Assembly: GCA_038727515.1 (NCBI GenBank)
Contig: JAVYVS010000005.1
Span: forward strand, 32,001-96,000
Length of the DNA stretch: 64,000 nucleotides
Direction of reading: 5' to 3'
Origin: Candidatus Methanomethylicia archaeon
GTDB taxonomy: Archaea > Thermoproteota > Methanomethylicia > Culexarchaeales > Culexarchaeaceae
In this document: positions 1 to 64,000 of the stretch, one piece after another
Position numbering within the stretch: the first letter of the stretch is position 1
Layout of the letters: each line of letters opens with the position of its first letter
The notes under the pieces: generated by a model
The model's database searches: none
What the model saw: the letters and a program-made list of their open reading frames with translations, nothing else
Told to the model about the DNA's origin: nothing
Position numbers and translations under genes: made by a program

Positions 1-1
1 T

Positions 2-244
2 GGTGAAATTATGCAAATCCAAGATAAAGGTAAAGTATTGAAAGAAGCTTCAAAAGGGATTAGTGTAGCTATATCTATAAAAAGTAATATGATGGTGGGA
101 AGACATATAAATGAGAATGATATTCTTTATGTAAATGTACCATATGAACATATTGTGGTATTTCTCAAAGAATTTGTTGATAGACTCTCTGAGGAGGAAA
201 TAAACTTGTTAAAGGAAATACAAAAAATAAAGAGGGGTGAGTAA
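2..244 (+). CDS. infB: Translation initiation factor aIF5B/IF-2, C-terminal fragment (5' truncated by window)
   Basis: VAISIK...VGRHINENDILYV matches the aIF5B domain IV end; conserved position upstream of rps6e. Confidence 0.85.
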   Translation, partial: GEIMQIQDKGKVLKEASKGISVAISIKSNMMVGRHINENDILYVNVPYEHIVVFLKEFVDRLSEEEINLLKEIQKIKRGE

Positions 245-247
245 TAT

Positions 248-610
248 ATGGCTAAGTTTAAATTGGTTGTAAGTAATCCAAAGAACGGTAAATCAAAAAC
301 TTTTGAAGTAGATGAGCAGAGATCTGCGTATTTAATTGGACTAAAAATAGGCGATGTTATTGATGGATCAATTATTGATCTACCAAATTTAAAATTGAAA
401 ATTACTGGTGGTAGCGATTCTTCTGGTTTCCCGATGATTCCATATCTTCCAGGTGGTAAGAAATACAGAATCCTATTATCTCATCCTCCCGGTTTTCATC
501 CTAAAGAGGATGGACTTAGAAAACGTAAAACTGTTAGGGGAAATACTATTACAAGTGATATCGTCCAAATAAATACTGTAATTGTTGAAGGTGATTTACC
601 TGATGGATAA
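248..610 (+). CDS. rps6e: 30S ribosomal protein S6e
   Basis: KITGGSDSSGFPM and GLRKRKTVRGN motifs. Confidence 0.97.
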   Translation: MAKFKLVVSNPKNGKSKTFEVDEQRSAYLIGLKIGDVIDGSIIDLPNLKLKITGGSDSSGFPMIPYLPGGKKYRILLSHPPGFHPKEDGLRKRKTVRGNTITSDIVQINTVIVEGDLPDG

Positions 611-1871
611 TAATCTAATTCAAGAATCTGAAGAATTACATGAGTATAAACAACCTGAATGTAATATTGGTACTACGGGTCATGTAGATCATGGTAAAAC
701 AACATTAGTTCAAGCTTTAACTGGTATTTGGACAGCGAGGCATAGTGAAGAATTAAAAAGGGGATTAACCTTAAAATTGGGTTATGCAGATGCAACTATT
801 AGGAAGTGCCCTAATTGTCCTCCACCAGAATGTTATACTACTAAGTCTAAGTGTCCTGTATGTGGTTCTGCTACGCAGATTATTAGGCGGGTATCTTTTG
901 TTGATTGTCCAGGTCATGAAATGCTTATGGCAAGTATGCTTGCTGGAGCTACATTAATGGATGGTGCATTAATGGTCATTGATTCTACTCAACCATGTCC
1001 TCAACCACAAACACGTGAACACTTAATAGCTCTTGAAATGATTGGTTTAAAGAACATAATAATTGTTCAAAATAAAATAGAACTTGCTGAGCGTGAAACT
1101 TTAATTAAAAATTATAGAGAAATTAAAGCCTTCGTTAAAGGTAGTATAGCAGAAGATGCTCCGATAATACCTGTTTCTGCTCTTCATGGAATAAATATTG
1201 ATGTGTTAATACAAGCGATTGAGGAATATATCCCCACACCATTTAGAGATGAATCTAAACCTGCAAGAATGTATATTGCTAGATCATTTGATGTTAATAA
1301 GCCAGGAACTCCTTTTAACAAACTTTTAGGGGGAGTTATTGGGGGTTCAATAATGCAGGGTGTTTTAAGGTTAGATGATGAAATAGAAATTAGCCCTGGT
1401 ATATTAATTGAACGTAATGGGAAAATTGAACACATGCCATTATATACACGTGCTGTAAGCTTAAAGGCGGGAGAAGTTCCCGTTAAAATAGCTAAACCTG
1501 GGGGTCTTGTGGGTGTTGGGACATTGTTAGATCCATCTTTAACTAAAGCTGATGCCCTTGCTGGTAATGTTGCAGGTATTCCAGGTACTCTCCCACCAGT
1601 ATGGTATGAATTTTCCTTTGAACCTCACTTATTAGAGTGGGTTGTCGGATTAAAAGAACCTCAACGTGTAGAACCATTAAAAGTTAAAGAGCAAATAATG
1701 ATAAATGCTGGTACAGCTACAACCCTTGGGGTTATAACTTCCATTTCTAAAGAGAATGTTCATGTATCTTTGAAAAGGCCTATTTGTATGGAGGTAAATA
1801 GTAGAATTGCCCTAAGTAGAAGAGTTAGTGGTAGATGGAGATTAATAGGTTATGGCATCATTAGAGGTTAG
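603..1871 (+). CDS. eif2g: Translation initiation factor 2 subunit gamma
   Basis: GHVDHGKT, DCPGHE, NKIE, zinc knuckle, WRLIGYG end; ATG at 603 preferred over the ORF-track start. Confidence 0.97.
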   Translation: MDNNLIQESEELHEYKQPECNIGTTGHVDHGKTTLVQALTGIWTARHSEELKRGLTLKLGYADATIRKCPNCPPPECYTTKSKCPVCGSATQIIRRVSFVDCPGHEMLMASMLAGATLMDGALMVIDSTQPCPQPQTREHLIALEMIGLKNIIIVQNKIELAERETLIKNYREIKAFVKGSIAEDAPIIPVSALHGINIDVLIQAIEEYIPTPFRDESKPARMYIARSFDVNKPGTPFNKLLGGVIGGSIMQGVLRLDDEIEISPGILIERNGKIEHMPLYTRAVSLKAGEVPVKIAKPGGLVGVGTLLDPSLTKADALAGNVAGIPGTLPPVWYEFSFEPHLLEWVVGLKEPQRVEPLKVKEQIMINAGTATTLGVITSISKENVHVSLKRPICMEVNSRIALSRRVSGRWRLIGYGIIRG

Positions 1872-1875
1872 ATCC

Positions 1876-2286
1876 TTGGATAGAAAGTGTATTACTGTGT
1901 TGTTAGATACTAATATCTTAATTCTAGCTATTAATAGATCGATAGACATATTTAGTGAAATAGAGAGGTTAATTCCTGAATTACATAGATGTGCAGTTTT
2001 GAGTAGTGTTGTAGATGAACTAAATAAACTTGCTTCTCTAGGTTCAAATAAAGATAAGATCTTAGCTAGAGCCGCACTTAAAATTGTAAATAGATGTGAG
2101 GTGATTCATATTAATTCTTATACAGACACTGATGAATCAATATTATACTTTGCAAAAAATAATCGTGGAGGTATTGTAGTTGCAACTAATGATTTTAATT
2201 TAAAACATAAACTTAGAGATATGGGTATTCCCGTAATATACCTCAGGGATTTTGATCATCTTGATATTGAGGGAGAAATTTTTTGA
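1876..2286 (+). CDS. PIN-domain protein (Fcf1/Utp24-like)
   Basis: LLDTN, V.DEL, TD, VATND PIN motifs; TTG start after GAGGT; conserved position after eif2g. Confidence 0.88.
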   Translation: MDRKCITVLLDTNILILAINRSIDIFSEIERLIPELHRCAVLSSVVDELNKLASLGSNKDKILARAALKIVNRCEVIHINSYTDTDESILYFAKNNRGGIVVATNDFNLKHKLRDMGIPVIYLRDFDHLDIEGEIF

Positions 2287-2360
2287 GGAAGAATTTTAAT
2301 AGTTCTTTATTTCAAATTGTTAATATATGATTACGCCATAAGTGTATGGAGTGATTGGAG

Positions 2361-2912
2361 ATGTATTATATTGTAAAATTGAAGGATGTTGTTAGAATTC
2401 CCCCACAATATTTTGGTAGCCCTTTAGAAAAAGTTGCATTAGAATTTTTACGTAACAAATATGAAGGATTTATAGATGCGGAACTAGGTATAATCATTGC
2501 ATTATTGAATGTTGAAGTATCCCCTGTTGGAAAGATAATTCATGGTGACGGTGCAAGTTATCATGATGTAACTTTTCATGCTCTTACATTCTATCCAGTA
2601 ATTCAAGAGGTTATTGAAGGTGAAGTTGTTGATGTTACTGATTTTGGTATTTTTGTTAGGTTAGGACCAATAGATGGTTTAGTACATGTATCACAAATTA
2701 TGGATGACTATATAGTATACGATAAGAAAAGAGGAGCTTTACAAGGTAAAGAAAGTACAAGGATTGTGAAAAAGGGAGATTATATTAGAGCTAGAATAGT
2801 TACCGCAAGTTTGTCCCCTAAAAGTGTTAAAATTGGTTTAACAATGCGTCAACCTTTTCTCGGAGTTCTATCATGGATAGAAGAGGATATTAAAAAGTTG
2901 AGTGGAAAATAG
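2361..2912 (+). CDS. rpoE1: RNA polymerase subunit Rpo7 (E')
   Basis: VRIPP, GDGA, S1 domain GPIDGLVHVSQ, GLTMRQPFLG. Confidence 0.97.
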   Translation: MYYIVKLKDVVRIPPQYFGSPLEKVALEFLRNKYEGFIDAELGIIIALLNVEVSPVGKIIHGDGASYHDVTFHALTFYPVIQEVIEGEVVDVTDFGIFVRLGPIDGLVHVSQIMDDYIVYDKKRGALQGKESTRIVKKGDYIRARIVTASLSPKSVKIGLTMRQPFLGVLSWIEEDIKKLSGK

Positions 2913-2918
2913 GGGGAA

Positions 2919-3128
2919 TTGATTTTGCCTAAACGAGGTTTACCATTTAAAGCATGTAGAAATTGTCATTATCTTGTTAGTGATGATGAGGTTAAATGTC
3001 CTGCCTGTGGTTCAAAAACTTTTTCTAGTGAGTGGGATGGTTTAGTTATAATTCTAAATGCTGAGAGTGAAACTGCTAAAATCTTAAATAAGAAAAAGAC
3101 GGGGAGATATGCTATTGAAGTCCATTGA
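2919..3128 (+). CDS. spt4: Transcription elongation factor Spt4 (RpoE'')
   Basis: ACRNC..CPACGS..W.G..G.YA zinc ribbon following rpoE1. Confidence 0.95.
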   Translation: MILPKRGLPFKACRNCHYLVSDDEVKCPACGSKTFSSEWDGLVIILNAESETAKILNKKKTGRYAIEVH

Positions 3129-3672
3129 GACACACCCTCAAATAAATAAACTTGTTTTAAATAGGTTATATGAGGATAAATTTAAGTTACCCTACGGAAT
3201 TCTTTTCGAAGGGGATTTCAATAATTTCTATCATGAACTTATTAAAAAATTGAGTGAAATAAATCCCAAAATGATAATTACAGTTGGTGATTATGTTACT
3301 TACTCCTTTTTAAATAAAGGGATCTCCATAAATGTTGCTATCATTGATTTTAAAATTAAACGTGAAAGTTTTCAATATGACCCAACAACTTTCTTTAAGA
3401 GAAAGTTTATAATTGATAATCCCCCTGGAACTATAAATGCAAGTTCTTGGTTAACTATTCAATATACTCTCTCATTAGAAGATACTTCTCTCATAATTGT
3501 TAATGGAGAAGAGGATTTACTTGCGCTGCCATGTATTTTATGTGCACCATTAAATTCAGTCGTGTTTTTTGGTATACCAAATGTTGGACTTATGCTGGTC
3601 CCTGTAGATTCTAAAGCTAGAGAGTACGCTTTTAACTTATTGAAATTTTTTATACCAGTATCCACACAATAA
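3109..3672 (+). CDS. GTP-dependent dephospho-CoA kinase (DUF359)
   Basis: TVGD, NPPG.I, GEEDLL motifs; canonical synteny. Confidence 0.9.
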   Translation: MLLKSIETHPQINKLVLNRLYEDKFKLPYGILFEGDFNNFYHELIKKLSEINPKMIITVGDYVTYSFLNKGISINVAIIDFKIKRESFQYDPTTFFKRKFIIDNPPGTINASSWLTIQYTLSLEDTSLIIVNGEEDLLALPCILCAPLNSVVFFGIPNVGLMLVPVDSKAREYAFNLLKFFIPVSTQ

Positions 3673-3727
3673 CAAATTTATTTATTTGTTTCATTTTCTA
3701 TTTGTAAAGATTGTGGTGAGGATAGTA

Positions 3728-4018
3728 ATGGAGATTGACATTGTCAGCAAGAGGGAAAACAAACTTTTGAGGAGATTGGAATTAGATGTTGTTATAAAGC
3801 ATTTTCACTCTGGTACGCCTCAGAGAGCTGCTCTACGAGAATTTATAGCTTCACAATTTAAAGTTGATGTAGATAGAGTTTATGTTGTGAAGCTAATATC
3901 TGAATATGGTATACCAATAAGTAAGGGTCATATACACATCTATGATTCAAAAGATATAGCTCTTGAAATAGAACCAGATTACATTATAAAGAGAAACACT
4001 TCCTCAACTAAAAATTAA
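3728..4018 (+). CDS. rps24e: 30S ribosomal protein S24e
   Basis: N.LL.R.E, H..SGTP.R, S.G..HIY motifs; ATG after GGTGAGG. Confidence 0.93.
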   Translation: MEIDIVSKRENKLLRRLELDVVIKHFHSGTPQRAALREFIASQFKVDVDRVYVVKLISEYGIPISKGHIHIYDSKDIALEIEPDYIIKRNTSSTKN

Positions 4019-4051
4019 TAATGTTTACCAATTATTTTGGTGATCCTATAG

Positions 4052-5032
4052 ATGATAATTCTAGGGATAGAGTGTACAGCTCATACTTTTGGTTGTGGTA
4101 TTGTTAATTCTCAAGGTAAAGTTCTCTCCAATATAAACTCTGAATATATACCCACGATCGGTGGTATACATCCTAGAGAGGCTGCGCGTCACCATCTATC
4201 TGTTGCAAAGACTATAATTCATAATGCATTAAGAAATGCTAAGATTGATGTGAAAGAGATTAATGGTTTTGCTGTTTCTCTAGGTCCGGGTTTAGGGCCT
4301 TGTCTTAGAGTTGGTGCAACTGTAGCTAGAGCCTTATCTCTATATCATAATAAGCCTCTAATTCCAGTAAATCATTGTGTAGCTCACATTGAAATTGCAA
4401 GATTAATGTGTAAAGTTGAAGATCCGCTGGTGGTATATATATCAGGTGGTAACACTATAATTTCTGCCTTTTCTGATGGTAGATATAGGGTTTTTGGAGA
4501 GACTCTTGATATAGCTTTAGGGAATTGTCTAGATGTTTTTGCGAGATATGCAGGTTTACCTCACCCTGGAGGACCACATGTAGAGAAATTAGCGTTGAAG
4601 GGGTCAAGATACATTGAATTACCATATGTTGTTAAGGGGCAAGACGTTTCTTTTTCAGGATTGCTCACTGCAGCTATAAAGAAACTTAAAAATGGTGTAC
4701 GTTTAGAAGACTTATGCTATAGTTTACAGGAAACTGCTTTTTCAATGATATGTGAAGTTACCGAGAGAGCATTAGTTCATACAGGTAAAGATTCTATCCT
4801 TCTAACCGGAGGTGTAGCTGCAAATAATAGATTGAAATCCATGATTGAATCCGTCGCTAAAGATCATGGAGCATCATTTTTTGCAGTCCCCACAGAATAT
4901 GCTAGGGATAATGGAGCTATGATAGCTTGGACTGGCATATTATCTCTAATGCATAATGTCACCATTAATGTAAGTGAAAGCTTTATTCGTCCTAGATGGA
5001 GGTTAGATGATGTGGAGATACCTTGGAGATGA
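4052..5032 (+). CDS. kae1: KEOPS tRNA N6-threonylcarbamoyltransferase Kae1
   Basis: [38 protein letters not shown]. Confidence 0.97.
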
Positions 5033-5700
5033 ACTTTATGATGAAATTATTAAAGAAAGGGGCTGAAGCTGAATTATATCTAATTGATTGGTTTGGTTAT
5101 AAGGCTGTTAAAAAGTTACGTATAGAAAAAAAGTCTAGGGTCAAAGAATTAGATATATATTTACGTAGGTATAGGACTTCAAATGAAGCAAAGTTATTAA
5201 TCAATGTAAAAAGGATTAAAGTACCAGTACCAGTAGTTTTTGATGTTGATTTAAATGAATGCTCCATAACTATGGAGTTTTTAGAAGGAGTTTCGCTGAG
5301 AGAATTAATTCCGCAAATGAACATTGAAAAATTAAAAGAAGTTTTTATAGTGCTTGGAGGCATTGTTGGAACTATGCATCAAAATGGCTTTTTTCATGGT
5401 GATTTAACAACATCCAACATCATACTTGTTGATCAAAAAATCTTTTTAATAGATTTTGGTTTAGGAGGTTCATCTAAAGAAATAGAATTGTTTGGTGTAG
5501 ATATACATCTAATGTTAAGAGCTTTAGAAAGCACTCATCACGAAATTTCTCGGAAATGCTTCGAATATTTTAAATCGGGATACATTGAGAATTTTAACCA
5601 ATATAAAGCTGTGTTAAACAAAGTGGACGAAATAAGAAAGAGGGGGAGATATGTCACTGAAAGAAGAATTAGATTATCAGACAATACTCTTCGTATCTAA
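5023..5700 (+). CDS. bud32: KEOPS kinase/ATPase Bud32
   Basis: [22 protein letters not shown]; exact start uncertain. Confidence 0.95.
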
Positions 5701-6262
5701 AAATAAAAATAAGTTTATTGAAGCTTCAAATATACTTAAAAATTATGGTATTAAGTTAGATTGGGCTCCATTTTCAAAGATGGAAATACAATCTATTTCT
5801 TTAAGTGAAATAGCTTCAAGTGCTGCAAAAAACGCTTTTGAAACTCTGAGGAAACCTTTAATAGTTGAAGATGATGGATTGTTTATAAAAGCTTTAAATG
5901 GATTTCCAGGGCCTTATTCTTCCTATGTTTATAGTACCATAGGACTTGATGGAATTTTAAAATTAATGGAGAATATAAAGGATAGAGAATGTTTCTTTGA
6001 GTCTGCAGTAGCCTTTTGTAATGGTAGTCTAAATAAAGTTTTCTTAGGACGGGTTTATGGTACAATTTCTGAAAGTATTAGAGGACAAGGTGGTTTTGGA
6101 TTTGACCCTATTTTCATACCTAGAGGTGAATCTATTACATTTGCTGAAATGTCATTGGAATATAAATGCTCTATTAGTCATAGGGCTATTGCTTTAAAAT
6201 CCTTTGCCGAATGGTTCTCAAAAAATTTTAAATATTTTGGTGACAACTTCGTAAATTGTTAG
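5651..6262 (+). CDS. rdgB: Non-canonical purine NTP pyrophosphatase (Ham1/RdgB)
   Basis: EDDGL..AL.GFPGPYS, GFGFDPIF, SHR. Confidence 0.95.
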   Translation: MSLKEELDYQTILFVSKNKNKFIEASNILKNYGIKLDWAPFSKMEIQSISLSEIASSAAKNAFETLRKPLIVEDDGLFIKALNGFPGPYSSYVYSTIGLDGILKLMENIKDRECFFESAVAFCNGSLNKVFLGRVYGTISESIRGQGGFGFDPIFIPRGESITFAEMSLEYKCSISHRAIALKSFAEWFSKNFKYFGDNFVNC

Positions 6263-6271
6263 GGGTTAGAA

Positions 6272-6724
6272 TTGAAGAAGAGTAAGGAGAAGGGGAAATC
6301 CCATTCCACGAGACCCATTAGGGTAGAAGCTCCTAAATGGGTAGATTATACTCCAGAAGACGTTGAAAACTTAGTTGTAAATCTTGCTAGGAGAGGTTAT
6401 TCTCCATCCATGATTGGGATTATATTAAGGGATCAATATGGAATTCCACTAGTTAAAGCTGTAACTGGGAAAACTATAACAGAAATTCTACGAAACAATG
6501 GTTTATCCCCATCTATACCTGAAGATTTAAATAACCTTATTAAAAGAGCAGAAAATATTAAGCGACATCTCGAAGAACATCCTAAAGATAAATCTAGTAG
6601 ACGTGGACTACAATTGATAGAATCAAAAATTTGGCGTCTTATAAAGTATTATAAGAGTCAAGGGGTTCTACCATCTGATTGGAAATATGAATTCAGCGGG
6701 TTAAAGACAGTAAAGCTTAGATAA
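6272..6724 (+). CDS. rps15: 30S ribosomal protein S15/S13e
   Basis: [29 protein letters not shown]. Confidence 0.97.
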
Positions 6725-6757
6725 ACCTGTTACATTCAATTATTTTGGTTTAGGAAA

Positions 6758-8212
6758 TTGACCTTTGAAAACATTTTACCAAAAGATTTCGTTGATACCA
6801 TTAAAATAGCTATTGAGAAAATTAATGAATGGAATAATGAGAACTCATTTTTCAATGTGTTCACCCATCTAGATGCAGATGGATTAGCTTCCGGTGGAAT
6901 TATTTGTTCAATTTTAAAAAAACTAGAAGCTCCCTTTAGAATTAGAGTTTTCAATCAATTAACTGAAGATACTATATCTACTTTGAAGCTTAGAGAAAGG
7001 GATGTAGCTATTTTTACAGATTTTGGAAGTAGTCAAAAGGATATGTTGAAAAGATTTTTGAGGGTTCCATATATCATCATTGATCATCATCAACCCAAAG
7101 GTGAATTTGAAAATAGTGATTCAATAGAAATTAACCCTCATTATTTTGGGATAGATGGATCATCAGAGATAAGTTCTTCCGGTTTGTCATATTTACTAGC
7201 TAAAAATTTTTCCAGTAAAAACGTTACTCTTTCTACAGTGGCCATTGTTGGTGCACTTGGTGATAGGCAAGATTGTGGAGAAAATTTCAGCCTTATAGGT
7301 TTAAATAAGTTGTTAGTGTCTGAAGCTGTTGAAAATAAACTTTTAGATGTAAAAATTGGTTTAAGACTTTTTGGATTCGAATCAAGGTCAATAGTTAAAA
7401 GTTTAGAGTATACGATTGATCCATTAATACCAGGGTTGAGTGGAGATTTTAATGCGTGTATGCAATTTCTTAAAAGTATTGGTATTTCTCCAATTGATGA
7501 AAATGGTATCTTGAGAAGAGGATCCGATTTATCTAGTGATGAAACTCGTAAACTAATTGTTGAAATAATTAAATATATGTTGAGCCATGGTGTTTCTAGT
7601 GATGTTGCTGAAAGTATTATTGGAACAGTCTATACCCTAATTAAAGAGAGTCCAGATTCATGTTTAAGGGATGCTAGAGAATTTTCTTCAGTTTTAAATG
7701 CTTGTGGAAGAATGGGATTTCCAAGTTATGGTTTAGCATTATGTATGGGGATTAGGGGTGTTATTGTTCAAAGGATTTCTGAAATTGCTGGCAGCTATCG
7801 TAAAGAGATTTCAAGAATGTTGAATTGGTTTAATCTCAATAGAGATAGACTTAGATCTTTAAAGAATATATACTTTATAAGTCTTGAGAGTAACTTTGAT
7901 GAGAAAATGTTGAGTACATTTATATCCATCATATATTCATCAAAAATGGTTCCAACGGATAAACCTATTGTAAGTTCTGTCTTAACTAGAAGTGGAAAAT
8001 TGAAAATTTCTTGCAGAGCTGAACGTAGTCTAGTTAAAAAGGGTATAAACCTTGGATTAGCTACGAGATTAACTGCAGAAGCCGTGGGAGGTATTGGGGG
8101 TGGTCATGATGTTGCTGCTGGTGCAGAAATTCCATCTGATTCTGAAGAGCAATTTCTTAAAATTTTAGATGAAGTTATTGGTAAGCAAATTTCTGGTGGT
8201 AATAATGCATAA
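6758..8212 (+). CDS. RecJ-like DHH nuclease, probable GAN/Cdc45 orthologue
   Basis: HLDADG, TDFG, DHH, GGGH..AAG motifs; rps15-recJ-pcc-rps3ae synteny. Confidence 0.88.
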   Translation: MTFENILPKDFVDTIKIAIEKINEWNNENSFFNVFTHLDADGLASGGIICSILKKLEAPFRIRVFNQLTEDTISTLKLRERDVAIFTDFGSSQKDMLKRFLRVPYIIIDHHQPKGEFENSDSIEINPHYFGIDGSSEISSSGLSYLLAKNFSSKNVTLSTVAIVGALGDRQDCGENFSLIGLNKLLVSEAVENKLLDVKIGLRLFGFESRSIVKSLEYTIDPLIPGLSGDFNACMQFLKSIGISPIDENGILRRGSDLSSDETRKLIVEIIKYMLSHGVSSDVAESIIGTVYTLIKESPDSCLRDAREFSSVLNACGRMGFPSYGLALCMGIRGVIVQRISEIAGSYRKEISRMLNWFNLNRDRLRSLKNIYFISLESNFDEKMLSTFISIIYSSKMVPTDKPIVSSVLTRSGKLKISCRAERSLVKKGINLGLATRLTAEAVGGIGGGHDVAAGAEIPSDSEEQFLKILDEVIGKQISGGNNA

Positions 8213-8459
8213 TTGTATCTTAAAAGTTTATTTAGATGATGAAAAAGTTTTAAAATCCATTTTTGAAGCTTTAAACCCAGACAATTGTATTCTTCCAGAT
8301 AACATGAGTATTTCTTCTTTTATTAATGGCAACTGTTTAATCATAATAATCAATTGTAAAGAACGTATAGGGTCGTTGCTTAATACAATTGACGAATTAA
8401 TTGCAAGTATTAATGTGGGTATTGAAAGTATAAAGATTTCGCAACAAACATATAAGTAA
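8205..8459 (+). CDS. KEOPS Pcc1 paralogue (Pcc2-type)
   Basis: AL.PDN and SLLNTIDELI motifs; lies between recJ and rps3ae. Confidence 0.78.
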   Translation: MHNCILKVYLDDEKVLKSIFEALNPDNCILPDNMSISSFINGNCLIIIINCKERIGSLLNTIDELIASINVGIESIKISQQTYK

Positions 8460-8500
8460 GTTTTATGTAAAATATCTGCAAATTAGTGAGGTGCCTTTGT

Positions 8501-9109
8501 GTGGCTTCAAGGGTTCGTGATAAATGGCGTATGAAGAAACCTTATAAAGTACTTGCATCTACAGCTTTTGGCTCAAGTGAGATTGGGATAACTTTAGCTG
8601 ATAATGAATCAAAATTATATAATAGAGTTGTTGAAACTTCTCTAAGTGATTTAGTTGGAGATTTTTCATTTCTACATATAAAGTTGCGGTTCAAAATAGT
8701 TGAAGTTAATGATTCTATTTGTAAAACTATATTTAAAGGTCATGAATTGTCTAGAGATTATATTAGAAGTCTTATACGTAGAGGTAGCACTCTCGTTGAT
8801 GGGATATTTAACGTAACAACAAAAGATAGTTACACCTTAAGAATAACTGTTATAGCAATAACTAGATATAGGGCTAAAACATCCCAGGCAAAGGCTATTA
8901 GAAGGATTATGAAAGAAATAGTTTCATCTAGAGCTTCGGAGTTAAGTTTTGATGAATTTGTTCAACAAATGGTTTTAGGAAAGATAGCATCTGATATATA
9001 TAACTCCGCAAAGAAAATTTATCCTATTAAAAAGGTTGAAATTAGTAAAAGTAAGCTAATCTCCTTGCCAGAAAAAAGTGAGAGTACGGTTGTAACAGAA
9101 GTAAAATAA
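8501..9109 (+). CDS. rps3ae: 30S ribosomal protein S3Ae
   Basis: RDKW..K, GHELSRDYIRSLIRRG, KKIYP; GTG after GAGGTG. Confidence 0.97.
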   Translation: MASRVRDKWRMKKPYKVLASTAFGSSEIGITLADNESKLYNRVVETSLSDLVGDFSFLHIKLRFKIVEVNDSICKTIFKGHELSRDYIRSLIRRGSTLVDGIFNVTTKDSYTLRITVIAITRYRAKTSQAKAIRRIMKEIVSSRASELSFDEFVQQMVLGKIASDIYNSAKKIYPIKKVEISKSKLISLPEKSESTVVTEVK

Positions 9110-9173
9110 TATTACGTTTATCATTAAGTTAAATATTTTTATTAGTCCAATCATATTCACAAATGAATGGTAC

Positions 9174-10757
9174 ATGAACATTATTGAACATAATAGTATG
9201 AAAAAGAATTGGAGAATTACCCCTGTAAAATTTGCTTTGTGTTATCCAAATGCATATAGGGTTGGGATGTCTTGTTTAGCTACACACCTATTATACGAGA
9301 TTCTAAATATGAGAAATGATGTATTATGTGAAAGATTTTTTTATGATTCAAAGTTACCTATTCTATCTATAGAATCAAAAAAACCACTGAACTTATTTAA
9401 TATAATTGGTTTCTCAATGCAATATGAGTTGGATTATATTCACTCTATCAAAATGTTATTAAAGTCTGGGATCCCGCCATTATCAGATGACCGTAAAGAG
9501 GGTGATCCAATAGTATGTTTTGGAGGGCCTTCAGTAACTTCAAATCCCGAACCCTTAGCACCTTTTGCAGACGTAATTTTCATCGGGGAAGTAGAAGATA
9601 CTCTTAATCAATTTATAGACACTTTTTTGGAGCGGAGAAGTAGGAAGAGATTTGAAATCTTAGATGGCTTTTCAAAAATTCCTGGAGTTTATGTGCCAAA
9701 ACTAAATAATCGAGTAAAAAGAGTGTGGGTTAACAATTTAGATAAGGTGCCTCATGCGATTAGACAAATAATTCCCAAAGTTTCATCTAAAAGTTCCTTC
9801 CATCCTGTGTTGGGTAAATCATTTCTACTAGAAGTTTCAAGAGGTTGTGGATGGGGTTGTAGGTTTTGTCTTGAAGGATACAATTATTTACCGATGCGTT
9901 TTAGATCCTTCGAAAAACTAATTAAAATTCTAGATGATGGTTTAAAGTATACTCCTACAAACAATATTGTGATAATAGGTTCAGCAGCACTTTCACATCC
10001 AAACCTTAAGGAATTACTCAACTACTTACATATGCATGGTTACTTCTTCTCTATGCCCTCCCTAAGATTAGATCTTGTAGATGAGGATTTATTAATGCTT
10101 CTAAAGAAGGGTGGTCAAAGAACCCCTGTTTTTGCACCTGAAACTTCATCAGAACGTCTTTTGAATATCATAAATAAGAGGTTTGAATTGGATAGATTAT
10201 TTGATACTATTAGAATTGTAAAAAATGTTGGTTTTAAAAATGTTAAATTATATTTTATTTTGGGGTTACCTGGAGAAACTATTGATGATGTTCAATCGAT
10301 ATTGGATATTGTATGTAAAGTTGCTGACTTAGGGTTCATGGGATTAAGGAGCGTAAGATTATCCTTCTCCTTTTTCGTTCCTAAAGCTAACACTCCATTT
10401 CAATGGTTCGGTATGGAGAATAAAAAATCTTTAAAGGATAAAATCAATTTAATTAGGATGAAATTGAAAGGTGACAAAAGATTTGAAGTTAGGTTTCCAA
10501 GTATTAGGGAGAGTATGATTCAAGCTTTTATCTCTAGATCGGGTAGGGAAATATCTCCTATTCTTCTTTATGTTGCTAAAATTGATGGAAACTTGTCTTC
10601 TTGGTATGTTGCTGAAAAGCATTTTAAATTTTCTATCGAAGAAATAGTTACAAAAACTCTTGATTCATCAGTTCGCCTTCCTTGGGAGTTTTTTGATATT
10701 GGTTACGATCGTTTAATACTTTTTAAAGAGTTTAATAAAGCTATTAGTGAACTGTAA
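9174..10757 (+). CDS. Radical SAM protein with B12-binding-like N-terminal region
   Basis: RGCGWGCRFC CxxxCxxC motif; YPN.Y.VGMS.L, NPEPLA.F.D, FVPKANTPFQW. Confidence 0.88.
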   Translation: MNIIEHNSMKKNWRITPVKFALCYPNAYRVGMSCLATHLLYEILNMRNDVLCERFFYDSKLPILSIESKKPLNLFNIIGFSMQYELDYIHSIKMLLKSGIPPLSDDRKEGDPIVCFGGPSVTSNPEPLAPFADVIFIGEVEDTLNQFIDTFLERRSRKRFEILDGFSKIPGVYVPKLNNRVKRVWVNNLDKVPHAIRQIIPKVSSKSSFHPVLGKSFLLEVSRGCGWGCRFCLEGYNYLPMRFRSFEKLIKILDDGLKYTPTNNIVIIGSAALSHPNLKELLNYLHMHGYFFSMPSLRLDLVDEDLLMLLKKGGQRTPVFAPETSSERLLNIINKRFELDRLFDTIRIVKNVGFKNVKLYFILGLPGETIDDVQSILDIVCKVADLGFMGLRSVRLSFSFFVPKANTPFQWFGMENKKSLKDKINLIRMKLKGDKRFEVRFPSIRESMIQAFISRSGREISPILLYVAKIDGNLSSWYVAEKHFKFSIEEIVTKTLDSSVRLPWEFFDIGYDRLILFKEFNKAISEL

Positions 10758-10817
10758 AACTATTTAAATCATACATAGTAAAAGAAATAATTTAAGTTAG
10801 TCTTTTTACATTAATTC

Positions 10818-11177
10818 TTGTGTGAATTCAAGATGGCGATGGATTGGGAAACTTTAAGGAAGTACTTTCCAAATTTAGCTAAGGAAATTGAAGAAAATAC
10901 ATGTAAAATTTCATTAACTTATCGCAATACTCCACTTAGAGATTCTGAAGATCATCGTAAACCAAAGTTTAGAGGTTATGAACCAAATGTTATAGATTTC
11001 ATTAGAAGATGCGATTCCGTGTCTCAAGCACTTGAGATAGTAGATTTCTTGGAAAAGCGTAATGAACTGTCTCATGAAGAAGCTGAAAATATAAGGATTT
11101 TATTGAAAGAAAGAGGTGTTCGATTTTTTGGATCTAAAAAAGATCCTGGATGGTACTTTAAAGAAGACAATCGTTAA
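10818..11177 (+). CDS. DUF2095-family protein
   Basis: FPNLAKEIE, GY.P.VIDFIRRC, G.R.FGSKK.PGWY. Confidence 0.8.
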   Translation: MCEFKMAMDWETLRKYFPNLAKEIEENTCKISLTYRNTPLRDSEDHRKPKFRGYEPNVIDFIRRCDSVSQALEIVDFLEKRNELSHEEAENIRILLKERGVRFFGSKKDPGWYFKEDNR

Positions 11178-11200
11178 ATTATTGTTGAAAATTAGAATAA

Positions 11201-12418
11201 CTATTTTCTAGCTTTTGTTGCAACTATTTTGATTATATCATTCATTTTTAATTTAGCATTTTCTCCAATTCTCTGCTTAGTTCTAACATCTATTGCATAT
11301 AGAAAGGTGTCTCCCAACTCTTGGTGTATGATATATGCCAATTCTCTTGCTGTTGTTCCATTTTTAATTAATAAGGCGTCTGGAAGTATATTACCATAAT
11401 GATCCGATAATTTATTAATATCTTCTACAGGGTATACAACCATCATTTTCAGTATTTTAAATACCGCTGTATTAAGTATTTCTTGAACTCCAGTTCCACC
11501 CCATTTATTCAATACCCTTTCCTCTATTATTTTAAGTGCTTTTCTTTGATTTTGTGTTATTCTACTTTCATCAATAATTTCAAAATTTTCATCTCCAGGT
11601 GAATATTTTATAAGTCCTTTTTCAGCCGCTCTTCTAAGTACAAGTTCTGCTTCTGCACTACATGGAATTATTATTTCATTTGGATATTTCTCTTTAAGTT
11701 TTTTAATACCATCTTCAGCTGTGGGTAAATCTATCTTGTTTGCTGCAATTAATATTGGTTTGTTTATTTTTCTGAGTTCATAACAAAAGTTTATTAAATC
11801 TTCTTCATTCCATGAATTTAATTTCTTTCCTTCCAATCCTGTGTTTTCTAATGCTTTATTTACATGCTCCTTAGTTACTTGAAGACCACTTAATCTTTCT
11901 AATAATATTTCATCTACCTCTTTTTCTCTTATTTTAATCATTCTTTGCCAATCATTCATTATTATCTGTCTAATCCACATCACTATTTCTCTTTCTAAGA
12001 ATTCTACATCTTTACATGGATTGTATGTTCCTGGAGGAACTATTCTTCCTTCCTCATCTGTGGATCCAGAAGCATCTACAATATGAATTAATACTGATGC
12101 CCTTCTTAATTCATCTAAAAATTTGTTTCCTAAACCTCTACCTTTCCATGCATCTGGTACTAATCCGGCCACATCCATTAATTGAAATGGTATATATCTT
12201 ATTCCATTTATGCATATAGAATTTTTTGGGTTATCTTTTACATTGAATTCCCTGCATACGCATGGTATCTTTACATACGCTGTCCCTATATTTGGTTCTA
12301 TTGTTGTAAATGGATATGGTGCTATTTTCACAGGAATTAATGTTGCAGCTGAAAAAAATGTAGATTTTCCAGCATTTGGTTTTCCAACTATTCCACAAAG
12401 AATAATTATTCCTCCCAT
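11201..12418 (-). CDS. ychF: Obg-family ATPase YchF (start either ATG 12418 or ATT 12403)
   Basis: GKPNAGKSTFF, YPFTTIEPN, DVAGLV, ANKID, C-terminal TGS domain. Confidence 0.95.
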   Translation of the reverse strand: MGGIIILCGIVGKPNAGKSTFFSAATLIPVKIAPYPFTTIEPNIGTAYVKIPCVCREFNVKDNPKNSICINGIRYIPFQLMDVAGLVPDAWKGRGLGNKFLDELRRASVLIHIVDASGSTDEEGRIVPPGTYNPCKDVEFLEREIVMWIRQIIMNDWQRMIKIREKEVDEILLERLSGLQVTKEHVNKALENTGLEGKKLNSWNEEDLINFCYELRKINKPILIAANKIDLPTAEDGIKKLKEKYPNEIIIPCSAEAELVLRRAAEKGLIKYSPGDENFEIIDESRITQNQRKALKIIEERVLNKWGGTGVQEILNTAVFKILKMMVVYPVEDINKLSDHYGNILPDALLIKNGTTARELAYIIHQELGDTFLYAIDVRTKQRIGENAKLKMNDIIKIVATKARK

Positions 12419-12494
12419 ATCTTTAATGACGTCTTTTATTTTGCACTATCCTTTTATTCTTTTTCTATTTATAAATTTGTTTAGAGTGATTCTT

Positions 12495-13832
12495 TTGAGG
12501 AGAGTAGTTATCGTTGGATTTGGTACAGCTGGTCTTAGAGCGGCTTTATCTGCTAAAGCTCAAAATCCGGGGTCAAATGTTATTGTTGTATCTGAAGAAC
12601 AATATTTAACGTATTCTCGTTGTGGGCTGCCCTTCGTTATTGGTGGTGATATAAAAAGTTTTGAAAATTTAATTGTGGTTTCTAATGCTATACTTCAAAA
12701 ATCTGGCATAGATTTAATTTTGGGTTTTAGAGCTATTGACGTTATTGGTAATACCCTATATATTGACAGTATTGATGGAAAGGAAAGTCGGCAAATAAAT
12801 TTTGATTCATTGGTAATTGCTACAGGTTCAAAACCATTTATTCCACCTATTAAAAATGTTAATATTAACAATGTCTTTACATTGAGGAGTATTGATGATG
12901 GTATAAAAATAATGAAATCTCTTAACAATATTAGGCACTTTGCTATAGTTGGGGCTGGTGCTATTGGATTAGAATGTGCTGAAGCATTTTCTAAGAGGGG
13001 GTTGACTGTTAGTGTAATAGAGCTTATGCCAAAGGTTTTACCTAATATTTTGGATCATGATATGGCTTTGCTAATACAGGAAGATATGGTAAATCATAAC
13101 GTTAATTTAAAATTAGGTAAAAGAGTTGAAGAGATACTTGGTTCTAATAGTGTTAAGGGTTTAGTAGTTAATGGTGAAATTATTGATTGCGATGCTGTAT
13201 TAATTGCCACTGGTGTTAAAGCAGATGTAGTTTTTGCTAAAAATATTGGTGTAGAACTGGGGTCAGTAGCTATTAAAACTGATGACTTCATGGAGACTTC
13301 AAAAACTGGAGTTTATGCTGCTGGAGATTGCGTTGAAACTAAAAATTTAATAACATCAAAACCCTTTACCCCATATTTAGGTACCGTTGCCTATAGACAG
13401 GGAAATGTTGCTGGTGCTAATGCTGCTGGGGGGTCTATGGTCTTTCCTGGTTCTCTTGGGTCTATTGTTTTAAGGATTTTTGATTATGAAATTGGATTTA
13501 CTGGTTTAACTAATGAACAAGCTGAAAAAGAGGGATTGAATACTATTGTGAGCAAAGTTAAATGGTATACTAAAGCCGAATACTTTCCTCATCATGGAGA
13601 CATAACTGTTAAATTAATTTTTGATGCTAATAGTAGGAAATTATTGGGATGCCAGATCGTTGGAACAAGTGATGTAGCTCAGAGAATTAATTTAGCATCA
13701 ATGGCTATTTCTATGGGGGCTAAAGTTGATGATCTCATTAAATTAGATACTTGTTATAGTCCTCCGGTTGCTGATGTAATTGAACCAATAGTTAAAGCTT
13801 CAGAAATAGCTTTAAAAAGATTTAAGAAGTGA
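12495..13832 (+). CDS. FAD-dependent NADH oxidase / CoA-disulfide reductase family
   Basis: GFGTAG, YSRCGLPF (redox Cys), ATGS, GAGAIG, YAAGD, YSPP; real start is near 12486-12495, not 12210. Confidence 0.88.
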   Translation: MRRVVIVGFGTAGLRAALSAKAQNPGSNVIVVSEEQYLTYSRCGLPFVIGGDIKSFENLIVVSNAILQKSGIDLILGFRAIDVIGNTLYIDSIDGKESRQINFDSLVIATGSKPFIPPIKNVNINNVFTLRSIDDGIKIMKSLNNIRHFAIVGAGAIGLECAEAFSKRGLTVSVIELMPKVLPNILDHDMALLIQEDMVNHNVNLKLGKRVEEILGSNSVKGLVVNGEIIDCDAVLIATGVKADVVFAKNIGVELGSVAIKTDDFMETSKTGVYAAGDCVETKNLITSKPFTPYLGTVAYRQGNVAGANAAGGSMVFPGSLGSIVLRIFDYEIGFTGLTNEQAEKEGLNTIVSKVKWYTKAEYFPHHGDITVKLIFDANSRKLLGCQIVGTSDVAQRINLASMAISMGAKVDDLIKLDTCYSPPVADVIEPIVKASEIALKRFKK

Positions 13833-13857
13833 ATATTTCTGGAGGTAAGAGGTAAAT

Positions 13858-14793
13858 ATGTTAAAGATATTAGTTGCCGATGAAATTTCAAATGAAGGTA
13901 TTGAAATTCTACGAAAAGCAGGTTTTATTGTAGATTTGAATTTTGATATTTCCTATGATGATTTAAAGAGGATCATTGGAAATTATGATGGTTTAATAGT
14001 TCGTAGCAGAACTAAAGTTGATCGTAGTATTATTGAAGCTGGAGTTAATTTACGTTTCATAGGTCGAGCAGGCGTGGGTTTAGATAATATTGATGTAAAA
14101 GCTGCTGAAGAAAGAAACATAATTGTTTTTAACACACCTGAAGCGCCTTCAACATCAGTATCTGAACTCTTTTTTGGACTACTTTTATCTTTGGTTAGGA
14201 AAATTTCAATTTGTGATAAACTTATGAAAATGGGGGAATGGCCAAAAAGACATGCTATGGGTTTTGAGTTAAGGGGTAAAACCCTTGGAATAATTGGACT
14301 AGGTAGAATTGGTAGAGAAATTGCTAAGAGGGCTAAAGCTTTTGAAATTCATGTAATCTATTATGATATAGTTCGCCCTGATACTTCCGTTGAAAGAGAG
14401 TTAGGTGTTCAATATATGGATTTCGATAATTTATTAAGGAATTCAGATATAGTTACGATACATTTACCTCTAACACCTCAAACTTATCATTTGATAAATG
14501 AAGATAAACTTAAAATTATGAAGAAAGGCGCTATACTTGTCAATACTTCTAGGGGTGCGATTATAGATGGTAAAGCATTACTCAATTATTTGAAAAATGG
14601 TCATTTATATGGCGCATGTTTAGATGTGTTTGAAAATGAACCTCCAAAGGAGCCTTGGGAGAAGGAGTTAATATCCCTTGAAAATGTTGTTGCTACTCCT
14701 CATATAGGTTCTATGACTATTGAAGCTCAAGATAGGGCTGCAGTTATCTTGGCAAATAAGATCATTGAATTTTTTAGGGGAAAAGGTTTATAA
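13858..14793 (+). CDS. D-2-hydroxyacid dehydrogenase (SerA-like, short form)
   Basis: RAGVGLDNID, GLGRIG, NTSRG, LDVF..EP, TPHIG. Confidence 0.9.
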   Translation: MLKILVADEISNEGIEILRKAGFIVDLNFDISYDDLKRIIGNYDGLIVRSRTKVDRSIIEAGVNLRFIGRAGVGLDNIDVKAAEERNIIVFNTPEAPSTSVSELFFGLLLSLVRKISICDKLMKMGEWPKRHAMGFELRGKTLGIIGLGRIGREIAKRAKAFEIHVIYYDIVRPDTSVERELGVQYMDFDNLLRNSDIVTIHLPLTPQTYHLINEDKLKIMKKGAILVNTSRGAIIDGKALLNYLKNGHLYGACLDVFENEPPKEPWEKELISLENVVATPHIGSMTIEAQDRAAVILANKIIEFFRGKGL

Positions 14794-14850
14794 AGAATGT
14801 TTTACTCCTATATCGGTAGTACGTCTAAAGTGTAGTGAGAGTTGATAGAG

Positions 14851-15414
14851 ATGTATAAGCATATATCTCTGTTGTGGAAGGATATTAGAAAGGGGAAATT
14901 TCCTGAATTAGTTAGAGCAAGACTTATAAAGTGGCGTAGAGAACCAACGGTCGTTAGGATCGATAAACCTACTAGACTTGATAGAGCTAGATCGCTTGGA
15001 TATAAGGATAAACAAGGGTTTGTTGTTGTTAGAGTTAGGGTTAGACGCGGGCCTATGAATAAAATTAGACCTGATAGTGGTAGACGACCAAAGAGAATGG
15101 GAGTTTATGGGCATTCTGTTCGTAAAAGCCTACAATGGATAGCTGAAGAAAAAGCTGCTAGAAAATATCCAAATCTTGAGGTTCTTTCAAGTTATTGGGT
15201 TGGTGAAGATGGTAGATATAAATGGTTTGAAGTCATTCTTGTTGATCCAAATCATCCAAGTATAATCAATGATAATAATATTAATTGGATTTGTAATCCA
15301 AGTCAACGTGGAAGAGTTTTTAGAGGGTTAACTCCTGCGGGTAGAAAGTCTAGAGGATTAAGATTAAAAGGTTCTAGAGCTGTTAAGAATAGGCCGAGCA
15401 GATCTTCTGCATGA
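14851..15414 (+). CDS. rpl15e: 50S ribosomal protein L15e
   Basis: [39 protein letters not shown]. Confidence 0.97.
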
Positions 15415-15480
15415 AATTTTTATATTTATCAATTTCTTTTATTTAACTGTTTATCAAATTAGATAATTTGGTTTTCTGGT

Positions 15481-15939
15481 ATGTCACTCAAAGATTTTCC
15501 TATAGCTGAAATTTTAATAAATGCTTTTTGTCATGCTACTGAAGATTTGGAAAAAGTGCGAAAAGCTATGTTAAACTTTATACCTGAGTTATATAGGTCA
15601 AGAATAGCTATTTCTGAAGATGTTCTAGAAGGGTATTATGGTAATAGGATATTAAATCTAAAAATTCATATATCTGATGTTGAGATAGTTAAAAATATTA
15701 TTGATTTTATTTGCAGAAATATTCATGAAGCTGATAAAAAGCTGATTTCAAGATCTTTTTTATCTAGATTAGATAGTTCTGGAAACCTATATTTAAGATT
15801 TGATAAAGGTGCAGCATATAATGGTCTCTTACGTTTACATGATGGTAGTGATGTAGTTAGAGTTGTTATAAAGTTTAAAGTTGCTAAAAAGCTTATAAAA
15901 GATTTTTGTGTTGATATTGGATTGATTATGGGTGTGTAG
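15481..15939 (+). CDS. Predicted RNA-binding protein (DUF54 / exosome-superoperon type)
   Basis: HATED..KV, EG.YGN.I, LYLRFDK; synteny. Confidence 0.82.
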   Translation: MSLKDFPIAEILINAFCHATEDLEKVRKAMLNFIPELYRSRIAISEDVLEGYYGNRILNLKIHISDVEIVKNIIDFICRNIHEADKKLISRSFLSRLDSSGNLYLRFDKGAAYNGLLRLHDGSDVVRVVIKFKVAKKLIKDFCVDIGLIMGV

Positions 15940-15941
15940 TT

Positions 15942-16700
15942 ATGGGTAGGAAATTTGTGGATCTACATGTTTTTTCAAATCTTTCTATAGGTTCATCACC
16001 TATTTCTGAAATAGTTAAGATGGCTTCTGATATGGGCTTTAAGTATATTGGCATAGCAGATTTTAACAAGAATAACATTAATGAAATTAAAGATGTTAAG
16101 AAATTATTTAATGATTATGGTTTAGACATGGTTAGTCGAATTGATTTATCTCCAAATAATGTTGAAGAACTAAAGAGGGATCTAAGGTTTTTAAGGAACA
16201 AAATTGAAATAATAGCGGTTTTTTGTAGTAATCTATCTGTTGCGAGATTTGCTGCTAGAGATAGTCGTGTTGATATACTCATGTTTTCCTATACTGATTG
16301 GAAAAACAACTTTTTTGATGTTTCTGAAGCTAAACTTGCAGTTGAGAATGAAGCTGCATATGAAATAAATATTGCAAATTTAATTAGATGCTCAAGTTTT
16401 AATGAAAGAATAAAAATGATGAGGATTATATCTGAGAATGTTAGAATTGCCTTAAAGTACAATGTGCCTATAATTATTTCATCTGGCGCTAAGAATGTTT
16501 TTGAACTGAGAGAGCCTAGAGCTATGGCTTCTATAGCTACACTTTTAGGTATTTCTGAATTTGATGCATTAAGATGTTTATCTGATGTTCCATTAAATTT
16601 GATCATCAGTAATAGAGATAAATTGTGTGGTAAATTGTTGTATAAAGGGGTTAAGTTATTAGGTAAAGTTGGTGATCAAAGTGAAGTTAAGGAGGAATAG
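15942..16700 (+). CDS. rnp3: RNase P protein component 3 (Rpp30)
   Basis: PHP-like fold; D.RVDIL, ISSGA...ELREPR; synteny. Confidence 0.9.
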   Translation: MGRKFVDLHVFSNLSIGSSPISEIVKMASDMGFKYIGIADFNKNNINEIKDVKKLFNDYGLDMVSRIDLSPNNVEELKRDLRFLRNKIEIIAVFCSNLSVARFAARDSRVDILMFSYTDWKNNFFDVSEAKLAVENEAAYEINIANLIRCSSFNERIKMMRIISENVRIALKYNVPIIISSGAKNVFELREPRAMASIATLLGISEFDALRCLSDVPLNLIISNRDKLCGKLLYKGVKLLGKVGDQSEVKEE

Positions 16701-17016
16701 ATATATTATTTTTACGGTTTTTTGTAGAGATAATGTTAATATTAGTTTTCGTGAAATTTTAAATTCAATTTTTAACTCAATATTGTCACTATTTGGGGAA
16801 GTTGGTGCAAGTAAAATTAGCTTTAGTTTGATGAGATATTACCCTGAAAAAAGGCTTGGGATTTTACGTTGTGATCATTTAAATTTAATTAAGATGAGGA
16901 GTGCATTAGCTTTTATCAAAGATATTGAGGGGAATAATGTAACCTTTAGGGTTATTAAAGTTACTGGTACCTTCAGGAAAGCTGAGAAAATCCTTAATAG
17001 TTTGTCTATTACTTAA
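16681..17016 (+). CDS. rnp2: RNase P protein component 2 (Pop5)
   Basis: R.RYI.F, LFGE.G, GILRC, VTGT.RK. Confidence 0.9.
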   Translation: MKLRRNRYIIFTVFCRDNVNISFREILNSIFNSILSLFGEVGASKISFSLMRYYPEKRLGILRCDHLNLIKMRSALAFIKDIEGNNVTFRVIKVTGTFRKAEKILNSLSIT

Positions 17017-17021
17017 ATTTA

Positions 17022-17088
17022 TGGGGGATGAAGAAGCCGTCCCAGATGTTTGATGAATGGATGACATTCTCGCGACGAACAGACCCCA
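17022..17088 (+). ncRNA. Candidate box C/D guide sRNA
   Basis: GC-rich intergenic island: TGGGG/CCCCA terminal stem, C-like ATGAAGA 17028-34, D'-like TTGA 17050-53, C'-like TGGATGA 17058-64, D-like CAGA 17080-83. Confidence 0.6.
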
Positions 17089-17157
17089 CTCTCATAGATA
17101 GAGTAAAGTTTATTGCTTAATTAAACATTAAACTAATAAAGTTAAGGTGATTAGAAA

Positions 17158-17871
17158 GTGTTTACACCACCTGGTATGGGTTATGATAGGGCTATAACCG
17201 TATTCTCTCCTGATGGTAGATTATTTCAAGTTGAATATGCAATGGAAGCTGTCAGAAGAGGATTTACTGCTCTTGGAATTAAATGTGTTGAAGGCGTGGT
17301 TCTAGCTGCTGAAAGGAGGAAAATCTTACCATTAATAGATTACTCATCTCTAGAAAAAATATTCAAGATAGATGAACATATTGGTATAACTTATGCAGGT
17401 TTTCCTTTCGATGCTAGAATATTAATAGATTATGCACGTCAGGAAGCACAAATAAATAGGATTCTATATGATGAACCTATTGATGTTGAAGTTTTAACGA
17501 AGAGGATTAGTGATGTTATGCAGATCTATACTCAACGTGGAGGTGTAAGGCCATTTGGTGTAGCGTTTTTAGTGGCTGGAGTAGATGATAATGGTCCAAG
17601 ACTTTTAATGACTGAACCAAGTGGCGCATATGCATCATATTTCGCTAGAGTTATTGGAGCTGGCAGTCAACAGGTTACTGAATTTCTTGAGAAGAATTAT
17701 AAATTTGAAATTTCTCTTAACGACGCTATAAGGATAGCTATTAATGCGTTAAAACCTGTGATTGAAGGACCTATGGAACCTGATAAATTAGAGCTTGGTG
17801 TTGTCTCAGTTAAAGATAGAATTTTCAGAAAATTATCTAGAAATGAGATAGCTTCGTTATTAGGCGTATAA
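17158..17871 (+). CDS. psmA: Proteasome subunit alpha
   Basis: GYDRAITVFSPDGRLFQVEYA signature. Confidence 0.98.
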   Translation: MFTPPGMGYDRAITVFSPDGRLFQVEYAMEAVRRGFTALGIKCVEGVVLAAERRKILPLIDYSSLEKIFKIDEHIGITYAGFPFDARILIDYARQEAQINRILYDEPIDVEVLTKRISDVMQIYTQRGGVRPFGVAFLVAGVDDNGPRLLMTEPSGAYASYFARVIGAGSQQVTEFLEKNYKFEISLNDAIRIAINALKPVIEGPMEPDKLELGVVSVKDRIFRKLSRNEIASLLGV

Positions 17872-17978
17872 AGCGTTCTTCATTTCATAAAGATAAAAAT
17901 ATAATATTATTTTGACATAAAATTAGTATAAGTGCAATATTTATGGGCGAGGGTCCTCCTATAAATAGGGTGTATTAA

Positions 17979-18674
17979 ATGGGTTCGAAGAAAGATTTCA
18001 TTATTGCAAGGTATCTATATAAAGGTGAAAAATTTGAAATTCTCGTGGATCCAAAATCTGCATGGATGTTTAAACAAGGTGAACCTATCAGTCTAGACTC
18101 TGTTTTAGTGGGCGATATCATATATAAGGATGCAAACAAGGGACTGAAAGCTTCTGAAGAAGTTTTAAAGAAAGTTTTTGGAACTACAGATATTAGTAAA
18201 ATTGCTCCGATTATTTTGAAGAAAGGTGAATTGCAATTAACTGCTGAACAGAGGAAAGAAATGATAGAGAATAAGAAGAAACAAATTGTAAACTTTATAT
18301 CTAAGTGTTGTGTAGATCCTCGTACAAATCTTCCTCATCCCCCTAAACGTATAGAATTAGCTTTAGAGGAATTGGGCGCATCAATAGATCCATTTAAAGA
18401 TGCTGAAGAACAGGCAGTAAACATTATAAAAAGTTTAAAAAGCATTTTGCCATTGAAGGTTGCTAATGTCACCTTAATGGTTAAAGTAGGACCTGAATAT
18501 GCTGGTAAAGTATATGGGGTAATTTCAAGTTTTGGGGTTATAAAACGTTCTGAATGGTTGAATGATGGTTCTCTATTATGTGAATTGGAAATGCCAGCTG
18601 GGCTTCAATTATCTTTTATGGATAAAATTAATAAGCTATGTAAGGGGAACGTTGAAGTAAATATTCTACATTAA
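17979..18674 (+). CDS. Ribosome assembly factor SBDS/Sdo1
   Basis: [26 protein letters not shown]. Confidence 0.96.
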
Positions 18675-18689
18675 TGGAGGGAAGTAAGT

Positions 18690-19382
18690 ATGTCTGTTAA
18701 AACTCGAAAATTTGTTTTTCCTGGGGATGTAATTGCTGAAGGCAATTTAAAAGCTGGTGCTCATACTTATTATGAAGAGGGTAAAATTTTCTCTTCAGTA
18801 TTTGGTTTATGTGAAATTAGAAATAAAGTGGTAAATGTAATTCCATTACATGGATTCTATGTTCCCAGAGTTGGAGATGTTGTTATTGGGATAATTGTAG
18901 ACAATTCACCTACAAGTTGGCAAGTTGATATAAATTCACCTTACATGGCTATATTACAAGTTTCTGATGCATTATCAAAACCAGTGGATGTAGCTAGGGA
19001 GGATATTAGGAAATACCTTAAGATTGGGGATATCTTAATGGCTGAAGTTATTGCCTTTGATAAACTTAGAAATCCATTAATTTCTATTAAGGGGAATGAG
19101 TTAGGTAAACTAGAACGTGGTTCCCTTATAACATTTTCACCAGTTAAAGTTCCGCGATTAATTGGTAGAAGAGGTTCTATGATAAATATGATTAAAAAGG
19201 AGCTTAATTGTAAAATCATGATAGGTAGAAATGGTAGAATTTGGGTTTCATCTGTAGATCCAAAAGTAGTAAACCTAGTGAAAAAAGTGATTTTCCTCGT
19301 TGAGGAGGAATCTCATTTACCTGGACTTACGGATAAAGTTAGATCATTAATATTGGAAGAGCGTGAAAAGATTGGTGAATAA
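18690..19382 (+). CDS. rrp4: Exosome RNA-binding subunit Rrp4
   Basis: Y.P..GD.VIG S1 domain; KVPRLIGR.GSM KH domain; G.NGRIW. Confidence 0.96.
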   Translation: MSVKTRKFVFPGDVIAEGNLKAGAHTYYEEGKIFSSVFGLCEIRNKVVNVIPLHGFYVPRVGDVVIGIIVDNSPTSWQVDINSPYMAILQVSDALSKPVDVAREDIRKYLKIGDILMAEVIAFDKLRNPLISIKGNELGKLERGSLITFSPVKVPRLIGRRGSMINMIKKELNCKIMIGRNGRIWVSSVDPKVVNLVKKVIFLVEEESHLPGLTDKVRSLILEEREKIGE

Positions 19383-19438
19383 CCATTTAACTTATATTTT
19401 TGGGATGTCAATTTTTTCTAGTCATTTTGTTTGGGGGG

Positions 19439-20185
19439 TTGTATACGACTGAAAGGAAGCTTATTAATGAGAATGGATTAAGACTGGATGGTAGGAGATG
19501 GAATGAACTTAGACCATTGAAAATCGAAGTTGGTATACTTTCAAATGTAGATGGTTCTGCACGTATAATTCAAGGTAGAACACATATTCTTGTTGGCGTA
19601 TATGGTCCAAGAGAAAGTTTTGCTAAACATATAAACTTGCCTGATAGAGCTATGATTAGATGTAGATATCGTATGGCACCTTTTTCTGTTGAAGAACGTA
19701 AATCTCCAGCTCCATCAAGACGTGAGATAGAGTTATCTAAAGTTATTAGGGAAGCTTTAGAACCTGCAATTATTGTTGATGAATTTCCAAGGACAACTAT
19801 AGATATCTTTATTGAAGTGTTAGAAGCTGATGGTGGTACTAGATGTGCAAGTATAACAGCTGCTTCCGTCGCTCTTGCTGATGCTGGGATTCCAATGAGA
19901 GATCTTGTTGCAGCGTGTGCTGTTGGTAAAGTTAATGGTCAAATGGTTATTGATTTATCTGATTTAGAAGATAAGTATGGAGAGGCTGATGTTCCTGTAG
20001 CGTGTATGCCAAACAAAAATATGATTACATTACTTCAAATGGATGGTGTATTAAGTGTTGATGAATTTACTAGTTTAATAAAGCTTGCTATGGAAAGCTG
20101 TAAACGTATAAATGAAGTTCAAAGAAACGCTTTAAAAAATGGGGTTTGGGAGGCTAAAGGAATTATATTGGAGGGATCGCTATGA
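19439..20185 (+). CDS. rrp41: Exosome subunit Rrp41 (start uncertain)
   Basis: [37 protein letters not shown]. Confidence 0.96.
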
Positions 20186-21009
20186 CTACTCTATCAATTC
20201 CCATAAATAGGGATCTAGTATTAGCTTCACTTTCCAAAGGTGTTAGGACTGATAATCGAGGACTATTTGATTATAGACCTATAAAATTTGAGTTTAATGT
20301 TATAAGTAAAGCTAATGGTTCTGCAAGTGTTAGAATAGGTGATACATATGTTTTAGTAGGCGTCAAAGCTGAAATAGGAAAACCTTTTCCAGATACACCA
20401 AATGAAGGCGTTTTAATAGTTAACTCTGAATTTGTACCTTTAGCTTCACCTCAGTTTGAAGCAGGACCTCCAGATGAGAATTCAATAGAATTAGCCAGAG
20501 TTATAGATAGAGGTTTAAGACATGGTAATGCTATTGATCTAAAAGATTTATGTATTATTCCCAATGAGAAAGTCTGGATATTATGGGTGGATATATACAT
20601 TCTCGATCACGGTGGAGATCTTTTTGATGCCACATCTTTAGCTTCTCTTGCAGCATTAATGACTACACAGATACCGGTAACTGTGGTTGAGGGTACACAA
20701 GTATCTTTACATGAAGAAAAAAGACCTCTCAAAATAAATGATTACCCCATATCGGTAACTGTAAATAAGATTGGCCAATACTTATTTTTAGATCCAACTC
20801 TAGAGGAATTAAATTTTGTTGAAACGAGAATAACCATTTTTACAAATTCTAAAAAGGAAATATGTGCGATTCAAAAGGGGCTTCCAGGGGCTCTAAGTTT
20901 TGATGAAATTTCTAAAGCTGTAGAAATTGCAAAATCTAAGGGGGAAGAGTTAAGATTAACTTTATTAGACTCATTTAATAATTGGAAAAAGAGTATGGGA
21001 GGCATCTAA
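20182..21009 (+). CDS. rrp42: Exosome subunit Rrp42
   Basis: [26 protein letters not shown]. Confidence 0.96.
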
Positions 21010-21010
21010 A

Positions 21011-21244
21011 TTGAGCCCAAAAAGTAAAGTTGGCCCAACTGGAAGATTTGGTGCACGTTATGGTTCTACCATTAGAGCTAGAGTTAGAAACATTGAAGTA
21101 TTAATGCATAGTAAACATAAATGTCCTAAATGTTATTCTGCTGGAAAGCTTAAAAGATTAAGTGTTGGAATATGGACCTGCAAAAAATGTGGTTATACCT
21201 TTGCTGGAGGCGCTTATTTACCTTCTTCCATTATGTTGAAATGA
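21011..21244 (+). CDS. rpl37ae: 50S ribosomal protein L37Ae
   Basis: GRFGARYG, CPKC, GIW.C.KC...FAGGAY. Confidence 0.97.
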   Translation: MSPKSKVGPTGRFGARYGSTIRARVRNIEVLMHSKHKCPKCYSAGKLKRLSVGIWTCKKCGYTFAGGAYLPSSIMLK

Positions 21245-21248
21245 AAAT

Positions 21249-21794
21249 ATGAAAAGCACTTATATACGCTTCCTGATAACAATGTCTAGACGTAATAGCC
21301 CACGTACCAGAAGTTTTTGTAAAGACCTTTCATTTGCATTACCACATTCAATTAAGATTAATAGGGGGAAAATGTCTCTTAATGATTTACATCTAATATC
21401 TCTTCAAAATAAGTGTGATAGAGTTTTAATAGTCAGTACTGCAAAGGGTAATCCAAGGAGTATAACATTTTATTATGTAGATGAGAAGGAACTTATTCAA
21501 ATTAATCCACGACTCTACATTGTTGGTGTAAAACTTATGTTTGAAACGTTAAATGTTAAAAGAATTAAACCAAGTGACATTGTTATATGTTCTTCTGAAG
21601 AGCTTCTTCAACCAGCAATTATATTATCTAAACTCTTAAACTGTAGAGTAGTTTCCGATGCTGATGTTAAATTTCTTTCAAATACAATTTCGATCGTTAG
21701 TTTAAGTAGCGTTGAAGATGGATACTATAATATTTCCTTCACAAATTCACTTGGAGATATTATTGGTCCTACTATGAGAGTTAAGTTTATTTAA
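21249..21794 (+). CDS. Brix/Imp4-domain ribosome biogenesis protein
   Basis: T.SR..S.RTRSF..DL, RGK.SL, KGNP; synteny. Confidence 0.85.
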   Translation: MKSTYIRFLITMSRRNSPRTRSFCKDLSFALPHSIKINRGKMSLNDLHLISLQNKCDRVLIVSTAKGNPRSITFYYVDEKELIQINPRLYIVGVKLMFETLNVKRIKPSDIVICSSEELLQPAIILSKLLNCRVVSDADVKFLSNTISIVSLSSVEDGYYNISFTNSLGDIIGPTMRVKFI

Positions 21795-21848
21795 ATACTC
21801 CATTTAACTTAATTTTATATATCATGATAACGTCTAGGGTTGTTGCTG

Positions 21849-22097
21849 ATGATGTTTGAAGTTGAAATAAATTTAGACCTTAAAGATGATCTTTTTTCAA
21901 AAATAGTTTTTGAGGCGCTACTTCCAGAAGTTTTAAATCCTCCATCAAGTAGGGTTAAGGTTTTTATGAATCATTCTCCACCGAAAATTTCATTATTCTT
22001 CTCTTCCGATAATCCCTCTTTATTAAGAGCAGCATTAAATTCCTTTCTTAGATTAATCATTTTGTTGGAAGAGATTATTAAAAGTCTTAGAATGTAA
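21849..22097 (+). CDS. pcc1: KEOPS subunit Pcc1
   Basis: AL.PE and LRAALNSFLR motifs; lies between Brix and pfdB. Confidence 0.85.
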   Translation: MMFEVEINLDLKDDLFSKIVFEALLPEVLNPPSSRVKVFMNHSPPKISLFFSSDNPSLLRAALNSFLRLIILLEEIIKSLRM

Positions 22098-22153
22098 AGT
22101 TTAATCGCAAATATTTTATTTTACCTTTTGATTGTTTATATGGGGTTGATAGC

Positions 22154-22516
22154 TTGGAGAGTAAATTTCCTCCTGAGATTGAAGAAAGAGTCGCGAAATT
22201 ACAAGATATTCAAGATCAACTAAGGTTAATTTTAATTAGGAAACAGCAATTACAACTTCAATTAGTAGAGTCTCAAAGCGCATTAGAAGAAGTAGAAAAA
22301 CTTTCAGATGATTGTGAAATATACAAAACTGCTGGGTACGTCATGTTTAAATCGTCTAAAAGTAAAATTTTGGAGGAATTAAGGGATAAGAGAGATACGT
22401 TAGAATTAAGGATAAAGACTTTGGAGAAACAAGAAGGGTTATTACGTAAACAATTTGAAGATTTAAGAAGAGAAGTTAATAGACTTTTATCTACAGTTTC
22501 ACAAAGTAATGTATGA
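22154..22516 (+). CDS. pfdB: Prefoldin beta subunit
   Basis: Coiled coils around IYK..G.V.F hairpin; LELRIKTLEKQE. Confidence 0.95.
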   Translation: MESKFPPEIEERVAKLQDIQDQLRLILIRKQQLQLQLVESQSALEEVEKLSDDCEIYKTAGYVMFKSSKSKILEELRDKRDTLELRIKTLEKQEGLLRKQFEDLRREVNRLLSTVSQSNV

Positions 22517-22677
22517 TTACATGATATTTCATTAAACTTTATAACTAGGGTTAAAGATTTTCCATTATTAAAATTCAATTGATTTATTTAGAAGGGGGAA
22601 TCTAATAAAAGGATGTGTAACAGCTTACCTTTACTTGTTTCAAAATTTCTAGGTAAGAATTATTTTAAAGTGTTTAT

Positions 22678-23691
22678 ATGAAGTTAATTGAAGTGGGTCC
22701 TAGTATGGGTGTGAATGATTTAGTAGGAGTTTTTAATAGGTTATCTCCAAGAAAGGTAGCTTTAACCTGCCATCATAATGCTGATCCTGACTCATTTGGT
22801 AGTGCATATGCCATTAGAGAATTCCTAAATAAACTATATGAGGATTTAAATGTTTTTATAGTAGTTCCTGAAGGGTTAAGTTCAGTATCAAAAAGGCTTT
22901 TCAGTATTCTTGGTGATGTAAATATTCTAGAAAATGTTGAAGTTGATGAAATTGACTTATTTATAATGGTAGACTCCATTTCCTTTATACAATTAGGTTC
23001 AATTGGGACTGTTGTGAAGGACTCAAATATTCCATTGATAGTTATAGATCATCATGAACCTACTGAAGAAACTGTTCATAGAGCTACATACATACTGTCT
23101 GATACTGGAGCTTCATCTACCGCTGAGATTGTTACGGATATGTATAGGGAATTTAATTTAGACATCAGTAAAAAGAGTTCTCTAGCTTTGCTTACAGCTT
23201 TAATTTATGATTCTAAGCGTTTTTCTTTTGCTTCATATAAAACTTTTGAAGCTGCTTCATTTCTCCTTCGTCATGGAGGTGATTATAGTTTAGCCTTATC
23301 TATACTTTCAGAACCTATGGATATTTCTGAGAAGATTGCTAGGTTGAAGGGTGCACAAAGATTAAAGTTTTTTAGAATCAATAAATGGTTAATATCCTTT
23401 TCAAATGTAAGTTCCTTTGAAGCTTCCGTGGCTAGAGCATTAATAGAACTTGGTAGTGATTTAAGTATAGTTATTGGTGGAGATGATGAAATACGTGTAA
23501 GTGCAAGATCCACTGAAGCCTTCTATAAAGAGACTAATTTCCATCTAGGTAGAGACCTTATGATACCACTTGGAGCTTTTATTGGAGGTTCTGGTGGAGG
23601 TCATTCTTTGGCTGCTGGTGCTAATGGCTATAAGAATAGGGATATGATACAAGATTTTTGTATGAATTTAATTTTGAGTAAAATAAGCTAA
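22678..23691 (+). CDS. DHH/DHHA1 phosphoesterase (NrnA-like)
   Basis: H.NADPD, IDHH, SSTAE, GGGH..AAG. Confidence 0.9.
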   Translation: MKLIEVGPSMGVNDLVGVFNRLSPRKVALTCHHNADPDSFGSAYAIREFLNKLYEDLNVFIVVPEGLSSVSKRLFSILGDVNILENVEVDEIDLFIMVDSISFIQLGSIGTVVKDSNIPLIVIDHHEPTEETVHRATYILSDTGASSTAEIVTDMYREFNLDISKKSSLALLTALIYDSKRFSFASYKTFEAASFLLRHGGDYSLALSILSEPMDISEKIARLKGAQRLKFFRINKWLISFSNVSSFEASVARALIELGSDLSIVIGGDDEIRVSARSTEAFYKETNFHLGRDLMIPLGAFIGGSGGGHSLAAGANGYKNRDMIQDFCMNLILSKIS

Positions 23692-23759
23692 TTTTATTAT
23701 TAAGATCATTATAGTTTCCTTATGTATCAATAGTAAAATAGTTGGCTGGGGGTTTATGA

Positions 23760-24614
23760 GTGGGGATAATTGAAGTTCATGGATTATCATATAGATATCC
23801 AAACACTTCAAATTACGTCCTAAATGATATTTCACTCAATATAAATGAAGGTGAATTCGTAGTTATAACTGGACCTAGTGGTTGTGGTAAAACTACGCTA
23901 TGTAGATGTTTTAATGGTTTAATACCACATTTCTATGGTGGTGAATTTATTGGAGAAGTTATTGTTGATGGATTGTCTGTTAGAAATACGCCAACGAATA
24001 TTCTATCTCAAAGGGTTGGAATGGTTTTTCAAGATCCAGAATCTCAGCTTTTTTCATTGAGTGTTGAGAGGGAGATAGCGTTTGGACTTGAGAATCTTAG
24101 TGTAAGTAGAGATGAGATGATACATAGGATTAATGAAATTTTGGATTTAATGGGGATTAAACATTTACGTCATCGAGCTCCTTATGAACTTTCTGGTGGT
24201 GAGCAGCAAAAAGTTGCTTTAGCCGCATGTTTAGTTATGAAACCCAAAGTATTAGTTTTAGATGAACCTACATCACATTTAGATCCTGTAAGTGCTTTAT
24301 CATTGATTAATCTTTTAAATGATCTTAAAAATAAATTGAAATTAACTGTTATCATAGTTGAGCATAGATTGGAAGCCCTAGCTCCCATAAGTGACAGATT
24401 TATCATTATGGATAATGGTAAAATAGTTTTTGATGGAGATGTTAGAAAAATTTTCTCATTTTCAAATGCTAACATTATTAAAAGTATCGGTATAGGTATA
24501 CCAAAAGTAATCAGTTTATACTATGAACTTATGGAAAATGGATTGGTAATACGGGATGTTCCTCTAACTCCATCTATGTTAAGAGAATATCTTATGGAGG
24601 TGTTCAAAGGATGA
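23760..24614 (+). CDS. ECF transporter ATPase (EcfA)
   Basis: GPSGCGKT, FQDPE.Q, LSGGEQQ, LDEP. Confidence 0.92.
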   Translation: MGIIEVHGLSYRYPNTSNYVLNDISLNINEGEFVVITGPSGCGKTTLCRCFNGLIPHFYGGEFIGEVIVDGLSVRNTPTNILSQRVGMVFQDPESQLFSLSVEREIAFGLENLSVSRDEMIHRINEILDLMGIKHLRHRAPYELSGGEQQKVALAACLVMKPKVLVLDEPTSHLDPVSALSLINLLNDLKNKLKLTVIIVEHRLEALAPISDRFIIMDNGKIVFDGDVRKIFSFSNANIIKSIGIGIPKVISLYYELMENGLVIRDVPLTPSMLREYLMEVFKG

Positions 24615-25423
24615 TTGAAGTAAATGATTTATGGTTTGATTATGATGGGCATCCAGTGTTAAAGGGGGTTTCATTTGAAATAAGTTCTGGAGAAATTGTT
24701 GCTATAATGGGTGAAAATGGCGCTGGTAAAACGACTCTTATTAAGCATTTTAATGGTTTATTAAAGCCCAAACGTGGGTATGTGAAGATTTTTGGTGTAG
24801 ATACTAGAGAAGTGACTGTGGCTCAACTTTCTCGAAAGGTTGGGCTAATTTTTCAAAATCCAGATCATCAACTTTTCGCAGAGACAGTTAAAGATGAGGT
24901 GTCTTTTGCTTTAAAAAATTTTGGTTTTCCTAAAGATGTTATTGAAGTTAGAGTTGAGAAAATACTTAAAATGTTGGATTTATATGATTTAAAGGATCGT
25001 TCTCCCTTTACTTTGAGTGGTGGTGAACGTAGAAGAGTTACCATAGCATCAGTTTTATGTTATGATCCTGACATTATTGTTTTTGATGAACCTACAGTTG
25101 GTCAGGATTATAGGAATAAAGAGAGATTGGCTAGGTTAATTAAGTTGCTACATACACAATCTAAAACCATTGTCGTTGTTACTCATGATATAGAATTTGT
25201 AGCTGAAAATATTCCCAGAGTTATACTTTTATCTTCAGGTAGAGTTATTGCTGATGGTAGTACACGTAGAATTCTCACAGATGAAAATTTAATTATGAAA
25301 GCTAACTTAGTATTACCTCAAATAACTCAAATTGCTTATTTTCTAAAGGATTTCGGTATTCCTAAAGATCTTTTATGGATCTCTGAAATTAGAGATTCTA
25401 TAATCAAAGTTTTTCGTAGGTGA
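24611..25423 (+). CDS. ECF transporter ATPase (EcfA')
   Basis: GENGAGKT, FQNPDHQLF, LSGGE, FDEPT.GQD. Confidence 0.92.
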   Translation: MIEVNDLWFDYDGHPVLKGVSFEISSGEIVAIMGENGAGKTTLIKHFNGLLKPKRGYVKIFGVDTREVTVAQLSRKVGLIFQNPDHQLFAETVKDEVSFALKNFGFPKDVIEVRVEKILKMLDLYDLKDRSPFTLSGGERRRVTIASVLCYDPDIIVFDEPTVGQDYRNKERLARLIKLLHTQSKTIVVVTHDIEFVAENIPRVILLSSGRVIADGSTRRILTDENLIMKANLVLPQITQIAYFLKDFGIPKDLLWISEIRDSIIKVFRR

Positions 25424-25429
25424 GTGTTT

Positions 25430-26173
25430 ATGTTGATTCTTAAAGCATTTGAATTTAAACGTGGCGATACCATTATACATAAGTTAGATCCACGTGTAAA
25501 GTTTATTTTCTCATTTTCTTGTTTACTATTGTCGTTCTTGTTTGGAAGCGTCATTATACTGTTTTGTATTCTCATAATGATACTTCCATTATTCTATATA
25601 TCAAAATCCTTAGGTAACTATCTTAAAAGTTTAAGGGGTGCTTTATTCTTTATGATAATTATCTTTTTATTAAATTATTTTACCTCTGGTATAGATATGG
25701 CTATATTGATCATTATACGATTAATTTTGATCATGTCTTCCTTTTCCATTTTCTTCTTAACAACCTATCCTGAAGATTTTGCACTTGCACTTGTGAGTAT
25801 TGGTATTCCTTATGATTTTGCATTAACATTTATAATGGCTATGAGATTTGTTCCCACATTGGCTAGGGAAGCTCAATTAATAATTGATGCGCAAAGATCT
25901 AGAGGATTGGAGCTGGATAAAGGTGCTTTTATAACTAAGTTGAAAAATTATATTCCAATACTAGTTCCACTAATTGTAAGTTCATTAAGGCGTTCAATGA
26001 GCGTAGCTGAAGCCATGGAGTCAAGGGCTTTTGGTGCATCTCCTAAGAGGAGCAGTTTAATTGAACTTTCATTTAAGAGGCGGGATTATGTAGCTTTAAC
26101 TCTTATAGTTTCATTTACAGTTTTAATGTTATTTTTAAAGTTTTACTTTCATATAGAAGACTACTTAAAATAA
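25430..26173 (+). CDS. ECF transporter transmembrane component EcfT
   Basis: LDPRVK, RFVP, AQRSRG and AMESRAF motifs. Confidence 0.92.
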   Translation: MLILKAFEFKRGDTIIHKLDPRVKFIFSFSCLLLSFLFGSVIILFCILIMILPLFYISKSLGNYLKSLRGALFFMIIIFLLNYFTSGIDMAILIIIRLILIMSSFSIFFLTTYPEDFALALVSIGIPYDFALTFIMAMRFVPTLAREAQLIIDAQRSRGLELDKGAFITKLKNYIPILVPLIVSSLRRSMSVAEAMESRAFGASPKRSSLIELSFKRRDYVALTLIVSFTVLMLFLKFYFHIEDYLK

Positions 26174-26219
26174 CTTAACAACAAATAACAAATTAAATTT
26201 ATATTAAATTTATATTTAA

Positions 26220-26750
26220 TTATAGTTCACTACCTAATTTCACGCCTTCATCTATAGCTGCTAAATTTATTTCTATCATTCTTGTAACTCTATCTTTTAC
26301 AGCTTTTTTTAAAGCTTCTATTGTTACTACCTTCGTTTTTGAAACTAGATATCCAAGCATCACCATGTTCGCCACAATTCTATTATATTTCTCTTCAGCT
26401 ATTTTTGTTGCTCTTATTTTCAATGCTTTTTTCTCAAGCTCCTTTGGTATTTTAACTAAATCTTCATCTACAATTACTATCCCATCCTCTTTCAATATAC
26501 CTATATTCATATTAAATGCTTGTTGACTCATTGCAACTAGAATATCACATTTATCGATTATTGGGAAACCTATCTTTTCATTTGAAATCGTTACATCACT
26601 TATAGTTGATGTCCCTCTTGCTTCAGCTCCATAACTACCCATTACTGCAGCATTTTTACCATCTATTACTGCAGCTGCTCCAAGTATTTCACCAGCTAAT
26701 AATATTCCTTGTCCACCAAAACCACAAATTCTAATTTTCACTTTTTTCAC
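26220..26750 (-). CDS. 2-oxoacid:ferredoxin oxidoreductase gamma subunit
   Basis: GFGGQG, SYGAEARG, NMVMLG. Confidence 0.92.
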   Translation of the reverse strand: MKKVKIRICGFGGQGILLAGEILGAAAVIDGKNAAVMGSYGAEARGTSTISDVTISNEKIGFPIIDKCDILVAMSQQAFNMNIGILKEDGIVIVDEDLVKIPKELEKKALKIRATKIAEEKYNRIVANMVMLGYLVSKTKVVTIEALKKAVKDRVTRMIEINLAAIDEGVKLGSEL

Positions 26751-27517
26751 CCTATTTGGTTTATATATTCTCCAATAATTATTTTCCCTTCAATATCTTT
26801 CTCATCCATTTCTTTTGCTCTAGATATTGGTATGGAGTTTTCCTTAAACCATTTTAACATTTCAAATGGCTTCTTAAATCCTGCATTTCTACCATATGCT
26901 GTTGGACATTGACTGATAACTTCTATAAATGCGAATTTATCTACTGGTATAACCTTTTTTATGGAATTCTTTAATGGTAACATATGATATGTAGTCCATT
27001 TAGCAACGTACGGTACCTTCATAGCTGCCATTATTTTAGCGACATCCAATGGTTTTTCTGGATTTCCAAATGGGGTTGTTGTAGTTTTTATTCCCTTTGG
27101 CGTTGTTGGTGAAACTTGACCTCCAGTCATTCCATATATCATGTTATTTACCATTATAACTTTTATTCCTATATCCCTTCTAGCTGCATGTATAAGATGA
27201 TTTAACCCTATCCCTGCAAGATCCCCATCTCCACTTATTACGAAAACATTCAATTCTGGTCTCATAATTTTTATTCCTGTTGCTACTGGAATAGCTCTTC
27301 CATGAAGTGTATGTATACTGTCTGCTTTAAAATGGGGTGACGGTATCCATGCTGCACACCCTATGCCACTACAAAATACAAAGTTTTTAAGATCTTCATA
27401 TCCTAACTCACTTATAGCTTTAAATAGTGCGTTAATTATCATTCCATTTCCACATCCTGGGCAGAATGGACTTGGTAAAACTTCCTCTCTAATATATCTT
27501 ATCGCATAATGTTTCAT
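26747..27517 (-). CDS. 2-oxoacid:ferredoxin oxidoreductase beta subunit
   Basis: FCPGCG, SGIGC, HGRA, GDGD TPP motif, YGMTGGQ.SPT. Confidence 0.94.
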   Translation of the reverse strand: MKHYAIRYIREEVLPSPFCPGCGNGMIINALFKAISELGYEDLKNFVFCSGIGCAAWIPSPHFKADSIHTLHGRAIPVATGIKIMRPELNVFVISGDGDLAGIGLNHLIHAARRDIGIKVIMVNNMIYGMTGGQVSPTTPKGIKTTTTPFGNPEKPLDVAKIMAAMKVPYVAKWTTYHMLPLKNSIKKVIPVDKFAFIEVISQCPTAYGRNAGFKKPFEMLKWFKENSIPISRAKEMDEKDIEGKIIIGEYINQIG

Positions 27518-27518
27518 T

Positions 27519-28652
27519 TCAAATCCTCCTTACAATTTCAATTATTTCTTGCGGCATAATTAATTCACCACCTCCTATCTTCGTTAATGATAATACTTTT
27601 GCTTTGCCATGTGTTGAACGTTGTACCTCCCTGACTAATTGACCTAAACTTAATTCTGGAACTATTATCATATTTACCTTATCAGCTAATTCTTCAACTG
27701 CCCAATCTGGAAATGGCCATATGGTCTTTAATCTTAAATGCGAGATTTTCACCCCCTCTTTCTCCAGTATTTCTATTGCTCCATAGGCTGATCTCGAAGA
27801 ACATCCATATGATACTATTCCAACCCTTGAATTATCCTCCAATTTTAATTCATATTCACATATCTTCTTCGAATTTCCCTCTATCTTATAATATAGTCTT
27901 GTAACCAATTTTCTATGAATTTTTGGATCAGAAGTCGCTCTATAACCCCATTCATTATGTGTAGATCCCGTCACTAATACGTTTAATCCCATACCCAATA
28001 ATGGCATTGGAGGGGCTTTTAATGGATCTTCTGAATCGAAGAATGGTTTAGAATCATCAATTGCTACTCTTCTATCTATTATTTCTATTTTTTCTGGAAC
28101 TTCCACAGGTTCAAATATGTGTGCAGTTAATTCATCTGCAAGTAATATCACTGGCGTCCTATACTCCTCCGCATAATTAAATGCTTTTATAGTTAAATCA
28201 AACATTTCTTGTGCAGAATTTGGTGATAATACTATAGCACTATAATCTCCATGAGTCCCCCATCTTGATTGGTAAAAATTTCCCTGAGCTCCTTTACTTG
28301 CTTGACCAGTTGCCGGCCCAACACGCTGTACTACAACTATTACACAAGGCGTTTCCGTCATAAATGCGTATCCTATACCCTCCTGCATTAAACTAAATCC
28401 TGGGCCGCTTGTTGCCGTCATAGCTTTTGCTCCTGCCCAGCTCGCCCCTATAATTGCATTTATAGATGCTATTTCATCCTCCATCTGCATGAATTTTCCT
28501 CCAACTTTTGGTAAAAGTTCAGATAATCGTTCTCCTATTTCTGATGCTGGCGTTATTGGGTATGCAGCAAAAAATCTACACCCAGCAATTATGGCTGCTT
28601 CCGCACATGCTATATTACCTTGAATAAAATACCTTCTACCTCTCTCAAGCAT
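27519..28652 (-). CDS. 2-oxoacid:ferredoxin oxidoreductase alpha subunit (KorA-like)
   Basis: YPITP, EDE, TATSGPGFSLMQE, QR.GP.TG. Confidence 0.94.
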   Translation of the reverse strand: MLERGRRYFIQGNIACAEAAIIAGCRFFAAYPITPASEIGERLSELLPKVGGKFMQMEDEIASINAIIGASWAGAKAMTATSGPGFSLMQEGIGYAFMTETPCVIVVVQRVGPATGQASKGAQGNFYQSRWGTHGDYSAIVLSPNSAQEMFDLTIKAFNYAEEYRTPVILLADELTAHIFEPVEVPEKIEIIDRRVAIDDSKPFFDSEDPLKAPPMPLLGMGLNVLVTGSTHNEWGYRATSDPKIHRKLVTRLYYKIEGNSKKICEYELKLEDNSRVGIVSYGCSSRSAYGAIEILEKEGVKISHLRLKTIWPFPDWAVEELADKVNMIIVPELSLGQLVREVQRSTHGKAKVLSLTKIGGGELIMPQEIIEIVRRI

Positions 28653-28713
28653 TAATTTAACACCAGTATGGCATATTAATTTGTTTTACATTAAATTTTT
28701 TGGTGTATATGAT

Positions 28714-29403
28714 TTGACTTTAAGAGTATTTATTGATGAAAGAGAAAAGAATTGTAAAGTCCCCTCATATTTGAGAGAGTACGGCTTATATATAATATTT
28801 AAACAACTGCCTGTTGGTGATTATATAATTTCAAATGATTGTGCTATTGAACGTAAGAATGTTAGAGACTTTGTTAATAGTGTTATTGAAGGGAGACTTT
28901 TCGATCAAGCTGATAGGCTTTCTCAATCTTATCTTAAATCTGCGATAATTATTGAAGGTGATTTAGAGTATATTTATGGATCTTTAAAAGCTGGAATAAA
29001 AGCTTTTTATGGAATTTTATCATCTATATGGCTGAATTTAGGTGTTGCCTTCTTTTTCACTAGAGATGAGCAGGATACTGCTCAATTAATATACTCGATG
29101 ATCAAACATGAACAGGAGGGATTTAGAAAAGTTATTACGGTAAAAGGGAAGTCAAAGTATACTAGTATTAGTGAAAAACAATTATTAACCGTTAGTAGTT
29201 TTCCTGGAATAGGCAATAAACTTGCCATTAGGTTACTTAATAAATTTGGTTCTTTAAAGAACATTATACTTGCTTCTGTAGCTGAATTGTCAATGGTTGA
29301 AGGTTTAAGTAGAAGTAAAGCTGAAAAACTAGTTGAATTCTTTAATGCTAAATTTGAAGGTTTGAATTCTACTACTAAACAGAGTAAGTTAAATTTAAGT
29401 TAG
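28714..29403 (+). CDS. xpf: XPF/ERCC4 flap endonuclease, short (nuclease + HhH2) form
   Basis: D.RE, GDY, ERK motifs; two HhH; C-terminal QSKL PIP-like tail. Confidence 0.92.
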   Translation: MTLRVFIDEREKNCKVPSYLREYGLYIIFKQLPVGDYIISNDCAIERKNVRDFVNSVIEGRLFDQADRLSQSYLKSAIIIEGDLEYIYGSLKAGIKAFYGILSSIWLNLGVAFFFTRDEQDTAQLIYSMIKHEQEGFRKVITVKGKSKYTSISEKQLLTVSSFPGIGNKLAIRLLNKFGSLKNIILASVAELSMVEGLSRSKAEKLVEFFNAKFEGLNSTTKQSKLNLS

Positions 29404-29454
29404 TTAATAGAAAAACTTTAACTATCAGTATTTATAATCTTTTAATGGATTAAA

Positions 29455-30066
29455 TTGCCACTAGAAGCTATGAGAGACTTTTTTAACATAATCATAACCT
29501 TCATCAGTAAACTTTCATCTATCATAGATGAATCTCAAGTTGAAAAATTAATTGACATATTAATATATGCTCAAGCGGCAAAACACTCAATTTTCGTTGT
29601 TGGTGCTGGTAGATCTGGACTTGTTGCACGTGCCTTCGCCATGAGATTAATGCATTTAGGATTTCAAGTGTATGTAATTGGAGAAACAATAACTCCTGCT
29701 GCTGGGAAAGGTGATGTATTGTTAGCCATATCTGGTTCGGGTAGTACAGGTATAGTTGTTAATGTAGCTCAAGCTGCAAAGAAGGTTGGTTGTACTATTG
29801 TAGCTATAACTTCACATGTGGATTCACCACTTGGTCAATTGGCAGATCACATAGTTTACATTCCTGGTAGAACAAAAGTATCTGAAACCACTGATTACTT
29901 TTCTAGACAAGTTTTAGGTTTACATGAACCATTAGCTCCTCTTGGAACTCTATTCGAAATAGCTGCAACCATATTCTTAGAATCTCTTGTTGGAGAACTT
30001 ATGAAGAGGCTTGGAAAAACTGAAGAAGATTTAAGAAGTAGACATGCAACACTAGAATCTTTATAA
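29455..30066 (+). CDS. hxlB: 6-phospho-3-hexuloisomerase
   Basis: GAGRSG, FAMRLMHLG, GETITP, ISGSG.T, APLGTLFE. Confidence 0.94.
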   Translation: MPLEAMRDFFNIIITFISKLSSIIDESQVEKLIDILIYAQAAKHSIFVVGAGRSGLVARAFAMRLMHLGFQVYVIGETITPAAGKGDVLLAISGSGSTGIVVNVAQAAKKVGCTIVAITSHVDSPLGQLADHIVYIPGRTKVSETTDYFSRQVLGLHEPLAPLGTLFEIAATIFLESLVGELMKRLGKTEEDLRSRHATLESL

Positions 30067-30106
30067 CATGAATTATGAATAAATATTGTTTGTTACGGTG
30101 GGATAT

Positions 30107-30595
30107 TTGAATTCCAATATTTTAATTCGTCCTTCATGGGATGAGTATTTCATGAAGATTGCACATATAGTAAAAGAGAGATCTACCTGTTTACGTAGAA
30201 AGGTTGGTGCTGTATTAGTTAAAGATAAACATATACTGTCCACTGGTTATAATGGTGCCCCAAAAGGTTTACCTCATTGTTCTGAAACTGGATGTTTAAG
30301 GGAGAAGTTAAATATACCTTCTGGTCAGAGGCATGAGCTTTGTAGAGGTGTTCATGCAGAGCAGAATGCAATAATACAAGCAGCTGTTTTTGGTGTTAGT
30401 ACTCGTGGTTCAACATTGTATGTAACTGATTTTCCATGTTCTATTTGTGCAAAAATTATTATTAATGCTGAAGTTAAAGAAATTGTCTATGATGCTCAAT
30501 ATGAAGATCCTGTATCTATGGATTTATTACATTCTGCAGAAATTGTTATAAGACGTGTTCAAATAAAGGATAAAAAGGAATTGTTTATTAACTAA
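30107..30595 (+). CDS. dCMP deaminase family protein
   Basis: [27 protein letters not shown]. Confidence 0.93.
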
Positions 30596-30628
30596 TTTTT
30601 GACATATTATATTTGAGGTGTATTTTAA

Positions 30629-30991
30629 TTGAAAACATATATCAAAATATATGGGCCTCCAATTATTGAAGCGTTAAAAGCCCTTGAACGAGTGGCTATT
30701 GAAATATCTAAAGAATTGCCAGAAGTATGTTTTTATGATACTCTTGGAGGTACTGCTTTACCGCAAAGTGATGTTACAGCTTTTATCTCTGAGAGACTTG
30801 GTATCTCAGTTGATGAAGCACGTATGCATTATGAAAAAATGATAAGTAAGAGTGGATGGACTTTAGGGGAGCATGACTTTTATTTTGAATGGACTGTTCC
30901 ACCAACCTTTGAGCAGTTAAAATTATTGATTTCAAAAATTGATGAAGCATTACAACCATTAGGATGTAAATATACTGTGACAACGAAATAA
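30629..30991 (+). CDS. Hypothetical protein
   Basis: 120-aa ORF with GAGGTG SD and host-like codon use. Confidence 0.7.
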   Translation: MKTYIKIYGPPIIEALKALERVAIEISKELPEVCFYDTLGGTALPQSDVTAFISERLGISVDEARMHYEKMISKSGWTLGEHDFYFEWTVPPTFEQLKLLISKIDEALQPLGCKYTVTTK

Positions 30992-31027
30992 TCTTAATTC
31001 ACCTTTTTTATACATTTTTAAAGATCT

Positions 31028-31828
31028 TTAATCATATATTTTGTGTTTTCTTGTTAGTATACTTTCTGCCAATTCAAGCTCTTTTAATGTATTTATTGGT
31101 ATCCAATCATTTCTATCATTTGCATATAGTATTAGACTATAAAGCTTCCCTTTTTCTGCTAATTTTGGTAATATTGTTGACTCATATTCTATTGCTTCTG
31201 CACTATTTATATCTATTAATTCATCTACTAATTGATATACATTTGGTTCAATAACGCACATTCCTATATGAGTTAAGACATTTATAAATGGTTTTTCAAC
31301 AAATCTCTTTATTCTTCCAACTTCATCTATTTCCGCTATTCCATATGGATATGTTGTTGAAGTTATTAATGTTGATGTAGCCCAAATATCATAGTTTTCC
31401 ACTCCATGTATGTGTTGTGCTAAGAGGATTAATGGTAAAAATCTATTTAATTTTAAATCGTCTGGAAATGTTATTATAGCCCTTTTATCACGTTCTATTA
31501 CTCCACTTTTTAATGCATGTTTTAATGCCTTCCCCTTTCCAACTTTTTCCACATTTGGATCCATAGAATATTGTATTTCTACATTCCATTTTTCCCCATT
31601 ACCCGCATACTTCATTATTTCTTCTCCTAAATGTCCTATTAATAACTTGTATTTTTTAAATCCACAATTTCTAAATAATTCTATTTCTCTTTCAAGTAAT
31701 GTTTTTCCAGCAACTTTTATTAATGCTTTATTTACATCTGGTAATCCCATCCTTTTAGCTTTTCCACCTATTGGCATTATTACCTGTGTTGTAGCAGCTT
31801 CATTAATTAATTCTTCAATAGTCTTCAT
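31028..31828 (-). CDS. Sugar-phosphate nucleotidyltransferase family protein
   Basis: GGKAKRM..K.L..VAG, YG, FVEKP. Confidence 0.85.
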   Translation of the reverse strand: MKTIEELINEAATTQVIMPIGGKAKRMGLPDVNKALIKVAGKTLLEREIELFRNCGFKKYKLLIGHLGEEIMKYAGNGEKWNVEIQYSMDPNVEKVGKGKALKHALKSGVIERDKRAIITFPDDLKLNRFLPLILLAQHIHGVENYDIWATSTLITSTTYPYGIAEIDEVGRIKRFVEKPFINVLTHIGMCVIEPNVYQLVDELIDINSAEAIEYESTILPKLAEKGKLYSLILYANDRNDWIPINTLKELELAESILTRKHKIYD

Positions 31829-31980
31829 ATAAACACCCTACTATAACTTTGCCTTTATTTTATTTTTAATGTTTTCACTTGACATTTATATTATACAGTT
31901 AATTGTTAGCCCTAGTAAAGTTTAAGAAAGACTTTATATATTTACTTTCTAGTTTTGATTGTTTGGAGGGTGTGCTGTAC

Positions 31981-34194
31981 TTGGTTAAGTATAAAACTAC
32001 TGAACAAATATTGAAGATAATGGATGCATTAGATAATGTTAGAAATATCGGTACTTTAGCGCATGTTGATCATGGTAAAACTACTTTGTCTGATTCTCTT
32101 CTAATGGCTGCAGGTCTTATTTCTCCCAAAGTTGCTGGTAAAGCTCTCGCTTTAGATTATGTTCCAATAGAGCAAATGAGGCAGATGACTGTTAAAGCTG
32201 CCAATGTTTCTCTTTACCATGAATATAATGGAAATGAATATTTAATTAATCTTGTTGATACTCCTGGGCATGTTGATTTTACAGGTCATGTTACGAGGTC
32301 GTTGAGGGTTATGGATGGTGCTATAGTAGTTGTTGATGCAGTTGAAGGTGTTATGACACAAACAGAAACTGTTGTTAGACAGGGATTAGAAGAAAGAGTT
32401 CGTCCACTTCTATATGTAAATAAAATTGATAGATTAATTAGAGAACTCAAGCTTACTCCAGAAGAAGTTCAACATAAATTATTAGAGATAATTAGAGATT
32501 TTAATAATTTAATTGATTTATATGCTGAACCAGAATTTAAAGAATTATGGAAGATCAATCCTTTAAAGGGGCAGATGGCATTTGGTTCTGCATTACATAA
32601 ATGGGGGCTAACAATACCCATAGCGCAAAAAGCTGGAATTAAGTTTAGTGAAATAGTTAAAGCTTATGAGAAAGGACCTGAAGAAGTGGCTCATTTAGCT
32701 GAAGATTTCCCATTATATAGAGCAATTTTAGATATGGTTGTTCAACATGTTCCAAGTCCAAGAGTGGCTCAAAAATATAGAATACCTAAGCTTTGGCGTG
32801 GAGATATAGATAGTGAAATTGGGCAATCTATGCTTAAATGCGACCCTAAAGGTCCTCTAGTTGTTTGTGTAAGTAAGATAGTTGTGGACCCTCATGCGGG
32901 TCTTGTAGCTACAGGTAGAGTTTTCAGTGGAATGGTTAATAGTGGTGATGAAGTTTACTTACTAATGGCAAAGAGAGCTGGCAGAATTCAGCAAGTAGGT
33001 TTATACATGGGGCCTTACAGAGAAGTTGTAGATAGAGTTCTTGCTGGAAACATTGTTGCTATTCTTGGTTTAGACGATGCTAGAGCTGGTGAAACCATAG
33101 TTGATGTTAACTATAAGGATGTTATGTTTCCCTTTGAAAAATTGGTTTATATAAGTGAACCTGTAGTTACTGTTGCTCTTGAACCTAAGAAAAGCGCTGA
33201 ACTTCCACGTTTAGTAGATACTTTAAGGAAAATGGCTATAGAAGATCCAACATTACACGTAAAAATAAATGAGGAAACCGGAGAATATTTGATTAGTGGT
33301 ATGGGGACGTTACATCTAGAAATTGCTTTATGGGATTTACAGCAACGAACCGGTGGAATAGATATAGAGGTATCTCCTCCTATAGTGGTTTATAGAGAAA
33401 GTATTAAGGGTTCTGCTGGACCTATAGAAGGTAAATCTCCAAATAGGCATAACCGGATATACATTAGTATTGAACCTCTTGATGAAAATACTTTAAGATT
33501 ACTTAGTACTGGTGCTGTTTATGATGATCAAGATTGGCGTACAAGAGCAAAGATTCTACGTTCTGAAGCTGGATGGGATGCTGATGAAGCTAGGGGTATA
33601 ATGGCTATTGATGAGCATCTAAACATATTTGTAGATGTAACTAAGGGTATTCAATATCTAAGGGATATTAGAGAAACACTTATATCTGCCTTTAGATGGG
33701 CTATGGAGGCTGGACCATTGGCCCATGAACCTATTAGGGGAGTTAAAGTTAAATTAGTTGATGCAATGGTTCATGAAGATCCAGCTCATAGGGGGCCTGC
33801 TCAAATAATGCCTGCAACTAGAAATGCTATTTTTGCAGCTTTCCTTTCTGCTTCTCCAATAATTTTGGAACCCGTTTTAAAAATGGATGCAAAAGTTCCA
33901 CAGGAATTCGTCAGTGGATTACTTCGAGTAATAACCTCTAAACGTGGTAAAATAATAAGTATGGAAGATCAAAAGCTTCTAATGTTTGTTAAATGTCATA
34001 TACCTGTTTCGGAAACCTTTGATTTATCAGATCAGATTAGAGGTGCAACTCAGGGTAGATGTTTCTGGAGTACAGAATTTTCACATTGGAGCCCATTACC
34101 TCAACAATTAGCTGAAGATGTAATTAGACAAATTAGAAAGAGAAAGGGATTACCTATGAATCCACCAAAAGTTGAAGATTTCTTAACTCCATAA
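31981..34194 (+). CDS. fusA: Elongation factor EF-2
   Basis: AHVDHGKT, DTPGHVDF, NKID, diphthamide loop HEDPAHRGPAQ; TTG start after GGAGGG. Confidence 0.98.
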   Translation: MVKYKTTEQILKIMDALDNVRNIGTLAHVDHGKTTLSDSLLMAAGLISPKVAGKALALDYVPIEQMRQMTVKAANVSLYHEYNGNEYLINLVDTPGHVDFTGHVTRSLRVMDGAIVVVDAVEGVMTQTETVVRQGLEERVRPLLYVNKIDRLIRELKLTPEEVQHKLLEIIRDFNNLIDLYAEPEFKELWKINPLKGQMAFGSALHKWGLTIPIAQKAGIKFSEIVKAYEKGPEEVAHLAEDFPLYRAILDMVVQHVPSPRVAQKYRIPKLWRGDIDSEIGQSMLKCDPKGPLVVCVSKIVVDPHAGLVATGRVFSGMVNSGDEVYLLMAKRAGRIQQVGLYMGPYREVVDRVLAGNIVAILGLDDARAGETIVDVNYKDVMFPFEKLVYISEPVVTVALEPKKSAELPRLVDTLRKMAIEDPTLHVKINEETGEYLISGMGTLHLEIALWDLQQRTGGIDIEVSPPIVVYRESIKGSAGPIEGKSPNRHNRIYISIEPLDENTLRLLSTGAVYDDQDWRTRAKILRSEAGWDADEARGIMAIDEHLNIFVDVTKGIQYLRDIRETLISAFRWAMEAGPLAHEPIRGVKVKLVDAMVHEDPAHRGPAQIMPATRNAIFAAFLSASPIILEPVLKMDAKVPQEFVSGLLRVITSKRGKIISMEDQKLLMFVKCHIPVSETFDLSDQIRGATQGRCFWSTEFSHWSPLPQQLAEDVIRQIRKRKGLPMNPPKVEDFLTP

Positions 34195-34196
34195 AT

Positions 34197-35300
34197 TTAA
34201 AATTTTACAGTCCATTTTCCTCTTTCATATAATTCCATTGGCAATTTCTTCTCCTTTTTTACTTTCCTATCAATTAAACCAATACTGCAATCCTTTATTA
34301 TTCCTATTTTCTTCATAATTATCAATGCTTTGTTTAATTCTATAATTTGGTCTAATGGTACGTAATTGTATATTACTACTATGTTGTTTTCTAAGTTTAT
34401 TAATGCTCTACTTGTAAATGGCTTTCCCTCAAGTGAAGCTAAGAATGTGCACATATTTTTTCTACTTGTAAATTGAATTTGGGTTAATATATGTGCTGAT
34501 ATTTCTTCTGGATATAGTTTTAACTCTGCTTCATACCCTTTTATAATGTCGTATTTAATTAAATGTTTATAATAGTGGTATCGTATTGTTGGTGGAGTAA
34601 CCCCCATTTCACTTGCAATTTCTTTAAATGAAGTTTCAGCGTCTTCTTCTAGTTTCCTTATTATGAAGACATCTGGTTTATCTAATACCATATATTCTTC
34701 ACTTTTTATTAATGGTACTTCTATCTCTTTACCATGGATTACTTCATCTATCCATTCCTCCCATTTAAAATCCCATTTTCTTTCTTCATCATTAAACCAG
34801 TCAATATTTGGTTTTGTGTTATACTCTATTGGGTTTGTATTTATATAAGTGATCTTTATGTTGCCTTCTTTTTCTAATGACCTAATAAATTTATTGAATT
34901 CACTTATGGCTTCTTTAGGTATATTATAATATGCATGCCAATATGTATCCATTTGCACATAGTATTTTTCGATTCTTCTCCAATAGTCTATACGTTCTAA
35001 ATCTGTCTCTAATCTTATCTCTCCTTTTTCACTTTCGTCTTTAAAAATTATCTCTATTGGTTGTAACCCAATGTTTCTTACATTTATCTTTACTTTTAGT
35101 TTTAATATGTTCCTGCCTGTTAATTTGTCATAATAATAGTGGACTAATGCAGGTGACATTTCAGCCTTTTTTGCCAATAATGATAGGTTGTTTGTTCCTG
35201 TTTCATGTAGAGTTTTTATTATCTTTTGACAATTTTTATCTATTGCTTTAGAATATTTCCTGAAACTTTGACTTTCTCTCCAATCGAACATTGCAATCAA
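34197..35300 (-). CDS. Tandem Lrp/AsnC-like wHTH transcription regulator
   Basis: Two HTH modules (NLSLLAKKAEMSPALV.YYY; LDKPD.FII..LEEDA..SFKEIASEMGVTPPTIRYH). Confidence 0.78.
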   Translation of the reverse strand: MIAMFDWRESQSFRKYSKAIDKNCQKIIKTLHETGTNNLSLLAKKAEMSPALVHYYYDKLTGRNILKLKVKINVRNIGLQPIEIIFKDESEKGEIRLETDLERIDYWRRIEKYYVQMDTYWHAYYNIPKEAISEFNKFIRSLEKEGNIKITYINTNPIEYNTKPNIDWFNDEERKWDFKWEEWIDEVIHGKEIEVPLIKSEEYMVLDKPDVFIIRKLEEDAETSFKEIASEMGVTPPTIRYHYYKHLIKYDIIKGYEAELKLYPEEISAHILTQIQFTSRKNMCTFLASLEGKPFTSRALINLENNIVVIYNYVPLDQIIELNKALIIMKKIGIIKDCSIGLIDRKVKKEKKLPMELYERGKWTVKF

Positions 35301-35356
35301 CTTTTTAATTTTTTATTTTGCATATTTTTAAAGGTTTTCTTTTTCTTTTTTACTTT

Positions 35357-35413
35357 TGGCTCAGAGCCTGTTGGCTCATCATTGTTCAGCCCTTACACGC
35401 ATCGTCATAGCCA
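35357..35413 (-). ncRNA. Box C/D methylation-guide sRNA
   Basis: Minus strand reads TGGCT-ATGACGA(C)-TGCGTGTAAGGG-CTGA(D')-ACA-ATGATGA(C')-GCCAACAGGCT-CTGA(D)-GCCA; 12- and 11-nt guides; terminal TGGC/GCCA stem. Confidence 0.88.
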
Positions 35414-35452
35414 TGTATTTATTCAATCACCTTATTTTTATCTTTATTTTTG

Positions 35453-36535
35453 TTATTCCTCTATTCTATACCTTAGTATTGCTGCTATTCCTCCTAAAGA
35501 AAGGAGTTTCTTTCCAGCTTCACTTATTTCTGATATAATTCTAATTTCTCCACCTTGTCTTTCAACATCTTCTATTATTTCTTCTATTTTCTCCCTTTTT
35601 TCTCCATAACTTTTAAGCATTCTATTGGATATCATCAATGTTTTTACAGCACCAATTTTTGCAGCTTTATACGTTTCATTTAATCCATAGGTTGCCTTCC
35701 CCTTTTCTTTAGCTAAAATCTCTAAGTAGTCTTCCATAATTTTAGAGTCTTCAATCATTTTTATTTCTTTTAATGCTTTTAGTATGCTATTTTTCCTTAA
35801 TGCTTCATTTATTCCTCTTATTCCCCCATTTGATGTATCTTCGCTTATTAATATGATTTTATTCTTCATTTTCTGTATTTCCTTTGAAATTTCTGATGCT
35901 AATTTTTCTCTCAAGTAGTTTATTCCTACTACAACTATGGTTTTCATATTGTTTTTCTCAATAATTTCAGCAATTTTTTTCGCGAGTTCGTTTATTACTC
36001 TCTCCATTTTTTCTTCCCTCATTTTTTCTTCTCTTTTACTTGGCAATTTAAGTTGAATTTCAAGTTGTACGTCTATTCCATATTCTCTTATCACTCCTAT
36101 AGCTGCTTCTTCATCATCTATAGCTATTATTAGAACGTTTCTATTTTCACCTTTTATTTTACATTTTTCTTCTATTTGTTTTATTAAGGATTTAGTCCAT
36201 TTACTTTTTATTATTTTTATTTCGTCTGAAGCCTTTACATTTATCGTATGATAACTTCCTAAAAATCCATATTTTTCATATTCTTCCGGATGATATATTA
36301 TTACTCCATTGATTCTTAGCCTATTTGTAAATGGTTGAAATTCTACCTTTTCTACTTTTATCCCAATTTGCACATATTTTCTCACGCTTTCATCCCCTAT
36401 CTTTATTTCTCTTGTGGTTTTTGCATATACTTCATCATCTTTTTCAATTATAGTATCTAGTATCCAAAGGTCATCTTCATCTTCTATTTTCAATTGCAGT
36501 TCTCTACTTTTCTCATCCCATTTTATTATTTTCAT
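35453..36535 (-). CDS. pelA: mRNA surveillance protein Pelota
   Basis: DDLW.L, EFQPFTNRLRI.G, GSYHT, YG..E, LGGIAAILRY. Confidence 0.95.
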   Translation of the reverse strand: MKIIKWDEKSRELQLKIEDEDDLWILDTIIEKDDEVYAKTTREIKIGDESVRKYVQIGIKVEKVEFQPFTNRLRINGVIIYHPEEYEKYGFLGSYHTINVKASDEIKIIKSKWTKSLIKQIEEKCKIKGENRNVLIIAIDDEEAAIGVIREYGIDVQLEIQLKLPSKREEKMREEKMERVINELAKKIAEIIEKNNMKTIVVVGINYLREKLASEISKEIQKMKNKIILISEDTSNGGIRGINEALRKNSILKALKEIKMIEDSKIMEDYLEILAKEKGKATYGLNETYKAAKIGAVKTLMISNRMLKSYGEKREKIEEIIEDVERQGGEIRIISEISEAGKKLLSLGGIAAILRYRIEE

Positions 36536-36611
36536 TTTAATAACATCTTAATTATTCCAAATAGATATTAAAATTTTAAATTTTTGGTATATAACAATTT
36601 TATAGGTTACT

Positions 36612-37607
36612 TTGAGGGTAAAGCTTGACATTAATAAGGCAGCTGCTTTAGGTTGGCTTTTGAGCATATATGACTTTCCTATTAATTATTACTGTAATGA
36701 ACTTTTCTATCCCGTTTCATCATATGATGATGAAAACATTCTAAACTACTTTTTGTTTATGGTTCTTATGGATTATAATTTTCCCGATTCACATTTTTAT
36801 GGTTATATTGATGATGTTTACTATAGTGGGTCCCTACTTTTTTGGCGTTTAGGGAAAATTAGGTTTGATGATAATCCTGAATTCTTCTCTCTTGATTCGA
36901 TTGCCAGTTTAAAAGTTGATGAATTTAGAAGTATGTTTAATATTGGGCGTATTTATGGTGTTGATCTTTTAAATCTTAATTTAAGAGTTCAAATTTTAAG
37001 AGAGGTTGCTAATAAGATCTTAAAAGATTATAATGGTTCTTTTTACAATCTTATTGATGCTTCTTCCAATTATTTGTATTGTAATGGTTCTGGATTTATT
37101 GAGAGATTAAGTAAATTTAGGGGATTTAATGATCCAGTTGAATATAAAAGTTTACTTTTGGCTAAGATCCTCTTTAGACGTGGATTTTTATCGTTGAATG
37201 ATATTGACAATTTTCATGTGCCTGTTGAGAGTAAAATTCTTGTTTTTTCTTTAAGGTTTGGCTTAATTTATTTGGATGATGAATTTATGGATAGATTTTT
37301 AAGTGGATTAATAACTTTGTCTGAAGATTATGCTTTGAGAATTCGTATTAGGGAGGGATTAGATTTTACTTCTAAAATTTCGAAGAAGGATTCTATGCTA
37401 CTCCACGACTTTTTAGATATGTTTACATCTTATTGCTGTAAATTTTCTCATCCAAAATGTGTTTATAAGTGTGATGAAAAGTGTTCTTTATCCCTCTTTT
37501 TTAAATGTGATAGTAATTGTTTACTGAGGGGGTTATGTAGATTTTGTGGAACTGACTTAGTTAATAGGATACATAAACCAGCTATTCCTGATAGCATTTA
37601 TTATTAG
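36612..37607 (+). CDS. HhH-GPD / queuosine-salvage (Qng1)-like protein with Cys-rich C-terminus
   Basis: YF.FMV..DY, GS.L.W, F.GF.DPV..K..LL, VPV motif, Cys cluster; recognised from memory. Confidence 0.55.
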   Translation: MRVKLDINKAAALGWLLSIYDFPINYYCNELFYPVSSYDDENILNYFLFMVLMDYNFPDSHFYGYIDDVYYSGSLLFWRLGKIRFDDNPEFFSLDSIASLKVDEFRSMFNIGRIYGVDLLNLNLRVQILREVANKILKDYNGSFYNLIDASSNYLYCNGSGFIERLSKFRGFNDPVEYKSLLLAKILFRRGFLSLNDIDNFHVPVESKILVFSLRFGLIYLDDEFMDRFLSGLITLSEDYALRIRIREGLDFTSKISKKDSMLLHDFLDMFTSYCCKFSHPKCVYKCDEKCSLSLFFKCDSNCLLRGLCRFCGTDLVNRIHKPAIPDSIYY

Positions 37608-37623
37608 GGGGTTGTGTGGAAAC

Positions 37624-38442
37624 ATGTTTAATATTGGTGTTTCATCTCTATGTTTTATTTCAAAAAATTTTGAAGTTTTCATTGATTCTTTAAAATTTTC
37701 CAATATACGTTTTTGGGAGATTGTAGATGATGGTCCGCACTTTTTAGATTTAAATAAAATTTCCCTCCTTCTTAATGCTATTTCTAGTGAGGATATAATT
37801 TTTAGTTTGCATGCTCCATATACTTCAGTCAATATTTCTGCAACAAATTATAAAGTTAGAAAATTCAGTATGGATGTTTATATAGAGTCTGTGGAACATG
37901 CTCATGCTATAGGGTGTAAGTATATTGTTTTTCATCCAGGTTTATTGGATTCTTTTTCTTATTTATTTAATGATTTAAGAGATTCTGTAATTGAAAGTAT
38001 ATACTTTCTTTTATCTCTTGGTGATAAATGTGCTAGTTATGGTATAACTCCATTATTGGAGAATCTAGCTACTGAGAGATCCACTATCCTCTCCATTAAT
38101 AGTTTTAAGGATTTTCTAAGTAAATCCAGTAAGTTCATGGTTGCATTAGACATATCTCACGCTCATGTTATGGGTTTATTCAATGGATATTTAAATAACC
38201 TCCATAACAGAATTGCATATCTACATATTAGTGGTAATGATGATAAAGCTGATAGACATTGGCCTTTAAATGTTGGCTCTCAATATTGGAGGGGCTATCT
38301 TAAAGAAATTTTAAATTTTGGTTTTAATTGTCCTTTAATTATTGAAAATCTTTCATATTTTGATGCATTAAAAAGTTTGGATATTTTAAAATCTTTTTTC
38401 AAAAATGAGTTTTCCACGGAGTTTTTCCATATCTCCATATAA
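37624..38442 (+). CDS. Sugar phosphate isomerase/epimerase (AP endonuclease 2 TIM barrel)
   Basis: HAPY, FHPG, LEN, LD.SH, H.S.N...D.H, IE metal motifs. Confidence 0.88.
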   Translation: MFNIGVSSLCFISKNFEVFIDSLKFSNIRFWEIVDDGPHFLDLNKISLLLNAISSEDIIFSLHAPYTSVNISATNYKVRKFSMDVYIESVEHAHAIGCKYIVFHPGLLDSFSYLFNDLRDSVIESIYFLLSLGDKCASYGITPLLENLATERSTILSINSFKDFLSKSSKFMVALDISHAHVMGLFNGYLNNLHNRIAYLHISGNDDKADRHWPLNVGSQYWRGYLKEILNFGFNCPLIIENLSYFDALKSLDILKSFFKNEFSTEFFHISI

Positions 38443-39336
38443 CTCAATGATTTTCTTGTATTCTTCTTCATCATAAAATTTACAGATTCCATTCGTGTAA
38501 TCTTTAGCTACTTCTATACAGAATCTAGTGGCTTCTTCTAAGCTTTTTATATATGTAGCTCCAGTTGCACAACCAGCTACTGGTACTTCTGCTGTTATGG
38601 CTACACCTACCACTGGTGATTTTGTAGCTATCCATGGTTGCATTATACTATTTATGTGGTATATTCCATCTATGTATGGTGTTATATCTTGCATAGTTAT
38701 TGGAACTATATATGCTCTATGCCCAGTAACTCTCTCATAGATATTTATTAGATCATCGCTGACCTTTAGTATCCAACCATTTAATACCGTGGGTGTTATG
38801 GCAAAACCATTAACCTTTATGACTCTATTACCTTTCGTAGCGTCAACTGATAGTATTGCATCCATTCTTTCATCAACTTCATTAATGACCATTGTATACA
38901 TGTCTACTGGCGAATCCATAAATGGTACTGGTTTATGTGGTTTCGTTGGAGCTTTAGGGCATATATGTGTTGTTATTATTACATCTCCTTGTATTTTATC
39001 ACCTTTTTTCATGAGGTCTGCCAATTTAAATGCAGATGCTATTGCTACTATTGCTCCATCAGCATCTGATACTAAACCCAACATTTGAGGTCTAGCTCCC
39101 AATCCGCCAAGTCTACCGATGATTCCAAGCGTTGGTTTATTTCCACTTTTAGTTTTACCGTTTTCACCTTGTATAAGTATTTTTACTAAGTCTGTTTTCC
39201 CCCTTTTTCCCTCTATAGTTTTTACTTCTACTTCTTCTATTCCTCTTCTTCGGAGTTCATTTTCTATTTCAAATCCAGTTATATTGGCATTTTCAAGAAT
39301 ATCTATTGCTTCCATAACTTGTTTTAAGCATGATAT
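38386..39336 (-). CDS. DUF1177-family protein (probable ATA start at 39336; first ATG at 39315)
   Basis: GRLGG.GARP, VSDADGA, PVPFM.SP, DATKGNR, QDITPY, HINSI.QP. Confidence 0.85.
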   Translation of the reverse strand: MSCLKQVMEAIDILENANITGFEIENELRRRGIEEVEVKTIEGKRGKTDLVKILIQGENGKTKSGNKPTLGIIGRLGGLGARPQMLGLVSDADGAIVAIASAFKLADLMKKGDKIQGDVIITTHICPKAPTKPHKPVPFMDSPVDMYTMVINEVDERMDAILSVDATKGNRVIKVNGFAITPTVLNGWILKVSDDLINIYERVTGHRAYIVPITMQDITPYIDGIYHINSIMQPWIATKSPVVGVAITAEVPVAGCATGATYIKSLEEATRFCIEVAKDYTNGICKFYDEEEYKKIIELYGDMEKLRGKLIFEKRF

Positions 39337-39374
39337 TTTAAGTCACCTCCATAAATTCCCAATTAACTATTGAT

Positions 39375-39749
39375 TCAACTTTTAATTAAATTTTCAAATT
39401 TTGTTCCAGACTTATCCTCTTCCAAAATTTTTTTCACTTTATCCCAATCAACAAGTTCTAGTATTATCTTTTTAAGATGTATTTTGAGTTTTTCCGCTGT
39501 TTCTTCATATCCTAACCTACTAGAATTCCATGTTACAAATGGTGTATGAAATTCCGCTTTACTGAATTTTATGTTTCCATGTTCATTTAATTCAAATTTT
39601 ATCCATCCCAATTCCTTTAAGTAGCATAAATCATTTGGGCATAGTATATCTATTTCAAATGATTCTTTCCTTATGAAAACTAGCTTATATTGTTTAGGAT
39701 CTGAAATTTTCGTTCCACAAGGACATTGTATCTCTTCATCCAATGGCAT
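39375..39749 (-). CDS. Hypothetical protein with CxC...CxxxxC putative zinc site
   Basis: 124-aa ORF co-oriented with the DUF1177 gene. Confidence 0.72.
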   Translation of the reverse strand: MPLDEEIQCPCGTKISDPKQYKLVFIRKESFEIDILCPNDLCYLKELGWIKFELNEHGNIKFSKAEFHTPFVTWNSSRLGYEETAEKLKIHLKKIILELVDWDKVKKILEEDKSGTKFENLIKS

Positions 39750-39842
39750 ATCAATACATTATAAACCTTTTATTATAAATAGTTTATTAAGAATGATATT
39801 AGAAAAGTTTTAATTTTATGTTTGAAAAAGCTTATTTTAGTT

Positions 39843-39935
39843 GCGGCGGTGGTCTAGCCTGGACTAGGACACAGGCTTGCCGAGCCTGTTATCCATTTGG
39901 GACAGGAAACCCGGGTTCAAATCCCGGCCGCCGCA
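39843..39935 (+). tRNA. tRNA-Gly(GCC) with 18-nt intron (39891-39908) at position 45/46
   Basis: Acceptor GCGGCGG/CCGCCGC, anticodon arm CAGGC-TTGCCGA-GCCTG, T arm CCGGG-TTCAAAT-CCCGG; BHB motif in variable region; no encoded CCA. Confidence 0.95.
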
Positions 39936-40008
39936 TAATTTCTACATCATCTCGTACTGAACTTTTATTAATTTGGCACAGTATTTATTATTGTTAATGG
40001 TGGCATAA

Positions 40009-40890
40009 TTGAAATTGGTCATCGGCCCCTCATCACATGGTTTAGGTAAGTCTATATCTAAACTATTATCATTGGATATTGTTAATTTAGAGTGGAAGAT
40101 TTTTCCTGATGGTGAAAGTTATTTTAGATTTCTATCTAAGGTTGATGATGATATTATTTTAGTACATTCGTTATCTCCACCTCAGGATAAGAGGATTTTA
40201 GAATTGTTTTTTTTATTGAAAGGTTTACGTAGTTATGGCGCTAATGATGTAATATTAGTATTACCATATATTGCATACATGCGTCAAGACAAGAAGTTTC
40301 TTGAGGGGGAGATTATCAGTATTGAAGTTCTTGGGGAATTACTGAGTTTTTATGGTGTTAATAAATATGTGTTTGTTGATGTTCATAGTGAAGAGGTATT
40401 GAAATTTTTTAAGGGAAGGGTAATTGAAGTTTCAGCGTTTCCACTTTTTCGTAACATCCTTTTAATGTATAATCTTACTAATCCCTTTGTTTTAGCTCCA
40501 GATGCTAAAGCCTTGAAATATGCTGAGGTTGTAGCTCATGGTATTAATGCTGAATATGACTATGTCGTTAAGAAGAGGGATAGAAGCACTGGTGAAGTTG
40601 AATCTTATATTAAAGATTTGAATGTTAGTGGTAGAGATGTCATCTTAGTTGATGATATTATTAGTACTGGTGGAACTATTATTAATGCTACAAGAATTTT
40701 GAAGAAGTATGGTGTAAATAGAATTTTTGCATGTTGTACTCATGGTGTTTTTGTTGGTAATGCTATAACTAACATGTATAATGCTGGTGTTTATGAAATA
40801 ATATCTACTGATACCATTGAATCTTATTATAGCCGTGTATCTGTAGCACCAGTTATAGTTTCCGCAATAAAATCTTTAGTTGAAGGATAA
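40009..40890 (+). CDS. prs: Ribose-phosphate pyrophosphokinase
   Basis: FPDGE, PY.AY.RQD, VD.H, K.R, VDDIISTGGT, THG. Confidence 0.94.
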   Translation: MKLVIGPSSHGLGKSISKLLSLDIVNLEWKIFPDGESYFRFLSKVDDDIILVHSLSPPQDKRILELFFLLKGLRSYGANDVILVLPYIAYMRQDKKFLEGEIISIEVLGELLSFYGVNKYVFVDVHSEEVLKFFKGRVIEVSAFPLFRNILLMYNLTNPFVLAPDAKALKYAEVVAHGINAEYDYVVKKRDRSTGEVESYIKDLNVSGRDVILVDDIISTGGTIINATRILKKYGVNRIFACCTHGVFVGNAITNMYNAGVYEIISTDTIESYYSRVSVAPVIVSAIKSLVEG

Positions 40891-40892
40891 TT

Positions 40893-41924
40893 ATGGAGGA
40901 TGTCTTTTTTAGATTATCATGTGAACATGAATCTCTTCCAACAGCGGAAGTTAAAGCTGTCATGGAAGCTGAAAGGATTCCATATAAGTCTAAATTTTCG
41001 CCTCCATGTATATTTAGAGTTTCAATGCCATTGAAATATGTTGATATAATTCTGAAAAGGTCTGGTATGGTCTTTTTCTGTGCTAAGGAACTTGTGTTTT
41101 GTGATGCAAATTATGATAGTATTTTTAAATCTTGTAGAGATGTTGATTGGTCATTCATTTCCAATAAGTCTTTTTGTGTAAGGGTTAAAAGGGTATTGGC
41201 TTCTTCCACAGATTTATCGACAAGATTTTTGGAATTTGAAATTGGAAGGATAATTAGCAATAGTTTGTCTGGTTCTACTCATGTTAACTTAAAATCTCCA
41301 GATGTAACTATCATTGGAGTTTTAAGTGGTGGGAATTTTATTTTGGGAGTTCTATTGGGTGAATCTCTTAGGAGTACTTTTTATTCGAGATGGGTTGGTA
41401 ATAGACCATTTATACATCCAAGTTCTTTAGATCCCATTGTTTCTAGATTATTTGTTAATTTATGTAGAGCTAGGCGTGGAGAAATTTTCCTTGATCCATT
41501 TTGTGGTTCTGGTGGTTTTCTCATAGAGGCTGCATTAATTGGTTGTGAAGTTATTGGTTTAGATGTAGATGAAAAAATGCTTCGTGGATGTAAACTTAAT
41601 ATGGAATCTTTAGGTTTAAAAGGGTTTCATCTTTTTTTGGGGGATGCGAGAAAGGTTCCATTTAAATCTGTAAGATATGTTGCTACAGATCCTCCTTATG
41701 GTAGAACTGCATCTACTAAGGGTATGAATTTGAAAGATTTATTGATAGATTTCTTCGAGGAAATGAAAACTTTATTATCTAAAGATGGATATTTATGTTT
41801 AGCGTCTCCATATACTATTGGTTTAAGCCATCTTGGTTTAAGTATGGGATTCAATCTCATTGAATCTCATTTAATGAGGGTTCATAAAAGTTTAGTTAGG
41901 GAAATTTGCATCTTTAAATTATAG
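40893..41924 (+). CDS. THUMP-domain tRNA m2G10 methyltransferase (Trm11/TrmG10-like)
   Basis: THUMP region; RPF.HP, DPFCGSGG, TDPPYG, VH.SL.R. Confidence 0.88.
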   Translation: MEDVFFRLSCEHESLPTAEVKAVMEAERIPYKSKFSPPCIFRVSMPLKYVDIILKRSGMVFFCAKELVFCDANYDSIFKSCRDVDWSFISNKSFCVRVKRVLASSTDLSTRFLEFEIGRIISNSLSGSTHVNLKSPDVTIIGVLSGGNFILGVLLGESLRSTFYSRWVGNRPFIHPSSLDPIVSRLFVNLCRARRGEIFLDPFCGSGGFLIEAALIGCEVIGLDVDEKMLRGCKLNMESLGLKGFHLFLGDARKVPFKSVRYVATDPPYGRTASTKGMNLKDLLIDFFEEMKTLLSKDGYLCLASPYTIGLSHLGLSMGFNLIESHLMRVHKSLVREICIFKL

Positions 41925-41933
41925 GTGATTGTT

Positions 41934-42875
41934 ATGAGTATAAAATTGGTGTTTTTAGGAACAAGTGCTGGTTTACCTACAATAAAACGTGGATTATCTT
42001 GTATAGCTCTTAAATATCATGGTGATTTATTGATATTTGATTGTGGTGAAGGTGCTCAAAGAAGTATTATCATGGCTGGTTTAGGATTTCCAAAAAACCT
42101 TAAAATCTTCATTACACATATGCATAGTGATCATGTTTTAGGTATTTTAGGTTTACTTCAAACATTATCCTTAATAAATAGATCCTTTGATTTACATGTC
42201 TACGGTCCTAGAGGGATATCTGATTTTATTAATTTTAATAAGAAGATTTTAAACTTTCATTTATCATATGAATTATTTTTACATGAAATAAATCCTGGTG
42301 TAATATTGGATGATAAAGATTATATTGTTAGAGCTGTAGAAGCTGAACATGTTAAACCTAGTTTTGCGTATTCATTTGAAGAAAAACCTAGACCTGGCAA
42401 ATTTCATCCTGATAGGGCTTTAGCGCTTGGTATTCCTAAAGGTCCTTTGTGGAGGAAATTGCAGAATGGTTTTCCCGTTAGTAATATTTTTGGGGATTTA
42501 GTATTTCCAGAACAAGTTATGGATCCTCCTAGAGCTGGTTTAAAAATTGTTTTCTCCGGAGATACGCGTCCATGTGAGAATATTTTAAATTTAAGTAGGA
42601 ATGCTGATATTTTGATTTATGACTCTACCTTTGATGATTCCATGATAGATAAAGCTATTTCAGATATGCATTCCACTGCTGGTGAAGCTGCTGAATTAGC
42701 AGCTAAAGCTAATGTGAAATTACTTGTTTTAACGCATATAAGTGCTAGATATGAATCTTCACCTGATATCTTGCTTAAGCAAGCTAAGGAGAAGTTTAGT
42801 AATGTTATTATAGCTGAAGATTTCCTTGAATTATCTATTTCAAAAAATACCTTTAACTTAAGACGTTTAATTTAG
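41934..42875 (+). CDS. rnz: Ribonuclease Z
   Basis: LGT, DCGEG.Q, HMHSDH, GP exosite, SGDT, HST, TH.S.RY. Confidence 0.96.
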   Translation: MSIKLVFLGTSAGLPTIKRGLSCIALKYHGDLLIFDCGEGAQRSIIMAGLGFPKNLKIFITHMHSDHVLGILGLLQTLSLINRSFDLHVYGPRGISDFINFNKKILNFHLSYELFLHEINPGVILDDKDYIVRAVEAEHVKPSFAYSFEEKPRPGKFHPDRALALGIPKGPLWRKLQNGFPVSNIFGDLVFPEQVMDPPRAGLKIVFSGDTRPCENILNLSRNADILIYDSTFDDSMIDKAISDMHSTAGEAAELAAKANVKLLVLTHISARYESSPDILLKQAKEKFSNVIIAEDFLELSISKNTFNLRRLI

Positions 42876-42881
42876 TATTTT

Positions 42882-43277
42882 TTATTCTGAGGTGAGCCAA
42901 TTTATTGCTTCATTTATTTCATCGATATTATTACATGATATTTCTATAGTTATTGGTCCAAGTGGAGATTCTCCATCTTTCTCGCAGAATGATACTTGCC
43001 CCATATATGCTGCCTGTTTATTTAAATAGAATGCTATCTTATTTTCCATTATTGATCGTTTTAATATTGCTTTTGCAGTAGTTAGTATTCTCCTTCTCCT
43101 TAATGTTTCACGTAATTTTGATAGGACTTCTATGTTATCCCCTTCTGCTATTAATGTTTTTACCCCATTTTCTTCTATTAATTTGATTGTTTCTGAATTT
43201 ATGATATTTAGTATTGCCTTCCTTACTTTTTCCTCATCTTCTGTGGGTTTCACTTCAGATTTAATTATTATTTTCAT
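42882..43277 (-). CDS. UPF0201/DUF54 RNA-binding-like protein
   Basis: PTED.EKV..AI.N, LNKQAA..G, SPLGPI. Confidence 0.85.
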   Translation of the reverse strand: MKIIIKSEVKPTEDEEKVRKAILNIINSETIKLIEENGVKTLIAEGDNIEVLSKLRETLRRRRILTTAKAILKRSIMENKIAFYLNKQAAYMGQVSFCEKDGESPLGPITIEISCNNIDEINEAINWLTSE

Positions 43278-43821
43278 GAGCTTTTACCACCTCTTCTAGA
43301 GTTTTAAATGTTATCCTCTCTAGTTCCTCTAGTGTACCTTCATTTATTATTACTTTATCTGCTAATGCTATTACTTTACCTATTCCAACTTCTAATTCCC
43401 TAAAATCTCTTTTTTCAAATTCTTCCCAAGTTTTTGGGTCGTCTTTTCTTCCTCTATCTATGAGTCTTTTAAATCTAGTTTTTGGAGATGCATGTACAGC
43501 TATTATTGTTACTTTTCCAATATTCTTAAATTCTTTAATTTCTTCTATATTTCTAACACCCTCTATTAAAATCTTATCTGATTTTATCCTCTCAATTTTC
43601 TCTATACATCTTAATGCTACTATATTTGCACCCATTTTTTCTCTTAATTCCATCATTAACCATCCAAGATTATTTGAAGTTGGTTCTATACTTCTAATTT
43701 CAGCTTCTTCTCTAATAATATCACCCATAGAGATTGTTGGTATACCCATCTTCTTTGCAATTTCACTTACAACTGTTTTTCCAGCTCCTGGCATTCCAGT
43801 AAGACATATTATGATTCTAAT
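43261..43821 (-). CDS. P-loop kinase (dephospho-CoA-kinase-like/UPF0200); probable ATT start at 43821
   Basis: IIICLTGMPGAGKT, SMGD..R, EG.R..E, R.R.DD, RD..EL..G. Confidence 0.85.
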   Translation of the reverse strand: MRIIICLTGMPGAGKTVVSEIAKKMGIPTISMGDIIREEAEIRSIEPTSNNLGWLMMELREKMGANIVALRCIEKIERIKSDKILIEGVRNIEEIKEFKNIGKVTIIAVHASPKTRFKRLIDRGRKDDPKTWEEFEKRDFRELEVGIGKVIALADKVIINEGTLEELERITFKTLEEVVKAHENNN

Positions 43822-43890
43822 AGTGAATCCCCTCTAAATATCTATTAAAGTTTATTTAGTTTTTCTCCTTATTTATTTGAGGTGTTAATT

Positions 43891-44451
43891 TTGAATTTGA
43901 TTAGAGCCTTTATAGCAATTGATATCGATGAAAAAATTGTAGATTCTTTGGTTAAATTTCAAGAGGAATTGGCTTCTTTAGATTGTGATATTAAATTTGT
44001 TGAGAGGGATAATATTCATTTAACATTAAAATTTCTTGGTGAACTTTCTTTAAATAAGATTAATGAAATTTGTAGATTAATGGATGATATTGAATTTCCT
44101 CCTTTTACGCTTGAGGTTAAGGGGATAGGTGTATTTCCATCTCTTAATAGACCTAGAGTTGTTTGGGCTGGTGTTGGTGAGGGGTATCAGAATGTTGTAG
44201 AAATCTTTAAAATTTTGGATTCTAATTTAAGAAAATTAAATTTTAAATCTGAAGCTGAAGAATTTACTCCCCATATAACTATTGGAAGGTTTAGAAGTAA
44301 TAGGAATATGAGCGTATTTGTAAAATTTATTAAAAACTATGAGAATACCGTTTTCGGACAATTTAATGTTACTTGTATACGTTTAAAGAAGAGCGTATTA
44401 ACTCCTAGAGGTCCTATATATTCAAATTTATATGAGGTAAAATTGGTGTAG
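43891..44451 (+). CDS. thpR: RNA 2',3'-cyclic phosphodiesterase (2H family)
   Basis: RAFIAID, HLT, PRVVW, PHIT, S.L...GP.Y. Confidence 0.93.
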   Translation: MNLIRAFIAIDIDEKIVDSLVKFQEELASLDCDIKFVERDNIHLTLKFLGELSLNKINEICRLMDDIEFPPFTLEVKGIGVFPSLNRPRVVWAGVGEGYQNVVEIFKILDSNLRKLNFKSEAEEFTPHITIGRFRSNRNMSVFVKFIKNYENTVFGQFNVTCIRLKKSVLTPRGPIYSNLYEVKLV

Positions 44452-44454
44452 ATT

Positions 44455-45861
44455 ATGGATTTAGATGAAATTTTGTTTGAAGCCTTAAAAATATTAAAGC
44501 CAAATGTGGAAGAAAAACTGAAAATTGAAAAATTGTTGAATGAGTTATTAGAGCACTTAAGAAAATGTATTGGAAAACTTAATTTGAACTTAGAAGTTGA
44601 AGTCGAAGGATCAATTGCAAAAGATACTTGGCTTTCGGGAGAACAGGATATAGATGTATTCATACTATTCCCAAAAAACTCCAAGAAGGAAGATTTAAAA
44701 GGTACAATTTTGCGTTTAGCGGAATGTGTTGTAGGGGATAAATTTATTGAAGCCTATGCTGAACATCCTTATGTAGAGTTAGATTACCATGGTGTTAAAA
44801 TAGATTTAGTTCCCTGCATTAAATCATCATCTATTGATGAAGCTAAAACTGCCGTAGATAGAACTCCATTTCACACCATATATATAAAGAGCAACTTAAG
44901 TGATAATCTTAAAGATGAAGTTAGATTACTTAAAGGGTTTATGAAAGGAATTGGATGTTACGGTGCTGAAACAAAGATTAAGGGGTTTTCTGGATATTTA
45001 TGTGAACTTCTAGTCCTATATTATGGGTCATTTATAAACGTTTTAAGAAGTTCAATCAATTGGAAACCATATAGTACATTAATAGATATTGAAGGATATT
45101 ATAAAGATGCTGAAGAAGCTCTAAAATTATTTAATGCTCCATTAGTAGTTATAGACCCTGTAGATAGAAATAGAAATGTTGCTGCAGCATTATCTTTAGA
45201 GTCAATGTCAAAGTTTATTTCAGCATCAAAATTTTTCCTAGAATCTCCAAATCTAAGCTTCTTTCAACCTAAATCAATAAAACCCTTATCAACCAATGAA
45301 CTTATAGAAGAGATTAAGAGAAGAGGAAGCAACTTAATTTTCATAATTACAAAATGTCCAAAGGTTCATAGCGAAATTCTTTGGGGTCAATTATATAGGT
45401 CCCTTGAAGGATTAAAGAAACTAATATCAAATTTTGATTTCAAAATAATCAATTGTGACGTCTGGTCTGATGAAAAAGAATTAATCATTTTCATTTTTGA
45501 ATTAGAAAATGCAACTTTACCAAGCATTAAGAGGCATGTAGGTCCTCCAGTCTACATACAGAATGAAGTTAAAAACTTTCTAAACAAATATTTAAATTCC
45601 CCCATAGTCTTTTTAGGTCCTAAGATTGAAGATTGTAGATGGGTTGTTTACATTAAGCGCAAATATACTGATGTTAAACGATTATTATCTGAGAAAATAC
45701 TTACTGCAAGATTAGGTGATCTAATTAAATCTTCATTAAAAGAAAGATGTGTGATCATAGAGAACGAGGAAATAACTAAGTTGTATAGTAGTAACAATGA
45801 TTTTTCAATATACCTTACAAATTATCTTAAAGGTACATATCCATGGTTAACTAAAGAATAA
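44455..45861 (+). CDS. cca: Class I CCA-adding enzyme
   Basis: GS.AKDTW...D.D, YAEHPY, DLVP, AVDRTPFH, GFSGYLCELL. Confidence 0.97.
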   Translation: MDLDEILFEALKILKPNVEEKLKIEKLLNELLEHLRKCIGKLNLNLEVEVEGSIAKDTWLSGEQDIDVFILFPKNSKKEDLKGTILRLAECVVGDKFIEAYAEHPYVELDYHGVKIDLVPCIKSSSIDEAKTAVDRTPFHTIYIKSNLSDNLKDEVRLLKGFMKGIGCYGAETKIKGFSGYLCELLVLYYGSFINVLRSSINWKPYSTLIDIEGYYKDAEEALKLFNAPLVVIDPVDRNRNVAAALSLESMSKFISASKFFLESPNLSFFQPKSIKPLSTNELIEEIKRRGSNLIFIITKCPKVHSEILWGQLYRSLEGLKKLISNFDFKIINCDVWSDEKELIIFIFELENATLPSIKRHVGPPVYIQNEVKNFLNKYLNSPIVFLGPKIEDCRWVVYIKRKYTDVKRLLSEKILTARLGDLIKSSLKERCVIIENEEITKLYSSNNDFSIYLTNYLKGTYPWLTKE

Positions 45862-45872
45862 CGGTATAGTGA

Positions 45873-45948
45873 TGGGGCCGCTGGGATTTGAACCCAGGAC
45901 CACCAGCGCCCCAGGCTGGCATCCTAATCCAAGCTAGACGACGGCCCC
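45873..45948 (-). tRNA. tRNA-Pro(GGG)
   Basis: Reverse complement begins GGGGCCG, anticodon arm CCAGC-CTGGGGC-GCTGG, T arm CTGGG-TTCAAAT-CCCAG, ends CGGCCCCA; intronless, no encoded CCA. Confidence 0.96.
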
Positions 45949-45973
45949 AGCCAATATTTAACTTTAATTTTAT

Positions 45974-47185
45974 CTATATTAATTGTTTCCTTGCTTCGAT
46001 TAATTTCTTTATGTCTTTTAATACTCTTTCTCTTATTTCTTGTGGCTTAGATATTTCAAATAGTATTTTCCCATTGTCTATTATCTTTTGTAACATTGGT
46101 TTTAGATTTTTACTTCCACATTTTACACATTTATCTGAGCTTTCACTCATTAATGTAACAATATCTGTGAAACAATCTTGGCATCTCCAAACCTGTTTCT
46201 TACCACTTGCCTTTCCTCTTTTTGCTATTGGGATTCCATCAACTTCCACTATGTCCAATGCAAAATCTATAGTTTTTGCATTTGATATGCTAGTGCCAAC
46301 ACCAAACATATCCACTCCCTCCTTACTTAACTCCATTACACTCTTTTCATCTAAACCTCCTGAAACCATTATTTTCACATTTCTGTAACCTCTTATGTTA
46401 AGTTCCCATCTTACTTCTCTAACTATTGCCGCCATATCCCCCCTTCTTGAACTTGGCGTATCCAGTCTCACTCCATATAGTTTATTTCCTAATGTTTCTG
46501 CAGCCATTATTGCTTCTATTTTTTCATCATAAAATGTGTCTATTAATGCTACCCTTGGAACATGTTCATCAATAACTTCATCAAACTTCTTCCAAGCTTC
46601 TTTTTGGTCTCCAATTATTATTATTAGGGCATGAGGCATAGTTCCCACTGGCTCTATTCCAATAAGTTTTGCACCGCTAACTCCTGAAACTCCATCTAAT
46701 CCACCTATATATGCAGCTCTATCTATCATTGGTGCTATTGCTGGATGCATTCTTCTAATTCCAAATGAGTATACAGGTTTGAAATTCGCTGCTACTTTTA
46801 TATGTGCTGCTGCAGTTGCTATTCCTGAAGCTTGACATAATAGTCCAAGTATAGCTGTTTCTAAATGACCAAAGTCTTCATATTTTCCTTCAATTATCAT
46901 TACTGGTTCCCTAATACCATCATATGTTATTGGATAAAATATGCTTCCTTCTGGCATTGCATATACATTTACTGGATAACCTTCAAGCAAGTTTATTTCT
47001 TCCTCTATTCCACATAATATCCCCCAATCCCAATTGTTTGGTAGTCTACCGGTAGTTATCTCTGCAACCACCCATACTTCACTTTTCCCTATGCTCTTTA
47101 AAACTTCCATAGTTCTACGAAAGTATATGTCTGTGGTTTCACCTCTCTTTATCTCTTCTGGTAATGCTATGTGAAATTTTCTCAT
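45974..47185 (-). CDS. pncB: Nicotinate phosphoribosyltransferase
   Basis: TDIYF, SFG.RR.HP, GTMPH, DTF, RLDTP.SRRG, SGG, GVGT, AKRGK. Confidence 0.93.
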   Translation of the reverse strand: MRKFHIALPEEIKRGETTDIYFRRTMEVLKSIGKSEVWVVAEITTGRLPNNWDWGILCGIEEEINLLEGYPVNVYAMPEGSIFYPITYDGIREPVMIIEGKYEDFGHLETAILGLLCQASGIATAAAHIKVAANFKPVYSFGIRRMHPAIAPMIDRAAYIGGLDGVSGVSGAKLIGIEPVGTMPHALIIIIGDQKEAWKKFDEVIDEHVPRVALIDTFYDEKIEAIMAAETLGNKLYGVRLDTPSSRRGDMAAIVREVRWELNIRGYRNVKIMVSGGLDEKSVMELSKEGVDMFGVGTSISNAKTIDFALDIVEVDGIPIAKRGKASGKKQVWRCQDCFTDIVTLMSESSDKCVKCGSKNLKPMLQKIIDNGKILFEISKPQEIRERVLKDIKKLIEARKQLI

Positions 47186-47198
47186 AACTATCCCCAAA

Positions 47199-48257
47199 CT
47201 ATACATTCCAATACTTTGATAAAACCTTCTTTGCTTTCTTTATTAATATTTCTATGATTCTCTTTTCAATTACATTTATTTTTTCCTCTTTTATCTCATA
47301 ATATATGTGATCACCCATAGCTTCTAAAGTTCTCAATATTGATTGTGGTGTATATTTTAAATCGTATCCACCTTCTAGCATAGCTATAATTTTTCCATTA
47401 CTTACCTTTTCTGCAACTTCTATTATGTGTTTCATGAAATTGTAATATGTATCTTCTGTATATCTTAGATCTGCTAATTTATCACGCCAGTGTCCATCGT
47501 ATCCTGCAGATATTAGTATTATATCTGGTTTAAATTCTTCAATTACTGGAATAATTATTTCATATAAGCATGCAATTGCCATAGCTCCACTGGAATTTGG
47601 TGGAAGCGGTATATTTATTGTGTATCCTTCACCATCTCCAATCCCTACTTCTTCTATCCCCCCACTATATGGATATAGTGTTTTCCCATCCTGATGTATA
47701 GATGCATAAAATACGTTTGGGTTCTCATAGAAAATCTTTTGGGTCCCATTTCCATGATGAGCATCCCAATCTAATATGAAAATTCTCTTAAATCCCATAT
47801 TCAATGCATTTCTAGCAGTTACAGCGATATTATTTATTAGGCAAAATCCTCTTGCTACATCTCTTTCAGCATGGTGACCTGGAGGTCTACATAACACAAA
47901 TACTCTTTTTACCTCATTTATTATTTTAAGTGCTTTCAAACCTCCACCAGCAGCTAATAATGCAACATTATATGAATCCCTTGAAACGTAAGTATCAGGC
48001 GCTATCTTCCCACCACCATGCTCTGCCAACTTTTTAATTCTCATAAGTAATTCATTTGAATGAACATACAAAACCTCTTTTTCATGTGCTTTAATCGGTT
48101 GCATTATACTAATAATCCCACTTTTATATAACCATGATTTCTCTATAATCTCAATTGTTTTAGTAAGTCTCAAAGGATTTTCTGGGTGTTTAGTAACTTT
48201 ATGTTTCAAATAATCATCAGAGTATATTACCGCAATCTTCTCCATACTATTCATCAT
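47199..48257 (-). CDS. Histone deacetylase-family amidohydrolase
   Basis: HPE.P.R, RPPGHHA, GFC, DWDAHHGNGTQ, SAG.D, EGGY. Confidence 0.94.
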   Translation of the reverse strand: MMNSMEKIAVIYSDDYLKHKVTKHPENPLRLTKTIEIIEKSWLYKSGIISIMQPIKAHEKEVLYVHSNELLMRIKKLAEHGGGKIAPDTYVSRDSYNVALLAAGGGLKALKIINEVKRVFVLCRPPGHHAERDVARGFCLINNIAVTARNALNMGFKRIFILDWDAHHGNGTQKIFYENPNVFYASIHQDGKTLYPYSGGIEEVGIGDGEGYTINIPLPPNSSGAMAIACLYEIIIPVIEEFKPDIILISAGYDGHWRDKLADLRYTEDTYYNFMKHIIEVAEKVSNGKIIAMLEGGYDLKYTPQSILRTLEAMGDHIYYEIKEEKINVIEKRIIEILIKKAKKVLSKYWNV

Positions 48258-48351
48258 TTAGCTATTGTAATTTAAAGTTTTACATATATAGTCTATGGAG
48301 GAGAATTATGAAACTTAAATATCATATTAATCATTATTATGTTGGGTTGAT

Positions 48352-48582
48352 ATGGGTGGTAAAGAATTGTCCATAAAATTATCTAATATCGAAAGATCTG
48401 TTGAAGAAATGAAAATTGATATATCGTACTTAAAGAATCATGTAGATGGCATAATAGATTTCATGAATTCTAACCAATTAAGAAATGAATTATTACAGAG
48501 GGATATGGTAATATATGAGTTACTCAACGAAATTAAAATATTATTAAATGAAATCTTAAACATTCTACTCAATAAAAAATAA
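48352..48582 (+). CDS. Small helical/coiled-coil hypothetical protein
   Basis: 76-aa ORF filling a gap, GGGTTGA SD, heptad pattern. Confidence 0.6.
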   Translation: MGGKELSIKLSNIERSVEEMKIDISYLKNHVDGIIDFMNSNQLRNELLQRDMVIYELLNEIKILLNEILNILLNKK

Positions 48583-48612
48583 AAAAGAATTTTATTGCAT
48601 TAACTTGGTTTA

Positions 48613-49131
48613 CTAGTAAACTACAATTATTTTGAAATCTATGATTCCACCATCGTAAAATATCACTGCCCTATATATATTTCCAATCTTCCAATCTCCT
48701 TGAGAATTTATTTCAAAGTATATTGTTGCTACACAGCCCTGAGGTATTAGTAATTTATTGTCAGCATCCACTACTACATCTTTTGATGATCCATATATTT
48801 GTCCAAATTGTAATGAGTTTGTTAAATTTATTGTTGCCCCATTATTTGGTGAAAAAGTTATATTCGCTTTTTCATTGCTTTTTTCTGTGTCTATCTCTAT
48901 TTTACTTATCTTTATTGTTGTTGTCCCTGTATTCCTTAGTACTATTTGTATCCTGGCTTTATTATTTGATGGACTCAGAATTATTTTTGACTCGGATGCA
49001 TCTATTTTCACAATGTTTATTGCACCACTGAACCATCCCATCATTGTTGATGCGTACGCTATGGCCATTCCAAGTGAAACTGCTAAGAGTATTAATGAAA
49101 CCATTATGGCACTTATCCCTTTCCTATTCAT
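48613..49131 (-). CDS. Archaeal type IV pilin
   Basis: Class III signal peptide MNRKG/ISAIMVSLILLAVSLGMAIA; beta-rich body with LRNTG..I.I..I motif. Confidence 0.85.
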   Translation of the reverse strand: MNRKGISAIMVSLILLAVSLGMAIAYASTMMGWFSGAINIVKIDASESKIILSPSNNKARIQIVLRNTGTTTIKISKIEIDTEKSNEKANITFSPNNGATINLTNSLQFGQIYGSSKDVVVDADNKLLIPQGCVATIYFEINSQGDWKIGNIYRAVIFYDGGIIDFKIIVVY

Positions 49132-49195
49132 TTAACCCTTTATCTAATGAAATCTTAGAGTATAAAATTGCATACTGAATTTGTGCAGTTAATTT

Positions 49196-49921
49196 TTATA
49201 TTATAACGTCTAATTGTTTTATTGCGTATAATGCTATTGAGAGAGGTATACTTATCTTTTTTAAGGGTTCTTTACATGTAAATGTCGCTTTTTCAATACC
49301 TAAACCTTTCATGCATCCAATTTTCTCTTTCCTAGAGTTTAATATTGCAATTTCTCTTCCCCAAATTCTTTTTATAATCATATTCTCTCCTTTATAAAAT
49401 GATTCTATAGGTTTCATAAAACCAATTCTATAGGCTTCAAAAATAATTTCATCCATCTTCTTTATGGTGAATCCTGCAAATTTGTACGTTTTAAATATTA
49501 TTTCATAATTTTCTTCTCCATTTACATGGTATATTGATTTTAATATACCTTCTCTTTTTGCTTGAGCCACTAATTTTCCTACTCCATTCACTATCTTGTA
49601 TACGTTTATGGGAGGTTCTATTTTATTTAGTGGTTTATCATATGATAGTATTAATGTATCGCTTAATTCCTTCATGTACATATCCAGTTTATCTTTGTCT
49701 TCAACATCCAAATAGTAATATTTCATTTTCTTATTGTATTTTATTATCCCTTCTTTACTTATTTTCTTAATTATCGCATTAATCTTCCTTATATCTCCAC
49801 TTTCCTTAATCTTTCTCGCTAAACTTCTAGATGTAAATTTATACTGTTCTCTCGCTAAATATTCTACTTCTTCTCTCAAACATTTTATTACTTTATATGT
49901 TAGTTCTATGTTTTGGCTCAA
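49196..49921 (-). CDS. Hypothetical protein: putative wHTH plus Tubby/LURP-like beta domain
   Basis: FTSRSLAR..I.AII..I.KEGII wHTH-like N-terminus; beta-rich C-terminus ending in a hydrophobic helix. Confidence 0.55.
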   Translation of the reverse strand: MSQNIELTYKVIKCLREEVEYLAREQYKFTSRSLARKIKESGDIRKINAIIKKISKEGIIKYNKKMKYYYLDVEDKDKLDMYMKELSDTLILSYDKPLNKIEPPINVYKIVNGVGKLVAQAKREGILKSIYHVNGEENYEIIFKTYKFAGFTIKKMDEIIFEAYRIGFMKPIESFYKGENMIIKRIWGREIAILNSRKEKIGCMKGLGIEKATFTCKEPLKKISIPLSIALYAIKQLDVII

Positions 49922-50888
49922 TTTTCATTTTCACCATTAAGTTTTCTTCTATACTCCTTTTTTCTTCATTTAATTTACATACTTCTTCCTCTAGGTAGCT
50001 TCTCTTCCTAATTAAGGTGTTTACATCTTTTTCCAACTTTTCTTTTTCCTCTTTTAATTCCTTAATCCTTTTTTCAATTTCTTTTTCTTTTTCCTCTAAA
50101 ATTTTTAAGTATGTAATCCTCGAATTTGTTAATTTCATTATTTCTTCATATTCCTTTATTTTTTCCATTAATGTATTTGCTAATTTTGTTAATTCTCTTT
50201 CTTTTTCATTTAATTCTTCTTCTTTTCTGTGTAATTTTTCTTCATACATCGATAATTCTTCAATTTTACCTTTAATTTCTTTATTTCTCATTTCTGCTTT
50301 CTCCATTAATATGCCTAATTCTACTTTTGTAGATGCTACTTGATCTATTGCTGCTTTATAATTTTCTAATAGTCTTTTTATGTTTACTTCCATTTCACTG
50401 ATTTCCTTTTGTATTATTGTTGCTGTTGATATGTTTTTTAGTGCGTTTATTTCTAGGTCTTTTATGTTAATTATATTTTTCATAGCTTCTTGATTTATTT
50501 CTTCAATATTACTCATCTTTCCAATTATTGTATTTAGATTTGTTTTCATTTCATTTTTCATATGTGCAATTTCATCCATAATTTTCATCGTATTTTCTTG
50601 TAAAATATTAGATTTATTAATGATCTCCGTAAGTATGTCTGAATTTGTTATTTTATTTAATGTTTCTTTAAATTTCTCAGCTTCATCTATTACTTCTTTC
50701 ACTTTTCCAATACTTTCAATAACCTTTATTAATTGTTCTTCTATTTCATTTACTTTGCTTCTCTTTAATTCTGCTTCAAGCTTCATAACTCTAGATATAT
50801 TTTCATTTATTTTTGTGTTCATTTCATTTAGTATTTGCATTATCCATTCAAGTTTCTCTATGATTCCCTTCGCATTAGATTTAAACAT
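49893..50888 (-). CDS. Long coiled-coil protein
   Basis: 331 aa of E/K-rich heptads with no ATPase motif. Confidence 0.7.
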   Translation of the reverse strand: MFKSNAKGIIEKLEWIMQILNEMNTKINENISRVMKLEAELKRSKVNEIEEQLIKVIESIGKVKEVIDEAEKFKETLNKITNSDILTEIINKSNILQENTMKIMDEIAHMKNEMKTNLNTIIGKMSNIEEINQEAMKNIINIKDLEINALKNISTATIIQKEISEMEVNIKRLLENYKAAIDQVASTKVELGILMEKAEMRNKEIKGKIEELSMYEEKLHRKEEELNEKERELTKLANTLMEKIKEYEEIMKLTNSRITYLKILEEKEKEIEKRIKELKEEKEKLEKDVNTLIRKRSYLEEEVCKLNEEKRSIEENLMVKMKIEPKHRTNI

Positions 50889-50991
50889 TACCTCTACTTT
50901 TTTGCTACATATTACAGTATTAAAATGTATATGTTTCTTTTCTCTCGGTTTTAAATATCCAAATATTTTCTTTAAATGTGGAGTTTGAGAT

Positions 50992-52551
50992 ATGTTTTTA
51001 AAGAAGATTTTTAAGCATGAAAAGAATCCTTCGCATCAAAATTTCGATTTTAAGATTTTTAGATCTAAACTTCCTGTGGATTCATCTATTCTTTCATCTT
51101 ATAAAATTTGTAATAATCAAGTTCATGTAATTATTGCAGAAAATAATGGTGAAGGATTATATATAGTTTCTGAACCTGAATTAATGGATATAGAGTTAAA
51201 AGTCTATAGGGAATTATCTAAAATATTAAAATTTGAGATCAATATTCCACATGATCTTTCCGATATTGATTTACACAAGTATATTCACGATTGTATACTT
51301 AGGATTGCTAAAGATTATGGATTTAAAAATTTGTACGAATTAAGTATAGATAGAATCGCCTATTATATTTCTAGGGATTTAGGTTATGGTTATATAGAAC
51401 CCCTTCTTAGGGATCCAGATATTGAAGATGTTAAATGTGTTGGCCCCAATATGCCTTTCTTTGTTTGGCATAGAAAGTTTGGGTATTTTGATTGGCTTAC
51501 TACTAACATTGTTTTAAATGAGTATGAATTGAATTCTTTAGCTTCAAAACTTGCACATATGTGTGGTAAACATGTTTCTATAGCTTTTCCAATAGTTGAT
51601 GCCATTTTACCAGATAAAAATAGGCTTTCTATATGTTATGGTAGAGAAGTTAGTGCTAGATCTACTAATATCTGTATTAGGAAGTTTAGGGAGAAGCCAT
51701 ATACCATTATGCATTTAGTTTATGATTATTCAACTTTAAGCCCTCTTATGGCTTGTTATTTATGGGTTTTAATTGAAAATAAAAGAAACATATTTATATT
51801 GGGTGGTACTGCTACTGGTAAAACTACTCTTTTATGTGCTTTAAGCGCATTATTCAAGCCGAATTGGTCTGTAGATTCTATTGAGGACGTTCCTGAACTC
51901 AAAATTCCAGTTAAAGGTTGGGAACCTCTTATAGCTAGACATGCATATTCAATGGACAGTAAACAATTTGAAATTTCACTTTTTGATTTAGTTAAAGTGG
52001 CTGTTAGGAAGCGTCCTGATTATATTGTTGTAGGTGAAATTCGTGGTGAAGAAGCTTATGTACTTTTCCAAGCAGCAGCTACTGGACATGGATGTATGTG
52101 TACTATGCATGCTGATTCAATAGAATCAGCCATTAAACGTCTTTCTTCCCCACCAATGAACGTTTCCCCAACATATATTCCACTTATGAACTGTGTTATT
52201 GTTTTAAGGAAAATTGAAAATGGTAGGGATGTAAGGAGGAAGGTTGTAAGTATATATGAGCTAAAGTCTTTAGATAATTATATTGAGGTCTTTAAGTGGA
52301 TTCCATTGTATAATACTTTTTCACCATCAAGTGTTGATTCTCTCATCTCTTCAAGTATTCTATTGAAAGAAATAGCTGAAGAAAATGGTTGGTCCACTAA
52401 AGATGTAGCTCATGAAATAAGTTCTAGATTATCCTTCTTAGAAGGTTTACGTAAACAGGGTGTTAGGGAGTATGATGATTTTGTTACAAACCTTAGATTA
52501 TTTAATTATTCTAGAAGTTCAAAGGTGGTTAAAGTTGTTTATGGAAAGTAA
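50992..52551 (+). CDS. Type IV pilus / type II secretion assembly ATPase
   Basis: DP.IED, IRKF, GGTATGKT, SIED.PE, RPDYIVVGEIRGEEA, TGHG..T.HA. Confidence 0.94.
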   Translation: MFLKKIFKHEKNPSHQNFDFKIFRSKLPVDSSILSSYKICNNQVHVIIAENNGEGLYIVSEPELMDIELKVYRELSKILKFEINIPHDLSDIDLHKYIHDCILRIAKDYGFKNLYELSIDRIAYYISRDLGYGYIEPLLRDPDIEDVKCVGPNMPFFVWHRKFGYFDWLTTNIVLNEYELNSLASKLAHMCGKHVSIAFPIVDAILPDKNRLSICYGREVSARSTNICIRKFREKPYTIMHLVYDYSTLSPLMACYLWVLIENKRNIFILGGTATGKTTLLCALSALFKPNWSVDSIEDVPELKIPVKGWEPLIARHAYSMDSKQFEISLFDLVKVAVRKRPDYIVVGEIRGEEAYVLFQAAATGHGCMCTMHADSIESAIKRLSSPPMNVSPTYIPLMNCVIVLRKIENGRDVRRKVVSIYELKSLDNYIEVFKWIPLYNTFSPSSVDSLISSSILLKEIAEENGWSTKDVAHEISSRLSFLEGLRKQGVREYDDFVTNLRLFNYSRSSKVVKVVYGK

Positions 52552-54232
52552 AAAGTTTTTCTTTATACCCGTAAATTTGGCATTTAAAATTTTTGGAGGG
52601 ATTGCATATTCATTTTCGAAGAAGTTTGATTTAGATAATTTAATTTATCGTTCTGGTTTAAAGATTAGCCCTCAAGGGTATTGTTCAATTTTTCTTTTTC
52701 AATTCTTCTTTATCGTACTACCAGTTTCTCTTATAACGTTTATCATATTTCAATTTTTAAATCATTTTACACTCTCATGCATAGTTCCATTATGTCTTAT
52801 GTCTTTTTCAGTAGTATTCTTCTATGCATATCCATTCATTAGAATTTCTCTTCGTAGAAATGGTGTCTTATCTGAACTTCCATTTATATCTACTTATTTT
52901 AGTATATTGGGTTTATCGCATGTTCCAATATATAGAGGTTTCGAGAAATTATCTTCTCAAAATATTTTCCCATGGTTTAAATTTGAGAGTGAACTCTTTT
53001 TAATTGATTATATATTTTTCAGTAAGGATCCACTGATATCCATGAAAAATTTATCTAATAATCATCCATGTAAAGAGTTTAAAGATTACTTAGAATCTTA
53101 TATTAGATCTATTGAAAGTGGTGGATATCCTCTTTCTTTCCTATTAGATTATAGTTCAAATTTAAGTGAACGTTTATCAAATAGGCTTAAACGTTTTTCA
53201 GAAGATGTCAATATCTTTGGTGATTTAATAATCACTTTATTTGTTTTTTTACCTCTTGGCTTAATTGGAATTTTCATAGTTGTAAATTCATTTAATACAC
53301 TTTTTTGGTTGAAGCTTTATGGATTTGTTTTTTCACCATTAATTGCACTTTCACTATTATTAATTGTAGATTCTAGTCAATTAAAACTTCCATTTAAACT
53401 TAATGATTATAAACGTATATTATTGTTTTCTATTCCACCATCATTAGTAATACTTCTAGTTATTCTAACAAAATTTAATTTTGATTTTCCAATTACTTTT
53501 ACGGTTTTTTCATCATTTCTATTGGCTCCAACAAGCGTTATGTATGAACTCAATGTTATAAGGAATAGGTCTTTAGAATTTAATCTTCCAAAATTTGTTA
53601 GAGATGTTTCGGAGTATATTAAAATTGGATTAAGTATTGAAGGTGCTATTTCATTGGTTTCAAAAAATTCTTATGGGGCTTCTTTAAATAAAGTTATTAA
53701 CGATATAAATAGGTCTCTATCTTTCTCCACAAAATCTATAAGTGATATTTTTAATGATTTGATTTCTAAGATTAATTCTTGGTTTGCAAAAACTGTATTT
53801 TGGCTTTTTGGGGAAGCTATTTCTACTGGTGGAGGTACCGCTGAAGTTTTTTCTCATATTTCAAAGTTTTGTTGGGATTATTATGAATTTAAACGTAAAA
53901 TTGAAAATGAGCTGAAAGTATATATCTTTATAGGATACTTTGCTTCACTAATATTGATTTTTGTTTCTTCCCAACTTATAACTTTTTTAAACTTCTTTAG
54001 AAGTGGGTATAGAACCTTTGATTTTAATATTAGCTTTATGATTGTAGATGAAGTTTTAATTTCAGATCTAATAACTACAATATATTCAACTATAACAATA
54101 TTATCATTTCTAACCGGTATTTTAATGGGTAAAATATCTGGTGGGACTATTTTTAGTGGATTTAAACATGCTTTGGTATCATGTTACATTTGTTTATTCG
54201 GAATATATTGTGGTGGTGTAAAATTATGGTGA
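52541..54232 (+). CDS. Type IV pilus membrane platform protein (TadC/FlaJ-like, two T2SSF domains)
   Basis: Multiple TM segments; ELP and LP.F.RD motifs; SGG and TGG; G...GKISGG...G.KH; directly follows the ATPase. Confidence 0.88.
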   Translation: MESKKFFFIPVNLAFKIFGGIAYSFSKKFDLDNLIYRSGLKISPQGYCSIFLFQFFFIVLPVSLITFIIFQFLNHFTLSCIVPLCLMSFSVVFFYAYPFIRISLRRNGVLSELPFISTYFSILGLSHVPIYRGFEKLSSQNIFPWFKFESELFLIDYIFFSKDPLISMKNLSNNHPCKEFKDYLESYIRSIESGGYPLSFLLDYSSNLSERLSNRLKRFSEDVNIFGDLIITLFVFLPLGLIGIFIVVNSFNTLFWLKLYGFVFSPLIALSLLLIVDSSQLKLPFKLNDYKRILLFSIPPSLVILLVILTKFNFDFPITFTVFSSFLLAPTSVMYELNVIRNRSLEFNLPKFVRDVSEYIKIGLSIEGAISLVSKNSYGASLNKVINDINRSLSFSTKSISDIFNDLISKINSWFAKTVFWLFGEAISTGGGTAEVFSHISKFCWDYYEFKRKIENELKVYIFIGYFASLILIFVSSQLITFLNFFRSGYRTFDFNISFMIVDEVLISDLITTIYSTITILSFLTGILMGKISGGTIFSGFKHALVSCYICLFGIYCGGVKLW

Positions 54233-57200
54233 AACGCCTTCTATTTTCCTTAATCTTAATATTTTCTATTTTAATGATCTCAATCCCATTTTCAAATGAA
54301 TCTCTGTACTATCCTTTAGCTCCTCCATTCAATGAAGTCCAAGTATTCTATCATAGTCGTGGCAGTGGAACTTTTTCGTATATGTATGATAAGAATCGAG
54401 GTGTTATGAAGGGTATTTGTACTGCAGTTAAAAACATTGGCTCTATATTAGATGAAGCGGATTTAACTCTAATTTTTAAGGGTTATTTAACCACGTCTTT
54501 TAGTGGTGTAATAGAAAGATTATTTGTTAAATATACTTTGAAGGGTAGGTTATATGTTAAATCTGTGTGTTTACCTAATACGTTTTCTGCTTCAGCTGAA
54601 GTTGGTGTTTACGTTGATTTAATGGGATCAAGAATGGTTTTAGCTTCTAAAACTATAGAGCTATATTATTCTGGTGAAGATCAGTATGTCTTTAACGATA
54701 TTTCTCAAACCGTTTCTAAGGAATTAAATTTAAGAGTTTTTAAAGGTGAAGTTATTGAGTTTACAGTTACAATGCATATTAGTAGTGTAGCTCTAGGTGC
54801 TCTTGAAGATTATTCATATTCACTTGCAGATTTTAGTAGTGGAGATTATGGTTTACGCATAATACTGTATATCGGATATTTAGAGGATTCATATATTTCC
54901 GCTTCAATAAATCCTTCTAAAGCTTATATTGGTGATTCTATTGAGATAAGTGGTTATTTGGTGGATAGTAATGGGCGTGGTATTCAAAATTCCATTTTGC
55001 TTTTATATCTAGATTCAAATTACATATCCTCTACGCGTACTGAGAGTAATGGTTACTTCTACTTTCAATATATTGTTCCAATGGATATAGTCCCTGGTGA
55101 GAAGATTTTCAAAGTTGTTTTTGAAGGTGATAGTGGCCATTTACCTTCTTCTCAGGAATTTAAATTGATAGTTCCATCATTCTCTTTACATGCTTCACAT
55201 TACAGTATTAAGATACCCTTTGGCTCCGTTAGGGGTGTTGATATATACGTTAATGATATTTATAACTACAACCTACCTGTTGAAGTTAAAATTGGTGATT
55301 TACCGAATTGGATTAGTTATGGAATAGTAGGTGATACTCTATCTATTCCACCATTTCAATTCCATATCTACTTTACCACTTATGATGTTGGTGAATTTAA
55401 TCTTGAAATTTTGGCTGTAGGTTCTGATGGTCAAATTAAGAAAATACTATTAAATATTGAAAGTTATCTCCAACCTACATACTCAATATCTGTTATTCCA
55501 TATGTAAATGAAGTTTTCCAAGGTTCTTCAACCACATATACAGTTATCTTAACCCCATTAAATGGCTATAATGGTCTAATTAACCTATTTCTTGAAGTTA
55601 ATGGACTTAATTTCTCATCACATTTCTCTTTGAATCCAGTTCCTCTATATTCTTATGAGAAACAAATTACACTTACTATTCAAGTACCACCCTTTGTTAA
55701 TGTGGGATCTTATGATCTGATAGTTAAGGGTGTTGATAGTAATGGATTAATTGTATATAGCAATCCATTTAAATTGAATGTGAAGGAAGGTCCATATTTT
55801 AAAATTTCTGTTCATCCAACTTTTTCATCAATTTTTAGTGGTGAAACAGCAATATTTTATGTTAACTTAACGTCATTTAATGGATTTAATGATTACATTT
55901 CACTTGAAGTTTTATGTGATGTAAATGTTTCAAAATCCTTTAGATTCATTTTCTCAGAGAATCACATCAATCTTTCACCATCAAATTTAACTAAGATTGT
56001 TAAATTATATGTATCTCCTTCATCAGATGTTTACGGCATATTCAATTTTACTATTTATGCATATTCATCTTTTCATCAAGATTCATGTAGTTTTTCCCTT
56101 GAAGTTAAAAAGTCTGCATCTATTGAACTTTATTATGTTAATTGGCTTAGAAATACTTGGCACCATGAGTATGTTTTTATGCCTTATGAAGCTATTGGCA
56201 TTATTATTAGTTATGAACCCCTCAAAAATCTTACAATGATATTACCTAAACATATCTTTGGTGAATTCAATTCTTCGGTTATAAAATTGTTTACTGACGA
56301 GAATGGTACATGTAGATTTATAGTATTTTTAAATGGTTTACAGTGTCCTACTGGTTTCTATGAAATTTACCTACTGGATGATTCTGGAGAAATTGTCTGT
56401 ACAAGCCATATATGTATTGATAGTTTAAACGCTTTTTATCAAGTTTACAATGATTATAATTATAGTAGAATACTTTTTTATTTGAAATGGTCTCATAACA
56501 ATGAAAGTATTAGATTTAGAGGGGGAAACATAGAATTTATTTTGAAATCCAATATTCCAACTTTAAATCGTTGTTTAATTAATGATAGTGGTGTTGCTAT
56601 ATTTAATGTACCACCGATCATCCTTGATTCTCATTTAATTTTCCATGTTCATTATGCTTTTTCCCCTATTAGAGTTAAAAGCGCTAATTCAAGCTTACTT
56701 TCAATAATTGTTCCATATAGACGTATATCGTATGATATTCTTAGAATTTCATTTAATGATTTCAATTTCAATTTAAATCTTAGATTCTACTATGAAGATA
56801 ATACTCCTGCAAAACTAATGTTATTACTAGTGGCTTATTACGATGATTCTATAGTTGAATTTAATTATGTAACTGATGTTAATGGGTTTGCCTCAATTAA
56901 TTTCAGTTTGCCCCCTTCCAAATATATAGTGTTCAAACTTCTTTGTAGAGATATTAATGATAGATGGGTTTCAAGAGTTAAGGATCCTTCAGATCTTTAT
57001 TGGGATGAAAATATCGGTGTATTATCTTATGTTAATGTTCAAAATGGATTTGTTAATTTTACCTTTATCCCAACGTCGAGATTCATGAATTTTAAATGTA
57101 CTTTTTATGCTATGTTTTATGATGAATTTGATACATTATTTTATTCTTTCTCTACACTTATTCCTTTAAATCATGGTTCAATCAATTACTACACTTTTTC

Positions 57201-57306
57201 ACTTCATAAGAAGGTTCATAGAATACTTTTCTATATCTCTGTGCATGGTTATGAAGTTTTTGAAGGAATATGGATTGATGGTGATTTTTCATGGAAAACG
57301 TTGTAG
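54226..57306 (+). CDS. Large secreted Ig-like repeat protein (adhesin/S-layer-like)
   Basis: N-terminal signal peptide; beta-rich; three ~100-aa repeats; T..NG.F.F carboxypeptidase-regulatory-like motifs. Confidence 0.72.
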   Translation: MVKRLLFSLILIFSILMISIPFSNESLYYPLAPPFNEVQVFYHSRGSGTFSYMYDKNRGVMKGICTAVKNIGSILDEADLTLIFKGYLTTSFSGVIERLFVKYTLKGRLYVKSVCLPNTFSASAEVGVYVDLMGSRMVLASKTIELYYSGEDQYVFNDISQTVSKELNLRVFKGEVIEFTVTMHISSVALGALEDYSYSLADFSSGDYGLRIILYIGYLEDSYISASINPSKAYIGDSIEISGYLVDSNGRGIQNSILLLYLDSNYISSTRTESNGYFYFQYIVPMDIVPGEKIFKVVFEGDSGHLPSSQEFKLIVPSFSLHASHYSIKIPFGSVRGVDIYVNDIYNYNLPVEVKIGDLPNWISYGIVGDTLSIPPFQFHIYFTTYDVGEFNLEILAVGSDGQIKKILLNIESYLQPTYSISVIPYVNEVFQGSSTTYTVILTPLNGYNGLINLFLEVNGLNFSSHFSLNPVPLYSYEKQITLTIQVPPFVNVGSYDLIVKGVDSNGLIVYSNPFKLNVKEGPYFKISVHPTFSSIFSGETAIFYVNLTSFNGFNDYISLEVLCDVNVSKSFRFIFSENHINLSPSNLTKIVKLYVSPSSDVYGIFNFTIYAYSSFHQDSCSFSLEVKKSASIELYYVNWLRNTWHHEYVFMPYEAIGIIISYEPLKNLTMILPKHIFGEFNSSVIKLFTDENGTCRFIVFLNGLQCPTGFYEIYLLDDSGEIVCTSHICIDSLNAFYQVYNDYNYSRILFYLKWSHNNESIRFRGGNIEFILKSNIPTLNRCLINDSGVAIFNVPPIILDSHLIFHVHYAFSPIRVKSANSSLLSIIVPYRRISYDILRISFNDFNFNLNLRFYYEDNTPAKLMLLLVAYYDDSIVEFNYVTDVNGFASINFSLPPSKYIVFKLLCRDINDRWVSRVKDPSDLYWDENIGVLSYVNVQNGFVNFTFIPTSRFMNFKCTFYAMFYDEFDTLFYSFSTLIPLNHGSINYYTFSLHKKVHRILFYISVHGYEVFEGIWIDGDFSWKTL

Positions 57307-58601
57307 AATATATCTTCGTAGGATTTATGTTTTCACTTCTTTTATATTCAAGTTTAATGTTTATGGGAGAATTGGCTGATCGTTATTATTTTGCATATAA
57401 TTTTAAACCTAACTTTATCTATGATTATATACTCTCTTCTTTAGCTCCTGAGGGTCGTTTAGATGCCTTCTTCATGCAATCTTTATCATATAATTATTCA
57501 TCATTTTTCGGATACTATTGGAGTTATGAGAATATTAAGGAAATTTTAAAAATTGATGATTATCCTATTTCCATTCAAATTTCTCCATCTTTAAAGGTAT
57601 TTGTAGACTTTATTGATGGTTTTCTAGTCATAAATTCATTTCATGCTCAATTTTTAAAACCATGTGGTCAAGAGGCATTTATCTATGTATTTAGTAATGG
57701 AAGTTTAAACCATTTTGTACATTTATATTTAATTGATGGATTTGGGAAATCTAAATTAAGTTTCAAACCTGAATTAGTTGTAGCATTTGTTAAGTATGGT
57801 TCTCTTTTTGGATATGGATTTTATGGGGAATTTGAAATCTTTCATATGTTTATTCCTCCTGGAGTTCTATATCTATCAAGTTTTGAATGTGAACAAGGGT
57901 TTTACGCTATTGATGGTATAGCTGGAAGCTCCTCATCTAGATTAGTTGATAGCTCTGGAGTATCATTTTACACTAGAGATTTTAGAAACTTTACGATTTT
58001 TAGTGGGTATTTGAATATTTCTATTTTTATTAGAGGTTTTGGAAGTTTATGTGTGTCTTTCGGCGTATGTTCATACAATTTTAGTAATATGATTATTTTA
58101 GGGAATGCTTCGTTTCCAATTAACTCTAGTGAGATTAATGAGTATTTTTTAACGATTCCAATAACAAAAAGTTTTCATGGTGAAAATATGAGGTTATTCA
58201 TAAGATTTTATTCAATTAGTGATGATACTATATACATTTATTTCGGTGGTTGGAGTTATTCGTCAAAATTCACTTTAAATTGTAGTATACCTATTTTTTC
58301 TCAAAGTCCTTTATCTAATTGCCTCCATACTAAATTTATTTGGCGTCTTTGGTTTGAAGAAGCTGCTAACATCAGTAGTCTCCATCAATTTAAACCTCTA
58401 TGTATAGTGGTTTCCAATTTTAATGGAATGTTTTATGTAGCCCTTATACCGGAATTAGAAATTTCTATTGGTTGTATAATTAATGGTGATGCCACCTATA
58501 GACTTCTTAACATTAATGGATATCATTTATTGTGTAAATTGTCCTTACCATTAGCGTCTGATAGCATCCACCAAAAAATTACAGTAATACATGAGGTGTG
58601 A
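57291..58601 (+). CDS. Pilus-associated protein with N-terminal TM anchor
   Basis: Hydrophobic N-terminus; overlaps the upstream gene. Confidence 0.65.
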   Translation: MENVVEYIFVGFMFSLLLYSSLMFMGELADRYYFAYNFKPNFIYDYILSSLAPEGRLDAFFMQSLSYNYSSFFGYYWSYENIKEILKIDDYPISIQISPSLKVFVDFIDGFLVINSFHAQFLKPCGQEAFIYVFSNGSLNHFVHLYLIDGFGKSKLSFKPELVVAFVKYGSLFGYGFYGEFEIFHMFIPPGVLYLSSFECEQGFYAIDGIAGSSSSRLVDSSGVSFYTRDFRNFTIFSGYLNISIFIRGFGSLCVSFGVCSYNFSNMIILGNASFPINSSEINEYFLTIPITKSFHGENMRLFIRFYSISDDTIYIYFGGWSYSSKFTLNCSIPIFSQSPLSNCLHTKFIWRLWFEEAANISSLHQFKPLCIVVSNFNGMFYVALIPELEISIGCIINGDATYRLLNINGYHLLCKLSLPLASDSIHQKITVIHEV

Positions 58602-58607
58602 TGGTGG

Positions 58608-59000
58608 ATGTCCAATAAGGGTTTTTCAAGGATTATTGAATTACTTTTTGCACTCATTATAATATCTTCTGCTTCTGTTATTTTCCCACTTATTAGCTAT
58701 AGAGTTTACATTGATGTAGAATTCATGTATAGTATTGCCTTTAATGCTCTTTCTACAGTTGAAGAGAATGGGTACTTAAGTTTTATGGTTTATAATGGAA
58801 ATTGGGGTGAATTAACAAATTATATTAAAAACTTCATACCTGCGAATTTTAAATTTCGCTTAATTGTTTATGATGAATCTCTTAATGTACTTTATTCCAA
58901 TGGAGTTAATCCTAGCGATTTTGTTCATCTAATCTCTATTCCATATATATTGAAATTCAAGGGGGTGACTAGAATAATTGTATTGGAGATTTGGAGATAA
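58608..59000 (+). CDS. Minor pilin-like protein
   Basis: MSNKG/FSRIIELLFALIII class III-like signal. Confidence 0.72.
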   Translation: MSNKGFSRIIELLFALIIISSASVIFPLISYRVYIDVEFMYSIAFNALSTVEENGYLSFMVYNGNWGELTNYIKNFIPANFKFRLIVYDESLNVLYSNGVNPSDFVHLISIPYILKFKGVTRIIVLEIWR

Positions 59001-59643
59001 AGGACAGATTATAATTATTTTTGCAGTATTATGTGTTGCATTAATTTATCAATTAGCTTACTTTATACCATACTATAGTGTTAGTGTAAGTTCACCCAAA
59101 CCATATATTCAACTTTTAAACCTTATGATTAAGAGATTCGTATGGGATTCACTTATTTACAATATTAGTGGATATTCATTCATAGATAAATTTAATTCAA
59201 ATTTAAATATTCTTTATAAATTTTATCCATTATCTATAAACCTATCATCTCATAGGCTAGTTTCTCACAATGGATATGTTGAAGCTTTTGTTTCTCTAGA
59301 CATATATGATTTTAGATATGGTTGTAAGTATAATTTTATCTATAGATGTTTCCTTGGTTTAAATCTCGTTAACTTTACAATTTTACGTTCTTATCTGCCT
59401 AGTTTTAAAGGTATTAAAGTTATAGTTAAAGTTTTTGGGGATGAAGATTTCCTAATTAATTCTCCAATCTTTGAAGTGTCTTATTCATATAATGAAACTA
59501 TTCTCACCTGTATCCCTGAAGTAGAGTATCTTCAAGATCAATACTATTGCATCTACTTCATTGCTCCCCTCAACACTCGTCATTTTACTCTATGTATAAC
59601 TGATTGGAGAGGGGTGAAATGTATTGTGTTTTTTGAATGTTAA
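58978..59643 (+). CDS. Minor pilin-like protein
   Basis: DKG/QIIIIFAVLCVALI class III-like signal; TD.RG C-terminal motif. Confidence 0.72.
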   Translation: MYWRFGDKGQIIIIFAVLCVALIYQLAYFIPYYSVSVSSPKPYIQLLNLMIKRFVWDSLIYNISGYSFIDKFNSNLNILYKFYPLSINLSSHRLVSHNGYVEAFVSLDIYDFRYGCKYNFIYRCFLGLNLVNFTILRSYLPSFKGIKVIVKVFGDEDFLINSPIFEVSYSYNETILTCIPEVEYLQDQYYCIYFIAPLNTRHFTLCITDWRGVKCIVFFEC

Positions 59644-60298
59644 GGGGATTTCGACTATTATTTCAAATGTTATTATATTTTCAGTATTTATGGTGTTATT
59701 AGTTGCTTCATTCCATTCTGGATTTCAATACTTAAGCGTTTTAGAACTTTATTTAAAATCTAATGATGCTATTGATTTTTTGAGATATCTAAGATTAGAG
59801 ATTAATAGGCTTTCATTTGTCAATGATTCTGTGAAGATATTTAATACTCATTATGAAATTAAATTGGAAAATGCTGATAGAATAGCTATTTTCATTGATG
59901 ATTTATTTTTGGGAAGCTTTCCCCTCAACATTTTTTCAATACCACTCTATTATTATTCTCCTCCAATAATTCATGAAAGTTTTATACATTTTAATGGGAC
60001 TTTAGGTTCTATACATTTACGTGGTTATAATGCCCATCTCATTCCATCAATTTCAGTATCAAACTTAGATTCTGTCTTATATGTTAAGTTTTTTGTTGTA
60101 AATGGTACTGGTAGTATCCATGGGAATTTTATTTTGAAGGTTAAAGGTTTAATGAAGGCCCATTACTCTATAGCATCTAATGGTGAAGTTTCAATTAAAG
60201 TTTATACCAATCTATATAATGGTTCAGAGGTTTTGCACTTACGTGGTATTATAAAATTGTTATTTGAAGTTGTTTTCTTAGAGGTGGTTCCATTATGA
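59624..60298 (+). CDS. Minor pilin-like protein
   Basis: VKG/ISTIISNVIIFSVFMVLL class III signal; GGGGTGA SD. Confidence 0.75.
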   Translation: MCFLNVKGISTIISNVIIFSVFMVLLVASFHSGFQYLSVLELYLKSNDAIDFLRYLRLEINRLSFVNDSVKIFNTHYEIKLENADRIAIFIDDLFLGSFPLNIFSIPLYYYSPPIIHESFIHFNGTLGSIHLRGYNAHLIPSISVSNLDSVLYVKFFVVNGTGSIHGNFILKVKGLMKAHYSIASNGEVSIKVYTNLYNGSEVLHLRGIIKLLFEVVFLEVVPL

Positions 60299-60963
60299 TC
60301 TCTTCAGAAATTTTTTCGTCTATAATTCTTATTGGATTGATTTTGACAATAGGATCTATTGGTTTGCAATTGTATGTATCCCATTATGTTTTTACATTGG
60401 TATCTTTGGAAATTGAGAGTGTGAAGTCTTTCTTTAGAGATTTAGTAAATGGTTTAAATATGTTAAATCCAGTTACATATACGTTTTCTCTTAGATATGG
60501 TATTTTGATAATTTCAGTGGATGGATTTCAATTTCTAAATTTTGCTAATGAAACTATATTTTCCTCTTATTTTATGATTTTGAAATATGTTTCTCAATAT
60601 AAAATTTATCCATCAAGAAATGTGATAATTGAAAGTGGCAACTCTACATATTTTTCATTCTATATTGTTGGGTGTGAAAATCAGCTTATACTCTACCTAT
60701 ATCCTCTCCTCTCCATAGATATGGATAAGGTTGTTGTTGGAGCAGTTGTTTTTAACATTAATAATTCTCTCAAAATCGTTAGTGGAAAATATATTTTCAA
60801 TCCATCTATAATTTTCATTAATCGTTTTTATAGAATTACTATGCCTATAAATATGTATCTTCACTATCATTTTCATTCATATAACTTTGTTTTTAATGCG
60901 GAGAAATTTTCACATATAAATTTAGATTTTAGGTTAATCTCAATAGGTATTTCTGGTGGTTGA
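60295..60963 (+). CDS. Pilin-like protein lacking a basic leader
   Basis: SSEIFSSIILIGLILTIG pilin-like helix; ATGA coupling to the upstream gene. Confidence 0.62.
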   Translation: MISSEIFSSIILIGLILTIGSIGLQLYVSHYVFTLVSLEIESVKSFFRDLVNGLNMLNPVTYTFSLRYGILIISVDGFQFLNFANETIFSSYFMILKYVSQYKIYPSRNVIIESGNSTYFSFYIVGCENQLILYLYPLLSIDMDKVVVGAVVFNINNSLKIVSGKYIFNPSIIFINRFYRITMPINMYLHYHFHSYNFVFNAEKFSHINLDFRLISIGISGG

Positions 60964-61381
60964 TTTGAGGAATGTATTATCTAATTGTATTTTGACTTTC
61001 GGTCTTATGCTTTCATGTATATTGTCTTTCTCCTCTCTGAGTATCTTCTGTTATAATGTTATGGATAATGAACGCATTTATTCAACTTTAGCATGTGTTT
61101 TTAAAGATTCTATAATTTATGGTGCTCAAATATGTAAAGATCTTGGTCCAAATTCTAGTATACGTTTGAAATTAGAGGTACCAACTAAATTAATTGGGTT
61201 TACGATCTTTATACTTAATTGTGAATGTGTATTATTCGATATTAATGGAAGAATAGTCTTTAGGTTTAAGCTACCTTCTTCACCCTCTATTTCTTATGTT
61301 AATTCATCAGCCTCTATTTCTTATGAATATATTTTCATTTATTTCTACAGTCTTGATGGTAAAATATTTGTTAAATTGTAA
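60956..61381 (+). CDS. Small membrane-anchored / pilin-like protein
   Basis: N-terminal hydrophobic helix; last gene of the operon. Confidence 0.58.
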   Translation: MVDLRNVLSNCILTFGLMLSCILSFSSLSIFCYNVMDNERIYSTLACVFKDSIIYGAQICKDLGPNSSIRLKLEVPTKLIGFTIFILNCECVLFDINGRIVFRFKLPSSPSISYVNSSASISYEYIFIYFYSLDGKIFVKL

Positions 61382-63521
61382 ATTTTGCCCCCTCTAATTG
61401 TTCTTTTATCTTCTTTATAGTTTCTTCTCCCATCAACGGTATCTTCCTTAAGTCTTCAATTTTCGCCTTTTTCAAATCTTCAATAGATTTATAACCAGCT
61501 CTATATAGTAGTCTTGCCCTTACTCTCCCTATACCTCTTAACTGTACTAATTCAAGTAATTCTGGTTTGCATCCATATTCTAGTCTAGATGTTAATTCTT
61601 CAAGTTTTTGTATATGATTTGTTAATCCTAGAACTTTACATATTTCTGCAGCTGAATATGTTAACCATTGTGTTGTTAAGGCTATAGTGTATATATCTCC
61701 AGGTCCAACATCATATTTATCTATTATATCATCTTCCTTTTCTTCATTTATCCAATCATTTAACATCATAGCAGTTTTTAATGCTTGTAGCATTATTGTT
61801 TGGTCAATTTCATCTTCACATTCTTCCATGTTAATGAGTAGTTCTCCCCCCATTTCCATAATTTTTGAAATTAGTAATGATCTTTCTCTCCTCGTTATAT
61901 GTAATTTTGGCATATCTGGTGTTGTAGATACTAGGTGTAGATATGCGATTTCACTAGCCTTTCTCTTTTTCTGTAATCCTCTTATAATGTATACTGCTGA
62001 TAATGGGTCTATGTATAATTGTGATACTCTAAATCCCAGTTTTGTTGCATTCATGTATTCTCCCAAGATCTTTACCATTTCATTTTCTATTAAGAACCCT
62101 AATACTCTTCTCAGAACTTTCATTAACTGTCTTTCTTCACCATATTGTTTATAATAAAATGTTTTTCTCATGAATTCCATGATCTCTTCCTCCGTTTTGA
62201 CAAAATCTGTGGATATTATTGCAAGTATATGTGATCTTAATGCTGATTCTGAAGCTAATTTAGACCATATTCTCTCCGGTGGTGCTTTAACATAATTTTC
62301 CATTAAAAATTCTTGTTCTTGTATTGTTCTTGCTATTAATATTGCATCCCCATTTTCATCATATTTTGGTCTTCCAGCTCTCCCAGCCATTTGATGATAT
62401 TCAAGTATTGGTATTGTTTGGTATCCTGTTATACTATCATATCTATAGTAATTCTTTATTATCACTCTTCTTGCTGGTAAGTTTACTCCTGCAGCTAGTG
62501 TTGGTGTGGCACATATAACCTTTATTTTGAATTCTCTAAAACCCTTTTCAATGGTGCTTCTTTGATTCGCAGATAATCCTGCATGATGAAAAGCTACTCC
62601 ATTTCTAATACATGTAGCTAATTCTTCACTTACTCTTGTAGTTTCTTCTGATGATAGTATTTCATTCGCGATACTCATCAACTCCCTTTTTTCATTAGCC
62701 TTTATATATTTTGATATTAATGGTATCAGTTTGAATGCTGTTTCCCTAGAATTGTTTCTAGTATTTGTAAATATTAGAACTTGCCCTCCCTCTTCTAATA
62801 TTTGCTTTGTTAATGCTTCGCATGGATCCATCTTTTCCCTTGTAACTTCAATTACACTCTTATCTTCATATACTATCTTTCCATCTATGTACACACCTTT
62901 CCTTAATGGTACTGGTCTCCACTCACTCTTAATTAATTTTGCATTTAACCATTCTGATATTTCATCTGAGTTCATTATTGTAGCGCTTAAACCTATTATT
63001 TGCGTGTTTGGATTTATCAATTGTAATTTTGATAATACCACTTCGAGTGTGGGACCTCTTTCTTGATCATTTATTAAATGTATTTCATCTGCTACAACAA
63101 TGTTTATATCATTTATCCATGAAGGTTTATTTCTTAAGATGCTATCAGCTTTTTCATTGGTCATAACAATTATATCGTATTGTTTTAACCATGGTTCTGG
63201 ATTATCATAATCTCCCGTGCTTATTGCAACTTTCAACCCCGCTTCTTCATATTTCTTAAATTCTTCATATTTTTCCGATGCCAATGCTTTTAATGGTGTA
63301 AGATAAAGTGCTTTTCCTCCATTTTCAATTAATCTTTTAGTTATTGCAAGTTCTGCAATTAATGTTTTTCCAGCGGCAGTAGGTATTGCTAATACTATGC
63401 TTTTACCATTTAAAACTCCACTTTTTATTGCTTGTATTTGTGGTGGGTATAGTTCGATGATTCCATGTTTTTCTAATATATTTTTTATGGTGTTTGGTAT
63501 TGGTAATTCTCTTATCTTAAT
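61371..63521 (-). CDS. hel308: Ski2-like helicase Hel308/Hjm (716 aa if started at ATT 63521)
   Basis: LYPPQ and PTAAGKT (upstream of the ORF-track start), DEIH, SAT, FHHAGL, TPTLAAGVNLPA, QMAGRAGRP, C-terminal HhH. Confidence 0.95.
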   Translation of the reverse strand: MKIRELPIPNTIKNILEKHGIIELYPPQIQAIKSGVLNGKSIVLAIPTAAGKTLIAELAITKRLIENGGKALYLTPLKALASEKYEEFKKYEEAGLKVAISTGDYDNPEPWLKQYDIIVMTNEKADSILRNKPSWINDINIVVADEIHLINDQERGPTLEVVLSKLQLINPNTQIIGLSATIMNSDEISEWLNAKLIKSEWRPVPLRKGVYIDGKIVYEDKSVIEVTREKMDPCEALTKQILEEGGQVLIFTNTRNNSRETAFKLIPLISKYIKANEKRELMSIANEILSSEETTRVSEELATCIRNGVAFHHAGLSANQRSTIEKGFREFKIKVICATPTLAAGVNLPARRVIIKNYYRYDSITGYQTIPILEYHQMAGRAGRPKYDENGDAILIARTIQEQEFLMENYVKAPPERIWSKLASESALRSHILAIISTDFVKTEEEIMEFMRKTFYYKQYGEERQLMKVLRRVLGFLIENEMVKILGEYMNATKLGFRVSQLYIDPLSAVYIIRGLQKKRKASEIAYLHLVSTTPDMPKLHITRRERSLLISKIMEMGGELLINMEECEDEIDQTIMLQALKTAMMLNDWINEEKEDDIIDKYDVGPGDIYTIALTTQWLTYSAAEICKVLGLTNHIQKLEELTSRLEYGCKPELLELVQLRGIGRVRARLLYRAGYKSIEDLKKAKIEDLRKIPLMGEETIKKIKEQLEGAKFTI

Positions 63522-63534
63522 AGTTTTTCCTCCA

Positions 63535-64000
63535 TTATGTTGGCATTATATATCCTGGTTTTGCCTCGAAGAGAATACCCTCTTTTAATAATCTATCTAT
63601 TATTTCGATAACTGTATTTTTCGATATATCATATTCTTTTTCTATTTCTTCTGCTGCAAAATCTTTTTTGATAGGTCCTCCAATTTCCTTTACCTTATTC
63701 TTAATATAATCCATTATTACATTCATTTTATCCCTTTGAGATTTAGATTTACCTGTTAATAGAACATCTATATCTATTCTCTCGGTTTCTGTATCGTATG
63801 CTGTTTTTTCAAGTACATAGTTCATCAATTTTATTGCTGCATCTGCATCTGCTTCTGTAGCTACTTCTCTTAATGCCATTTTTGCTCTTGCTTCAGTCAT
63901 TCTCACTAATGCTTCTAATTGTCTTGGGGTTATGGGGATGCTTCCACCTTCCTTTCCAGTTTTACGCATTTCCACATAATATCTCTTTATCTTTTCTAAA
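63535..64000 (-). CDS. mcm: Replicative helicase MCM, C-terminal part (5' truncated by window)
   Basis: ITPRQLEALVR.TEA.A sensor-2, D.ET..IDID, C-terminal wH ending PGY. Confidence 0.93.
   Translation of the reverse strand, partial: LEKIKRYYVEMRKTGKEGGSIPITPRQLEALVRMTEARAKMALREVATEADADAAIKLMNYVLEKTAYDTETERIDIDVLLTGKSKSQRDKMNVIMDYIKNKVKEIGGPIKKDFAAEEIEKEYDISKNTVIEIIDRLLKEGILFEAKPGYIMPT

Follow-up and report, generated by a model that had tools for sequence, protein, structure and literature searches.

The window analyzed is a 64,000-nucleotide stretch of a MAG (G000) from an uncultured hot-spring archaeon of the family Culexarchaeaceae (order Culexarchaeales, class Methanomethylicia/'Culexarchaeia'). 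Four minus-strand genes in the window carry an ATT or ATA codon closely preceded by a Shine-Dalgarno (SD) or SD-like motif:

61371–63521, minus strand: hel308 coding sequence, read from ATT at 63521–63519 (Pfam DEAD, Helicase_C and archaeal helicase domain 4)
63529–63533, minus strand: GGAGG SD motif, 7 nt 5′ of the hel308 ATT
63535–64000, minus strand: 3′ end of mcm, AAA-lid and winged helix (Pfam MCM_lid, MCM_WH_arc)
43261–43821, minus strand: UPF0200/AdkA-like P-loop kinase coding sequence, read from ATT at 43821–43819 (Pfam AAA_17, AAA_18, CoaE)
43829–43834, minus strand: GAGGGG SD-like motif, 7 nt 5′ of the kinase ATT
38386–39336, minus strand: DUF1177 coding sequence, read from ATA at 39336–39334 (Pfam DUF1177, 2.5e-133)
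39343–39350, minus strand: GGAGGTGA SD motif, 6 nt 5′ of the DUF1177 ATA, with an in-frame TGA inside the motif
11201–12418, minus strand: ychF/OLA1-type GTPase coding sequence (Pfam YGR210-like_G4, MMR_HSR1, TGS)
12418–12416 and 12403–12401, minus strand: in-frame ATG of ychF and the earlier-noted ATT, respectively
12411–12415, minus strand: GGAGG motif, 7 nt 5′ of the ychF ATT, read as Gly-Gly codons if the ATG is used

All four arrangements of SD motif, spacer and ATT or ATA described in the original prediction were confirmed at these positions. The motifs are complementary to the 3′ end of the 16S rRNA (...GGATCACCTCCT) and are separated from the four codons by 6–7 nt; the GGAGG spacer peaks at 7–9 nt among 408 confident ATG starts in the genome. 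The prediction had also held that three of the four genes have no canonical start after a nearby upstream stop. This is true of hel308, the kinase and DUF1177, in each of which an in-frame stop lies 2–8 codons 5′ of the ATH codon (ATA, ATC or ATT), with no in-frame ATG, GTG or TTG between the two. The weak case among the four is ychF. Its layout is as described, but an in-frame ATG lies five codons 5′ of the ATT in G000, overlapping the SD, so the ATT is not needed there. In the ychF of Culexarchaeum (G003–5), ATA takes the place of the ATT, and no canonical start lies in frame.

The hel308 start column was compared across relatives. When the gene is read from the ATT, residue 2 of Hel308 aligns with residue 2 of P. 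furiosus Hjm (PDB 2zj2). Immediately 3′ of mcm, each of the 12 Culexarchaeales genomes has ATA or ATT at the hel308 start column or next to it; in 4 of the 12 the ATA is immediately preceded by TAA. GGAGG(G/T)G is found 6–7 nt 5′ of the ATA or ATT in every Culexarchaeales genome examined; Culexarchaeum additionally has an in-frame ATG three codons 5′ of ATH. The same column is TTG or GTG in most of ~70 Bathyarchaeia and other loci. Within Bathyarchaeia it is almost always one of these two codons and rarely ATG, whereas Culexarchaeales have moved one step further from ATG, to ATA or ATT. The presence of TTG or GTG at the identical bathyarchaeial column suggests that hel308 has been under long-standing selection for a weak start in Thermoproteota. 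The upstream gene, mcm, ends with TAA at 63537–63535, leaving 13 nt between its stop and the hel308 ATT. An A5 to A6 homopolymer indel, which would bring an ATG into frame, was considered for hel308 and rejected, as this ATG is not conserved.

In the G000 kinase, four sense codons separate the in-frame upstream TAG from the ATT. The start column is ATT in G000 and G001 and ATA in G003–5, with in-frame stops 1–4 codons upstream, and is ATG or TTG in other families (G007, G008, G013, G020). The SD is kept as (A/G)(A/G)GGGG in G001 and G003–5. The Pfam profiles AAA_17, AAA_18 and CoaE begin at residues 3–8 of the ATT reading, residue 4 of which aligns with residue 2 of SSO1041 (PDB 3h0k). The corresponding DUF1177 column reads ATA in G000, ATT in G001, ATC in G002, ATG in G003–5 and G006, and TTG in family f3. 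A 'MLKQV' reading of DUF1177, with one A fewer, was rejected because the orthologues read (M)SCLKQV. The refuting outcome named with the original prediction, a complete lack of ATH at the start position in relatives, clearly does not hold: independent MAGs of the same family and order carry ATT, ATA or ATC there. Family alignments from Pfam and PDB also begin at the ATH or before it, and 5′ of the first canonical start.

In the gene for the ribosomal stalk protein P1, the Met column is occupied by ATA or ATC, 5 nt after GG(A/G)GGTGA, in every Culexarchaeales genome examined as well as in five genera of a second family, f5. This column is ATG in families f4 and f8 and TTG in f7. The P1 feature is testable because cultured Methanosuratincola carry it.

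The frequency of such starts was assessed by an SD-blind orthologue screen of 884 pairs, comparing G000 with 1.08 Mb of G003 (sister genus). Alignments reaching 5′ of the first canonical start were collected, then filtered and judged by eye; without that step, real cases were buried under antisense shadow ORFs, rRNA, upstream genes that overlap the start, and 5′UTRs with conserved sequence. It independently recovered hel308, the kinase and DUF1177, along with HemK2-like (ATT) and TrmY-like (ATA in both G000 and G003) genes, a single CTG example and a weaker example with ATT. A strong SD precedes six of these seven, compared with 322 of the 884 genes overall. An SD-aware pass added AhcY, with ATT in G000 and ATG in G003, and G003 has a non-canonical set of its own (FolD with ATT, B249 with ATA, A2163 with ATC, and others). 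This one genome pair yields ~8 robust non-canonical starts per genome, or ~1% of the 884 orthologue pairs. The complete genome pair G013/G016 proved too close for a control screen, its intergenic DNA being conserved.

No corresponding signal was seen in genome-wide counts. SD enrichment before in-frame ATT was 0.8× (ATG 10.6×, TTG 7.5×), and SD-preceded ATA was likewise not enriched across the genome. GGAGG followed after 7 nt by ATT is present at 64 places in the genome, which is not above chance, and ATT shows no preference for a 7-nt spacer. ATH was found at 15 of 407 orthologous start columns, not above AAT, TAT or TTT. Counts of SD, spacing and codon have low power genome-wide, a strict 5-mer SD being present at only 16% of first-ATG starts. 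With no genome-wide ATH signal, statistics alone would not reveal near-cognate starts; the case for them is significant because of orthology rather than the bare motif. The proposal that the lineage routinely uses AUH starts was thus not borne out, given about 8 cases among 884 after curation and no SD enrichment genome-wide. The accompanying remark that TTG starts are common holds, with ATG at 158, TTG at 54 and GTG at 25 orthologous start columns.

We consider it probable, on comparative sequence grounds, that translation of hel308, the UPF0200-type kinase and DUF1177 begins at near-cognate AUU or AUA codons, a minority mode used by ~1% of genes. In the mechanism we infer, a strong SD (GGAGG, GAGGGG or GGAGGTGA) would pair with CCUCC at the 16S 3′ end and bring the AUH codon, 6–7 nt further on, into the P site, where an ordinary Met-tRNAi with the anticodon CAU would read it through a third-base mismatch; the protein would begin with Met, and output would be lower than from AUG. 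ATH appears to flip back and forth with ATG or TTG at a single column between genera, and on some genes it seems to have been fixed long-term (order-wide for hel308, and for P1 in two of the class's orders). An ATH start probably tunes expression, for example by keeping Hel308 low relative to the upstream-encoded MCM; the mcm–hel308 layout suggests that the weak start sets the ratio of two replication/repair proteins made from one operon. Such variants may arise through AT-biased mutation (ATG to ATA or ATT), their effect perhaps being buffered by a strong SD.

Among the alternatives, the one that survives best is initiation at another nearby codon (an ATG abutting or overlapping the SD, or a GTG within it), or frameshifting or termination–reinitiation from an out-of-frame ATG. 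We regard it as unlikely. Candidate codons of this kind include ATGGGAGG, in frame for ychF, GGAGG-ATG-AGT-AAG-ATT in the hel308 of G003–5 and GGGGTGA-ATG-AAA-ATT in two further genes, and a GTG lies in frame inside the SD itself in P1 and AhcY. However, an ATG abutting the SD would have a spacer of 0 nt, and GGAGG spacers of 0–2 nt occur in none of the 408 confident genes. In the G000 kinase, the stretch from the TATA-like region to the ATT is free of ATG, GTG and TTG in all three frames. Reinitiation is plausible at hel308 because the mcm stop is so close upstream, but the out-of-frame ATG there arises from TAA followed by TGG and is missing where the stop is TAG (TAGCGG, TAGTGG). A programmed frameshift is possible only for the ychF of G003–5, in which a +1-frame ATG/TTG is followed by a G-run forming the heptamer G_GGG_GGA; the hel308 ATG is not conserved, and the G000 kinase has none.

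Translation could instead begin at the next downstream canonical codon, yielding N-terminally shortened proteins and leaving the ATH codon incidental or non-coding. These are the codons that standard gene callers would pick, and two of them lie close by: an ATG at codon 10 of the kinase and one at codon 8 of the G000 DUF1177, from which a protein seven residues shorter could be made. We judge this quite improbable. G001 has ATT in place of the codon-8 ATG of DUF1177. The kinase ATG lies inside GMPGAGKT, such that the shortened protein would lose strand β1 and begin inside the P-loop. At hel308 the first in-frame canonical start is ~79 codons 3′ of the ATT, past Walker A, and its use would delete that motif. 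The skipped codons also keep their amino acids while changing synonymously at the DNA level, and differences between relatives in kinase codons 2–9 are mostly synonymous.

A class-wide relaxation of start fidelity, through altered aIF1, aIF2 or tRNAi and with AUH starts general and efficient, is very unlikely. It would accommodate the ATA or ATC that the highly expressed P1 carries as its Met-column codon in two of the class's orders, and a proportion of genes (~1%) well above the handful of AUH starts in E. coli. Against it stands the genome-wide absence of SD–ATH enrichment. The initiator tRNA is standard and showed nothing unusual in its CAU anticodon, A1:U72 pair and GGG/CCC stem. Changes in the fidelity residues of aIF1, for which inspection had been suggested, were not seen in loop 1 across 30 genomes: nothing there is lineage-specific, and the RKWGR motif is that of the rest of the class, including families with canonical P1 and kinase starts. 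The gene for aIF1 (SUI1) itself begins with ATG after an SD-like motif in G000 and in all 10 other Culexarchaeales where it was found (AAGGAGG in Culexarchaeaceae), rather than with an autoregulated AUU of the infC type.

Assembly or sequencing error (a misread ATG or a homopolymer indel) or pseudogene decay is hardly credible: an A5 run does lie between the out-of-frame ATG and the hel308 ATT, and other places in the MAG are probably frameshifted (A598, where there is an A8 run, and the N-terminal parts of hypD and of an MFS gene), but the same ATH columns recur with different flanks in independent MAGs of other genera from other studies, which counts out both explanations, and the ORFs are full length, 60–80% identical to their orthologues and free of internal stops. 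With at least one homopolymer frameshift probable in this MAG, cases seen in a single genome need caution.

Prodigal-type callers are not known to accept start codons other than ATG, GTG and TTG; canonical-start annotation would truncate the genes or begin them at an in-frame codon that lies within the SD. AUH on hel308 (order-wide) and seemingly on P1 (two orders) would provide natural test cases for aIF1/aIF2 fidelity. It is conceivable, if doubtful, that AUA, AUU and AUC combined with a near-perfect SD are efficient and evolutionarily stable starts in Methanomethylicia/Culexarchaeales, adequate for the multi-copy P1 and fixed order-wide on hel308. An archaeal class would then in effect have extended its start codons past AUG, GUG and UUG, and in these MAGs the starts of such genes would be systematically misplaced by gene callers. 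Our search of PMC and bioRxiv full-text literature found no report of archaeal AUH gene starts, and nothing relevant on start codons in Culexarchaeia.

Near-cognate AUU, AUA and AUC starts are known in bacteria, as in E. coli infC and pcnB, and are listed among the alternative initiators of NCBI table 11. Bacterial AUH starts are rare, with only a handful in E. coli, are gene-specific and are thought to restrain expression. The starts proposed here would resemble them in the third-base mismatch with the initiator tRNA and in having a normally spaced SD. They differ in operating within the archaeal aIF1/aIF1A/aIF2 system, in which the aIF1 gene starts with ATG and infC-like autoregulation is absent, and in their extent, reaching ~1% of genes and being conserved across an order or more at hel308 and P1. 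In PMC6237735, aIF1 is described as discriminating against non-canonical codons. With AUG/GUG/UUG initiation in P. abyssi and S. solfataricus, the present system shares the same SD/anti-SD geometry, with GGAGGTGA 5–9 nt upstream, and an aIF1 in which the zinc knuckle and basic loop 1 are present. Unlike in that picture, non-canonical codons are conserved at gene starts here.

Four minus-strand genes had been predicted to begin at near-cognate ATT or ATA codons placed by a Shine-Dalgarno (SD) motif. Read on the minus strand, the four layouts matched that description exactly.

hel308, minus strand: GGAGG at 63533-63529, 7 nt, ATT at 63521-63519
UPF0200-type P-loop kinase, minus strand: GAGGGG at 43834-43829, 7 nt, ATT at 43821-43819
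DUF1177 gene, minus strand: GGAGGTGA at 39350-39343, 6 nt, ATA at 39336-39334
ychF, minus strand: GGAGG at 12415-12411, 7 nt, ATT at 12403-12401

Pfam confirmed the gene identities at all four sites. As originally noted for three of the four, an in-frame stop lies close upstream (8, 4 and 2 sense codons from the ATT or ATA in hel308, the kinase and DUF1177, respectively) with no intervening ATG, GTG or TTG; ychF is the exception. The window spans 32001-96000 of contig C5 in a 12-contig, 1.59-Mb genome of 32.6% GC. Since Ca. Culexmicrobium cathedralense and Ca. Culexarchaeum nevadense are among the relatives of its hel308, the genome was placed as a MAG of the Culexarchaeaceae, a family of the order Culexarchaeales in the class Methanomethylicia/'Culexarchaeia' (PMC9723716). 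Its 16S rRNA 3' end is ...GGATCACCTCCT. SD spacing before 408 confident ATG starts peaked at 7-9 nt for GGAGG and 4-6 nt for GGTGA, so the geometry at all four sites is normal. The motif by itself is unremarkable: GGAGG, 7 nt and ATT occur together 64 times across the genome, and the 7-nt spacing is not favoured.

Comparative evidence was decisive, with the ATT/ATA sites of hel308, the kinase and DUF1177 recurring in relatives as ATT, ATA or ATC (ATH) at the same columns. The kinase start column is ATT here and in the related genome G001 and ATA in three Culexarchaeum genomes, with an in-frame stop 1-4 codons 5' of the ATH in each of the five. The column is ATG or TTG in comparison genomes G007, G008, G013 and G020 (M/L-K-K-[IL]-I...TGMPG). 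Differences between relatives in codons 2-9 are mostly synonymous; the PDB relative SSO1041 and Pfam P-loop profiles start at residues 3-8, and the first canonical ATG is residue 10. For DUF1177, a single column holds ATA here, ATT in G001, ATC in G002, ATG in G003-G005 and G006, and TTG in family f3; ATT also replaces the downstream Met8 in G001.

All 12 Culexarchaeales genomes carry ATT or ATA at the hel308 column or adjoining it, 6-7 nt after GGAGG(G/T)G, and in four the ATA is immediately preceded by TAA. An in-frame ATG three codons 5' of the column, abutting the SD, occurs in the genus Culexarchaeum only. Residue 2 pairs with residue 2 of Hjm (PDB 2zj2), and reading from the next canonical start loses Walker A. 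The identical column is GTG in two other families of the class and TTG or GTG in most of ~70 loci from Bathyarchaeia and others (L/V-K-I-E-E-L-P-I-P), and is rarely ATG (loci L066-L140), a distribution that suggests long-standing selection for a weak start. In the Bathyarchaeia MAGs L086 and L098 the codon is CTA or CTG. The gene follows mcm closely.

63535-64000, minus strand: 3' end of mcm
61371-63521, minus strand: hel308

A 13-nt gap separates the mcm stop from hel308, an arrangement resembling an operon, and the sequence joining them, ...ATGCCAAC(A/T)TA(A/G)-(N)GGAGG, is kept across the order.

For ychF, the ATT start is plausible for the family but unnecessary in this genome, where an in-frame ATG (12418-12416) gives the N-terminus MGGIIILCGIVGKPN. 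In Culexarchaeum genomes the ATG column is occupied by GAT, GTT or ATT and the predicted ATT column by ATA; a stop lies 1-2 codons upstream, and the stretch before the P-loop offers no canonical start. In G003-G005 (L049-L051), a +1-frame ATG or TTG directly precedes GGGGGAGAAAAATA, making a G_GGG_GGA heptamer. Translation there would begin either at the ATA six nt past the G-run or through a -1 slip. The ychF 5' end shares ~200 nt with a 540-aa plus-strand ORF (12210-13832), whose pyridine nucleotide-disulphide oxidoreductase domain is still recognised if reading begins at 12540; its true start is therefore probably downstream of the listed one.

A further candidate lies outside the window.

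Contig C3, 65873-66190: rpl12, encoding ribosomal stalk protein P1 (relatives, loci L228-L260)

In 12/12 Culexarchaeales genomes examined, and likewise in five family f5 genera, ATA or ATC occupies the Met column of the protein's universal MEY(I/V)YA N-terminus, 5 nt past GG(A/G)GGTGA; the column is ATG in families f4 and f8 and TTG in f7. P1 could instead begin at the GTG inside the SD, giving a protein three residues longer, as this GTG is in frame, three codons 5' of the ATA/ATC, in every case. Should P1 truly start at the ATA/ATC, the class would not restrict AUH initiation to low-abundance proteins.

Routine use of such starts by the lineage, as originally predicted, was not supported. 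Towards the 5' ends of 1,869 long stop-to-stop ORFs, the enrichment of a strict, properly spaced SD 5-mer ahead of in-frame codons was 10.6x for ATG, 7.5x for TTG, 2.2x for GTG and 0.8x for ATT. We also compared the genome with contig 1 of the sister-genus genome G003 (1.08 Mb; 884 filtered reciprocal-best pairs, median identity ~72%). Opposite unambiguous canonical starts in G003 stood ATG (158), TTG (54) and GTG (25), bearing out the remark that TTG starts are common. Non-canonical codons there (ATT 8, ATA 5, ATC 2, CTG 3) were similar in ATH counts to background codons (AAT 8, TAT 8, TTT 9). Individual curation by eye left ~8 robust non-canonical starts.

hel308, the kinase and the DUF1177 gene
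HemK2-like gene: ATT after GGAGGGGTGA
TrmY-like gene: ATA, also ATA in G003
AhcY gene: ATT, versus ATG in G003
One CTG case and one weaker ATT case

The G003 set was comparable and partly different: FolD ATT, B249 ATA, A1438 ATA, ychF, and A2163, which has ATC in both genomes. These sets give a rate of ~1% of genes for this one genome pair, with ATG-to-ATH switches at fixed columns between genera. A strong SD preceded 6/7 cases found blind to SD, against 322/884 genes overall, which fits a strong SD offsetting a weak start codon.

Several further observations concern start regions and reading frames. The string GGGGTGA-ATG-AAA-ATT-AG(A/G)-AA(A/G) recurs at C1+:547919 (A590) and C5 ~11.4 kb (NAC-like, A2914), its ATG abutting the SD (0 nt) and its ATT 6 nt downstream; the G003 NAC orthologue has ATG at that ATT column. 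The ~45-60 nt divergent spacer between the kinase (minus) and a LigT-like gene (plus; window 43822-43881, GAAAAACTAAATAAACTTTAATA...) is near-identical between genera while the proteins are only ~63-76% identical, suggesting strong constraint on promoter or 5'UTR elements. The cbf5/TruB-like gene A1912 (contig C2, minus strand, ~298.4 kb in reverse-strand coordinates) reads 'HAGTLEP' in one frame, then a stop, and 'RGNPKVSGVLPIALENATK' resumes in another, with an identical layout in G003; this looks like the bulge-helix-bulge intron known from crenarchaeal cbf5 pre-mRNA. Probable frameshifts affect A598 (C1+:558995 region), where an A8 run leaves an ATG out of frame and a ninth A would yield MSEKKILEIK, matching MVNEIKILEIR of G003, and hypD (A1695, C2+:203849) and an MFS gene (A149, C1+:401100), whose N-termini lie in another frame. 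They call for caution over non-canonical starts known from one genome only.

Comparison of start columns among relatives excluded sequencing error, pseudogenisation and homopolymer indels, the last having been suspected at first. For hel308, the kinase and DUF1177, we consider genuine SD-positioned initiation by Met-tRNAi at AUU/AUA likely on this comparative evidence. The near-cognate start probably tunes expression, given the weak TTG or GTG starts of hel308 in neighbouring lineages and its position here behind mcm. AT-biased mutation may feed ATH starts, as GC is 32.6% here against 38.9% in G003. Neither aIF1 nor the initiator tRNA offered a basis for relaxed start fidelity: aIF1 is present with an ATG start, a zinc knuckle and a loop-1 motif, RKWGR, identical in families with canonically starting orthologues, and the tRNA has a CAU anticodon, an A1:U72 pair and a GGG/CCC anticodon stem. 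The literature searched held no report of AUH starts in archaea or Culexarchaeia. Near-cognate starts are best read as a Culexarchaeales habit, low in frequency (~1%) yet persistent over evolutionary time, to be set beside the published view that aIF1 discriminates against non-canonical codons (PMC6237735).

Follow-up and report, generated by a model that had tools for sequence, protein, structure and literature searches.

A probable AUU start codon for hel308, inherited within the archaeal class Methanomethylicia

The mcm-hel308 junction

The window analyzed here, a 64,000-nucleotide stretch of a Methanomethylicia contig, carries near its end the 3′ part of mcm followed on the minus strand by the helicase gene hel308, which appears to close a gins-mcm-hel308 operon. 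The mcm gene extends past the window edge to C5:97586, its full ORF encoding 683 aa from an ATG start, and overlaps gins by 4 nt. The features of the junction and of the hel308 reading frame are as follows, from 5′ to 3′ on the coding strand.

63535 to 64000, minus strand: 3′ end of mcm (NF040949 MCM domain, E 3e-43)
63546 to 63548, minus strand: in-frame TAA closing the hel308 frame upstream (sequence read directly)
63537 to 63535, minus strand: TAA stop of mcm (sequence read directly)
63512 to 63535, minus strand: out-of-frame mini-ORF of seven codons, MEEKLLR, whose ATG overlaps the mcm stop (TAATG)
63529 to 63533, minus strand: Shine-Dalgarno (SD) sequence GGAGG, 7 nt before ATT, complementary to CCTCC at the 3′ end of the genome's own 16S rRNA
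63524 to 63528, minus strand: run of five A residues (A5) between SD and start, the same in four independent assemblies
63519 to 63521, minus strand: ATT, the proposed hel308 initiation codon, aligned with Met1 of Pyrococcus furiosus Hjm (2zj2) and with position 1 of NF002654
61371 to 63521, minus strand: hel308 coding sequence of 716 codons, followed by its stop at 61373-61371 (NF002654 equivalog)
63363 to 63383, minus strand: Walker A motif PTAAGKT, codons 47-53, lying 5′ of the first canonical start, in invariant alignment columns
63282 to 63284, minus strand: TTG, codon 80, the first canonical in-frame start, used by some public gene calls and giving 637 aa

Between the TAA at 63548-63546 and the TTG at 63284 there is no in-frame ATG, GTG or TTG, and the 79 conserved codons preceding this TTG include both YPPQ, the Q motif at codons 25-28, and Walker A. 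The coordinates given by the original prediction are all correct. A run of 87 codons free of stops and canonical starts would be expected by chance at about 1e-5 at 32.9% GC, as estimated from base composition. Within this frame the ATT begins 13 nt downstream of the mcm stop and, as had also been noted, 7 nt after GGAGG, the commonest distance between SD and start in this genome; the pairing CCTCC is contained in the 16S 3′ end (...GGATCACCTCCT). The ATG overlapping the mcm stop (63535-63533) does open MEEKLLR followed by a stop in another frame, as predicted, its TAA falling 4 nt past ATT, and a sixth A in the run would yield MEEKTIKIREL from this overlapping ATG.

Conservation of Hel308 and of its start position

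The product read from ATT scores 899.7 bits against NF002654 (PRK02362, ATP-dependent DNA helicase equivalog; cut-off 887), positions 2-705 of the 739 in the model aligning with residues 2-711. YPPQ, PTAAGKT and DEIH are all present in the N-terminal RecA domain and occupy invariant alignment columns (P47, T48, A49, G51, K52, and T53 for Walker A), and the C-terminal domains PF21280 (Helicase_dom4_arc) and PF14520 (HHH_5) are found on the same product among precomputed Pfam matches. This is the sole hel308 copy in the genome, other matches being Ski2-like paralogues of about 35% identity. Differences in the first 79 codons amount to 42-56% at third positions compared with 15-21% at positions 1 and 2, a codon periodicity indicating that this segment evolves as coding sequence, and all 11 of the differences between the window and strain L141 within hel308 are synonymous. 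Peptides upstream of the start position show no conservation among the relatives.

The start position was read in all 56 Methanomethylicia species having hel308. It is occupied by ATT in 28 (+1), ATA in 12 (+1), ATC in 8, GTG in 3, TTG in 3 and ATG in none, so that 50 of the 56 species carry ATH (ATT, ATA or ATC; AUH in the mRNA) and six GTG or TTG. An SD core lies 4-12 nt upstream in every one of the 50 ATH cases. No in-frame canonical start is present between the preceding stop and ATH in 41 of them, which excludes an upstream canonical start in these relatives; in 22 an in-frame stop precedes ATH by at most two codons (and abuts it in L010, L011, L013, and L014), and in about 25 no further canonical codon occurs until after the Q motif. 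An in-frame ATG is found 1-3 codons upstream of ATH in four class genomes and some in-frame canonical codon in nine, and thus ATH is not necessarily the start in every relative. Taken over perhaps at least seven third-base changes among interrelated genomes, the absence of ATG is only weakly significant.

In 80 named archaeal loci the aligned codon is canonical in 52 (TTG 27, GTG 15, ATG 10), which marks this as the start position of the family, and the Bathyarchaeia orthologues sampled mostly have TTG or GTG at the same codon. The alignment of ATT with Met1 of Hjm and position 1 of NF002654 also bears out the earlier proposal that ATT 63521 matches the usual start. In three Asgard loci (L064, L073, and L101, from Hermodarchaeota and Promethearchaeota), ATT or ATA occurs one codon before the aligned position; these loci, in which a TTG also stands in frame at the mcm stop, 13 codons upstream, are left ambiguous. 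When the junction is compared among related genomes, as the original prediction had suggested, ATH and the SD are kept, and the A run and the overlapping ATG are not.

Initiation at ATH as a genome-wide habit is unsupported, an SD being found before 3.1% of pre-start in-frame ATT codons vs. 3.9% of those inside genes. When the whole genome was scanned, the first canonical start was preceded by 25 or more coding-like codons in only 12 of 1451 long ORFs. Among these, hel308 is the longest and clearest case, and one other gene of the genome, encoding a P-loop kinase, has an ATH start at the family level. A search of the genome for an unusual initiator tRNA found none, the initiator being standard with anticodon CAU.

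Alternative readings of the junction

Three readings had been offered originally with none chosen, namely an AUU start, a homopolymer error and a frameshift-coupled start, and these have fared differently. The AUU start is strongly supported by the 56 class relatives, the 80 named archaeal loci and the solved Hel308 structure. If instead the true genome had six A residues, one added A would restore an ordinary ATG-led frame overlapping the mcm stop; however, A5 is found in JGI Ga0209823_100633, NCBI GCA_964470255.1, Logan SRR27730034, and Logan SRR27022454, four independent assemblies of strains that show 1-12 differences from the window elsewhere, and the class-wide ATH leaves no need for ATG, making an assembly error very improbable. 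Reinitiation at the TAATG (ATG 63535) followed by a -1 slip on GAA AAA C, giving MEEK-T-IKIREL, could occur in this sequence, in which both the overlap and the A5 run are present, and overlaps of -1 nt are typical termination-reinitiation sites (PMC10666635). Against it, GAA AAA C falls short of the full X XXY YYZ heptamer of the dnaX type, MEEKT is without counterpart in any homologue, and relatives retain ATH and the SD without the A run; an ATG or GTG at the place of the mini-ORF recurs in some relatives with varying frame and length, and is absent from others. A stimulatory RNA structure is likewise not conserved: the junction RNA of the window forms a hairpin (z = -2.6) that takes in the stop, SD, and ATT, but an RNAalifold comparison of 12 order-level relatives gave 0 conserved pairs, and the hairpin was rejected as a conserved RNA element. 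Given that neither the out-of-frame ATG nor the slippery run is conserved, a frameshift is unnecessary, and we consider it unlikely.

Another non-canonical codon nearby, for example AAG 63518, ATA 63515 or one upstream of ATT, might also serve as the start, since AAG and ATA are likewise near-cognate and the NCBI call for one relative (P0007, 726 aa) begins at an ATA that precedes its ATT by 11 codons. Nevertheless, no other near-cognate codon intervenes between the in-frame stop and ATT, ATT combines the modal 7-nt spacing with the Met1 position of the family, and the four relatives with a stop immediately before ATH speak against a codon further upstream; there is little likelihood that such a codon is used. 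That hel308 is truncated or decaying, and translated from TTG 63284 or not at all, would agree with the 637-aa product given by gene callers, but neither the Q motif nor Walker A would be part of this product, codon-periodic constraint acts on the 79 codons upstream, strain differences in the gene are exclusively synonymous, and there is no other hel308 in the genome, so that this reading is extremely improbable. Stop readthrough or an MCM-Hel308 fusion was rejected as well, since the stop-to-ATH gap of 12, 13, 14, 15, 16 nt or more makes the frame relation vary and in many relatives ATH is closely preceded by another in-frame stop.

Judging from the sequences compared, the start codon of hel308 is almost certainly AUU, as a class-wide habit and not a sequencing error. 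As an explanation of the whole, it is very probable that hel308 is read from ATT 63521 under the guidance of its SD, and that Methanomethylicia have inherited AUH as a trait specific to this gene. Both calls of the protein are public, the 716-aa call beginning MKIREL on 8 contigs and the 637-aa call on 14, and surveys of Methanomethylicia Hel308 can therefore be misled, with standard gene finders dropping 79 residues here and, with these, the Q motif and Walker A. A literature search found no paper describing an AUU start of hel308.

Initiation at hel308 and comparison with known systems

In the mechanism that we propose, GGAGG just after the mcm stop would place the 30S subunit at ATT 63521, where the ordinary initiator tRNA (CAU) would decode the codon as methionine in spite of the third-base mismatch, yielding the full 716-aa Hel308 with both motifs. 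Within the class, AUU, AUA, or AUC would have been inherited in place of AUG at this gene specifically. With its weak codon, Hel308 would be expected to be made in much smaller amounts than GINS and MCM from the same mRNA, and its synthesis may also respond to aIF1, the factor for start-codon fidelity, and to ribosomes that terminate on mcm 13 nt upstream. The codons AUU, AUA, and AUC reach about 1-2% of the AUG level in E. coli, where infC is autoregulated by means of an AUU start (PMC5499595), and in a Sulfolobus solfataricus system aIF1 promotes the rejection of non-canonical starts (PMC6237735). It is conceivable, though we rather doubt it, that AUH is a selected regulatory device tying Hel308 synthesis to aIF1 stringency or to ribosomes finishing mcm. 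If so, selection against AUG would account for the third base of AUH being U, A, or C and never G in 56 species, and for UUG or GUG in most of the sampled Bathyarchaeia orthologues; the device would then parallel, in archaea, the infC/IF3 logic, setting or conditionally raising the ratio of fork-repair to replicative helicase.

Work on archaeal start-codon fidelity has until now relied mainly on model mRNAs. The hel308 start would offer a natural near-cognate archaeal example, conserved in a class and specific to one gene, and hence a concrete substrate for such studies (aIF1, aIF2, SD positioning); it also hints at translational control of the fork-repair/replicative helicase ratio within the gins-mcm-hel308 operon.

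Among archaea, a rare ATT start has been proposed for the Asgard tubulin gene AtubA, in which an upstream ATT at a plausible distance from the ribosome binding site restores the conserved N-terminus; this was a single-gene case made for cloning, without analysis of lineage-wide conservation, whereas the hel308 start is class-wide and lies in a replisome operon (PMC13394414). The Hel308 proteins of P. furiosus (2zj2), S. solfataricus (2va8), and Archaeoglobus fulgidus (2p6r) belong to the same family and share the N-terminal architecture, but start at ATG. Termination-reinitiation in Haloferax volcanii resembles the present junction in its short stop-start distance, with 40-60% of coupling kept at 13-14 nt, although coupled pairs of this type have 4- or 1-nt overlaps, as gins-mcm does here, and canonical starts (PMC10666635), in contrast to the 13-nt gap, own SD, and near-cognate codon of hel308. 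Stop and start are separated by 13 nt here; of the 56 relatives, 36 have a gap of 12-16 nt and about a dozen one of 20-28 nt, a distance at which coupling in H. volcanii is nearly abolished. By analogy, partial mcm-hel308 coupling at 13-14 nt is plausible (PMC10666635).

Close bacterial parallels are infC, encoding IF3, and E. coli pcnB, in which an SD-led AUU or AUC start is likewise kept lineage-wide in one gene and the weak codon is disfavoured by a start-codon fidelity factor (PMC5499595). As in these genes, the N-terminus of hel308 lacks a canonical start, the ribosome binding site is suitably spaced and the near-cognate codon is conserved in orthologues. Unlike in these systems, the host is archaeal with an eIF1-like fidelity factor, aIF1, instead of IF3, the gene encodes a DNA-repair helicase and not the fidelity factor, with no autoregulatory loop evident, and the third base of the hel308 start drifts among U, A, and C.

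The hel308 junction and its product

On the minus strand, hel308 follows the 3′ end of mcm, and re-reading of this junction reproduced every detail of the original prediction, in coordinates, in frame and in the out-of-frame MEEKLLR-stop.

Features of the mcm-hel308 junction and its surroundings
63548-63546, minus strand: TAA, nearest upstream stop in the ATT frame
63537-63535, minus strand: TAA stop of mcm
63512-63535, minus strand: mini-ORF MEEKLLR, 7 codons in another frame; begins at an ATG (63535-63533, TAATG) that shares a base with the mcm stop and terminates shortly beyond the hel308 ATT
63533-63529, minus strand: GGAGG, just after the mcm stop
63528-63524, minus strand: run of five A's (A5 run) 3′ of GGAGG, followed by C and T
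63521-63519, minus strand: ATT, proposed hel308 start, 3′ of A5-C-T
63284, minus strand: TTG, first in-frame ATG/GTG/TTG, codon 80
61373-61371, minus strand: hel308 stop, 716 codons counted from ATT
Contig C5 of the same genome, 95535-100493 (L175), beyond the window end: replisome island of gins-mcm-hel308 with divergent rfcS/rfcL

Past the window end, mcm (683 aa, ATG) shares a 4-nt overlap with a GINS-domain gene (185 aa), and hel308 comes next after mcm, which makes it third in a gins-mcm-hel308 operon. Divergently transcribed rfcS (329 aa) and rfcL (422 aa) lie about 100 nt from gins, and the gene downstream of hel308 lies on the opposite strand. That replication genes and Hel308/Hjm are associated in genomes was reported in 2008 (PMC2643942), and our literature search found no paper on an AUU start of hel308. 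The genome comprises 12 contigs (1.586 Mb, GC 32.9%), and its nearest named loci are Candidatus Methanomethylicia MAGs. A stretch of contig C1 (151619-151766, L002) with 72% DNA identity to the mcm 3′ end suggests that the genome also has an mcm paralogue at another place.

Read from ATT, the protein exceeds the 887-bit cut-off of NCBIfam NF002654 (Hel308-type ATP-dependent DNA helicase) with a score of 899.7 bits, its residue 2 falling on profile position 2. In a comparison with the solved structure of Pyrococcus furiosus Hjm (2zj2), residue 2 of Hjm pairs with the residue that follows the ATT-coded one, and ATT thus corresponds to Met1 of Hjm. A start at TTG 63284 would give a protein lacking both the Q motif YPPQ (codons 25-28) and Walker A PTAAGKT (codons 47-53), which are invariant across an alignment of 29 relatives. 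In codons 1-79, divergence from family relatives amounts to 42-56% at third positions, against only 15-21% at the first two.

The start codon within and beyond the class

Of 62 species genomes searched in the class Methanomethylicia, 56 have hel308, and the junction was examined in every one of these, the class being delimited by kinship labels and NCBI names of matching contigs. The codon aligned to ATT 63521 is ATT in 29, ATA in 13, ATC in 8, GTG in 3, TTG in 3 and ATG in none, counts that among class relatives represent non-independent events; two of the 50 ATH (ATT, ATA or ATC) assignments were hand-corrected, one for an ATA one codon upstream and one for a record with a frame-shifting N. 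A Shine-Dalgarno (SD) core (GGAGG, AGGTG, GGTGA or similar) lies 4-12 nt upstream of ATH in 50/50, no in-frame canonical start (ATG, GTG or TTG) stands between the preceding stop and ATH in 41/50, and an in-frame stop lies at most two codons upstream in 22/50; in four loci (L010, L011, L013, L014) ATA is immediately preceded by TAA. The next canonical codon falls past the Q motif in about 25 ATH genomes. Four genomes have an in-frame ATG 1-3 codons upstream, so ATH is not obligatory everywhere. The distance from mcm stop to ATH is 12-16 nt in 36 genomes and at most 28 nt in most others, and the peptides encoded 5′ of ATH, compared among relatives, show no conservation.

Among 80 named loci of other archaea, this alignment column holds TTG in 27, GTG in 15 and ATG in 10, which confirms it as the start position of the Hel308 family. 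ATH occupies it in 11 loci of the named set, the ATH-bearing loci being Methanomethylicia (some of them filed at NCBI under looser names), a Thermofilum-labelled MAG, a Thermoproteales MAG and Asgard Borrarchaeum. ATH lies one codon upstream in five further loci, namely a Methanomethylicia MAG (L033) and four Asgard loci (Hermodarchaeota/Promethearchaeota); in three of the latter (L064, L073, L101) a TTG stands in frame 13 codons further 5′, and these are thus treated as ambiguous. Most of the sampled Bathyarchaeia and several Hadarchaeia orthologues (loci L036-L112) start hel308 with TTG or GTG, mostly directly 3′ of mcm, and a weak hel308 start may be a broader theme in these archaea. Open hel308 frames of 1120-1230 aa occur in some class and Bathyarchaeia-type genes (G032/L127, G035/L117, G051/L121), and database homologues of that length (P0027, P0041, P0098) bear intein and homing-endonuclease Pfam domains; by this domain content, hel308 is an intein host in some lineages.

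Initiation signals and competing readings

The 16S rRNA of this genome ends in ...GGATCACCTCCT, which pairs perfectly with GGAGG, and the gap between SD and ATT is 7 nt, likewise the modal gap from SD 5-mer to start at the genome's canonical starts with a strong SD. The genome encodes a standard initiator tRNA (anticodon CAU), so that reading AUU would involve a third-base mismatch. ATH starts are not widespread in this genome: an SD precedes an in-frame ATT/ATA/ATC before the first canonical start in 2.5-3.1%, vs. 3.2-3.9% inside genes, and thus without excess. One other clear case lies in the window, a P-loop kinase, and three candidates lie elsewhere, with ATT/ATA immediately 3′ of a strong SD such as AAGGAGGGGTGA.

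Other probable and candidate ATH starts in the genome
43264-43821, minus strand: P-loop kinase (Pfam AAA_17/AAA_18; weak adenylate-kinase match), ATT start required
Contig C3, reverse-complement index 99925-100567, minus strand: candidate, coding-like sequence before first canonical start
Contig C1, 611886-612372, plus strand: candidate, coding-like sequence before first canonical start
Contig C1, 564977-565931, plus strand: candidate, coding-like sequence before first canonical start

The kinase ATT (43821) is placed 7 nt after GAGGGG; an in-frame TAG precedes it by 4 codons, and the first ATG falls inside Walker A (GMPGAGKT). ATT/ATA is found in 5/6 family genomes; elsewhere in the class, this position or an adjacent one carries ATG, TTG or GTG.

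Besides an AUU start, the original prediction had offered a homopolymer error, with six A's in reality, and a frameshift-coupled start. Public gene calls disagree: 8 contigs (one of 1.58 Mb) carry a 716-aa product that begins MKIREL, and 14 carry a truncated 637-aa product, with DNA returned for three of the 14. GCA_964470255.1 (NCBI), SRR27730034 and SRR27022454 (Logan) each carry the identical junction with five A's, as does the one match, a JGI metagenome contig, of an exact-pattern scan permitting 4-7 bases between GGAGG and CTATT. One of these assemblies differs from the window at 12 of 2629 compared bases, and such differences mean that the other assemblies are not copies of the window; because all 11 differences inside hel308 are synonymous, the gene is, judged by these substitutions, under purifying selection. 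The refuting condition set by the original prediction, a run of six A's, thus did not appear, which counts against the error reading: every further assembly inspected has five A's. For one relative (P0007), NCBI places the start at an ATA lying 11 codons 5′ of the ATT.

In this sequence it is possible that ribosomes initiate at the overlapping ATG and that tRNA-Lys then slips by -1 on the A run, giving MEEK-T-IKI, but the run is missing in relatives that keep ATH and SD, and an ATG/GTG overlapping the mcm stop occurs in only some relatives, where the ORFs it opens range from 3 to more than 12 codons and differ in frame. Moreover, no homologue has a MEEKT-like N-terminus, and no RNA structure is conserved at the junction, the window's own hairpin (z = -2.6) not being common to relatives. 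Readthrough or a fixed frameshift fusion is excluded as a common mechanism, since the varying gap from mcm to ATH makes their frame relation vary. Several order-level relatives (e.g. L008, L011, L014, L005, L017), though not all, have comparable mini-ORFs of 3-7 codons led by ATG/GTG. We read the recurrent ATG/GTG at the mcm stop as a by-product of T followed by GGAGG; the mini-ORF could relay terminating ribosomes to ATH or could be such a by-product.

Proposed mechanism and known systems

The anatomy of the junction and its conservation are observed, and from them we infer initiation at AUU itself: the SD would position the 30S subunit with aIF1, aIF1A and aIF2-Met-tRNAi, and AUU would be accepted at low efficiency. 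It is plausible that ribosomes terminating on mcm partly reinitiate at hel308, because the mcm stop lies only 13 nt upstream; in Haloferax volcanii, 40-60% of coupling is left at 13-14 nt and almost none at 22-23 nt (PMC10666635). As relatives with gaps of 20-28 nt also keep ATH, independent SD-led initiation would be the common denominator. The 4-nt gins-mcm overlap with ATG in both genes, and AUU after a gap in hel308, would fit a comparable output of GINS and MCM and a much lower output of Hel308. The third position of ATH can be T, A or C, with no case of G, and a switch to GTG/TTG takes two base changes, which hints at selection against AUG at hel308, albeit from few events in related genomes.

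Discrimination against non-canonical starts is favored by aIF1 in a Sulfolobus solfataricus system (PMC6237735), and a rare ATT start was proposed in 2026 for an Asgard tubulin gene (PMC13394414). In Escherichia coli, AUU, AUA and AUC yield about 1-2% of AUG, and infC retains AUU or AUC for the autoregulation of IF3 (PMC5499595).
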